Counted from the whole stretch's first letter, positions 1-57,999 are shown. The stretch is DNA of 57,999 bases, filler included, from Moniliella sp. 'wahieum' (GCA_003971905.1; 3 parts of 3 records of this genome joined end to end with filler, not necessarily neighbours in it); one strand, 5' to 3'. Program-made: numbers and translations. Notes: generated by a model not told the origin, from the sequence alone.

Positions 1-250
1 GCTGTGAGGAAGGGAGTACATCATATTATCCTAGTCGTAGTCGAGCTGGAAGCGGAGAAACTGTATTCTTCAAGATTTGGTTCATCCCCTTCGTCTGCGT
101 AATGACTTCCGTGGTAGACCCCCATCTGCCCAAACTTATTGGGAAGGCCAGAGAGATGGCCGGCAAAATTTCCACTTAAAGGGGCGGTCAGTGACGACGG
201 AGTGGCTGAATTATAGTCAGCCAACGCTCCTCTTCTTCGTTCATGTAAAC
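1..250 (-). CDS. Exon of an unidentified minus-strand gene (hypothetical)
   Basis: Minus-strand branch/acceptor-like CTAATACCTGCACGCTAG near 250-268 followed by open frame LHERRGALADYNSATPSS...; no recognisable domain. Confidence 0.25.
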
Positions 251-1285
251 TAGCGTGCAGGTATTAGGGAGACCAAAAGATGGCGAGCTTGGCAGAAGAA
301 CAATCAAACAGGTTGTGATGAAGATGACATTATCTTCAGCGAAGGGTGGGAGCTACTGTTGTTGCCATGTAAGATGGATGGAGAGGCCCGACCATCAGGC
401 CAGGGGACACAAACGAGGCAATGAGAAGCCAGAACAAGGTTAAACCCCAACAATCTATCGGGTGTAAGTGTTCTTGGGGTCCGCAAAAGGGCCGGTTACT
501 GCTTGGGCTTGACCCAAAAACTGTCTTGGCCGTGTCCTTGGTATTAGTAACCATCGAGAGATGCGAAGTTGATCTTTTCTCTACAGCTCCAGCTACTCCT
601 TTTTGTCGATGTACATCGCGAAATCACACGCGCAATCCGGTAGCTCTTTCCTTGACTTGCGCGGCTTTTCAATCCAGCAGGCTAGTACTTCCCTCCACAG
701 ATGCGCTTTTCCCCAATTTTGCAAGCGCGCCATGCTGTTGTCCACCCTCAATCCAGACGCCTGTTTGAGTACAGAATACGGGTCATGGTGGTCGAAACAG
801 CGACATTGAAGGTCTCGCATTTCTCGCAGCCTTTAGTTCTCATGACACATCCAAAAAGGCCCGAGGCCAAGCCATTTGCCGTGCCAACACTTTATTCCAT
901 CGCTTCCGCCTCAATTCACTCACTACACCATTTCCAATGCTGTCTCTGGCGTTCTCCCCCACCGGCAGCCTCAACACCGTTCACGTTAGGGCGTGTGTTG
1001 TCTCCAACGCAGCTGGGATCTGCCTCCTGTTATCTGCAGCTGTCATTCCCGATTCAACAGTCAGACCCCATCCCACTTAAGCCAGCCTTTGTCCAGTGCA
1101 GACATATTCATACCCTTTGGCACCTCTCCCACCCCAATCTGCTCTCTGCCGCTAACTAACACGCATACTGGTTGTCAGTCAGAAGGAAGGGCCGATCGCC
1201 TGTCAACGTGTCAACTCCCTCGACCTAGCTACAGCCATTGCGATGGGTTTGTCGCATGTAACAAGCATACCATCCAAACCTGAGC

Positions 1286-1957
1286 TTACACCAACAGCAG
1301 AGCAATGGTCGAGAGGGCGGTAGCGCCCAAGACAGCATACCCAGTCTTGTACACACCCGGGATGGTCAGGGCGCGACCCGTGTCCCAGAGCAGGTGGCGG
1401 AGGCCGTTAAAAGAGTGGAAGCTGACGACTGCCGCAAGGGGGGGCTTTAAGCAACGTCTTGAACCAGAACGGCAGCGAGCCGGCAATCGCAACCACTTCA
1501 GCTGGCGAAACGTATCTTGCACCAAAAAAGGGGAGAAGCCGTAGACGATCGAGTAGGCGTACAGAACTGGAGTGTGGAGCGGTTAGTTTGAGAGCCAGAC
1601 ACAATGGCCAAAGAGCAGAGAACACAGGAGGGAGGCAGGACGTACTGCCGACTGTCGCGCAGCCGTGGCGCGGTGAAAACCCGACAGAGCCAGGTCAGCT
1701 GGGGCTGGTAGATGTCGAGATGGGGCGAAGTAGGACGGCGGTTGCGTTGGCCATCGAGCTGCTGCAGCTCCTGGGCTTCGGACAGCTCCTGAATCGCGAT
1801 GGCTTCTTGGCCGGCGCTTGGGTTGAGAGGCTGCGGGCCACCGGCGGCGCGAGTGCGAGCGGGCGCACGGCCGCCACTCGGGCCCCGGCACCAGCCCGAC
1901 AAGCGCGCGGCGGGCCAGCAGCGAGTGCGACAGACCAATCGTCCGGATCGAGTTCAT
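1286..1957 (-). CDS. SDH3: Succinate dehydrogenase cytochrome b560 subunit (SDHC/Sdh3)
   Basis: Presequence-like MNSIRTIGLSHSLLARRAL; RNRRPTSPHLDIYQPQLTW; after a GTACGT..CTAAC..CAG intron (~1567-1645) FHSFNGLRHLLWDTG...VYKTGYAVLGATALSTIALLLV*; frameshifts present. Confidence 0.93.
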
Positions 1958-2306
1958 CCTGGGCGGCGCGGGAACGGAGGTGGGCGGGGAAGGCTGCGCA
2001 GCCAGCGCCTCCAGCCTCCAGCCGGCCACCGCCAGCGCCAACCCCAACCCCAACCCAGCCCGGCCGGCCCCGCCGGACTAGTGACTGGACGGCGGTGGTG
2101 GACACTCCCCGGCGGCGGGAGCCGGAACTACCGGCGGGCACACAGGCGCTGCGCCAGGGACTCGCCTTCCCTCGTGGGCAGCTGCCGGGGAGGCAGTATC
2201 CCATTTCTAATTCTTCCCTGAGCTGCCGTGCCAGTTGTTCAAATTGCCCGCGTCCCGGCTGCCCGACTGCGAGGCCCATATTGGAGGAAAGCTAGGGCAG
2301 ATATTA

Positions 2307-2432
2307 GATCGATGATCGAGATGATCGTTAAACTTCAACGTTCAAGTTCAACGTTCAACGTTCAACGTACGTTCAATGTTCAACGTTCAACGTTCAATGC
2401 TCGAGCGCTGAGCGCGCTGAGCACATCTGAGC
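2307..2432. repeat. 7-bp-period palindromic repeat cluster (TGATCGA, TCAACGT x~9, TGAGCGC)
   Basis: gatcgatgatcgagatgatcg...ttcaacgttcaagttcaacgttcaacgttcaacg...gagcgctgagcgcgctgagc. Confidence 0.9.
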
Positions 2433-3743
2433 CGCTTACAAGTCGTGCTATCGACTGCCCGTCTTCTTCCGACCTTGACATGACACTCCACAACCAAAAG
2501 ACCTTGTAAGACTAGGAGAGAACATGCCATACAGAACCCATACTGTAACACAGCACCAACCCCATCACCACCTGCAGCGCCCACTTTCGTCACTCCCGTG
2601 TATCCTCCACTGCGGCAATATGTCAACCGCCCACCGTCCAGGCCCAAACGGCCCTTTTTGAGAAAATGCCGCATTAGAGCAAGAGCGCTGGCTGCTGGCT
2701 TCACTTCCACTAACAAGAGCAGGTGCGCATCTTGCGAACACCAAACTTGGGACGGATGCCACTCGTGTACAGATCGCCGTTCTCAGCTGCGAACACCTTG
2801 ACACACCCTGTGCCACTGCTCCAAGCGGGTCGGATCCGTCGCACGGCCCTCGGCACTAGCATCGACAACGAAAAGGCACGCTCTGTCGGGTCCGCCACAG
2901 AACGTGTTGACATTCAGCGTCTCCCAGCTTATATAGCCTTCTGACGAAATGGCCGCCCCCGTCGCAGGACCATCGCAATCGGTACCGCTGCCGCCTGGCT
3001 CTCGAGCGACTGTGGATCACTTCCCCCAGCCCTGCACGACCGAGTCAAAAGCACGAGTTGGATAGATGCACCTTGACCGCCTATAAGTTGTACCGTATCC
3101 CAGGCATCTTGGACGCCGCAAAGCGCGAAAAACAAGCCCTGATAACAATTTGTCTACTAGAGAGAGTAGTAGTCTTGTATCCAATCTGAAGGACCACATT
3201 GCGCTCTTCCGAAGGCGAATGTCATCGACGGACGGGAACAGCCACAAACTCTTCAACAGGCTCGACGCAGGACGCGTTTACACAGTACGATACAGTTGCC
3301 AAAAGGTCTTCGGCTGAAAGGAGCATGCCGGCAATGGTATAATCCGAGAAGGTAGAGGCGAAAGGATCGACAAAAACATAGGAACGGGTGGTTGTCTAGC
3401 TGGCTGCACGATTGCAGGAGGGAGGCTTGCTGAGTCGTGTAATAAGGGGCAAACAGTTTTTCTGAGCTCAAGGGAGCGAATGACCGAGAATATGTCGAAC
3501 AAGGACACGTCCACACCCAGAGCTGCTTTTGGCTTGCATGTAGAGAAAATAGGACGAAGAGATTGATACACCTTCTCTTCGTAGCTCATATTCTCCACCC
3601 CTTCGCGGCCTCCTTCCTCAAAGGATAACTCCAAGGAACCAATGCTTCTGCAAGTCAGCTTCAGTTGCTTAATAACTCAGTCCTTGTTATTGGGTTAACG
3701 TGGTTAACCCTGACCGCGTTGGCCACGTTGACCACACGTTTAA

Positions 3744-3914
3744 AACGTTCAACGTTCAACGGCGGTTCAACGTTCAACAGTGAAGCTTGAAGCTTGAAGT
3801 TCACTTCCGTACTCAATATTAGCGCTCATCCTGAGCGGAGCGTCAGCCGCTCAGCCGACTAGCTGACTCCTCTCTGAGATCTGACTAGTGGCCGGTGACC
3901 GGTGACCGGTGACC
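3744..3914. repeat. 7-bp-period palindromic repeat cluster (TCAACGT, TGAAGCT, TGAGATC/TGACTAG, TGACCGG)
   Basis: aacgttcaacgttcaac; tgaagcttgaagcttga; tgagatctgactagtg; ccggtgaccggtgaccggtgacc. Confidence 0.9.
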
Positions 3915-4238
3915 AGCAGCTCTTTCAAGGGGCCATCGATATTCGATGGCGGCCACAGATGTGCTAGAGTGCGACTTGGGAGCACTCGCGATCCTATGGA
4001 TCAGCTGCAAAGCAGCCTTCAGACAAGGCGTGAAGGCAAAGTGGTGAGCCACAGTCTTCAAGCAACGTCTGAAGGGAAGGAAAGGAGAGAAAAGAAGGGA
4101 GATGGAGCGAGCAGGGCGTGCGCGGCCTGCGAGCGGAACGCTTCCGCTCGGCTAGGCGAGTGTCACGATCCATTGAGGGCCGCGCAGGAGAACCCTAGCA
4201 GTACCCTCTAACAAGATGGTCATGCGGCCATCGAAGCG

Positions 4239-4348
4239 TCATGCGCGTCATGCACCATGCACCATACATCATGCATCATGCATCATGCATCATCGCGCAA
4301 CACCCCAGCTCAATTTGACATGTGACGTGCACGTGACATTTGACATGA
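4239..4348. repeat. 7-bp-period palindromic repeat cluster (TCATGCA, TGACATG)
   Basis: tcatgcatcatgcatcatgcatca at 4269-4292; tgacatgtga at 4316-4325. Confidence 0.85.
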
Positions 4349-5303
4349 AGGGCACGACAGGGCCCAGCAGGGTCCAGCCCGGCTCGGCTTGATGCCCTGA
4401 TGAGGCGGCCAGACTTGGCCTGCGTAGCCTGGCTTAGCTGTGTCACGGGCGGGCGCCGCTAGGGGGCCCGCCCTGGGGTTTTTGGGGTACAATCCCTTAG
4501 GCGACGGTAGGTCGACTCACGGTAGTTTCGGGCTTAGGCTGGTTGGTGTGTCCGAGCGGAGCTAGGGACGAGGAGAGGCCTTTGGTGGGGCGGCTGCACG
4601 TGAGGCAAGGCTGCGTCTGCACCGGCTTGGGCCGTAGTAACGTGTCTGAAGCCTCCGGGACTTAAGGACGGAGGAGGCAGCGGCGGACAAACACTGCCTT
4701 AACTGGGACTGGGAATCGCCGCGACCGAAGGAGGGCTCGCGCGATTGGACTGACGAAGGGCTGGAGGACGAGATCGGAGGAGATGTCGGGCGCTAACAAG
4801 AGGAGCTGCCTGTACTGGATCAATTGGCTGGAAAACGGGCAGGAGTCGGACAGGATAGGCGGGAAAGGGACGAAGGTGGAGACGAGATGACGAGAATGGA
4901 AGGTGGGGGAAAAGATCCCATCAACCAGGGTACAGGCAGGATCAAAAGGGAAACGGATACAAGAGGGGGTGTAGAAAGGAGGACATGTCAAAGCGGGGTT
5001 GGTCGCCACAGGCGCGACCGAGAAAGGAAACGGAAACGGGGACGGGACAGCAGATGCCGCCACGGCACTGGAAGCTCGGTGGCCTTATTAGGCCGGCCGA
5101 CTTGGACTTGGGCGGGGGCGACTATTGTCGCGCGGAGCATGGCCCTTCGGCCACGATACTTAATTTAGCCAACCATCATCACACTTGGTTGGCCTGCGGA
5201 GCACGCTCTACTGGGCATGTTCGGAGCAGGCGGGCCTTAGCTTGGGTCGGACCATCTCGTGTCCGCCGCAGCCCGTGACAAGCTGCCTCATCACATTGGC
5301 GGC

Positions 5304-5362
5304 TCAGTGCCTCAGGGCCTCAGTACTCGGTGCGCTCAGTGCACTGAACTCAGTACTCAGTG
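5304..5362. repeat. Degenerate 7-bp-period cluster (TCAGTAC, TCAGGCC-like)
   Basis: tcagggcctcagtactc...tcagtactcagtga. Confidence 0.7.
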
Positions 5363-6382
5363 AGTGCGGTTCGGTGAATACGGAGGGAGGACGGAGGACT
5401 GAGCGGATGACTAGATGACTAGGACTCTGGATGAGTTGGACAGCCCACTCAGCGTGTGGTTGCCAGATCCGGATGGCTGACTGGCCTTGGCTGGCTGGAC
5501 TGTGGTGCTGATGCTGGTGCTGCTTGTGGAGCGCACAAACGGGGCGGAGCGTGGTGGAGCAGTCCAGCAACAGAAATACGCCGCGTACTGTGCTGTTACG
5601 TGGCGCGGGTGACGTCACTTTGGGGGTAGAGAGGCGCAGGGCAGGACAGCGACAGCCCAGGGCTCTTGGCCGATGGTCGATGGGGGGCAGATCGCACAAT
5701 GCCCACCGTTTCCGGCCTGCAGATCTTGATCGCGGCGGAGGCAACGAGCAGCGGCTGGAGCCGAGACTGGGCGGGTGCGGGCCGCGGGTACCAGCCTGCA
5801 CCAGACCAGCAGCAGCCATTATAATGTTTAATCATGGATCTTTTAACTTCTTCACCGATCGTGTCGGGGGAGACAGGGCCTAGTGCCTCGCAGTGCCTCT
5901 GGTAGTGTCGGAGGCCGCGAAGGCCTCAGCGCCTCAGCGCCGCGAAGTACGAAGTACCCTATGCACCCTGGCGACGCAGGGCGCGTCCAGCGCTGCACTA
6001 GGCCCACAGGACCCCACGCATGCGTACGTACGCGGGGACGCAGGACGCATGCGATGTCCAACACGTTTTTCTGCGACACGTCGGCAGGTACACTGCCCGG
6101 AGGCGGGACCACCCCACCTGATGAGACAGCCCAGCCCCCCGTCCATCCCCCGATGGACACGCACTGCGCCAGTCGGCGCCGCTGCCCGCAGCACCAGCAC
6201 CCCTGCAGCACTCCGCCCGGCGGGGGGATGGGCCGGAGTATGCAATGGGATGCAATAGGACGCAATCGGACGCAGTACGACGCAGTAGCAGGCAGTGGGC
6301 TCCCACGCGTCCCACCCATCATAAACACCCTGTCTGACCATCCACACTCGGCCCTGCGAGGCGCTGCCAGTGCCTGAGGGCG

Positions 6383-9126
6383 ATGGCTCGGCTGCAGCGC
6401 GTCTGCATCGAGCAGCCCTCTTCAAAGGGCGGGGTTCAACGTTCACGCCGCGCCCCATATTCCAGGCCCCTGCCCCTTCCTCCCCGCCACCACCACCTCG
6501 CCCCCCTCCATGCCTGGCGCAGCATCGCTCCCCCCGATGCGACCGCCGTGCCCAACGCCTCCCCCGGCCCCCTCCACTCCCGCCCCTCCCGCCCCCCTCC
6601 ATCTGAGCCTGCTCGGCCTCGCCCGCCCGCCCGCCCTCGCGCCGAGCCCCGCCTACTCGCCCCCGCCGTCTCCTCTGCTCGCGCCACCAGCCCTCCACTG
6701 CGCCCGCCCCCACCAGCGTCCTCCAGCACCTCGCTCGCCAGGTCGCCTCCCGCGCCTCCACCGCGCCGCCCGCAATGCAGCCGCCATCCTCCTCGCCCGC
6801 CTCGCCTGCCCTGTATGTGGAGAGGCGCTGGAGAACCCCGTCACACTCCCCTGTGGCCATTCCGCCTGCGCCACCTGCCTCGTCCCGCCGACCAACCGTT
6901 TCGCCCTTGATCCTTCCTCCCGCCGCCAGCCCCGCCGCCACCCTCTCTTGCGGCCCTCGCTTCCCTCCCACCCGCCTCCCAACATCTTGGCCCCTCTCCC
7001 CGTTCGCCCCAACCGTGGCCCCCTTCGTCCTCTCCTGACGATACAGGCAGCGTGGATATTGCTCTTCTTCATCTCTCACCGCCACCGGTTCCACCAGCAG
7101 CTCGGGCCGAAGCAGTTTTCTCCCCCGCCTGGCCGCCTCGGCCCTGCGCAGCCTGACGTTGAGGTCGGATCCCACTCAGAGCCACAAGCACCCGTTGCTG
7201 CTACCGCCCCAACCTCCTCCAACCCAACCTCAGCCCTGAGCCCAAGCCCAAGCTCACGTCCAAGTCCAACTTCAAGCCCAGATCCAAACCCTCGCTTTCT
7301 CTCCTGACCACACGGTCGCCCAGCAAAAGCGGCAAGCGCCTCAGTCGTCTTTTCCGGCGCGCGCCGCCGCAGTTCCACCGTTTCCTCCACTTCGCAACCT
7401 AGGCCACGCCTCTTGACCCGCCCCGTCTACCGCGTCCGCAAAGCCTCTCACCATGCCCGTCGTGGTTGGGTTGCACACACTGTACCACTCTCCTCCACGA
7501 CCGTTGCCTGCCCCGTGGATGCGTGCCCGCGTTCAGTCTTGGGACAAGGCGTAGGTGCTTGGGTTAACCGTTCCATTCGCTACACACTCCCCTCCCTTTC
7601 CTCCTCCTCCCGGAATCTCCCCGTAAAAGTGGAAGAAGACAGGTTGGGCTGGGGAGTGCCTCCTTCCCTTGATCATGCCGCGATGCCGCGATCATCGCGA
7701 CAGTCCAAAAACCCCATCAACTCAGGATTTGGCTAGGCCACCCCGAATCGGCAAGCAGCCTGCACCTGGTCGAACCCCATCGGCGTAGCCGCCGCCGCGC
7801 GTGCCACCATTCGAACCCTGGGGGCTGCGCTTCCTCTATCCTGCCCCTGTCCCATTCTACCCTTGGTCGCGCTTTGACATCCGGTGCCATCACGGCCTCC
7901 CGGACCGTTCCCTCAATAGGCGTGGCAGATGGGGTGGCGGACAATTGGAATCCGGCGTCTGCACCCCCTCCTCTTCACCGAGGGGGATCCCCGTCCCCGC
8001 CTTGGTTCCAGGCGAGCTCCGGTCTGCCTGCTGACACTCTCCTTCCCACATGCTCCGACTCCTCGGCCTCGTCCAACTCCGAGAGCACGTCTGCCTCCCC
8101 AAGAGAGGGTGGCTTGCCCTGGTTGCGCAAGCCTCTCTCCGTCTCAGCCCACTCGCTTCCTGAGCCAAGACAGATCGCTCGGCAGGCCTTTAATGTCGAC
8201 ACAATTCTGGCTCAGCTGATTAGGTTGTTGCAAGCTTCATCGCAGGGTACCCCGTCTGTGGCAGCGCGCCCTTCTCCTCTCAGTCCGCAGGACAGTGACG
8301 TATGTGCCTCCCCGTACCGGGTCAGGACTGGCGACAGCAAGAGGGAGGGCGAACCGAGTCCCAAGCGCATTCGTATTGCTTCTGCCTCGGCTTCTTATTC
8401 TGCTTCCACTTCCGGCTCGGGCTTTGACCAAACCAGCCGCCCAGCTGTCCTGGGATGCTAGGCGTAGAAGGCACCAGTCTTTCCGGCCTGCGCACATCGC
8501 TTCTTACCCTGCTCATTTGCCCTCTTCGCGGCCATCTGCTCGCCCGTCCCACCTGTCTTCCCTGCGGCCACACTTTTTGCCGTGACTGTCTGACAGGCCA
8601 CCACACCTGTCCCATCTGCGCCCGCCCCCTCCCGGCACAGGAGTGGATCCGTTCGCATGAGCCCACCCAAGCGCTTGAAACGGTGCTAATGGCCAACTTT
8701 GAGGTCCCGCTGTTGGAGCAGCGGGCTGAGACAGGGATACAGACCAGCGGAAACATCGAGCAAGACCCCGGCCCATTCTTGAGTCGCAACGGTGACACTT
8801 CTCTACCTGGCCAAGCTGTTCCGGCCGCGGTGCCGGTCCCCCCATCGCGTCCCCACCTGCTGCGGAACGATTCGGACCCGTTGCGCCTGGATGGTTCGGC
8901 TGTTGCCGCACCGGCGACAGCGCAGCCACACGCTCACGTTGGGTTGGGTACTACGGGGTGTGACCGGACGGCACTGACGCCGGCTGCGCAAACGGCTATC
9001 TTGGATGCGCTGGTGGCCAGGGCACGGTGGGCGCCCAGCTGCTTGCTGGATCCTTCCGTACCCATCCTTCCTTTTCCCTCGCAGCCGAGTACGAACAGAG
9101 GCTGGCCTCGTCGTCGTGACGCGTAG
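6383..9126 (+). CDS. Tandem RING-HC zinc-finger protein, probable E3 ubiquitin ligase (LONRF-like architecture)
   Basis: RING1 LACPVCGEALENPVTLPCGHSACATC with a distal CPVDAC near 7508; RING2 LICPLRGHLLARPTCLPCGHTFCRDCL..TCPICARPL; long P/S-rich linkers; start, end and any LON domain uncertain because of frameshifts. Confidence 0.65.
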
Positions 9127-10412
9127 CGGTGCCCTCTTGTCGTTCCTGTCTGCCAGCCTTTAATTTTTCGGTTTGTTAGTAGAATTGGGTCTTGGGGTCG
9201 ATCGTCCCCTCTGCACACCACAATTGATGCTGAATGTGTCTCGGAAGGAAGCATAGGGTGCCCTCTCTTGTTTTGCTTTTGCTCGTGTTTCTTCTTCTTT
9301 ACGATATCAATCTTCCGTCTTGCTTTTTGTCCTTGCTTCCCATCGGTTTGATCATAGAGCAGAACGTGAACCACTATAAATGCAGGATATCCCCCTCATG
9401 TCCTTCGCAAACATATGCTGTGGATTGCTTTTGTGCCCAGGCCAGGGTGGGGAAGCCTAATCCTACTGTTGTCCGGCAGCTTATCAACTACAACAATGTC
9501 GGCTCCTGCGCACTCCATCCCTTCACCTTGAGGGATGGCCCATGGATTCCATCTTTAGTCGTGCCGCCGCGCCCCGCGTGAATCAAGCCCACCCGCTCCC
9601 ATCAGTTCTTTAGGAAAATCGAGCCACCACAGGCTCAATGTCCGAGAGGAACGGGGGCCTTTCCCACCAGTTCCCTCAATAAGTTCCTGACAGTCACGAG
9701 AAAGCATGCTCGGTCTCTGATGTAGCCCAGCGTAAGGTCGTCCCATACTCTTCCCGTAGGGAGAGACACGCCGCCTCCTGCCACCCTGAGTGGCAGGGCT
9801 AGCCACAACCCTGTTTGGTTAACACGGGGGACTTCTCCTAGCCCAAGCCCCTTCGATGGGGGTACACCGCTCAGGTTGGTCGCCTTCACTCAGAGGAGGA
9901 TGTATATGGACGTGGGCTTCACACAAGGTTTCCTCACTTGGCACCGTGTAGTTCGGGAGCAGGCGCCAGGCTCCACAGACCTTGACATCCTTTTGTAGAA
10001 AGAAGACCTTCCGGGGATCAGGAAACTTTTGAACGCACCTCGCGTGCATTGATGACGGACTCACGAGCACCGCGGTGTGCTCTTGGACATTTCTCTGCCC
10101 GGTGCCTTCCCACCTCCCTTGCGGTTACGGGGATTACCGTCATCGCATTTCGGGATCTGATTGGGGTACTCATCCTCAAGTTCATCTATAATAATCTCTA
10201 GGTAAAATCGTTGATCGTGTCACTTACCTATACTCGATCCACCAGGGGAGACTGGTCGTTATCTTTCCGTGGGTCTTTTCGTGTCGGGGTTAGCAGCCCG
10301 TAGCAATCTGATTTTGGCCAACAAAAGTGTCATCCCCTCAAAGGATAACCCCGTGGCATTTGCACACCTTGTTAAAAAAGGGGGGGACGGGCAAGGAGCA
10401 CAGTAGAGGAAG

Positions 10413-11326
10413 TTACTCATCCACTGGGAACGGCGGCAAGCCCCACTCTTCCGGTCGGAAGTCCAACATGGACGTCAGCGTATGATGCGGCGATCCGGGT
10501 CCTCTTCAGGCGGCCCAGGAAGCTGGTTGCCATGCGCGGCCAGCAAATTCGCATCCGGTACCAGACGACCCGCATTCCCGCCCTCCGGTCCGGCTGTCAC
10601 ACCCGGTCGTCATCTTCAAGACAAGGACGTGCTCTTCGCCCCCGCGCAAAGGATCCTCATCGTGGGCAGAACCCGGCTGTTTGATTTTGGACGGCCAATC
10701 GTTCGCGTGGTCCTCCAAGCCTTCACGTGCGGCAACAAGGAAATGTCCGGATTGGGTTTGCCCCGTTCAACACGCGGATCGTCCCCTACGACGATGCGCG
10801 AACCAAACAGGGCAAACAACGCTGGATTGGCCGCTGCTTGACGTCAAACCGAACCCGTTGCTTCCGGTTGCTACTGCGATGGGAATGTGATGGTCATGCA
10901 GGTGCTGGACCAAGCGGACCACACCAGGCAAGGGCCGTACGCGGCGGAAACGCAGAGAGGATGGCTTCGTTGCGTTGGGGTCAAAAACTCGGCCAAGGTA
11001 AAGGGACAATCAGCTTGGTTGAACGGCTCGTCCACGCCATCACGGGGCGGCCAGAGGGCAGCAAGCAGGATGGTGGAGGACACATGGTCGGGCGGCCCAT
11101 CATTGCTTTAATGGCCCATGTCTGTTCCTTGCCATACGGACGGAGCAGATCGTTGACCACTTCCGTGTACACATCCTCCGAGTCGAGCAGCAGCCCATCC
11201 ATCTGGGCCCCATTCGCATGTCCACAAACCAGCGTCAGTCCCAGTTCCACGCACACCAGCATGCCCAGCTACGCACATCGAACAGGCACGCCTTAATCGT
11301 GCCCCGGCGGGCGTAGAAGACGCCAT
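10413..11326 (-). CDS. HAD-superfamily phosphatase, HDHD1/pseudouridine-5'-phosphatase-like
   Basis: IKACLFD|intron|MDGLLLDSEDVYTEVVNDLLRPYGK; PLPGVVRLVQHLHDHHIPIAVATGS; VVGDDPRVERGKPNPDI; C-terminus TLTSMLDFRPEEWGLPPFPVDE*. Confidence 0.9.
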
Positions 11327-11599
11327 GCTTGGCAGTGCGAGGTGGTGGTCGTGCCTTAGCAGCTCGCCCGAGCAGCCGAAGCCTCGTCTGGTGCTCGGAG
11401 TAGCCATCGAGCCATCGAGTCATCGACTCATCCCGCCGGCCACTGTTTGGAAACTTAGTCATCTATCACCCATCCTCATCGCTCGCACTGCCTCAGACCA
11501 TCGGGCCCCACCGTGATTTCATCTTCCCTATCCCGCCACATGCCGCATGTCACCTGCCTCTCTCTCGGTGTCCCTGGGGTAACGTTAAACCGGCAACAC

Positions 11600-11800
11600 A
11601 CACCACCACATCACCACCACCACCACCACCACCACCATGTCGTCCTCAAGAGGAGATCACATTTGAATCCTCTGCCCAGTACGGCATCCCCATCCCTATT
11701 CCCTCCATCGCGCCCATCGCGCCCATCGCACCCATCGCGCCCATCGCTCCCTCCGCTCCCTCCGCGCTCATCGCGCCCTCTGCGCCCTCCGCCCCATCGC
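11600..11800. repeat. (CAC)n microsatellite and ATCGCGCCC-type 9-mer tandem repeat in the divergent HAD/MER3 intergenic region
   Basis: caccaccaccaccaccacc; atcgcgccc atcgcgccc atcgcaccc atcgcgccc atcgctccc. Confidence 0.85.
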
Positions 11801-11953
11801 GACCACCACCCCTCTTCTGCCTACAACCGTCTACATGCGCCCCCGGCCGGCCCTCGTACTTCCCGACCTTCGTTTCAACATACCCTCCATACCTTTGTCC
11901 GCCCTGCCCCCACTCCAGTGCATGCACACACCACCACCACCACACAAAACAAC

Positions 11954-14900
11954 ATGAGCATCCCCCTCCCGACGAACCCCGCCCACCCCCATCGTGAATG
12001 GCATCCACCTCGTGCCAGTCCAGCGCCTGCCTCCACCGTTTAGGTCGTTGTATTCGTTTGGGTTGTTCAATGCAGTGCAAAGTTCCTGCTTCGACCGGGT
12101 ACGTGTGGGCTCTCTTTTTCCGCCCAATGTCGCGATGCAGGCGTTTCCGGGGTTGGTGGGTAGTTACTTACTTGCTTATTGTGTCTTGGGATGCGTGCTG
12201 GCATCGCGTGGGGGTGGGCTGACCACACATGCATGCTACCTTTCTTGCATGTATACATGCATGTATGCATGCGTTCTTGTTTGCTGCTTTTGCGCTTGTT
12301 GGTTGCTTGTGTTCTCTCGTCGCTGCTGGCTTTTTCTGGCTGTGGGGTGGATGGGATGGCAGGCGTTGGGTTCGGATGAGAATATGGTAGTCTGTGCACC
12401 CACTGGGTCTGGCAAGACGGTGGTGTTTGAGTTGGCGATCGTTCGGCACTTGCGGGCTTTGCCTACATTGGCGCCTTCTACTACCAAACCACCACCATAA
12501 CCAACCTGGTTCGTACTGTTTTTGTTTTGCCTTCTTCCTTATGGGCTAACCCTCCTTCTCCCTTTCTCTTTCTCTTCATATGCCTCCTCCCCCCCCCCCC
12601 GCTCTGTCTCATATATGGCCGCAATGGATGGGAATGGTGCAGATTATCTACATGGCACCCAGCAAGGCCCTCATTGCCGAGCGTATGCGTGATTGGACCG
12701 CCCGCTTTGGTCCGCTGGGCTACTCATTGCCGAAGTGACCGGCGATACGACTACCTTCAATCCCAAGCCGCCCGCACCGCCCACATTACCGTAACCACCT
12801 TCGACAAGTTTGAGGCCATGACACGGCGCAAAGAGGACCAACGAAACATCATGGCCCGGGCCCAGTTGGTCCTGATTGACGAAGTGCATCTGTTGCAACA
12901 AGATACGCGTGGACCGCGTCTTGAAGCCGCCGTGAGCCGCATCAAGTTACACAACCATGCTCGCCGCCAGGACGGGATCAACACCCCTACCCGTATCATT
13001 GCCGTGTCGGCAACCATCCCCACCCATCGGATCTTGCCACCTGGATCGGCGCTGCCCATGTCCACCACTTTGGTGACGAATTTCGTCTGTGCCCCAACCG
13101 ACACGTGATCGGCTACCCGCCCGGCCAAGCCACTGGCTTTTCTCAGCACCTAGACCAACACCTCTTCAATCTCATTCGCACCCACGGCGCACCGGCTTTG
13201 GTGTTTGTCCCAACGCGCAACGCGACTGTCGCAAGTGCCCAACGGTTAGCGAGGGACTACGCCAACGCCCGCCGTGGCACGGCGCACTTACCTTGGCCCG
13301 CCGTCCCTCCCAACCGCGGCCTCTCGATTTGATCATCCTGCCTTGGCCGAGGTGGCACGCCACGGCATTGCGTTTCACCACGCTGGGCTTTCGGCTCAGG
13401 ATCGGCATACGATTGAATCCGATTTCCTTCATCGCCGCCTAAGCGTGATCTGTGCCACATCGACCTTGGCTACAGGGACCAATTTACCTGCGCATTTGGT
13501 TATCGTCCGAGGAACTCAAACGTTTACTGCACTGGGTGGAACGAACTCTCCGAACTGGATTTAGTTCAGATGCTGGGACGGGCCGGACGACCGGGGTTTG
13601 ATACCAAGGCGAGGCGGTAGTCATGTGTGCCGCTCCCATGGTAGACACGTATACCAAGCTCGCCACGGGCCAACGACCTATCGAGTCGCAGTTGGGCAAC
13701 CAGTTGCCCGAGTACTTGGTGGGCCGAGGTAATCTATCATCTTTTTCTTCTTCTTTCATTGTCACATCTGGGGGATACGCTATCTGACGCTGATTCCGGA
13801 TTTTGTGTTTGCTGCGAACCAGATTGGCCTCCGGGACAATGTGACCAAGCAGGCGCTCTTGGTCTGGCTTCGGTCCACGTTTTTTTATACCCGCTTGCAG
13901 GCGAACCCGGTACGTTGGAAAAACAGCACTATCCCGATCGCTGAAGTCTCTTAGGCGATCTGAACAGGAAGAGGACGAGACCCGAAAGAAATAGTAGAAG
14001 ACTAACTTGTACTTGCTCATTGTTTTTGCCCCTTCCTCTAACCCTCCGACTCCTCTCTCTTGTTATTCCAAGGAGCACTACCTCCCCTGCGACGATGCAA
14101 CGGTCGAGGTGGCCGATGCAGAGGCAAGTGAGCGGACCTCGTCACTTACTCGACCAAGTTCTTGACCGTCTGCAGCGCCACCGACTTGATTCGAATCGAG
14201 GGCGACACGGTGACGACAAGTGTGTATGGAGGTACGTCGGCCTAACCTACGCTGTGCCCTGTCAGCGATAGAGAATCAGTGCGATTGGTTTGACCTAACC
14301 CGATGCATCCGGGGGGAGGGCAGCCATCATGGCAGAACCTTTGTCTCTTACGACGTATGTCACCCCATCCGCGTTCTTTCGGGTAGGGGAGGGGATAGAA
14401 AATCATGTGCTGACCGCTTTGTGAACAAATGGGGATGGATGACCAGAGCATGCTCACTTTGATGGCATCCTCGGATCGTCCGATCCAGGTAGCGAATTGG
14501 GTACATCATGATGCTTCCCACGTGTACTTAAACAGTGTACTGTTGTTCTGACTTTGCCCTTGTACCAGCTGCACCGTATCGCTTCGGCGGCCGAGTTGAA
14601 GGACCAGCGGGTGCGCCAAGGAGAAGCTCGCTTCTACGACCAATTGCGTCGACATGCCGATCTCCGCTTTCCGCCTGCCAAAGTGACCAGCGCCGCAGAT
14701 AAGGTGTCGCTGTTGATGCAAGTACGTCTTCCCCCTCCCCCTTTCCCCCCCCTTCTTTTTTCTCAAGTTTCCCCTTTTCCCAATCTATCACCTTTCTCTC
14801 CATCCTGCTAGGCGGTTCTCGGGGGCGTCCCTTGAGCCAAGTCTTACATCTGCCCAACCAAAGTACCCCTTCACTCGATGTGCGTGCTATTTTCCGGCTG

Positions 14901-17433
14901 GCGCCCCGCCTGGGTGCGGCAGCATTGGACGTGGCCCTAGCCCAGCAGGATGGCGCGGCGGTTTGTTCGGCTTTCGAAGTGGCTCGTGCGCTCCATGCAG
15001 AAGCGTGGGATGGTTCACCAGCGGTGCTCAAGCAGCTTGATACGTATGTGTTCCCCTTTTTTGCTGTTCTGCCTTTACGTTTTTTTCTGTTCGTTCCCCT
15101 CGGTTTGCTTTTCTCTCGACGCGCTTTTCCATTTAGTCTGGCTGCTGGGACGATATGACTGACGAAGGAATGAAGGATTGGGGAAAAGCACATGCAAACT
15201 CTGTCGTTGGCCGGGTTTGAGAGTATCCTTGATGTTGCGCAAAGCACGTCGTCCCGCCTGGAAAGCTTACTGGGCCGTCACCCACCCGTACGTCCTCTCC
15301 ATTCCCCACCACTTTGCCCAAGGCCCGCTTTCGTATACTTACTCGCCTTTTTCCCCCTTCCGACGTTTCCCAGTTTGGTTCCAATCTGATAAGGAATGCC
15401 AAACGGTTCCCCCTCTTGAAAGTGACTGCGGAGATTACACAGACGACCATCGTGCCTGGCCGTGGTGTCGAAGTGACGCTGACGATCGGCCTGTCGCTGC
15501 ACACGACCAACAGCATTTACCTCCACCGTCGCGACGCGGGCGGTGCCATCTCGGCCGCCGTGCTTACCCTCACCTCGAGCCAAGACTTAGTAGACTTTCG
15601 ACGCATCCCGTACGTCCTTGCTCTTGCTTTCTGTTTGACTGTTTTGTTTCTGGGTTTCTTGTTGACTTCGGTGATTTTCGCATGTCTATTCTTCCTCCCC
15701 ACGCTTTCCCGAATCAGCCTGAAAAGCTTGGCTTCCTCTGCTTCGCATCGATTCCGCGTCCAGGGTCTGTTGACGAAGCCCACCGAGAGCCTGAGCATTG
15801 ACGCATCGTGCCTGGGCATTGCTTCGCCGCTGGTTCATGTTCAGCTTCAACCGGATTTGGACCGTAACAGTTTCCCCCTCTTAGAGGTGAAAAAATCGAC
15901 CTAACAGCGGCTACCATGGTATGTCTTCCTGCATGTCCTCTTCCCTCCTTCTTTCCTTTTGTAACTCGTATCGCTCTCCTTCTCGCCCTTCTCTTTCACC
16001 TGTCCTTCTTTGCCTGGTGCTAACCCGGCGTTCAGTGTTTATCTTCAACCGACGAAACGGCCACCGCCTCCACCTCGACCGCATCCCACCTCGGGCCCAC
16101 CCCGAAGGTTAACAGTATGTGTTGAATCCTCTTTTCTCACTTTAGAGGGTTCTGGGATGGACTGACGGTACCTTATTCTTTTGCCCGCGTCCAGACCCAA
16201 GTTGACTACGGTGCCCTCCCCGACCTCCCATCCCCTACAACGTCTAAAGCGGCGCCTGCGCTCTCTTTCGCCCCAACCTGAAGTAGCAACAGAAAAAGCG
16301 GCTACAGCAACTTTGGTGCCCTCCCCGAACGGAGATGTAACACAAATGTGCCAAACCGTGCAAACACGTCTGTTGCAACCGTCCTGCTACGGCATCTTCC
16401 ATCCCTTCCTCCAATAAAAGTGTCCAGACGAGCAAAGCGCGGGGCAAACGCAAGGTAATGGCCAAGAGCAAGACAAGGGTAAGGGCAAACGCCCCAGTGC
16501 TTACTTATCCGACGAAAGCGACAGTGACTCGGCCCTGTTTGACTGTGCCATCCAGAAAATAAATGCAACAAAGAGAGCGCGCTTGCACTTGCTTTCTTCT
16601 AGCGATACCTCGTCCTCCCCTACCCCGAGCTCGGACGAGTTTTGTGATCCCGCTTTGGATTCGGCGATCGAACTATTGGATCTACAGCTGGTCCGTTCTA
16701 TGGAACAAAGGGCGGATATCAAGACTAGTGGGCCAGGACGGAATGGCGCAGCGCGTCCGACTGCTATCAACCCAGCCTCCGATCTTCTCACGGGCTCGAC
16801 GCACCTGGCCGATTCAGCACAGAGCCCGTTACACACGTCTCGGGATCGTGTTGGATCTACTCTGCCGCGTCGTCGTAGCGTTGCTGTCACGTGCCCGTCC
16901 CATACTCTATCAAGCCATGCCGACCGATCAGCACAGCAGGGAACAGACAATGCCAAGAAACAAAAGACCACCAGCACCGGCACACCCTCCAGCATCGTTC
17001 CTTCTGTATTTACCTTGCGCTCGTCTCCATTCCCCCTGGTCTCGGTACCCGCGGAGGATTGCGCAGTGGATTCGGGGGTTGGGGACAAGCCCACACACGC
17101 TTCGCTATGGCGGAAAGAGGGGGAAGTGGGGGAAGGGAGGACGAGTCGGATGAGCTGGACTCTGATCCGTTTCACCAGGCAAGTGGCCAACCACGTAGTC
17201 AAGCGAGTGGCGAACCAAGTGGCGCAATGAGCGACCGAGAAGATACGACGGCGTGGGGCCCTCCATCGGGATCTACAGTTTTGCCTGCCTCTGCACCGGA
17301 CCGGAACGAAAAAGGCTACCGCGCACTGAACGGGAGAGAGACAACGCACCTGGCCAAGGTTCGGAGGGGGGGAAAGAGGAACAACAACAGGAAAAGGAAG
17401 GGCCAGAAGGATCAGACGTGTTGGAGGACCTGA
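11954..17433 (+). CDS. MER3: Meiotic crossover DExH helicase Mer3/HFM1 (Ski2-like helicase plus Sec63 domain), multi-intron
   Basis: NGIHLVPVQRLPPPFRSLYSFGLFNAVQSSCF; NMVVCAPTGSGKTVVFELAI; IIYMAPSKAL; LVLIDEVHLL..RGPRLEA; RIIAVSAT; GIAFHHAGLS..DRHTIESDF..ICATSTLATGTNLPAHLVIVRGT; QMLGRAGRPGFD; Sec63-like KVSLLMQ..AEAWDGSPAVLKQLD; low-complexity tail, 3' end approximate. Confidence 0.9.
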
Positions 17434-18323
17434 GGATGCTGGACCAGGTACCGATTAGTAGGCGCTCACGGCAGCTGAGCGGGCCGAGTTGTGGTTTTGA
17501 TTGTTTGTTGGCGTGTGAGTTACTTTGACCTAGTGGGTTGCAATGATTCGGTTCTTGGTTCCTCCCTGGACTGAGGTTGTGGGCCCCGTAGGTGAGCTTC
17601 TTCGTGTGGAACTACCGGTTGTCGTCATGAGCTGTTGGGTACGAATGAACAACACAGCACCGTTACCGAACCAAACAGATCCTACTCCATTTGCCCATAG
17701 CACTGCAGGTGTTGACCGATAATTGAATGGTGGGAACGAAATAGCGAGACATACTACTAGGCTGAAAGATGCTAATGATGAGATCGATGAGATGCACAGT
17801 TGCTATAGATGCCAAGTAAAGCTTGCCAGCAACTCTTTTAGGGCGACGCACGCCTGCCCCATTGCTCGAACTAACCACCGCGCGCAACAATCGCCAGCGC
17901 CGTGGACCCAAAGCACCGCTCAAAGAGCGTCTTCCACTGGCACCGCCCGTTTCCCCGCCCATTTCCAGCACAGAAACGCGCAAGACAGCCTGCTATGCGT
18001 CCTCAACTTGTTCCCTTGGCACTTGAGCTTGGATCAGGGAGAAAAAGCAGTACGGTAGGGTGTGGTTCTCATGCATTCATACACGTCGACAGGTGCCTCG
18101 AAGAATGAAAGTATCAAACATACTACCCTAACCCCTCCAGACAGCCTAGACATATGTTCATTGATACATCTGGTATGAGTGACCGATGAAACGATCACCG
18201 GAGCCTAGACATATGTTGTCAGCATCAATTGGTGATTTTCAATTTGAAATCGGCCACCACCTTGTTTGAAAAACGACTAGGTGAAGAATCGCGAGCCCGG
18301 TTGGTGAGAATCGTACAAGCTCT

Positions 18324-18718
18324 GGGTGGGTTGGGTCGGGGTGGGTGGGTTAGGGATGGTGGGTGTAACTTCTCAACGGTGGGTCGGATGGCGAATCTGA
18401 GGCATATGCTGCAACGAGCGGACGATTTCGTAGCGAGCTATCGTCGAGGCCATCGGAGGGTGGGTGGGGTGGGTCGGGGTGGGTAGGGTTAGGGATGGGT
18501 GGGTGTAACTTCTCAACGGTGCGTCGGATGGCGAATCTGAGGCCATATGCTGCAGAGCGGACGATTTCGTAGCGAGCTATCGTCGAGGCCATCGGAGGGT
18601 GGGTGGGGTGGTCGGGTGGGTAGGGTTAGGGATGGTGGGTGTAACTTGTCAACGGTGCGTCCAATCGAGAAACGAGGCCATATGCTGCATAGAGCGGACG
18701 ATTTCGTAGCGAGCTATC
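18324..18718 (+). repeat. Subtelomeric ~140-bp tandem repeat, ~3 units, each with a degenerate TTAGGG-like G tract
   Basis: gacgatttcgtagcgagctatcg recurs at 18421, 18560 and 18697; units contain gggtagggttagggatgg; reverse complement of 41348-41742. Confidence 0.92.
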
Positions 18719-18774
18719 GCCTCGGCATAACTCTGTCCCCTTCGGGTAGCTCGCTATCTACCCTCGGCCTCCCC
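18706..18774 (-). repeat. Single copy (plus a degenerate partial) of the 40-bp subtelomeric satellite unit
   Basis: gtagcgagctatcgcctcggcataactctgtccccttcgggtagctcgctatc is the reverse complement of the unit arrayed at 37492-41360 with one substitution. Confidence 0.92.
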
Positions 18775-18800
18775 TAGGTTAGGGTTAGGGTTAGGGTTAG
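18775..18800 (+). repeat. Telomere (TTAGGG)n at right end of contig 1
   Basis: taggttagggttagggttagggttag running into the gap. Confidence 0.9.
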
Positions 18801-18900
18801 NNNNNNNNNNNNNNNNNNNNNNNNNNNNNNNNNNNNNNNNNNNNTTAATTAATTAANNNNNNNNNNNNNNNNNNNNNNNNNNNNNNNNNNNNNNNNNNNN
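18801..18900. other. Artificial contig linker N44-TTAATTAATTAA-N44 (stops in all six frames)
   Basis: Identical 100-nt structure occurs twice in the window. Confidence 0.97.
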
Positions 18901-18912
18901 ACCCTAACCCTA
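18901..18912 (-). repeat. Telomeric CCCTAA repeats at left end of contig 2
   Basis: accctaacccta as the first bases of the contig; only about two repeats visible. Confidence 0.7.
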
Positions 18913-18993
18913 TTGCAGAACCGTGAACCATCGAGTCTTTGAACGCATCTTGCGCCAGGGGGCTATTCCCCCCGGCATGCCTGTTTGAGTGTT
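18912..18993 (+). rRNA. 5.8S rRNA, 3' half only
   Basis: ATTGCAGAACCGTGAACCATCGAGTCTTTGAACGCATCTTGCGCC...GGCATGCCTGTTTGAGTGT. Confidence 0.95.
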
Positions 18994-19118
18994 GTGAATC
19001 CTTATCATTCGGTGGAATGGATATGGGAGCTTGATCATCGGGGACTCTCCTGAAAAGTACGAAGGTACCACTAGGAAGCGACGTTGTAGTGGGAGGCCGA
19101 TACGAACACCCCCCCGAT
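18994..19118 (+). other. ITS2 (~125 nt)
   Basis: Lies between the 5.8S 3' end and the 28S start GACCTCAGATCAGGTAGG; boundaries approximate. Confidence 0.85.
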
Positions 19119-19447
19119 TCGACCTCAGATCAGGTAGGACTACCCGCTGAACTTAAGCATATCAATAAGCGGAGGAAGAGAAACAAACATGGATTCCCTA
19201 GTAGCGGCGAGCGAAGCGGGATGAGCCCAGATTTGAAAGCTCCCTTGCGGGCGCATTGTAAGCTGGAGACGTGCCTCGTGCGGTGCGGCTGGACGCCAAG
19301 TCTGCTGGAAAGCAGCATCAGAGAGGGTGAGAATCCCGTGTGTCTGGCTGGTGCCGTGTGTTGTGGGGTGCGCTCGACGAGTCGCGTTGTTTGGGAATGC
19401 AGCGCAAAGAGGGGTGGTAAAGGCCATCCAAGGCTAAATATGGGGGA

Positions 19448-19481
<34 letters not shown>

Positions 19482-21258
19482 ATGAAAAGCACTTTGGAAA
19501 GAGAGTTAAAGAGTACGTGAAATTGCCAAAAGGGAAGCGTTGGAAGTCAGTGCCGGAGCGGCGCCGCGTCTGCCCCTCTCGGGGGGTGTACTGTGGCGGC
19601 CGTGGGGCCCATGTCGGTTGCGTGTGGGGGAGAAGGCGGCGCGGAAGGTGGCTTTCCCTCTGGGGGGAGTGTTATAGCCGCGCTGTGGATGCCCCGCGTG
19701 CGACCGAGGACTGCCGTTGGTGGACATGGGCTTAATGGCTTTCAGCGGCCCGTCTTGAAACACGGACCAAGGAGTCTAACATGTATGCGAGTATGTGGGT
19801 GGCAAACCCGGCGTGCGAAATGAAAGTGATGTGGGTACGAACCCTCGGGTGCAGTACCGGCCGGCCCTGCGTGTGCGCACAAGATGGGTCTGAGCAAGAG
19901 CATACCTGTTGGGACCCGAAAGATGGTGAACTTTGCCTGGCTAGGATGAAGCCAGGGGAAACCTGGTGGAGGTCCGTCGCGGTTCTGACGTGCAAATCGA
20001 TCGTTTGAGCTGGGCAAAGGGGCGAAAGACTAATCGAACCATCTAGTAGCTGGTTCCTGCCGAAGTTTCCCTCAGGATAGCAGAAGCTCGTGTGAGAACA
20101 ATTTATGAGGTAAAGCGAATGATTAGAGGCCTTGGGGACGAAATGTTCTTAACCTATTCTCAAACTTTAAATGCGTAAGAAGCACTTGCTGCTGGTTGAG
20201 CTTGTGCGTTGAATGTGAGTTTCTAGTGGGCCATTTTTGGTAAGCAGAACTGGCGATGCGGGATGAACCGATCGTGTGGTTAAGGAGCCAGAGTACACGC
20301 TCATGAGACACCACAAAAGGTGTTGGTACATCTAGACAGTTGGACGGTGGCCATGGAAGTCGGAATCCGCTAAGGAGTGTGTAACAACTCACCAACCGAA
20401 TGTACTAGCCCTGAAAATGGATGGCGCTGAAGCGTGTCTCCCATACCACACCTTTCGTGCCAGAGTTGTGCGAAAGAGTAGGCAGGCGCGGGGGTTTTGT
20501 GCCGAAGCGTTGGGCGTGAGCCTGCGTGGAACGGCCCCTGGTGCAGATCTTGGTGGCAGTAGCAAATATTCAAGCGAGTAACCTTGAAGACTGAAGTGGA
20601 GAAAGGTTCCATGGTAACAGCAGTTGGACATGGGTGAGCCGATCCTAACCGATAGGCTGATGCTGATCCATAGCACCCTTTGGGGGGGTGGTTCGGGAAA
20701 GGGAAGACGGTTAAGATTCCGTCGCCGGGATGAGGATGTATGGAGCGGTAACGCAAGCAAGCCAGGAGACGCTGGCGAGTACCCCAGGAAGAGTTTTCTT
20801 TTCTGCTTAACCATGCTGAGAATGCGCCGTGGAATCGGGTTATCCGGAGAGACGGTGCAGGGCGTGGGAAGAGTGCTGGCGCTACGCTGGCATCTGGTGT
20901 GTGCTCGACGGCCCGTGAAAATCCTGGTGCGGTCTAGTCTCTCGCCCGGTCGTACTGATCACCGCAGCAGGTCTCCAAGGTGAAGAGCCTCTAGTTGAAA
21001 CGAGAACGTAGGTAAGGGAAGTCGGCAAATTTGATCCGTAACTTTGGGAGAAGGATTGGCTCCAAGGCTTGGGTGCTGGCCGGGGCGTGCGGGTGGGCGG
21101 CCTGGGCTGCCGGGGGCGCAAGCTCCTGGCGGCTGGGCGGCGCGCTGCGGCGCGGTCCGAAAGGTGCGCTGAACAAGCGACTTGGAACTGGTACGGACGC
21201 GGGGAATGACTGTCTAATTAAAACATAGCATTGCGATGGCCATAACGTGGTGTTGACG

Positions 21259-21292
<34 letters not shown>

Positions 21293-21314
21293 AGTGAAGA
21301 GATTCAACCAAGCG

Positions 21315-21369
<55 letters not shown>

Positions 21370-21415
21370 TTAATTCGTGACGCGCATGAATGGATTAACG
21401 AGACTCCCACTGTCC
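19119..21415 (+). rRNA. 28S (LSU) rRNA, 5' ~2.3 kb, truncated
   Basis: ACCCGCTGAACTTAAGCATATCAATAAGCGGAGGA; CCCGTCTTGAAACACGGACCAAGGAG; GACTCTCTTAAGGTAGCCAAATGCCTCGTCA; similarity ends at CCCACTGTCC. Confidence 0.97.
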
Positions 21416-22499
21416 ATCTCTGGTGGAGTTCCATCGCGCTTCTGGTTGAATTAACATAATCGCCAGCTCTGTTCCCCCCCTCTCTTCGGAGAGAGGGGGC
21501 TTTGCGCGCCTGAAAGCCAATCCTACTGAACCATACGGCCAGTGGACAAAGAAAAAAGAGTGGCCAAGAAAAGTGAATTTTCCATTTGATCCCTCTCTTT
21601 CCCCTGCTGCCTCTCTGGTAGTGACCCCCCACTGTAAGGTTCCGACTCATTGATATACTGACCCTCTTCCGACTTGTGCGTGTACTGACCCTGCCGATGC
21701 TAACTTGTGAATATACTGTCAAAAGGCAGGTCATCTGAGTAGTGTCTTCCGGCCACTCACCGGAGTATAGTGTTGGATTCCCCTGTAGTCCCCGCACGCG
21801 ACTACTCCCCCATCGCCCCACAGACCAATGCATGCCCCCATATCCCCTTACTCGACCACTACCCCTATCTGCCGCCATAGAACTGTGAACGCGCCGCATA
21901 CCCGATCTGAGACGGTCACCACAACAGCATCACCCAGTCAGATATCATACCGATGGAAGATGACGCCCGCATGGGAATCCTCGGTGCTGCCATTCCTTCT
22001 GCACCCTCCCTCTCTCCAACTGCATCCCCGCGGCTCTGTTTCTATCCACAAACAGCCCCCTTCGAGAGCTCACTTTCGTACTATGAAACCCCCCCCGCCA
22101 CCGCCCACTCCACCAGTGATGAGCAGCTATGTCGCATAGTGCCTCCCAACTTTGCCCCTACCCCTGCCAAACGATCGACCCCCCCCTTCCGCCACCCTAC
22201 TCCCAGTGGTACTCTTACCCACCCTCTTCACGCTGTACTAATCCCACTTGGACGTAACACCAACCATGCTGGCGTTTTGCCGTCCTTCCCAGAGACGTTA
22301 AAGTGTGGCTGCGGTTATATTTCTAACCCTAGTGCCATCAGCCCGTGCACGTGCATCTGCAAGATTGACACGTCACAGTGGCCTGTAGCCGCATGCTCCC
22401 TTTGCCCCACCACCACCACGTATGCCAAGTCATTGTTCCGGCCAGCACTTTCAGCATTTGCGTTAGGCCGACTGACTGCGGTTCGTCGACCAATGTGGG

Positions 22500-23950
22500 G
22501 CCTTTCGAAGAATCATGGGTGTACAGCTCCGGCTTGAATCGCCGAAGGCGGCACTCAATCCCCTCTCTCTCGAAACAAACGGGATGGAGGGGTACCCACA
22601 GGGATGTTCATTTGCAGAGGGGCTGTTGACCCCTTTCATCCTCTCCGCCGCTACGTCCAACTTGGTCTCACCCTCGCGGGAAGCATCGATACCACCCTGC
22701 ATTCCTTTCACGCCCCCCCCCCCTCGCCCTACACGTCCAAAAAGGGCATACCGAATGTCAGCTTACTCATCAGCTGCGTACATCCAGTGCTTGCAGTAAG
22801 TCCTCACATTTGCTTCTTTTAGCTCATCACTGACTTTCGCATATGAAAACAAGATGCGCATTACAACGTGAAACCCACTCGCTTCGACACAAACGTGCCG
22901 GGAAGACAAGAGATCGCGCTGCAACTTGCGTTACTCGGAGCGTCTAGGAAGAAAGGAGGTGGCATCGTCATTCATCAACACCATCACCACTTGACCACGC
23001 AGGTTTTCCCCTGTATTGCGTTTCCCTGTCGACTGATCGGCAAAGGATGGCCAGTGCGTCCCCGAGCTTTACTAGCACATCGCCCGGTCCTCTTTACTTT
23101 CTTTGTCGCCCCGAGGGTCCCCCGTCTTCCGTACATGTTTCAACGTGGCGTGGAGCAACGTGCTATATGTGGAGTTCGGGATGGGCATGTATACGTTGGC
23201 CATTATCTTCAAACGCCGGCGAAAGGAATGCTTGATGCTATTAGCTTCGTGATTGCTGTCTGCCCGCCTTTTACTCTTACTTTCAACCAACTTATCAAAG
23301 AAGCAGCGCCCCTCGAAGGTGGATGTGCCATCTTTGGTTGAAACTTTGGGGCTCAACGCTCGAAGCGCCTCTCAATACTTCATCCTGTGCTGCGCCATCC
23401 ACCTTGCGCGACCTGCCAACGTGCTCGTCGATGTACCTGCATGTCAGGACGAATATGCACTAGTCCCGTATGCATACCGTGCTGTTCACCTTGTCTATGC
23501 CCTAAGAATGTGGCTCAACGTCGCCGCCATTACCAACGATGCGATTAGCTGCTACCGGTATGGACGGTATCTCTGCATTACTGGTACACACATGCGTTTC
23601 GACGAAGCTGCTGGCTCAGATTGTGGTGATGGTACGTTGTCCACGCTGTCTTGTCCTCTCTTGTGGCGCGAGTTACTGACAATCGACGTGGACCAAACAG
23701 CACCAGTAGTACTTGCAGCGTACGTACTTACACCACAAAAGGAAACTGCCGGCATCAATGCCTCTTGTCCACAGGCATGCGACGCGTATGCGGTGGGTGA
23801 AAGTGCAGGCACTGCTCTACTTGACAATGGGCACCCGCCCTCTCCCGTCAGTGCGAGCACCGCTCTCCCTCCGGTGGGATCTGTACGGAGGGCCCTGATT
23901 GGGCATTGGCCGGAAAGGGACGTGCCAAAGTAATGTCCGAGCCCCATCCC
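22500..23950 (-). CDS. Probable intron-containing hypothetical gene or gene remnant
   Basis: Minus-strand intron-like signals (GTAAGT..CAG near 23676-23731; GTATGC..CTGAC..CAG near 23437-23477) and open stretches such as YIDEHVGRSRKV and HSFRRRLKIMANVYMPIP; no family recognised. Confidence 0.3.
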
Positions 23951-25831
23951 CCGCTTTAAACGGCAGAGAGGCGCCAATTCTACGTGGTAGCGAGCTGTGC
24001 CTGGCCAACACGGCGGGTGCCTTGAAGTCGTCTGCAGCGCTCCCTGCTACAGCGCAGCTCTGACGCGGCTGTTGTTTGCGGGAGGGGGAGGGGAGGGGCT
24101 TAGTGGATATCAGTTTGTGCCCGCCGCGTAAGAAGGCGGCGGGCGCAAACCGAGCAGCCCCGCGAACAACTGCATTCGACCGCCCCCGCCAGGCCGCCCA
24201 GAAAGGGCTACTGCCCGCTCGCATCCGCACGTGGGTCATGGGGCGGGGGTGGGGATGGTCAAGCGGCTGAGGGTGGGCCGCATACGGCGAGGGTGGGGGT
24301 CGGGTGTGGACACTGTCCTCGCCACAGCCCTTTGTGCGCCTCCCCGTCGGGGGGAGCGTTGTGGCCACCACTCGCTTGTCGCGCAGAACAGTCGCGATCC
24401 ATTCAGCTTGGCTGCGGCCACACCACCCAACCCTAGCAGCGCTCCGATTGAGATCTCGTCACGTTTTGGGACGGCTTCCGCTTCTCGACCACCAACCAAC
24501 ACTTTCGGCCTCGCGGCACCTCGTTGTCTCGCTCCCTTTTCGCCCTCTTTTCTCGCTGCGCCGCAGGCGAGATGCAGCTCGTGGGGGGCGCGCCCTTCGG
24601 TTACGCATCTTGCTGCGATGCAGGCATCGAGAAGGCAGCCTAGCGGCGGCGTGTGGGCGGCGACTTGCGCCCGGCGGCCCCAGTTATCGGCACGACAAAA
24701 CGTGGCCATGAGTGCAACCTGGCACTTATCTTTTCCGGTTCTGCCACCTCTGTTCAAAGCGAGATCCGCCGTGGGGGAATGCAAGCACTGGAACGCGGCC
24801 CACACATGAGGTACCGTCAGCTGAGCTATGGTGTGGTGGCAGCGAGGGTGGCAGTTGGAATTGCCCACTCCCTTTGATGGGTAACAGGATGTGGCGTACA
24901 TCTCTCAAAACCAGCAGCCCCCATCCAACAGCAACACCGCTTTCGGATGGTTCTCAAGCAGGTATATGCTCTTCTCCAATTTGAACCGCCTCCCACCTTA
25001 GCCGAGGTCGACACTTCTGAACCTGATATGGCTCCCTGGTGGAGTGCTCGACATCCCTCTCGCCCCGATCCCCAGTTGTCTCTCCAAGATCGGCGGTGCT
25101 TGCCCCCCCAAGAACAAGCATTTCCGCAGACCGGTTCGATGGTAATTGCCGTACCCGGGACGAGGGAACCGATTTGGTCTTACCAACTGGACTTGGACGG
25201 ACCCCTTGGGCTAGTCATGGGTCACACTCGAAACGAAGTCCCTCGACACGTGGTTGTCACGTCAGACGGGCTAGGAGAGGTCTTGAGACGGGCGTGGGCT
25301 TGACCTTTGTAACACAGGAGCCAACAATGACGCCATGCCAGTGGCTTCTATCAGTAGTTGCACTGATAAGGTGGGGTTGGATATGGTGCCCTCCGTTGCA
25401 GTGGGGCTCTCGTACCCCTACTTCCTCCATCGACCAGTGAAACTGGCTCACATCGTTCATGTCCCCCATGTCGGTGTTGCGGCCAAGAGAGGGCTAACTT
25501 GCCATCAAGGCACGCTGTATCGGGTGGGGGGTATCTCATCCGTCCGCTTGGTTGGTTCCGACAAGCCCATCTCGCCGCCGTCTTCCTAGCTGGCGCCTTC
25601 CTTGCCGTCTTACGGCCGCGTTGTGATGCACTTTCACGCTGCCCTGTGCCTATACTCGCTATGCGTTCATCATGTACGAAGCCACCCATGCCTTGCCTTG
25701 CTGTGATGTACTGACCAGTGCGCTAAACAGGTACAAATACGCTTGATGGAGTCGAATAGCTGACACAATAAGCAAGGGATCGCCCTGGTAGCTGCAGAGG
25801 GTTTCCCTCCGCAGCAGATTATCCCGCTCCA

Positions 25832-26770
25832 GATTAAACCTGCCGGGGAAGAGACGGCGGAGACGGTACTGAAGCACTTCTCTTTGGCAAGGCAGGTCTC
25901 CCCTTTCTTCAAGGCCCGGCGACAGCTGACGACACGCCGCCTGTCGTCTGCGACCAATACGGACAAGGGAGCAACGAGCCGGTTTGCCCTTTACCACATT
26001 GGGCGCAACCAGCTTGCCGAAAATGGAACCTCGCACCTATCGCCCTACTTGTCGGCGGGCGTGATCAGTGCGCGGGCGTGCTTGCGGCAGAGCCAGGCGC
26101 AGACGGGGTGCAGGCTGGTGCTCGACCGCCCCTCGGGGCCAGAGCAGTGGAACATCGAGCTGGGGTTTCGCGACTTTTACGGGCATGTGCTAGCAGCGTG
26201 GCCGCGGGTGATCATGGGGCGCGCGTTTGTGCAGCGGTACGAGGCGGTGGTGTGGGAGGAGGACGAGGTGGGCTGCAGGCGTGGAAGGAGGGCCGGACGG
26301 GCTCCCTGATCATGGACGCATGCGTACGGCAGTGCAAGGGCAAGGCGCGATGCACAGCCGGGGGCGCATGATCGCCGCCACGTTCCTCAGCAAGCATCTG
26401 ATGCTGCACTGGCGGCGAGGCGAGCAGTACTTTATGCGCAACTTCATCGACGGCAACCTCGTGGCCAACAACGGCGGCTGGCAGTGGTCCGCGTTGACGG
26501 GGACGGACACGCAGCCCTACTTCTGCATCTTCAACCGGTGGCGTAGTCGGAGAAGAGCGATGCGAGCAGCGCGTTCATCCGCTGGTGGGTGCCCGAGCTG
26601 CGCAGCGTCGAGGGCGCGGCGATCCGCATACCCTACGAGCAGCTGCCGCGCGCGGCCTTTGCCAAGCCGGCTACCCGGCACCGATTGTCAACCACCGGCC
26701 ACGCCCGCGAGCGCGCGCTGCGCCGCTTCAGACGCCGGGCCGGCGGTGGTAGTAGCAGCCGCGCTGGTTA
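25832..26770 (+). pseudogene. Class I CPD photolyase (PHR1-like) C-terminal FAD-binding half, degenerate and apparently lacking the N-terminal domain
   Basis: PAGEETA..; [100 protein letters not shown]; several conserved residues substituted. Confidence 0.75.
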
Positions 26771-28126
26771 GGGGGCGCTGGTCACCTGACCTGACCCACC
26801 CCGGTACGTCCTCGCCAGATTAAACACCTCGCAGCAAGCAATGGCAAGTTCGGAGGACCATTATAAAGGCGTGGATTGAGTCTTGGCAGTCTTTTGTCAC
26901 CAGGTTGTGTTGATGAAGAACGGGACGCGCATCTGCAAATTGCCTCGCAACCCCGAGGAAAGAGGGTCAGGCCTGAGGCTGTGCGACCTGCAGGATGAGA
27001 AGCTGTGCGTGCTGATTGTCCCTCGTGATGTGCTTGGTCACGGTGCTCGCCTCTCTCTGGGCTTACCGACTCAGGATGGGCATGCAGATACCTGTATGTG
27101 GTTCATATCCTTCTGCGGTAGTCCAAGTTACTGGCATTTCGCATTGTGGTGAGTAGGCGGCTCGACCCGTCAATGGCACCATCAGGACTCTATTGAGAGC
27201 ATGGCGCGGCCCGGAAATGGTGAGGCTAATACACAATCAGGCTGGTGACCAAGCCCTGGTAGATCGGACGAGGGGCAGGATGTGCTCGTCCACTGTTCGG
27301 AAGGTCTTGCCTATGAGGCGTGTTCTTTTGGTTGATGACGCTGGCTAGCGCCTTGAGTGACCGTGCTAACGGGCTCCCTGCCCGTTAATTAGTACCTATC
27401 CTCCCAAGCGGCCTGCATGTAATGCATGAGATCTAGAAGGCTAGCCATACCACACACATCTATATTCAGTCTCACCCCAGTCCATCCGATTTGTAGCACT
27501 GATCGTACTGATCTCGGCGTCAATTTGCCACAACGGCTCTTAAGTTGATCTGCGTTTTATGTTCCAAAAACTGCGCTCTCGCTCGCTACCCCATGCAGTA
27601 CTGTCTTGGAGCCTTGATCAGGTAGTAGGGGGGCACGCCTGCGTCTGATGTCGAGGAGAATGGGATGCGCACATTCCTTTCTTCAAGAGTGAGCCTGGGA
27701 CGTGCCTGGCAAACCTCAAGCTGGGTGGGACTGTCGCCCATGAGGATGGTCACCGACCATCGGTCATGCGCATGTGGCCAGCGCATGAAGCTCTTCGTCT
27801 GCTTCAACCTGGCCGTTTGATTGTGGCCGTTTCCACCACGATCCCGTTGGCTTGCTATAATCGCACCGAACACCAAACGCACAGTATGAAACATCACATA
27901 TCCAGGGTCCGTTCTGAAACCGAAAGCACCAGTTGAGCTGCAAGGCGGGCAGGGAAGGAACGGTCGAGAGAAGAGAGAAGGCCATTGGGCAAACAAGAAG
28001 GAAGTAGTCTATCAGAAGATGCAGGAACCGGAGAGGCAAGCAACGTCGTGTAGCGGCCAGCGCGACGTTGCCGAAAGATAGGTAAATAGCGGCGGGACCA
28101 ACCGTCTTCCCCCACCTGTTGGCGGC

Positions 28127-28922
28127 TTATGTCGACAAGGACGGTTTGCGTCGCTTCAGTTTCGAAAAGAAGCTGGCCGAGCGTGATAAGGCCGAGCCTC
28201 CTTCGGGAGAAGACGAGGGAACCTGCTGGGTCGCTGCCCGAGCTGGGTTGGAGGGAGGTGGGTGGATTGGAACTTGACGCGTCCTTCCGCTCCTCCTCCT
28301 TCCTGAACCGGCGCATGACGAGCGGGAGCGTTTCGGTACATCGCTCGTCTGTGTGGTTGGCGGGGGCTGAGTAGCAACATGTGAGGGGCCCTTGCCGCCT
28401 GTCAGGATCGTCTCCAGGTCCAAGGCGGAGGAGGCAGCCGAGGCAGTGAGGTACGGCTGCGGAGGCGCGAGGTGCTTAGGTGCAGCAAAGTCTTGCCACG
28501 GCTCCTCGCTCACGCCCCACACATCCGCGTTGAGGCTGGCCACACTTGGCGTGGCGGGGGGTGGTGGCGTGGGTAGCTCCTCGCCGTGGAAGGCAAGGAC
28601 GGGGGGCGGGTGGCGGGTGGCGTGGCGGTTGCGGTGGGCGGAGACGGCGTCGTAGGGCGAGTCGTGGTGGAAGAGAGAGCTGCCGCCAATGCCGACGCAT
28701 CCATCTGGTCAATCACGTCCATCGGGTCGCCTGCTTGCTCTTGCCGCGCTCGTCATGCTGCGTGCCATTTCAGTCACGGGGCGGTCTGAGTTGGCCGGGC
28801 GGGGGCGCTGGTTTTGCACGACGTCCTGCACGGCATCCTTCAAGCCTGGCGGAGAGGAGGGTGAGTATCCAGCGTCGGTGCGTGCGCAACGGGGGAGGGG
28901 GGGACGCACTGCGGCGGGGCAT
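28127..28922 (-). CDS. PAL1: Pal1-family cell morphology/endocytic protein
   Basis: Across a frameshift: DVIDQMDASGIGGSSLFHHDSPYDAVSAHRN (Pal1 motif DxID..FHHD.P.DA..HRN); ADVWGVSEEPWQDF; ends ...SFFSKLKRRKPSLST*; start approximate. Confidence 0.8.
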
Positions 28923-29163
28923 GGCGGGGAGGAGCGGGGGAGGCAAGGCAAGGCGGAGGTGGTGGCGGAGCAGATGGGAGCGAGCGGGCAGCGGCGCTCG
29001 GAGGGCCCAAGGAGGCACACGTGGCGCGTGCGAGCAACCGCACACCAGGGGGCCTGCGTGCTCACACTGCCCCCGCGCCTCCTTCCCCGCAGGGGGCATG
29101 CCATCGATCAGTTGGCCGGACGCGGGCACGGCGCGCGTGCTGTCTCAGCGCGGCGCCAAGGCG

Positions 29164-29189
29164 GGTGACCGGTGACCGGTGACCGGTGA
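29164..29189. repeat. (TGACCGG)n 7-bp palindromic repeat upstream of PAL1
   Basis: ggtgaccggtgaccggtgaccggtga. Confidence 0.9.
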
Positions 29190-30943
29190 GTGGCCTTCGC
29201 CGGCCGCCGCCCACGCACAGGGGCAGTGCCTGCGGGACTATGCACCATGACTTACTGGGATGGCAGGGTGCCCTGGCCTGCACTGGCCGACACTGGCCAA
29301 GCTCGGTTGCTCACAGTGCACAACACGTAACGCGCCTCACGCGCCATGCACCATGGCCAGCCCGATGGGAACCCTAGCGGTCTCGAGTGGGACACATGGG
29401 CGCATTCGCCAAGCTTCTAGCTCTGTCGCTGCCCATCCTGACGCCACACGCCAAGTGACAACCAATCGACAGCTCCTTGCTACGTCGGTGCCAAGCCCCC
29501 ACAAGTGCGTCATCCCCACCGCACAAATCCAGAAAGGGGACAAGGAAGAGAAAGAGCGGGGAAAGCGGGATGGGGGGCTACGGGACGTCCCCTCTTGTCG
29601 AACTCCGCCATCTGCCCACATCCAAGACTGGCTGGGGCACAGTAGGTAATGTACAATGGTGCATGATCACAACACAAAGACCGTGTCCATGGTTCTCACA
29701 ACCAAGACGCGCTGCCAGCGGGGAGGGGGAGGACTGAAGCCGCCGCATCGGGCGTAACGCTTGCCTTGGTAGCCAGGATTGAAGAACCGTCGCATGATTC
29801 CCGCCGGGTACGGCGCCTATGACGCCAAAACTTCGCCATGACGCGCATGACGAGGCGGACAACCGATCTTGTCTTTGATGGGCGTAGTACCCAGGCCAGG
29901 CCGCCCCCTCAGCATTTCAGGATGCCCGATCCCTCGGCGGGTCAAGGCTTGGCTCTTGGGAACTTCCTGCTTTCGGGCGTAATTAAGGATGGATCGAGGG
30001 TTAGCTGGAAATTGGAGCTGGGAGACTGGAATGGGGGGAGACGAAACAGGGAGAGAAAGCAATGCCTGAAGTGATCCATTGAAGGAGGAGGAGGAGGAGG
30101 CACCAATGGGCCATGGGGGAAACCCATCTATTATGATCAGGTACGGGCGAGTCCAAAAGGGCACAACACAGTAGAGGGGACGGGGTCAAGACAAATAGGG
30201 GGTTGGGAGTGGCCACCGAGAAGGAAGACTTATCGCGTACAGTAGCAACGGGCAACCTACATTGATTTCCAAAATCGGAACTCTGCGCGACTTCAGACGA
30301 GCAGGCAAACAAGTAGAAACGCTTGGGCTCCGCTAAGCTCATTACTAGGCCATCTTCACCGCCGCAGATAATAAGCAGCACTGCAAAAGAGTGCATGGTC
30401 TTGGTTTGCACGACCCTTCGTCTGTCGTCTGTCATTGGAATCGACACGTTTCCGGCATCATGATTGAAACCCTCTCCTTGTGGGCACCCTAACTGATCGA
30501 AATGTGGTGAGAGGGGTTACTACGGGCTTAGTGTGGCCCAGCCGCCCCTGTAGTATGAAGTTGGTCATTTGTCCTTGCTGACGCAAGTTCGTTGGGCGCA
30601 GCGCTGGCACCCTCGAGGATGAACGGTTGGTGCCGTGCCTCCGACTACCTAAGCTTGCAGAAGGATGAGTGTCGACACCATCTACGGAGGTGTGTGGGGC
30701 CACAGTAGAGTGAGGGAGAGACAAAAGTGTTTTGAAGCTGATCTCGTTCATCTCATCTGCGCCTGAGCTGGACAAGGGTGGCCGTTGTCTCAACATTTCA
30801 AATCCCGGGCGGAACTCGGGGCAGGCGGCATGCCACCAGCGGGCCATTCATTCCGCCCCGCCGCAACCAGCTGATCTGTTCCTCGGCACAAACATGGGAT
30901 CAAAGGGATCGCGCTGCGGTTTCAAGCTTGCACCACCACCGCC

Positions 30944-32499
30944 ATGGCTGATTTCGACGACGAGCTTCTGCGTCTTGCGGGCGGCGGAGAGCAGGGCGCG
31001 CGCGCTCCCGCTCCCCCGGGAGTGATATGCACGGCAGCAGCGATGGTATGGTGCTCATGACGGGAGCGATGCCGAGGCAGACGACGTGGACCCGTACCCT
31101 TACCTCGGCATCTACAAGGATGAGGACGACCGCGAGTACATTGACGAGCTCCCCGAGTTGGAGCGCGAGGAGATTCTTGCTTCTCGTCGGGACGAAAGAG
31201 CAAGCGGGAACAAAAGCGCTCGCTGTTGGCCATGTACCAGACGCAGCAAGGCCAAGGGCACGATTCTGAGACGAAGCGCAAGTCGGCCAAGCGTCGGGCT
31301 GAGTTCAACTCGGATGAGGAGACGGAGAGCGAGCGCGAATCAGAGTACGAGGATGCCCCGAAGAAGCGTCGTCTCCTCGGCGGCCAGCAAGCGAGACAAG
31401 CTCAAGCAGCTCTCGGCCCGAGCCAAAGCGAAGAAGGCAGGTCCGGCCGAAGCCAGTTCGGAGGAGGAGCCGGTGCGGCGGGGATATGCCTCGTCGGACT
31501 CGGAATCGGATTTGAGTACAGGCGTCCAACCCAGCGCAAGCGCCATGGCAGTGTGGTACCAGCGATGATGACGAATGGGACGCGATCACTCAGCCACCAC
31601 CGCTGGAGGCCCTGAACGCACTCAAGCTCGATCGCCAACTGGTGATCAACGTGATGCACCGCCAGGGATGGGAGGCATTCCTGGCACAAGTTTATCAGAT
31701 TCTCCTGGGGTCCGAGATTGGATGAAAGTGGTCATCCGGTGGTGGATAGCCATGGCCGACCCGAGGAGGTGTTCCGCATCCACGAAGTCGAGGGCGTGAG
31801 CCATGGAGATGAGTACTATGAGTTGGCGCCAGGCAAGGCAACCAATGTGCGGATTCAAATCCGCCTATTTGGGGAGAAGAAGACGGTGGATTTGCGCTAT
31901 GTGTCCAACCGCCCCTTTACCCAATCTGAGGTGGACCGATGGGCGGCTTCCATTCGCGGAGTCCGCGGCCGGTTTCCCAGTGTGGGTGCAATGCGGCGGG
32001 CGGAGGAGCGGATGGGATGATTGCGTATCGCGACAAGGCGCAGACGCCAGAGGAGATCGAGCCTTGCTCAAGAACAAAAAAGAGGCTCTGGCTGCCTTCA
32101 AGGCGCAGCACCAAAACGAGGAAAGGATCGCGCGCGGCGCCTGGTCCGCCGCCACCGCCGCCGGCCAGTGTGGCGGCCAGGGATGAAGAAAACGAGCCGG
32201 GCGGGAGCAGGCGCTGGCGAACGGGCGGGCACGGCAAGGCAGACAATGCGCGTCTCCGGACGCGGAGAGGCGACAAGCGGGCGGCAGATCGCAGGCGCCG
32301 AGCCAGTCGCAGAGCCATCGCAGAGCCTGGGCCAGGCGCCGCAGCCGCTGGACATGCCGCGCCCGGCGGCAACGGCTGGCTCGGGGCTGAGTCTGCTGCC
32401 GAGGGGCTGAAGGCGCAGCTGACGGCGCTGGTGGACAAGGCGCAGGATGCGTATGCGATGGCGCTGCTGGCGGTGGATGTGGATGTGGGATCGGGGTGA
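30944..32499 (+). CDS. RTF1: PAF1-complex subunit Rtf1 (Plus3 domain)
   Basis: MADFDDELLRLAG; DPYPYLGIYKDEDDREYIDELPELEREEILASR; Plus3-like VFRIHEVEGV..YEL...DLRYVSNRPFTQSEVDRW; C-terminal LAVDVDVG. Confidence 0.88.
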
Positions 32500-33076
32500 G
32501 GCTGGCGGCGGTCTGGATCTGGAGCGCGATATGAATGAATCGAGACGCGTGACGTGTGCATCGAAGGCGGGGCAGGACGTGCGGCGGGGGGTTGCTAGTA
32601 AACACTGCCAAGGCAACACTGAAAGTGGTAGAAAAGCAGGGGAGGCCGGCAGCCGAAGCGTGACGCGCGGCGCGCGAAGAGAGGTATACGAGGGGGACAG
32701 GTGATGGCGTGACGGGCTGGGTGGGTGGGTGGCGCGGGGGCAGTGTGGGGCGTGGCGCCGGCGCGGCGGGCAGGGCGGCAGTGTGTGCGGGCGAGGGCAG
32801 TGCGGGGAGTGGGGAGTGCGCCGGCGGTGCCTGGCAGTGCCTGGCAGTGTCGGGCAGTGCGGGCAGTGTGGGCGTGCTGGGCAGGCCGCTTCCGCCGACG
32901 CTTCCGCTCCGACGCCGCTGGGCGGCTGTCTGCTGGGTTCTGGCGCCACACCGGCCACATCCATCCGCTCCGGCCCAGCCGCATCCAGTCCACCCACGCC
33001 TTCGCCTCGTCCCGCCACCCTCGCCGTCGCCGTCGCCACCGCCCCTCCCCTCCCCCCCCTCCCGCTGCGCTGCGCG

Positions 33077-36000
33077 ATGCCTCCCTCCTCGCGCCGCCCA
33101 GCGGCGAGCCTGCGGCAGACACCGCGCTCCGCTCCCACGCCATCGCCAGCCTCCGCCGCGCCGCCTCCACCGCACCCCCGCCCCCGCCCCCGCCCCCGCC
33201 CCGTCCCGTCCCCTTCCCCCCAGCGGCCCCAGCGGCCCCACCCCACCCTCCCCACCCGCCTGGCCCACGCGCATAGCGACGACAGGTGACCAAGCAGGCA
33301 CTACCGACAACGACGACAGCGACGACGATCGTGACGAAGCGCACGACACCCAGCCTGGGGATGGCCAGGCTCAGCAGGCCTATCCGCACCCACCCGGCGA
33401 GGGCGACACAAACCTCCAGCTGCAAATCCAGCAGCTGCTCCAGACGCAGCAGCAGATCCAGCAGCTCCAGGCTTCGCTCCTGGCCAGGGCCTCCCGCCCA
33501 CGTCGTCAACTACCCGTCTCCACCGGCCCCCAGGGACTCCCCTTGCTCACGACCCCGCCCGCCCCCCCTCTCACCTCCAGTCCAACGCCTTTTCCCCCAG
33601 CTTAGCCCCGGCCTCTCGCCCTTGCTGGGGCTGCTCCCTTCGGGGACACTGGGAATGCCCGGATTGGGTGCCGGGGGGGCTGGGCATTGCTGGCGCTGGC
33701 TGGCGTGAGCTCTGCGGACCCTTCCATTGCGCCATTGGTCACGCCTGCCCCAGGTTTGGGCTCCCCGCCGTGACCTCCCCCCGCGCTCACCTTGTCTGCC
33801 AACGCGTCTCTTGCACCCCCTAGGAGAAAAGAGCCTCCGCAACGAAGCCCCTTGCCTTCGCTCGAGCAACTGCGTCAGCGCATCCTCAACGAGCGCCAAA
33901 AGCAGTCTCTTCGCCGCAGCGCGAATCCACCTCGTCTTCAGCTCATTCTGTGGCGCGCGCACACGCCCTAGAAAAGCTGATCGGTGTCGGAGCCGGCATC
34001 AGCCAAACGACGAGCCTCTATCCCACCGACCACTTAGAGGCAGGGCGAACCGGCCCGCCGCCGAACACTTCTTGGCCAGCCGGAGCTTGAAGGGGACGAG
34101 GATGCATCGTTGGAGGACGAAGACGATCCGGACGCATTGGTCGTTCCCACGTCTTCCCCCGTGCCGAACATTCCCTGTCCGCTTTATCCCGTCAAGTGAC
34201 TCGGACAGCGACGACAGCGAGGACGAAGATTGGGGGGATGATTGCGGAACGAAAAGAGGGCATCGCGAATCCCTCTGTTTAAAACATCTTTGGCACCCTC
34301 CTTGCACGAGGAGGCGCTGGAAGAGGGGGGCGGCCGCGTCGTCCCGCCCTATTCGCCAAAGTTCCCCAAATGAGCAACGTATCAGACCCTTCCTCTTCAT
34401 ATACGGCCGACCCTCAGACGTTCGCCTCCGATTGGGGGACTGACGGCCATGGCCGAACAACGCACCGCGCCGCCTTTCTTGAAACGCTCATCCAACCCGA
34501 GAGGAAAGCGGCAACAAGCTCTGCCCTCGGCGCGGGAGTCGCTCGAGTGCAGCTGCTACGAAAACTTTCGGCCGCACGCTTCCAAACCGGATCGGTCCGG
34601 ACGCAGGGCCTGTCAGTGCGACCCACTTCCTCCGCGCCGCCCTCTACCACGCAAGGAAGCCTCAATGTCCATCAAAGCGAAGTGAGTTCGATCAGCACAG
34701 GAGCTAGCACAGAAGTCGGATCCGTACGAAATGCGCGGGTTGTCCAGGTTCAACCCGTGTTGCGCACTGGTATGGCCTGTTTCGAGGGACATTGTGTCCT
34801 CCCACGATCCGGGGGAGCATCGTCCCGGTCATCATGGGCCCGTCAGGGGGTGCGCCCTTAGATACAGATGATTGGCCACGCTCACTCAATCGTCCTCGGC
34901 CGTCATGCCAGGACTGGAATCGTTGAGGGCCATGACAGATGGTACGTGCGTTTCCCCTCAAATGGATGAGACTGACCTAGCCGTTAGAAGACCAAGGCAA
35001 TGATCCTACTGCTCGATCATCTCCAACGGAATCGCTCAATCTCGACGTTGCCCAGCGGCGGCCGGAGTGGCCTTGCGCTCCCGTCCGCTTTCTGTCTCGC
35101 AAGACAGCAAACGATTCAGCATGTTGCGTCCTCATGACGGAAAACGACTCGGAGTTGAGCGAGGTGAGCGACTCGGAGGAAGGGGATCAGCAAGGCGGGC
35201 ATCCTTTACCGGAAGAAGGATCGGATCTGGAGGCAAGTGCCTCATTCCTCCTCCACTGCCGGGCACGGGCGACCGACTCCTTCTCCTCCGCAGTCGGGGA
35301 TGCATCGACAGCTGCTGCACTGGCTGCTGCTACCGTGGCTGCTTCGGGCGGGAGTCTGCTCGTTCCTCGGCCTCCGCTCCCGTGCAGATGCGTCACCCCA
35401 ATACCAGCACCACCTCCTCCCTCCACCACCCCCACGCAACACCCTCGATGCGTGGTTCCCGCCTGCCTCTCCACCGGCCGACACATTGTCCTTCCTCACA
35501 GCCGGACCCACTCGGCCACTTCGCCCTTGGCCAACGTGTTTCCCTACCATTCTCAATCTCCTCCAGCATCGCCTACGCCTCAAATCCCGCCGCGTTCGCA
35601 CACGGTGGCCACAGGTACATCCCAGCCTGTGTCCTCCCGCCAACGGGGGGCGGGTCCTGGGTGGCCAAGTCGGCGGCGCCGAAACTGGATTGCGTCTTCC
35701 GACACCACCGTCGCCAACGGTTCACGGGCCGTATCTGCATACCTCCTCGAGATCTACCTCGCCTGGACCCGACTCTATGGGCGGGGCGCAACTTCCCCCC
35801 CAACTTATTCCAGGACCCTGCCACGCATCACTCGGATCGCCCTCCTCGCACCTAACCCGGAACGATCACCCTCACTCTTGGGTCGGACCCAGTCAGGCCT
35901 AAAGCGATCGATTTTTGGCTCGCTACGGAGAAAGAAAACACCTGAGCCATTAAAGTCGCTGGTCTTGCTGGCGAGACATCGAACGGTCGGACCGTCTGCC

Positions 36001-37391
36001 TGAGCGGACGGAACGAGCGGAACGATGGGACCGAACGGAGCGGGCCGCTCCACCTTCGGCTTGGTCCTCGCGCTACCCTTCCACGCCGGGACGGGGTGCC
36101 ACAACCGCCCTGCCGTCTCCCAGGCATCCGACAGCCCCTCGGCTATGGTGGCGAACGAGGAACGTTGGCCCTCCGCTCGTCCCGGGGGCAGGAGAGATTT
36201 CGGAGGAAGTGTTGGCACAGTTGTGGCATTTTGGCAGGATCCTCTCCAGCACGGTCGGTGGTATCGCGCGGTCCCAGGCGTTGTTTTCAGGCGGCGTCCA
36301 ATCCACCACGACAGTTGCTAAGGGCAGCGCCGGTGTACCAGGTGGTCACTGCGAGTGGGATCAAAGACCGATTCTGTTTGTGTTCAACGATATGATTGTG
36401 CTAGCCAAACCGCTCGCGTCACCCGATGGGGAGTGTGCGGTGCTCGGTATGGCGGATCTGAGGGACGTTCAGCGTCAAGGCTGTCCTCGATTTGCGAACG
36501 GTGCGGCTGTCGATACCCAAGGAGCCGGCCACGGAGAGTGGGCGCCCGCATCCGTTAATGAAGTCGCTCGTCAGTCGCTTTGCGCGCGATGCCGAGGGCG
36601 CAATGCAGGATGTGCTGATGCGCCGGATTGCCTCATACGCCGACCATTGCGAACTTCTAGCTCAGACACCCGACCTGGACAAGGATGTGTTGACCTCCTA
36701 CTTGTGTACCCCGGCATGCGGATGGCTGGATGCCTACCTTGCCTCTCAGCGGCTGATGGGCGTCTCGTGGAAAGCGCACTGCGGGCGCTCCTATTGGATA
36801 TCCGGTTGCCTTCGCGATACCGGAGATGGAGCGGCTTCTGCGCGCCTTCGCGAGCCGATGGGTCGAGTCAATGCTTCGCTCATCAAACCCGGCTTCACAA
36901 GAGACATTGCTGCTATCTTGGTCCTGGCCATGTCCGATGAACGATGCGATGCACGCGGGCGCGAAATGGAGGGGCAGGGATGGCCCCGGGTACGTCTACC
37001 GGACGGGGACACTTATTATGTCAACCCACGCTCCGATGCATTTGTCGCTCGCGTTCGGGCGCAAGATGGGGCCACGTGTTGTCCGATGCCACGCTCTTCG
37101 GATTATGCATCATCCACAGAACCCTGGCCACGGCCTTGTCCTCCACCGAGCCTCTCCCTCCCCATCTTCTCGCCTCGCCTTTGCCCTCGATACTCGTCTA
37201 CAACAGCCAAGTGCCCCTGTCACGGTGGTGATCCCGCACGCGGACGGGACTTTGCGATTCGGCTCTATGGCAACGACATCCGCTTTGATCTCCCGTCCTG
37301 AGCTTACGCATCGGCCCCACTGCAGCGTTACGATGCAGTCGCGCACGTTGGGGCCCAAACAGGTAGTCTTTGTGGGCTGGGCGCAACAGTC
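33077..37391 (+). CDS. Large low-complexity protein with PH-like and divergent Sec7-like domains, cut by the contig end
   Basis: RPILFVFNDMIVLAKPL (PH-like); VESALRALLLDIRLP..MERLLRAFASRW and AILVLAM..NDAMH (Sec7-like); start uncertain, may be more than one gene. Confidence 0.6.
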
Positions 37392-37491
37392 NNNNNNNNN
37401 NNNNNNNNNNNNNNNNNNNNNNNNNNNNNNNNNNNTTAATTAATTAANNNNNNNNNNNNNNNNNNNNNNNNNNNNNNNNNNNNNNNNNNNN
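37392..37491. other. Artificial contig linker N44-TTAATTAATTAA-N44
   Basis: Same structure as 18801-18900. Confidence 0.97.
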
Positions 37492-40400
37492 AGAGTTATG
37501 CCGAGGCGAGATAGCGAGGCTACCCGAAGGGGGAGAGAGTTATGCCGAGGCGATAGCGAGCTACCCGAAGGGGAGAGAGAGAGTTATGCCGAGGCGATAG
37601 CGAGCTACCCGAAGGGGAGAGAGTTATGCCGAGGCGATAGCGAGCTACCGAAGGGGAGAGAGTTATGCCGAGGCGATAGCGAGCTACCCGAAGGGGAGAG
37701 AGTTATGCCGAGGCGATAGCGAGCTACCCGAAGGGGAGAGAGTTATGCCGAGGGCGGCGATAGCGAGCTACCCGAAGGGGAGAGAGTTATGCCGAGGCGA
37801 TAGCGAGCTACCCGAAGGGGAGAGAGTTATGCCGAGGCGATAGCGAGCTACCGAAGGGGAGAGAGTTATGCCGAGGCGATAGCGAGCTACCCGAAAGGGA
37901 GAGAGAGAGTTATGCCGAGGCGATAGCGAGCTACCCGAAGGGGAGAGAGTTATGCGAGGCGGCGATAGCGAGCTACCCGAAGGGGAGAGAGTTATGCCGA
38001 GGCGATAGCGAGCTACCCGAAGGGGAGAGAGTTATGCCGAGGCGATAGCGAGCTACCGAAGGGGAGAGAGTTATGCCGAGGCGATAGCGAGCTACCCGAA
38101 GGGGAGAGGTTATGCCGAGGCGATAGCGAGCTACCCGAAGGGGAGAGAGTTATGCCGAGGCGATAGCGAGCTACCCGAAGGGGAGAGAGTTATGCCGAGG
38201 CGATAGCGAGCTACCCGAAGGGGAGAGAGTTATGCCGAGGCGATAGCGAGCTACCCGAAGGGGAGAGAGTTATGCCGAGGCGATAGCGAGCTACCCGAAG
38301 GGGAGAGAGTTATGCCGAGGCGATAGCGAGCTACCCGAAGGGGAGAGAGTTATGCCGAGGCGATAGCGAGCTACCCGAAGGGAGAGAGTTATGCCGAGGC
38401 GATAGCGAGCTACCGAAGGGGAGAGAGTTATGCCGAGGCGATAGCGAGCTACCCGAAGGGGAGAGAGTTATGCCGAGGCGATAGCGAGCTACCCGAAGGG
38501 GAGAGAGTTATGCCGAGGCGATAGCGAGCTACCCGAAGGGGAGAGAGTTATGCCGAGGCGATAGCGAGCTACGAAGGGGAGAGAGTTATGCCGAGGCGAT
38601 AGCGAGCTACCCGAAGGGGAGAGAGTTATGCCGAGGCGATAGCGAGCTACCCGAAGGGGAGAGAGTTATGCCGAGGCGATAGCGAGCTACCCGAAGGGGA
38701 CGAAGGGGAGAGAGTTATGCCGAGGCGATAGCGAGCTACCGAAGGGGAGAGAGTTATGCCGAGGCGATAGCGAGCTACCCGAAGGGGGAGGAGAGAGTTA
38801 TGCCGAGGCGATAGCGAGCTACCCGAAGGGGAGAGAGGTTATGCCGAGGCGATAGCGAGCTACCCGAAGGGGAGAGAGTTATGCCGAGGCGATAGCGAGC
38901 TACCCGAAGGGGAGAGAGTTATGCCGAGGCGATAGCGAGCTACCCGAAGGGGAGAGAGTTATGCCGAGGCGATAGCGAGCTACCGAAGGGGAGAGAGTTA
39001 TGCCGAGGCGATAGCGAGCTACCCGAAGGGGAGAGAGTTATGCCGAGGCGATAGCGAGCTACCCGAAGGGGAGAGAGTTATGCCGAGGCGATAGCGAGCT
39101 ACCCGAAGGGGAGAGAGTTATGCCGAGGCGATAGCGAGCTACCCGAAGGAGGAGAGAGAGTTATGCCGAGGCGATAGCGAGCTACCCGAAGGGGAGAGAG
39201 TTATGCCGAGGCGATAGCGAGCTACCGAAGGGGAGAGAGTTATGCCGAGGCGATAGCGAGCTACCCGAAGGGGAGAGAGTTATGCCGAGGCGATAGCGAG
39301 CTACCCGAAGGGGAGAGAGTTATGCCGAGGCGATAGCGAGCTACCCGAAGGGAGGAGAGGAGTTATGCCGAGGCGATAGCGAGCTACCCGAAGGGGAGAG
39401 AGTTATGCCGAGGCGATAGCGAGCTACCCGAAGGGGAGAGAGTTATGCCGAGGCGATAGCGAGCTACCCGAAGGGGAGAGAGTTATGCCGAGGCGATAGC
39501 GAGCTACCCGAAGGGGAGAGAGTTATGCCGAGGCGATAGCGAGCTACCCGAAGGGGAGAGAGTTATGCCGAGGCGATAGCGAGCTACCCGAAGGAGGAGA
39601 GAGTTATGCCGAGGCGATAGCGAGCTACCCGAAGGGGAGAGAGGGGAGAGAGTTATGCCGAGGCGATAGCGAGCTACCGAAGGGGAGAGAGTTATGCCGA
39701 GGCGATAGCGAGCTACCCGAAGGGGAGAGAGTTATGCCGAGGCGATAGCGAGCTACCCGAAGGGAGGGGAGAGAGTTATGCCGAGGCGATAGCGAGCTAC
39801 CCGAAGGGGAGAGAGTTATGCCGAGGCGATAGCGAGCTACCCGAAGGGGAGAGAGAGTTATGCCGAGGCGATAGCGAGCTACCCGAAGGGGAGAGAGTTA
39901 TGCCGAGGCGATAGCGAGCTACCCGAAGGGGAGAGAGTTATGCCGAGGCGATAGCGAGCTACCCGAAGGGGAGAGAGTTATGCGAGGCGATAGCGAGCTA
40001 CCCGAAGGGGAGAGAGTTATGCCGAGGCGATAGCGAGCTACCCGAAGGGGAGAGAGTTATGCCGAGGCGATAGCGAGCTACCCGAAGGGGAGAGAGTTAT
40101 GCCGAGGCGATAGCGAGCTACCCGAAGGGGAGAGAGTTATGCCGAGGCGATAGCGAGCTACCGAAGGGGAGAGAGTTATGCCGAGGCGATAGCGAGCTAC
40201 CCGAAGGGGAGAGAGTTATGCCGAGGCGATAGCGAGCTACCCGAAGGGGAGAGAGTTATGCCGAGGCGATAGCGAGCTACCCGAAGGGGAGAGAGTTATG
40301 CCGAGGCGATAGCGAGCTACCCGAAGGGGAGAGAGTTATGCCGAGGCGATAGCGAGCTACCGAGAGGGGAGAGAGTTATGCCGAGGCGATAGCGAGCTAC

Positions 40401-41360
40401 CGAAGGGGGAGAGAGTTATGCCGAGGCGATAGCGAGCTACCGAAGGGGAGAGAGTTATGCCGAGGCGATAGCGAGCTACCCGAAGGGGAGAGAGTTATGC
40501 CGAGGCGATAGCGAGCTACCCGAAGGGGAGAGAGTTATGCCGAGGCGATAGCGAGCTACCCGAAGGGGAGAGAGTTATGCCGAGGCGATAGCGAGCTACC
40601 CGAAGGGGGGAGAGAGTTATGCCGAGGCGATAGCGAGCTACCGAAGGGGAGAGAGTTATGCCGAGGCGATAGCTCGCTACCCGAAGGGGAGAGAGTTATG
40701 CCGAGGCGATAGCTCGCTACCCGAAGGGGAGAGAGTTATGCCGAGGCGATAGCTCGCTACCCGAAGGGGAGAGAGTTATGCCGAGGCGATAGCTCGCTAC
40801 CCGAAGGGGAGAGAGTTATGCCGAGGCGATAGCTCGCTACCCGAAGGGGAGAGAGTTATGCCGAGGCGATAGCTCGCTACCCGAAGGGGGAGAGAGTTAT
40901 GCCGAGGCGATAGCTCGCTACCGAAGGGGAGAGAGTTATGCCGAGGCGATAGCTCGCTACCCGAAGGGGAGAGAGTTATGCCGAGGCGATAGCTCGCTAC
41001 CCGAAGGGGAGAGAGTTATGCCGAGGCGATAGCTCGCTACCCGAAGGGGAGAGAGTTATGCCCGAGGCGATAGCTCGCTACCCGAAGGGGAGAGAGTTAT
41101 GCCGAGGCGATAGCTCGCTACCCGAAGGGGAGAGAGTTATGCCGAGGCGATAGCTCGCTACCCGAAGGGGAGAGAGTTATGCCGAGGCGATAGCTCGCTA
41201 CCGAAGGGGAGAGAGTTATGCCGAGGCGATAGCTCGCTACCCGAAGGGGAGAGAGTTATGCCGAGGCGATAGCTCGCTACCCGAAGGGGAGAGAGTTATG
41301 CCGAGGCGATAGCTCGCTACCCGAAGGGGAGAGAGTTATGCCGAGGCGATAGCTCGCTAC
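37492..41360 (+). repeat. 40-bp subtelomeric satellite, ~97 units, GAGTTATGCCGAGGCGATAGC(GA/TC)GCTACCCGAAGGGGAGA
   Basis: Near-identical tandem units over ~3.87 kb running into the gap; ~79 GA-type then 18 TC-type units. Confidence 0.98.
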
Positions 41361-41742
41361 GAAATCGTCCGCTCTATGCAGCATATGGCCTCCGTTTCTC
41401 GATTGGACGCACCCTTGACAAGTTACACCCACCCATCCCTAACCCTACCCAACCCGACCCACAACACCCACCCTCCGATGGCCTCGACGATAGCTCGCTA
41501 GGAAATCGTCCGCTCGTTGCAGCATATGGCCTCCGTTTCTCGATTGGACGCACCCTTGACAAGTTACACCCACCCATCCCTAACCCTACCCAACCCGACC
41601 CACAACACCCACCCTCCGATGGCCTCGACGATAGCTCGCTACGAAATCGTCCGCTCTATGCAGCATATGGCCTCCGTTTCTCGATTGGACGCACCCTTGA
41701 CAAGTTACACCCACCCATCCCTAACCCTACCCAACCCGACCC
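41348..41742 (-). repeat. 141-bp subtelomeric tandem repeat, ~2.8 units, with degenerate CCCTAA tract
   Basis: gatagctcgcta recurs at 41348, 41489 and 41630; contains cccacccatccctaaccctacccaacccgaccc; same family as 18324-18718. Confidence 0.95.
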
Positions 41743-42672
41743 GTGGTCTAGAGATGGTAGGCATCCTGTTGATAGTGCGCTTGGACACTGCCTCTTCTGT
41801 TCCACGGTATGTTTGGCTATTATATACGAACCTATACTCCTGTCATAGCATCCTGTACGGCTGTATAGTCACGTGGAAAGACTCTGATCTGGGAGACACC
41901 TACTATTAGTCTCTAAAGCACAGAACAATCAGCGGCGGGTAATTGAATCAAAAGTATCGAGGTGAGCGAGAGGTAAGGGAAGAGGAAGGAGAGGTGGTGG
42001 CGAAGAGGGGGCAGTACAACCAATGGGACAGGGGGCGCGCAAGTGGCCCGCAGGCCTGCGCGCGGCAACTCTACGGTCTAGTTTTCACAACCACGGCTAC
42101 TATCAGGTCAGCGACACCCCAGACGACTTCGCAATATGATACCTCTCCTCAAAATCCCATCCTCCGTTGTCTTCCTCCGGAAGGGAATGACGCGCACATA
42201 CAAAAACAGTTTCCATCACCGTTCACCCCCCCCACCTACTCCGTCGCTCCCTTACCCTTTGTATCTGTCGCACACTTAGATGAGTTTGAACGGACACGAT
42301 AGAAAACATCCATAGCACGCACCAGGAGCTACGCCCCTGGACAAAAGATGGCGTGAGAACAACAAGGGCCCAGAAGAGGCAACTCAAGAGATGGGTGGGG
42401 CAATAGAAGAGAAAAGGGTAAATTGTAATCCGTGGTAAAGGTAGTAGTGGAACCGAAACAACTAGCAAAAACACGACCATCTCCTTAGGGTAAATTGCAG
42501 ACACGGCGAGATCAGCAAAGCAAAAAAAGAACGCAACAAAACAAAACAAATCAAAGAGACGTGGATAGAGGGAGAGAAAGTGTGTAGCAAACAAGCGTGG
42601 CGCAGAACAGCGCAGGAAAAGAAGTGGCAAAGAGGATCGTGCCATCAAGTTGAGATAGTTTTCTCTAGGAGC

Positions 42673-44051
42673 TTAGAACAAGGCCACCGCCCCAGCGGCT
42701 GAACCCGTGAAGAGGAGCGCGGTCAAGAATGGGGGGGGCGAGAAAGCAGCGGCACTGGAAGGTTTGTTGGTGCCAGAGGGCGTAGGAGAATTACTTGAGG
42801 AGGGGAATGAAGAGGTGGTGGTGGTGTGGCTCTGCGCAGAAACCGTGGCGTTGGCGCTCCATCCCGCCGGCCTCCATCCAGTAGGTAATGTGCTCGACGA
42901 AAACAGCGCAGCGCGGCCTTCGGTCGAGCCAAAGACCAAGTTTGGGTCATGGTCGGCTTGTTCAATCACAATCAACTGGTGGGCAATGGAGTGCTGGGTA
43001 ACGTTGCTCCAGTCAGGTAAGTTGGTATAGGTGGCATTGAAGCCAGTCATGTCAAAGTCGGTGCCGGCGAGGGTGTTGATGTACTTCCAGTATGCCAAGT
43101 TGCGGTCGCGTCGCTTGTTCCCGCCTTGCAGCTGGGCCATGCAGTACTGGTCCCCGGACGCATCCATCTTGCAGCCCGATCATGGACACGACATCGCGTT
43201 GGGTGTACCTGGCGAAATACTCAATCGGCGCCTTGCCGCCAGTGGGCATGATGTCGGTAAAGTTCGAAAACCCGTACCGGAAGTAATCAAACCAAGGGCA
43301 GCTCGTTGTTTGCGATCGAGGGGTCGACAGCGGGTCGGTCTTGGGTAAAGTACAAACTGGATGAAGGGTCGCCGTAAATGTAACGAACGTGGATGTTGAG
43401 GGAGGATCGTTGCCAAGAACGGCATAGCGTTGCATCAGCTGCCCCCCGCCCCGTGCCCGACCAGCGTCACGTTCTTCATGGCGGGGGGTACTTGGTCCTG
43501 TTGCTAAACTCGGTGACAAACGCATCCAGCACATCGAACGCGGATGACTTGGTCCCACTGGGGTGGGTCGCAATCTCACCAGCCTGCCACGCATTGACGT
43601 CGCCCCAGGCAAGCACATTGTCTGCATACTCTCCCGAATTGAAGACGGGTCGAATAGTACTGTGGCGCCGTGACGATCGTGTTGACGTTGGCACTGGGGA
43701 TGCTGGCATTGATGGCGGTCACCAGCGCATTCTCCATGGTTTGCCAGTACGCGTTGCCATTGCGCAGACGGCCGTGGACCATGACAAAGGCCTGCTCGGC
43801 GAGAAGGTTGGAAGAGGGGTGGACCAAAAGACATTGATTTGGTCGCCGGCCGTGCCAACGGGAAGGGTGGTCAGGACGGAGCCGGCGGGGACAGAGACGG
43901 GATTGTGGTCCTCGCCCTCGTTACTCTTGCCCCCAGACATGACCGTGGACGCATCGCGCGCGACCAAGCCGGCATGCTGGGAGGAGGAAGCGGTAACCGC
44001 TGCGATGGAAGCGAGGGCCAGGAGGAGGGGGCAAAGGACAGCAGGGAGCAT
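42673..44051 (-). CDS. Secreted, probably GPI-anchored alpha/beta-hydrolase-fold protein
   Basis: Signal peptide MLPAVLCPLLLALASIAAVTA; FVMVHGRLRNGNAYW; IVTAPQY; SAFDVLD; VTLVGHGAGGQLMQRYA; DQYCMAQLQGGNKRRDR; ADHD; S/T-rich stalk and hydrophobic C-terminus; no obvious introns. Confidence 0.8.
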
Positions 44052-46590
44052 AGCGAGAGTGGGAGGGAGGGGGAGGGGGGGAAGGGGAGAAGAGGGAGAG
44101 GGAGAGGGTGGAAGGGAAAGAGGGCGGGAACGCGGGCGAGGGACAAGGAATGGGGGCGGCAATAAACGAATGGGGTCGGGCTGGCGGCGAGAGAAGGCAG
44201 AGGCAGGTTGGACTTGGGAGGGCACAGGACGCGAGCCGATTAATGGTTAGACGTCGTCGCAAGCATACGTAGCCAATATAATGCCTACCCGCTAGCACGC
44301 CAGCCAGTGAGACCAGGACGCAGAAGGCGAGCGTCAGCGGTGGGGGTGTCGACGGCTGATGGCGGGAATTGGGTGTGGCATGTCGATAAGATAGAACTGT
44401 GGCTGCCCAGCGCTTTTTTGGTCACGTGCCAGCGATAAAACTTTATTAGCGCGTAGCAGCAGCGAGGCGCTCGGGGACGAGAGCGGAGGAAGCACACTCG
44501 AGCGCGGCCGAGGAATCGAGGCAGGTAGGAGGCGTATCACATGCATGTCACATGCCACTGCCTGCGGCAGGCTGCGACCACCTGGCCCCAGGCACACACG
44601 CCGTCGGGTTGCGATGGACCAGCTGTGCGCTGCCGGCCGGGTGCCTGGTGCGCACCTCGTCCCATTGCGTACCTGCCGCCTGCGCCACTGAGCACTGGGC
44701 CACTGCCTGCCCCTGCTCCACCGCCCCATTCACTGTTGCATCTCTCGGCTGATGCTGCCGGCCTGACCGGTCAGGTGACCGTCACCTTAGGGAGCCTGTA
44801 CCCGCGTGTGCCTGGTCGAAAGCACACGTGCCACAATACTCAAATGTAATATTACCTACCCATTCAGGCTGCACTCGCGCCAACATCCAGCTGGCTCTCG
44901 CCAGGCTGACACTGGTACTGACCATCACTAGGCGGCAAGCACCAACTGGAGCCTACTGAGCTTGGCTACGCTGAGCCTGCCGGCGCCGACGGACGGCACC
45001 GCTCATCGTCGCCATTGTTGCTTCTGTCCTTGCGATGGTCACCGTGGTTTTGCTGACCGCTCCGACAGCGCCCATGCGCCAGGGCGCAAAAAGGCAGGTC
45101 CCGCCATGGCTGGCGCCAATGACTTCGATGGGACTTTTGCCTCTGCCCCCGCGTCGCTGTTCACACAGTCACGGCAAATGGAGGGTTACGCTTTACGGCG
45201 GCCGATGAGGGCGAGTAATGCAGTAGTGGTTAATCCTGATACCCACAGACCAGTCCCTTGCACTGCAGAGGTATGGAAGAACGAGGACACGTTGGCCTGC
45301 CGGACGGCCCACTGTAGAGGGGTTCTTGTGCCCCAACAGCCAAGGACAGGCGCACGGTAACAGGGATACAGGGAAGACACGCCTTTCTGTCTCCCTATTC
45401 TGGGAAAGCACTACCACAGCTCTTCCATTTCCTCTCAACATCACCAGGTATACGCCCACAAACGGACCCAGTTCTGACTTCCCGCCAGCCGCCCACATCG
45501 GCCAGCGCTTATATTCCCCTAGAGGCTGCGGGAAACCACCTACCAAGACTTGGTCCGCTCGACCTTCATTCTTAACGTACTCGCCGCGAACGCTCGTTCC
45601 GATTCCGGCACAGGCCGCACTTCGCTTCGCCCTTCCCAAGCCTCCCACCAACTTGCTTGTTAACGTCACTGTGGGGTTGCCCGAAAGCCTTTTGTCACCT
45701 CCGCTGCCTCGCCCAGGCGGGCTACTGCTTCCATCCCTTCCCCTAGCCTACAAAATGGGAGGCGGACATTCACGGCGGGGGTATATCATGCAACCCTTTT
45801 GCAAACTAGCCCCGGCGCTTCCTTATTGCAATCTGTAAAAGACGTACTCTGCTCGCAAGACTCGCTGGGTGCGTTCAAGATGGCTGAATGTATCAGCTCC
45901 ACACCTCAGCGCCGAGGCTGCAATGTCCTCCGGCGTGAGGCACCCGCTCTTGTACCCCCCATGAAAACACTGTCCTGAGTCGAGCTTCTTGTGGCTGCTG
46001 GGCATTGGCGCCTTATCACGCCGTCCAGCTACCCTTGCTCATCGACCTCACCGGTCTCATCCACCCGCCCATCAGTTGCCACTGGTCCCAAGGTCCAGAC
46101 AGAAGCACAATCACGCGTAACCAGGCGTAATCACGGCGCCTAGCCGGCGGTCTTTTCTCTACTTCGAACAATGATGCGTGCGGATGCGTGTGGACGGACG
46201 CACCGTCGCCATCTGCCCCCTTGCGTGCACAGGCCAACAAGGGCAGCGTTGAACGTTGAACGGTTGAACAACCAGCGCGGGCGTACGCTTCAGCCTGCCG
46301 GAAAAACTACCTCACGACGGCCCTAAGTTTACAGCCACGTCCCCACCCCACACGAGGCCGTTGGGACGAGGTATTAAAGTAGCCTCGCCACCACCGTGCG
46401 CCCATGGCCGTAGAGGTCGGCATGCGCGCAGGTGCACCCAACCCTACAATTCGGCCCGCCAGCAGCTTGTAATCGATAATCTCCGTATCTATCACCGGTA
46501 TCACCGATGATGCCATCCCTGTGCACGCTTGTACTGACAGCACTGATACTGCCACTGGCAGCTGCTTCCCACCACCGTCTCCTCCGCGCC

Positions 46591-47750
46591 ATGGCCAGCC
46601 CCCCATCCCAACATCCAGCCGACGCCGCTCGAGCTGGAGCATCTTCCGCCGCCTCTCCACCTCGGCCGCCTCTGCGCCTTCAGACGCGCTGTCCGATGAT
46701 GTGCGCCTGTCTCCACCCGCCAACGGTGGAGTGGCGTTTGGACGACGGATCTCAGGTCGCGTGCGCCGCCGCCACTCTACAACCGAGGACCGTATGGGGC
46801 TCTCTGCGTCGGCCCCAGCCCCCATACGAATCCACCCTGCTTCGACGGATGACAGTCCGCCCTTGTATCACGACCTCACTGTGTGCCTCCCTCCCATGCA
46901 GAGGCCCTAGGGGAAGGAACCAGTGCCTCCTCGCTGCCGCGCCGCGCTTCCGAACCCGGCCTGCCTCCTTTGCCCCTCCCAACAATCTGTCCGACTTGGC
47001 TACCATTGTTGATGAGGCCGGTCCCGACGAAGAGCTGCCGGCTTACAACCAGGACCGGTTTGTGCAGAATGCTACGGTCAAGTTGCATATTGCCACCCAG
47101 GGCCGTCTTCGGCCAGAATTGGTGGTTTTGGTACGCTTTATCGTTCTTCAATCGTAGACCGTTCTGACACATCTAGCACAGGACAATGATGGCAATCTGG
47201 TTTTCAAAACGGAGGTAGATCATGGTCCATCGCAAAGTACTCGCCGATGGGCATTACACGGGTTGCCCATCACGACGTGGATCAAAGATGAAGGGGGTAC
47301 CCGCCCTGTGTCTGATCCAAGGTCCAAGGGTCATGGATTTCACAGCTCGTTCGCCGCTTAACCAAGATCTCATATTCCGCTTGGTTCCTGACAATCTGTT
47401 CAACCCGGGCGCCCACGTTCGCTTCACACCGCACCAGCGCTATACCCATCTTGACGTCAAGCGGACCACCCAGGGCAGTTGGTCCATCCAGACTCACCCT
47501 TCTGGGCGTATTGTGGGCAAGGTGGACAAGAATGTAGGATTTCGGCGCAATTTGCGAATTACTGGTACGTCCCCTCTCCCCTGGAGGCTATAGCACCGAC
47601 ATGAACTGACCTCGCTAGGTAGTCGCCGGGCGAATCTTTTCTGCTCGTCACGGCCATTGCATTGGCCATGCGGGAGCCTAGCTACTACGACATTAGACTC
47701 CCGGGCCCGCTCATGCCGTACTCCTGGGCTATCTCGGGTCTCCCCACTGA
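46591..47750 (+). CDS. Hypothetical intron-containing protein (P/S-rich N-terminus, LPAY motif, beta-rich C-terminal domain)
   Basis: DEELPAYNQDRF..; GTACGC..CTGAC..CAG intron near 47131-47180; GTACGT..CTGAC..TAG intron near 47565-47618; boundaries approximate. Confidence 0.45.
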
Positions 47751-48053
47751 TTTGGATTAGCCAGCAACCGAGGATCCATGATCACTTACCACTGCAGAGA
47801 CAGACTTGGAGCAGCCATGCATGCTTCCCTCTACCTGCCTCTTTTGTTTTTGCGCTGTCCAGATCCCCCCCCCCCCCCCCCGCCACCTGGTGTCCCCCCC
47901 CTGTTGTTATCTGTGCCGGAATCGCCCTTTATTCCATAGACGCCTCTACTGAAATAACCTATGCTTGCGCACCCTACTGCATTTTGCTCCGCAACCACAC
48001 CCATCTGAGCAGTCTGGCAATAGGAATGTCTACTGGAGAAGCGATGGCATTAG

Positions 48054-49253
48054 TTACTTGCGCCTCTTGTCCCGCACATGGCGCTGGAACGACCCCCCAG
48101 GTCGGCAACTTTACGCTTCCCACCTTGCCTGCGAGGCGCAGCCCCGCGGACCCGCGCAGCTGGTCGTACACATCAATGTTGGGCCGATCGTTCTTTTTGT
48201 TCTTCTTCCCTCGCTTGGTAGAGAGGGGACGAACGATCATGGTCATCGCCCAAAAGACCTGCCAGTTCCGATTCGAACCCAGCCCGTTGTCCCGACTTCC
48301 CCTCCCGCCACGCGCACCGCCCAAGGCCAAGTCGGCCTCGTCCCGCTCGCGCCGGCGCTGTTCGGTTTTGGACAAGGCGAGGCGGGTAAAGTTCTCCTCT
48401 TCGTACTCTTGCATTCGGGCAAGCTCACGAGCACGCTTCGAACCCCGATCCCACCTGCGCCTACTGTGTGCGGGCGGGAGACGCCAGTTCCGTTGCCCCT
48501 TCCTCCAGTGGCACACCCGACATGGACGCCGTCAGCTCCGACAACAGGACCCGGACTTGTGCGTCCGCATCGGTTCCTCGTCCGAGCCATCGTCTTTCGG
48601 ACCACGACGGCGACGCTTGGCGTCGGGATCGTACGCGACAGCAGCCAACTTGGGCGGACGATAGATTTCGGGTTCAGGGTCTTCCTGGCTGGCGGCACTC
48701 TTGTTGGTATCCTTCTTGGCGATCGGCGCGGTCGCTTGGAACGCAGAGGACATGCCAGGTCCATATGCGAGTAGGTCAGGCACGTTCGTATCCTCTGTCT
48801 TGGATCGGAATCGAGGGCTGCACGCAGCATGCGCTCAAGTTGGTACTTCATTCCCTTTTCCAGCGGACGCGTCTTCTCCAGGACGAGTCGGTCGCGAATG
48901 AGGGTGTCCAGGAGCGGCCGCTGTCACTAGCAGCCCCCGCGCCCTCCGACAGCAACCGCGAAGCAGAGAGAAGTACCAGGTTCTGCACATACTCCAACAG
49001 CACATCCACCTTCATCGACAGGAGTGATGGGCCATCGGCGTAGTCCAGCTCCCCTTTTTTTGTCTAGAGAGACGAGAAGGAAAGGGGGAGTCAGTGATTG
49101 TCCACACAACTTCAGGGGAGCGCGAGGGGAGGAGACGACGCACTTTTCGAAAAATTTGCGCAGGGTCGAGGTGATGCCCTGTGCATCGTTGAGTGTGTTG
49201 GCAAGGACTTTGGACAGCGCGTCGCGCGTCTCGGCGGGTAATGGGGACGCCAT
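48054..49253 (-). CDS. LCP5: U3 snoRNP/SSU processome protein Lcp5 (neuroguidin, Sas10/Utp3 family)
   Basis: DYADGPSLLSMKVDVLLEYVQNL; VLERTRPLEKGMKYQLERMLRAA; IYRPPKLAAVAYD; MQEYEEENFTRL. Confidence 0.88.
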
Positions 49254-49496
49254 GGCTGTGGTGGGAAGGGTGGGCGCACCCAAGCCGAAAAGCTAGGGGA
49301 GGCGAGCAGGACAAATTAATTGATGGGACTATTCCGCGCCTGCTCGGTGCAATGATGACGGAAGAGCCACTAGCGCCGTGCAGGGTCGCTCTCGATTCCG
49401 CCCGGCCACGCTGTTTCACTCTCCAAAAAGTTGAGCGCGCCGCCGCCAAGGCGGATGCAGTGCCCATCTGTCCCCCACACCACGCAACCACGAGCG
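49254..49496. promoter_or_regulatory. Putative bidirectional promoter between LCP5 and ESF1
   Basis: 243 bp between two divergent start codons; no motif confidently assigned. Confidence 0.6.
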
Positions 49497-51847
49497 ATGG
49501 CAGGCAAGAAAGGCGCTGGTGACGACCGCTTTGCCCGTGTCCACTCTGACCCGCGGTTCATCCGTCCGCAGCGGGAAGAGGGCCAGGTCAAGCTCGACGA
49601 ACGCTTTGCGCATCTCCTCAAACCGGGGCAGAAGGGCGGCCAGAAGGGCAAGAAGCAGGCTGGGCCCAAGGTCGACCGCTTTGGGCGGAAGGTCAAGGCA
49701 GGCTCCTCGGCTGAGACTGCCCATCTGCGCGCCGCATTTACCGCGTGGAGGACGATAAGGTTGCTTCTGGCTCGAGCGATGAGGAGAGCGATGAGGAGAG
49801 CGACGAGGAGAGTGACGATTCGGAGCCGGCCAGGCCCGACTACGCACGTGGTGAGGCGATGCTCGAATCTTCTTCGTCAGAGGAAGAGTCCTCGGACGAG
49901 TCCGGCGGAGTGAGAGTGATGATTCGGCCACGGGATCAGTGGTGCTGGGCACTCGCCAGGCCTTGCGGGATGCTAAGAAGCGTGCTGCCGGTGCTGCGTC
50001 GGATGAGGATTCCGAATCCGAGTCTGATGAAGAGGAAGGTCCTGTCCCGGCTGATGATGGCGAGGGGCTGGATGCCCGCGCCTACTCTGCTGGATAAGCA
50101 GGCTAAAAAGCAACTTTCACGCGAGAAGAAGCGCAAGGACGCTGTGCCAATGGGCGATCGCACTCGTCGGCTAGCGGTGGTCAACATGGACTGGGAAACC
50201 TTCGTGCGGTTGACTTGTATGCCGTCTTTGCCTCTGTCGTACAACCATTGGCCTCGGTGGCTTCCTTGACTTCGAAGGAGGAGATCAAGGGTAAGGGTAA
50301 AGGCGGTGCAGCACTTCGTCAGAACCGTGGCCAGTGTATCCGGGTTCGGATCTATCCTTCTGAGTTTGGCCGGCAACGGATGGCCAGGAGGACAGGTACG
50401 GCCCTCCTACGATATCTTCAAGGGTGACAAGACGGAAGCGAGTCGTTCCAAGGCTGGGAAGAGCCGAGCAGAGGACTCGGATGATGAGGCTGGTCCGGCC
50501 GGGTTCCAAGAAGATGAAGGTGCTGAGTTTGATGAAAACAAGTTGCGTAAATACCAACTGGAGCGGTTGCGCTATTATTATGCTATTGCCGAATTGATCG
50601 GAAGCTCGGCCTCCATGGTTTATGACACGATGATGGTACCGAGATGGAGGCGTCGGCCAACGTGTTTGATCTCCGCTTTGTTCCCGATGACATGGAGTTC
50701 CCTTCTTACCCCCAGGCCCGGCTGACGCTGCCGATGCCCAAGATAAGAGCGATGGGTACCGCGACAAGCTACCGAGGCCGACTTGATGACCAAGTACACT
50801 GGCGTTGACTTTAAGACGGACGTGCGTATTTTCACCTCATCTGTGTAGGCATGGGCACTAACTTGTCTTTTGTACAGGCACTGCGGCATTCCCGCGTCAC
50901 ACTCACTTGGGATCAAGATGACAGCCAGCGGACCAAGATCACTCGTCGGCGGGTTGGGGAGCAAGAGCTGGCCGAGGAAGACTACAAGGCGTATTTGGCC
51001 TCGGACACTGGCTCAGAGGGAGAAGAGGAGAAGGAGACCCAGGCAGATGCCGAGGAGGGGGCCAAGGACAAGAAGGCGAGCCGGATGCGCAACCTTCTCC
51101 TTTCAGGACTTGACATGAACAAGTCCAAAAAGGGACGCAAGGACCTCTCTGGCCACGGTGGGGACATGGATATGGAAATCACGTTTACTCCTGCTCTTAC
51201 CTCCAAGCTCTCCTCGGAACCTGTACGGTCACACGTCTGCTACGGACGCCACAGAGAAGGCGACCGATGGAGAGGAGAAGGAGGAGACCACACGAGAAAA
51301 GTATCTGCGCAAGCAAAAGGAGAAAGCGCGAGGCGCGGATGGCCAAGCTGGTCGAGGCTCGCACGGCCAAGGAGGCTCAAAAGCCGGAATCAGACGAGGA
51401 GTTGCCCGCCTCTTTGGCTGGCGAAGATGGTGGGGTGGGCTTGGGTCACTTCTCGATCCAAGATATTGTTCGTGCGGAGAAGGATAAGATGCGGGCAGGC
51501 AAATTGCGCGGCAAGGCCAAGAAGAAGGCGGCCGCCCGCGCTGAAGCTGCTGATCAAGCGGAGGGAAAAATTCAGCCGGATTTCCACGTCAATCCCGAAG
51601 ACGAGCGGTTTGGTGCACTCTACACAGACCACCAGTTCGCCCTCGACCCATCTCATTCTTCTTTCCGCAAAACCGAGGCGATGCAAACCCTCGTCGACAC
51701 GGCAGCCAAGAAACGTCGCCAAACCGAATCCGAGGACACTCCCCGCGAGTCAGGTGGGAAGGACGATTCGGCTGCGTTGGTGCAGCGTCTCAAACAAAGG
51801 GCTACCCCGGTCAGCGGCCAAGCAAAAGACAAAAGCAGAAGGCCTGA
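49497..51847 (+). CDS. ESF1: Pre-rRNA processing protein Esf1 (NUC153 domain)
   Basis: DDRFARVHSDPRF; DYARGE; TRRLAVVNMDW; VRIYPSEFG; KLRKYQLERLRYYYAIAE; FDLRFVP; ALRHSRVTLTWD; DMEITFTPAL; DERFGALYTDHQFALDPS; stop approximate. Confidence 0.93.
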
Positions 51848-52059
51848 TTGGGCTCCTGTCTGCGTGGGACGGGTCATGTATCGGAAGACAGCAATCATTT
51901 TCATCTTCCCATCATATATGCCCCCAAATGAAGGGATTTTCCACTGGACGCGATGAGTCTGACACGACTGGCTTTTTATAGTTCGCATCATGATGGGTGA
52001 TGCGTGTGCTAGTACTCCGTCCTTTTCATTGACAGAGCTTAAGGCTGGGACAGGGGGAA

Positions 52060-53430
52060 CGCTACGTCTAAACCTAACCGTTCACTGTCTTGCGGGGGTT
52101 ACTTGGGGGCGCCACCAGGGTCAAGGGACCAGGGGGATCGCCAGGATATCAGGACCCTCCGGCTCTCGCCATCCGGTCCCGTACCCTAGGAAGCGCGTGT
52201 GGACACGGAGGAACGTGGTTGACATCCGAGCGAGGAACCATTTCCACTGAGACTTAGTAGCCAACTCCTTCCAATGCGCGAACAACGTGCCCGCCGTCTT
52301 GGTGCCGTAGTATCCTCGCGTCGTCAAAACCAGGGGGAAAAAAACGGTTCTTGAGTGCGTCCCTGGTACTTGGCGTTCTTGTCGCATTCTGCTTGTTCAA
52401 GCATCCGAAGCAGCTCCTTCTCCCGGCGTTCCAAGGGGGTTGCGGTGCTCTCATGCACCACCCTCCGGAACGCGCTCTGCGCCTCCTGCGATCCCGTGTC
52501 GCGCAGCGTGTGGTCTACCTCCATTCCGGTTCCCCCAGTGCTCCGGGCCCCATCACGCGGTAATCGGTGCGCGGGCCTTCCGTCCGCGCCTCGTCCCATC
52601 CTCTTCCTCCACCATAGGTTCGTTGTGGACGTGGGTGTCGGGGATGGAGCGTAGGAGCTGGAGAATGGGCCCGCACTGCCTCATGCAACGCACCAAACTT
52701 GGCCTGGGTGCGGGTGCAGGACATTGATGTTCCAGCGAGGACATGACGCCGCACTTGCACATGCTGCGCGTGGTGCGGCACAGCGTGCAGAGCTGGAGAC
52801 CAACCTGGACCTGCTGGTCAGAGAGCTTGAGGTACGGGACGGATGGAATGGCGGAGAGCCAGTTGTGGCTCAGCGGGTTGCTGTGCTCAACCACATGGCG
52901 ACCATCGGCAGCGTCCAGCTTCTGAAGCAGCTCCTGTCGACTTTGCTCCCACATTTCGCGGCAGCGCTGGCGTTACTTCGTAAATGCGTTGGCCGTAGCC
53001 GTTTGCGGTCCCGCTGGGTCAACTTAAGTGGTAATAAGATAGTCGTGACCTCGTTGGCCGCGGCACGGGCGTGGGGCGCAATATACGAGTAAAGCGGGCT
53101 GCACATCCTCCAGCCGGAGGGGCAGGCTCATGAGCATGTCGAAGTGGTCGTCCTTGGCACTTGGGGATCCTCCTCGCCCCGGATCCGTCTGAACTCCGTA
53201 CAGATGAAGGCATCAATCTCGGCCAGCACGTCGTCTAGCTCTCCTTCCATCTGCATGGTGCGGAGCAGGTGGCGCAGCTTGGTCTGAGTGCTGAGCCGCC
53301 ATAGTAAGAGGCGTCCCTGGCGGGTGATGCCATCAAACTTAGGCATGTTCTCCCTCAGACTGGCCAGTTGGGCCCGGAGCCACGATCGACGATAGTCTAC
53401 CCCTCCCACACAAGTGCCCAGAACCTGCAG
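52060..53430 (-). mobile_element. 5'-truncated non-LTR retrotransposon with restriction-like endonuclease (CRE clade, Cnl1/MoTeR/SLACS-like)
   Basis: End of RT GLQVLGTCVGG; thumb LLLWRLSTQTKLRHLLRT; NWLSAIP..LSDQQVQVGL; CKC..LEH..C knuckle; LHEAV, NEP, RTDY, EVDHT, K..KY, FFPLVLTTRG endonuclease motifs; RT catalytic core absent. Confidence 0.82.
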
Positions 53431-53627
53431 ACCATCTATGAAAACGCGACAGAAATGAGTCTGTTGTCATCAATCATCCATCATCAATCATCTGGCATCT
53501 CGTGAGGGTACAGCCATGTATGGCGTTTCGCAAAACATGCGACGTAGGGTGTGGGGGGGTGAAGAGGAGGGGGGGGGGGGGGCTGACCCTGACCAGTGAC
53601 CTGCGTACGCTAGCGGTCAGGTCATCT

Positions 53628-55493
53628 TCACTTCGAAGATTTCGGTTCAGGAATGGGGGGCAGCGGGCCCACCGGCGGTGGCCCTGGGCGACTAGGGATC
53701 ACGCGTCTGGCCGAAATAAAGGATTGCTTGCTGCTTGTTTGGGAACGATGAATGGGAATGGGACGGTGGGCTGAGAGCAAGTGGAGACGCCCGACTTGGA
53801 GCAGGAGGAGTAGGACGAGCGGGATGCGGTCAGGCCCCGAGACGGAAGCCAAGCGATATAGGAGGAAACTTTTGCAGATCGAAATCAAGCAGGGAACTGG
53901 ACGAGTCATGGGATGCGATGCTCTGTGCCGTGCGGGACACGGGCAATACTCGGCGCCCGGCCATTCGCCGCACGGAAGGAGTAGCTTGTTCATTTCATGG
54001 GATTGCTGCTGAGGCAGGAGTTCAGGAGAAGACGCATCCGCTTCAGTCGCTTGTTCCCAAGGGGTGTCCTTCCGTTCTGGATCATGGGGCAAAGCGGTCT
54101 CCTTACTCGGTGGGGTCTTGTGGGGCCAAAGAACCTCACTGTGTTCGACCCCTTCGACGAAAGCGCCCATGGAAGAATTTCCATCATCGGGCGCGAATCC
54201 AAACATGTCCGTTACGGGAGAAGAGTGCCCATCACTCGACGCCCATGGTGTCGAGAGTTCAGAGTCTTCGAGGTCATGGGGAGGAAGAACGGTGTCAATG
54301 TCCAGATGGATGATGGAGTGGGGCGGGAAGGATGGTGCCGCCCCTTTTTCCATTGGTACCCGGGACTTGTGACACATTCCTTTGGGAATATGACTCACGG
54401 GCGTGCTCCTCCCTAGTGTGGGAGACGCAGAACCCAAATATGGTTCCTCCCGTTAGTTGAGGCTGGCAAGAGCGTTGTTGCTACTGAAGGTGTCGAAGCG
54501 AAGTGTGGGACATCTTTGGTAACCAGGAAGAGTAACATCCTTTGACAAAGCCAAAGGCGACAAAGGTGTAGGTCGTTGGTCACCCGGAAAGCTCAAGCTG
54601 CTGGCACGGAAGGAGAAATTGTTCCTGAACACAGGCGAAACTCTGCTAGGCCCCTGGGACAGACCAGCCCAACTCGTTGTGATATGAGTATCACTGGAGG
54701 AGGGGTTTGTGGTTAGCTCTGATCGCGCATGGGACAGAGATCGCCTGGTCCCAGCAATTGAGTTAGACAGAATTGAGGAGCCCAGGACGACGGTGTTTTA
54801 ATCTTGCCTCCATTTCTCCTGTGCTTTGATTCATTGGTCACCTCCATGACCTCATCCACAGACCGATGACGATTCAAGGGAAGGCCAGATTCTTGTGTCA
54901 GTGGCGACGACAGTGGAGGGCTGGTCAAATTTGTTCGGGAAGCAGGTGCGGAAGTCGGAGATGAAAATGTCGACGATGAAATGGCGGCAGGCGCTTTCCA
55001 CCATCGTCGGTAAGAACGGTGCTTGCCCCCTTTGGGCGTATCAGAAGCATCATCAAAGGAAGTATCCTCCAATGGAGAGTCGGGCAAGGTACGAGGAACA
55101 TCCCGACTTTTCGAGACATCCCAACCGGATCTCATGACCCATCCTACCTGGGAGTGGGAAGGAGGGTGGTTGTTTGGGAGTGTGTAGCATATGAGTCATT
55201 CGAAGGACTAAACGAGCCTGGTTCGCTCGAACAGCGAGGTCGGGGATGGTCACGGAGATGCAACCAAGTCGCTGCAAGTGCAACTGGAGGTGGCTTCCGC
55301 CGAGATGATGTACTGTTCGAACCGCCTGAAGTCTGTTGACCTGACTTTTTCGTCTCATTGAGGAGCCAGGTAATAAATTGTGGCTTCTTGAAGGGATTGA
55401 TCCCATTTGGACCCCCATCATCTTTCTTGCTTGGACGGAATGCGGCTGCATCATCATTTCTGGAACCACAGTGGACGAAAAGATGTTAGCCAT
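53628..55493 (-). CDS. Hypothetical Ser/Pro-rich protein
   Basis: Chain of frameshifted minus-strand ORFs (55053-55493, 54713-55135, 53628-54437) with consistent disordered composition; no domain recognised. Confidence 0.45.
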
Positions 55494-55919
55494 GAACTGA
55501 ATGCATATTGGGGCAGCTTACGTATCAACCCAAGAGATTTTGGGAGATAATGTATGTCTGTCGATGCCCGTGCACACCCTCAATGATACTTTTCAAGCAA
55601 CCCCTTCGTCAACAGGATGCCTCCGAGTGTGTGCAAAGGAGATCCAAGAGCCCTGCACAAGACTTTTATGGCGGACCACTGGAACGGGGAGAGGGCGTGA
55701 TGGTGGGTGGGAAGGATGGGGCAAGCAATTTTCCCCCTTCAGAGGGACAGACGGTAGTGCCCCCTTGACTGAGTCAGTTGACGATACAGACCCGATTGGC
55801 CAGCTATACACTACAGAGGAATGAAATTGACGGGGCCCATAACCCCTGTGTGGATGAGCGCGCAGCGATCATATCCACCCCCACCGACTGCGCGTCGGCC
55901 CAAGCTGCAGGTGTCGTCA

Positions 55920-57480
55920 CGAGTATCACATGTATGACCGTATTATGAGGCCTACGCGCCTACGGCCCTAAGGCCAATGGATGCAAAGATGGTGCACTTG
56001 TGATTCATGATGCCTGATGCCACCCTGGGACGCCTCACCGGTACTCATGACTCAGTTAACTCACAGGTCACGTGAGTGCCAGAGGCTTAGGCCGAACTAC
56101 GCGTGACAGCTTTTTTTGTTCGCAGGCACACACCCCTCCACTGCATCTCAGGCATTGCATGCTACACCCGGTACACTCAACAGAAACACTCTTGAAGCTT
56201 GATAAGCGATTGAATATTGAGGTCCAAAAGCACTCAGTACTCAGGACTCACAGGCTACATGCTATAGTGATAATACACGCTTGTTTGCATCCATAGATGC
56301 ATAGGGACAGCTTTTTGTGCGGCCGGGACAAAACCTCTCAGGCCTCTCAGGTGTACTAGATACTGGGACTGAGCCTGCTGAGCCCTGGGCCCGAATTCGA
56401 AGGTAGGGCAAAGTGATACCACGACTGATGTACTGAGTACTCGCTGAGTACTGACGGCCATTCTGCTAAAAACCGCCATCAGGGAGGTGTATAAGATCGA
56501 AGATGATCGATGTCGATGAAAGGCACAGTGTGACATGATAAACAACAGTAGGCAGCATACATCAGTGCATCAGGTACTCGGTACATCCAGCCCTTCACTT
56601 TAGCGTCACTAGTATAGTATTCACAAAAGTTCACTATGTCTGTAGTCGATCTCACATCCCTACAGTGCCGCTTGAAGTCACCCTAGTCACTTTTGCGTCA
56701 CCTCAGACACAGGCCTCAGGACCTGGCTATATAGCCACTGCAATATATTAATGCACTACAGGAACTGTCACATGTATAAGTCACACGTCACATGTCACAA
56801 TCCCGTCTTCCTGGGTCGCTTTTCCAACTAATGAGGTGGAGCGGAAGAAAGGACATCAGTGCATCAGCGCAATCTCAGCTTGTATATTGCGCATGTCACA
56901 TCACATGTCACACATGCCACATCCGAACCACTCTACTGGAAGCTTGAAGCTTGAAGGAGAGCGTCTCGAGGGTTTTAAGAGCACTTAGTACTTAGGCTCA
57001 ATCTTAGTGAGTTAGCGTTCAGAAAATGTCTGAACAAACAGAGGTTTGCACATATTTGCTACGCTTCAAATGGGGGGATGCACACAACGTCACATGTGCC
57101 ACGCATGCCCTACTCCTCTAGGAGGTAGCCACTATTACAATGAACGAAGTCCGTGTCGCATATTCCCGCTTAACGCCGTTTAGTAGCTACGTATAATCCA
57201 CGGCTGCTTACCAAGTTTTTCGTGATGGTCGGTCGCTTCGCCATTTCAAGCTGTGTGCCGTTTCAAGCTTGAACTTCAAGCTGCATGGATCTTTTATTGG
57301 TTTTCGATCGTCGAGATTATCGAGATCATCTTGCTTCTCATGGCCGTCCTTTGAGGGCCTGAGGCCTGAGGTTCAGGCCTGGGAGGAGGCCACAAAATGG
57401 CGCGGATTGAGGTGGCATGAAACTGCTTTAGGCCTGTGAACGGTCGCGTCAGTCGTCAGTGTATTCAGTGAACTCAGTTT
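55920..57480. repeat. Non-coding region dense in TCA/TGA-spaced palindromic heptamers
   Basis: tcagtactcaggactca; tgagtactga; tgatcgatgtcgatga; tcacacgtcacatgtca; gaagcttgaagcttgaag (56939-56956); tgagggcctgaggcctga (from 57352). Confidence 0.8.
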
Positions 57481-57999
57481 GCACGAGTACTACCCCGCAA
57501 ATGCCAACTGCTGTGACGTGGGGGTGATGTATGATAACTCTTTGACTAGACTGGCGCCAAGGCTCCGAGGCACTCGGCGGGTTCACGCCGTAACAGGCCC
57601 TACGCGCCCGCCTGCCTCTCTGCCTGCTCCTTCTCTACGTGCTGGTCCTGTGTCTCTCACCTCTCCACCTCTCCAGCATCGAGTGGGGCTAGTATAAGAT
57701 CGAGAAACTCGCAACACTCGTGCAGCCAAATAGTGCCGTGTTGGTCTCTCACTTTGACCCTGCTTGACCTGACGCGATCCACGGTCAGCTTCAAGGGTCG
57801 TCTAACACACAGGGAGCAGGAGACGAGGCATTCCAACTGAAACGCTTGTCCCAGGCGTCGGGAGGGGCTAAGGGAAAGGCGATAAAAAAAGGGTAAAAGG
57901 GTAGGGGTAAAAATGGTAAAAGAATTGGTCAAATGGGAGAAGGGTAAATTGGGGGAAGGGTAATGCGATCGATGACCAAAGGAATGATGAGCGATGAGT

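Follow-up and report, generated by a model that had tools for sequence, protein, structure and literature searches.

The 7-base repeats of the window

The window, that is, the whole stretch of 57,999 nucleotides analysed here (filler included), comes from the smut-like fungus Moniliella sp. 'wahieum' and is composed of three assembly contigs joined by N-linkers. Each contig carries short repeats (Table 1) which, according to a previous sequence-only reading, consist of TCA or TGA alternating with a self-complementary tetranucleotide. All 20 coordinates looked up hold the repeats so described or close variants of them. The exact motif is defined here as TCA-P-TCA or TGA-P-TGA, P being a 4-bp palindrome. 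Eight of the 11 cores that had been listed occur in the window with an exact TCA/TGA spacer (ACGT, AGCT, CCGG, TGCA, CATG, GTAC, GGCC and GATC), but TCGA, GCGC and CTAG do not: the TCGA listed at 2307 and the GCGC listed at 2404 belong to 9-bp variants, and CTAG at 3875, TCGA at 56504 and one CCGG, at 44764, are imperfect or flipped copies. An ATAT core at 56211 had been overlooked.

Table 1. Repeats with a 7-base period and their variants in the window
Feature	Position
8-nt non-tandem scar tg-TCA-ACGT-G-TCA-ac, polymorphic with respect to the partner contig	1201..1215
Cluster: 9-bp variant TGA.TCGAGA.TGA, ACGT array (GTTCAAC)n, 9-bp variant TGA.GCGCGC.TGA	2311..2422
Cluster: TTA 9-bp variant, ACGT array, AGCT array, GATC scar, CCGG array	3693..3914
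9-bp variant, TGCA array (CATCATG)n, TGA-CATG-TGA motif	4237..4325
8-bp variants TCA.GGGCC.TCA and TGA.CTAGA.TGA, GTAC scar	5310..5420
8-bp variant TCA.GCGCC.TCA	5924..5938
Lone scar gt-TCA-ACGT-TCA-cg, core templated by the left flank	6434..6447
9-bp variant TGA.GATCGA.TGA	17777..17792
9-bp variant TGA.TCGTAC.TGA	27498..27513
CCGG array (GGTGACC)n, second contig	29164..29191
9-bp variant TGA.CGCGCA.TGA	29837..29852
ACGT motif, TAA-spacer scar tg-TAA-TCGA-TAA-tc, 9-bp variant TCA.CCGGTA.TCA	46248..46505
Dense cluster: AGCT, ATAT, GTAC and CATG scars, two 8-bp variants ca-TCA-G-TGCA-TCA, TTA-spacer scar	56191..56996
GGCC scar/array, polymorphic with respect to the partner contig	57358..57371

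Motif enrichment and genomic distribution

Outside its satellite, rDNA and telomeric parts, the window contains 30 exact motifs, versus 1.5 +/- 1.1 in 100 local dinucleotide shuffles. The excess depends on the palindrome, non-palindromic cores showing no enrichment (27 vs 22.4), and on the spacer, TCA/TGA ranking first of 32 trimer classes (z 26.6; the second reaches 2.6). The proposal that one grammar lies behind many different arrays is supported. However, the spacer is not constantly TCA/TGA, as had been assumed: TAA and TTA spacers are also present (46470, 56985), and the actual rule is T-N-A, with a middle base at background (C and G 0.39 each vs 0.37). In 590 kb of the genome (59 pieces of 10 kb), TNA-P-TNA occurs 506 times versus 20.3 in shuffles, and all 16 palindromic cores are found with a T-N-A spacer; non-palindromic cores are barely enriched there, and other symmetric spacers show no excess (ANT 15 vs 18, CNG 51 vs 70, GNC 65 vs 69). 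Genome-wide, ACGTTCAACGTTCAACGT gives 327 matches and the reversed control 5. No description of a T-N-A scar rule was found in the literature searched, in which subscription papers were largely absent.

The motifs are concentrated in non-coding patches, 77% of them lying in the top 10% of 500-bp bins, and only two fall in 33.9 kb of Pfam-matched frames, where 33 would be expected. Sequences free of scars were rDNA (2.6 kb), a retroelement (3.7 kb) and a satellite (3.9 kb). At least 120 metagenome loci with a long AGCT array were seen, at least 102 of them with one core; the maximum among those listed is three cores per locus, whereas this genome shows up to 10 cores per 5-kb piece. One shared transposon end was rejected as the source of the arrays, since the flanks of 10 ACGT loci are unrelated, overlapping loci excepted.

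Flank templating and scar geometry

The two bases next to the array serve as template for the cores, which had been thought to vary freely: where the empty site reads ab-TNA-cd, the altered site reads ab-TNA-cd-d'c'-TNA-cd or its mirror form. For the 237 TCA motifs that are isolated and have two units, the first and second flank bases match the core in proportions of 0.64 and 0.62 on the left and 0.59 and 0.54 on the right, and the match falls to 0.32 at the third base; the flank match is found only on the left in 77 motifs, only on the right in 61, on both sides in 41 and on neither in 58.

The geometry was counted in 790 kb at non-tandem sites only, with the tip two bases past TNA and two mirrored bases. 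In this way 272 rule-fitting sites were obtained versus 3.8 expected, and, these being impossible as tandem duplications, slippage is refuted as the origin. Extrapolation from 272 in 0.79 Mb gives approximately 24,000 non-tandem scars. Sites that reuse 0, 1, 2, 3 or 4 left-flank bases number 272, 29, 34, 2 and 0, respectively (expected 3.8, 0.9, 0.1, 0.3 and 0.0). The variants reuse no more than two bases of the flank on either side, so that the length of the duplicated unit is fixed at exactly 7 bp, to which two palindromic bases are added; the target sequence is found twice around the joint. An extended target motif beyond TNA was discarded, as it disappears after removal of neighbouring units.

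Polymorphism between haplotype-like contigs

The arrays are the least conserved sequence between haplotype-like contigs. Indels of at least 5 nt amount to 57 in 4.8 kb near motifs versus 67 in 50 kb elsewhere, and their lengths peak at 7 nt (35 indels, vs 9 at 6 and 10 at 8). For instance, the CCGG array at 3892 is two units shorter in the partner contig (a 14-nt indel), the 8-nt unit at 5406 is missing from it, and several 7-15-nt indels distinguish the dense cluster of Table 1. Among the 58 indels with lengths of 7-11 nt, taken as unpolarised differences, 16 obey the rule, as against 0, 0 and 1 of 58 for three control centres. Six of these 16 are non-tandem and 10 are also plain tandem duplications, while the remaining 42 of the 58 fit no rule; four of the 35 seven-nt indels are tandem and off-rule. 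No pair of an element allele and a scar allele was found in 56 kb of aligned contig pairs, and in 27 copies of a solo LTR family (located at 4441-5280), considered as a recorder, none of 25 indels of at least 3 nt is a 7-nt scar.

A resident element family and other candidates

A resident family of 4.9-kb elements with ends CTCACTG..CAGTGAG carries T-N-A at positions -5 to -3 in 12 of 13 listed ends (background 0.038). The same position holds T-N-A in only 6 of 90 ends of an unrelated, CATAG-ended TIR family, which was rejected as the agent; this latter family shows 2-bp duplications in 9 of 12 pairs (read by eye), and its protein gave only a RAG1_ZnH2 lead and nothing in Pfam, PDB or a word-indexed search. 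In the CTCACTG family, five full-length copies are 97-98% identical, and an exact 7-bp duplication is present in four of five paired copies, copy L248 providing the full readout; in the fifth pair the flanks are mismatched. CACTG starts at the third base of the element end, and an 11-bp subterminal repeat array at the left end has inverted counterparts at the right end.

The coding region of the element is broken. No Pfam family was matched by 11 open frames and 12 read-through pieces of copy L248, and no credible protein match was obtained; one match, to a repetitive protein with 28-33 residues aligned, was dismissed. PF02992 has two genome matches, both outside the five full-length copies, and the element contains PMH and IAD words, which we take to be reminiscent of EnSpm motifs. 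Pfam searches of the genome, weak tests in a frameshift-rich assembly, gave 0 matches for MULE, hAT, KDZ, Harbinger, Mutator, DUF4218 and Plavaka, the profiles with 0 matches being PF10551, PF20700, PF05699, PF13359, PF13960 and PF18759.

The resident family shares duplication length and target with the scars, though its target spectrum is narrower: A or T adjoins TNA at 13 of 14 positions in its seven TNA-centred independent sites, versus 48% of templating scar flanks. Therefore, this family alone cannot be the scar source. It is also small (13 listed ends, about ten residents), and no such element was present in 1.0 Mb scanned; among the matches listed in a de novo search of about 1.0 Mb for inverted repeats with 7-10-bp duplications, no TNA-centred element appeared. 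The scars point to a transposon lineage with a 7-bp TNA target that lies outside all superfamily definitions tested here.

Proposed mechanism

The 7-base intergenic repeats are probably the accumulated excision footprints of a group of cut-and-paste DNA transposons with target nn-T-N-A-nn and a 7-bp duplication. Insertion, as seen at resident copies elsewhere in the genome, gives ab-TNA-cd, element, ab-TNA-cd. The scar geometry suggests that excision would seal both flanks as hairpins flush with the element ends, in the manner of RAG, Transib and Muta1, and that a host nuclease of the Pso2/Artemis type would then cut them open at 2 nt from the tip, so that palindromic overhangs of 4 nt, cdd'c' and b'a'ab, remain. 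A weak DRMBL match is present in the genome, and Artemis is described in PMC2175297 as opening hairpins mainly at +2, with 4-nt palindromic overhangs as the result. End joining would retain one whole overhang and usually lose the second, so that the site would lengthen by 7 bp, to TNA-cdd'c'-TNA or TNA-b'a'ab-TNA; where the second is not entirely lost and contributes one or two bases, 8- and 9-bp variants may arise. There are 0 sites with both overhangs retained whole, and mosaic joints, in which two overhangs are mixed patchwise, were looked for and are absent among non-tandem sites; one 10-nt indel between the haplotype-like contigs has both overhangs, joined over a shared T.

Since each scar would hold two fresh targets, arrays could grow in 7-bp register, a hit within an array adding one identical unit, and left-templated cores would be expected first and right-templated cores last. 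Among 26 core-switching chains, 18 match both flanks in this order and eight break it. Ordinary slippage probably contributes to long arrays.

Alternative explanations

Slippage microsatellites, favoured by hairpin-forming pseudo-palindromic 7-mers, would agree with the existence of plain 7-nt duplications and with the identity of neighbouring cores in 126 of 153 pairs, and, of three arrays from the window, two surpass their shuffles in folding (z -2.0 and -2.7) and one does not (z -0.1). However, ANT, CNG and GNC centres are expected to fold equally well and have no excess, and exact duplication, which the 272 sites rule out for themselves, fits array extension only. Slippage is extremely improbable as the source and is a secondary lengthening process only. 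It is likewise barely conceivable that, as the sequence-only reading offered as one option, the repeats are selected binding arrays for a factor reading TCA-N4-TCA. The restriction of the motifs to non-coding DNA would suit such arrays, but there is scarcely any enrichment of cores that are not palindromic, TNA shows no selection on its middle base, and the core tracks the flank and differs site by site; moreover, protein-binding arrays are unlikely because the repeats are indel hotspots, and the least conserved sequence, between haplotype-like contigs.

A host process without a transposon, in which a nick near T-N-A would be followed by a two-base fold-back and re-priming five to seven bases upstream, through template switch or synthesis-dependent end joining, is highly improbable. 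It could write the identical 5+2 string with no element required, and clustering in non-coding patches could mirror open chromatin. However, it would need a zero-loop fold-back, which is not known as a normal polymerase product. The return point has an abrupt limit at two bases upstream of TNA (34 sites, and 2 beyond it), which mirrors the tip and agrees with the TSD of the resident family. Of the mutational hairpin process suggested earlier, the mutational origin and the hairpin step are supported; rather than arising in a template switch at TCA, the hairpin was most likely formed on the flank by a transposase. The same kind of transposase, which could be domesticated, might act in a hit-and-run fashion: once strands had been transferred and gaps filled, the 3'-OH newly formed at each flank would attack the junction, releasing the element at once and leaving scars without stable insertion. 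RAG has reversal chemistry of this type. This very unlikely route predicts the same scars and would account for tens of thousands of them versus about ten residents, as well as for their wider flank spectrum, but stable insertions with the 7-bp duplication exist, and it is unnecessary if, as estimated, each element need jump only ~1e-5 to 1e-4 times per generation (from one scar per 100-300 substitutions, assuming a substitution rate of 1e-9 per base per generation). A broader reading also seems unlikely: a lineage of RAG-like transposases whose target is a 7-bp TNA site, largely hit-and-run or domesticated, would be a standing mutator of intergenic DNA and the main source of short tandem repeats here, adding one self-regenerating 7-bp scar for every 100-300 substitutions or so.

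Significance of the probable footprints

Target duplication, flank hairpins and P nucleotides are known parts; what is unusual is that tens of thousands of sites carry the same footprint, fixed and almost invariant. If the repeats are excision footprints, each recreates its own target, so that tandem arrays can be built without slippage, a distinct birth route for short repeats. The scars would constitute a large natural archive of fungal hairpin opening and end joining, map where the transposase could reach, and count past transposition independently of surviving copies. They also offer a concrete rule for re-examining the 10-bp 'footprint' repeats of Ustilago maydis.

Comparison with known systems

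Subterminal repeat arrays are characteristic of CMCT elements, and the resident element resembles these in its long subterminal arrays and in the CACTG inside its termini, but differs in its CT..AG ends and in its 7-bp duplication centred on TNA. The CMCT clade (EnSpm/CACTA, ESTA, Plavaka, Transib) is characterized in PMC12730594 by mostly CA..TG ends and 2-5 bp duplications. Flank hairpins are reported in PMC5499845 for Transib and RAG and also for the MULE Muta1, whose 43+43 nt hairpin is flush and which has subterminal repeats. However, the Muta1 TSD is 8-9 bp, versus 7 bp here, and more than 90% of its yeast excisions are precise according to the same source; such mostly precise excision with a TSD counts against the footprint model. 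As general features, MULE elements have a TSD of 8-10 bp, and PIF/Harbinger elements have a TNA target, a 3-bp TSD and TNA-TNA or precise footprints, whereas the duplicated unit here is 7 bp, and TNA-TNA footprints show no marked excess (508 vs 471 expected).

Footprints of the hAT elements Ac/Ds in plants, budding yeast and Candida albicans, as described in PMC5873905, share with the scars a target duplication and a flank-templated palindrome produced by hairpin repair. In that description, the palindromes have a one-base centre, the complement of the base adjoining the element; this single-base-centred class comprises 13 sites here, versus 3-5 in four shuffles, while the even-centred class comprises 272. 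The hAT7 elements of rust fungi have a 7-bp TSD (PMC12730594), a likeness in TSD length. The hAT dimerisation domain PF05699 had 0 genome matches in a weak test whose control also matched nowhere, and none in L248. The 10-bp repeats of U. maydis, for which PMC4081816, citing another paper, mentions an origin as TE footprints, are similarly numerous, tiny and intergenic, belong to a related fungal group and have been proposed as transposon traces, the likeness being one of description, without sequence, rule or mechanism.

Among the closest parallels to the proposed joints are the P nucleotides of V(D)J recombination (RAG hairpins opened by Artemis), for which PMC2175297 describes flush hairpins opened mainly 2 nt from the tip and 4-nt even palindromic overhangs templated by the flank. 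Unlike V(D)J joints, the fungal scars have ends that share a 7-bp duplication, are far more stereotyped, regenerate their own target and exist as heritable joints at tens of thousands of sites.

Motif grammar and abundance

The sequence-only reading had proposed that short repeats in the window alternate TCA or TGA with a self-complementary 4-mer. This enrichment is borne out, since the window holds 30 TCA-P-TCA or TGA-P-TGA motifs (P being a 4-bp palindromic core) against 1.5 in shuffles, and non-palindromic cores show no excess over shuffles. Eight of the 11 cores it had named occur exactly, the remaining three being variants. The spacer, taken to be constant, is T-N-A: in 59 pieces of 10 kb, chosen blind to content at round coordinates of 50-odd larger contigs, motifs with any T-N-A spacer numbered 506 against 20.3, all 16 palindromic cores were present and the other three self-symmetric spacers showed no excess. 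Both spacers within a motif are the identical triplet (middle bases C-C 242, G-G 185, A-A 48 and T-T 31; mixed pairs C-G 23 and G-C 30). The middle base is at background frequency and, therefore, the dominance of TCA/TGA reflects base composition only. Chains are mostly short, with a single core in 506 of 626. Two motifs lie within coding frames (33 expected), and none was found in an LTR retroelement, rDNA, a satellite and a 5.4-kb DNA transposon, despite 96-215 TNA sites in each. By extrapolation, there are about 68,000 motifs genome-wide, counting both haplotypes.

Geometry of the scars

The match between core and flank in isolated motifs spans exactly two bases, usually on one side. The scar count covered 790 kb, made up of the 59 pieces and a further 20 that are contiguous, and took in solely sites that could not have arisen by tandem duplication and had no prior symmetry in their flanks. 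For an empty target ab-TNA-cd, the main product is ab-TNA-cd-d'c'-TNA-cd, d'c' being complements, or its mirror (272 vs. 3.8 expected). Products that additionally reuse b (29 vs. 0.9) or ab (34 vs. 0.1) before the second TNA are also present; reuse then collapses, with two sites for three bases and none for four, and the palindrome tip seldom falls one, three or more bases past TNA. Therefore, the duplicated unit is exactly the 7-mer, with two mirrored bases added at its end. There is also a minor class with the second spacer inverted (34 vs. 0-4), which a single event does not explain. Non-tandem scars extrapolate to about 24,000 genome-wide, both haplotypes counted.

The same 5+2 rule is in weak excess at CCA/TGG (35 vs. 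5.3) and CTA/TAG centres (10 vs. 2.3) of the 790-kb sample, perhaps relaxed targets or mutated TNA.

Assembly, host and contig ends

The assembly comprises 69.5 Mb in 223 contigs, three of which, with N linkers, form the window. The top named fungal matches of one housekeeping protein are Tilletiaria, Tilletia and Jaminaea (84-85% identity), so the host appears to be a smut-like basidiomycete, as judged from this single protein rather than from a tree; a nematode-labelled record, at 74%, ranked above them. Collinear contig pairs of 87-95% identity suggest haplotypes. In 54.8 kb of alignment there are 600 one-base indels, and this assembly noise is probably the source of the frameshifts in several window genes. 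Other features are listed below.

Coordinates of resident elements and other features (window positions unless a contig of this genome is named)
Feature	Position	Observation
Solo LTR	4441-5280	AGCTG target duplication; missing from partner contig; at least 37 genome copies
Solo LTR, ~250 bp	3963-4213	AGATG duplication; missing from partner contig; contig C79 has another copy, lying within a CTAG scar
1.45-kb insert	51984-53433	Missing from partner contig; repeated end in many fetched pieces; no Pfam match; gives the impression of a truncated non-LTR-type element
Telomere repeats, TTAGGG-type	18777-18912	Close first contig and open second
5.8S/ITS2 and incomplete GC-rich LSU rDNA	18913-21486	Directly follows telomere, as if a chromosome end had healed within an rDNA unit
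40-bp satellite, ~96 copies	37492-41360	Unit changes along array from ...GATAGCGAGCTACC... to ...GATAGCTCGCTACC..., a local inversion within a palindromic arm
Piece related to 40-bp satellite	18700-18760
139-141-bp subtelomeric tandem repeat	18323-18719; 41347-41742	Embedded TTAGGG-like words; opposite orientation on its two contigs
Frameshift-ridden genes	12300-16300; 25900-26750; 30940-32500; 47900-51900	By eye like Mer3/HFM1-like helicase, photolyase, Rtf1, Lcp5 and ESF1; tool lead for ESF1 only
CTCACTG-ended copies	C29:72158-77127; C35:43991-48846	Same 9-base flank on both, at opposite element ends: either one site hit in both orientations or coincident targets
CTCACTG end	C8:478685	Preceded by ga-TGA-ag-ct
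CATAG-ended element (L017/L104)	C3:509279-514645	Young family; 90 ends listed genome-wide

Polymorphism between haplotype-like contigs

Scar formation appears to be still going on at the haplotype time scale. Indel lengths between haplotype-like contigs peak at 7 nt and, when the short allele is rebuilt from the flanks of the long one, the rule fits 16 of 58 unpolarised indels of 7-11 nt, six of them non-tandem (control centres 0, 0 and 1); clean non-tandem cases with an observed short allele number two. The other 42 indels fit no rule. In a 10-nt indel, ca-TGA-ACGTGCA-TGA-ac, both predicted overhangs are present with one T in common. Core-switching chains carry the left-flank match first and the right-flank match last in 18 of 26. 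No 7-nt scars were found among 27 aligned copies of the AGCTG-flanked solo LTR.

Resident transposon families

A de novo search of about 1.0 Mb did not turn up any element whose 7-bp duplication was centred on TNA. Pattern searches found a CTCACTG-ended family with T-N-A at -5 to -3 in 12 of 13 ends listed, against six of 90 in an unrelated TIR family; the pattern mostly misses ends with T as ninth flank base. The thirteenth end (C8) is preceded by the target plus two mirrored bases, as if one flank had hairpinned and then been rejoined without excision. The 7-bp duplication is exact in four of five paired copies (GATCATG, GTTGATG, CATCAAC and GATGATG), and the fifth pair has mismatched flanks. 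Three of the family's duplications are one and the same 7-mer. A sister end type agrees in three of four, two of these sharing a flank. The five full-length copies are 97-98% identical. One (L248) has 4,945 bp, inverted ends of ~78 bp and an 11-bp subterminal array; a solo LTR is nested within it, its coding region is broken and it contains one scar. Neither a Pfam family nor a credible homologue was matched.

The unrelated CATAG-ended family has 2-bp target duplications and forms of ~5.4 kb and 120-160 bp. Its protein carries a DxMH word and a high-scoring Atlas lead to RAG1_ZnH2; it is possibly an undescribed CMCT-type lineage.

In CTCACTG-family targets 13 of the 14 positions next to TNA are A/T, unlike in the scars, which therefore require sister families that are either past or unseen. 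The family is also tiny against the numbers of scars and motifs. However, by a rough estimate from 6-16 events per 1,741 substitutions (sequencing error included), with 5-10 elements and an assumed 1e-9 substitutions/base/generation, each element would have to jump about 1e-5 to 1e-4 times per generation; at so low a rate, few elements and many scars are no paradox.

Proposed mechanism and comparison with known systems

A 7-bp target duplication whose two flanks were sealed as flush hairpins and opened 2 nt off the tip would give the observed geometry. One retained overhang would yield +7, and one or two further bases of the second overhang +8 and +9. No excision events were observed. Artemis opens hairpins chiefly at +2, leaving 4-nt palindromic overhangs (PMC2175297), and flank hairpins are made by hAT, Transib, RAG and Muta1, that of Muta1 being flush (PMC5499845).

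The literature searched holds no account of this rule, nor of arrays made by iterated footprints, and no multi-core pattern appeared among the 120 metagenome matches listed with a long AGCT array. The 10-bp repeats of U. maydis have been proposed as TE footprints (PMC4081816). The CTCACTG element differs from both the CMCT clade and MULEs in target duplication and termini. With hAT7 of rusts it shares a 7-bp duplication (PMC12730594), a comparison on which the hAT7 targets may bear. Ac/Ds footprints are palindromes centred on one base (PMC5873905); such palindromes are few here (13 vs. 3-5), the footprint being even-centred, unlike that of hAT. The scar process works in the manner of a RAG/Transib-type excision footprint.
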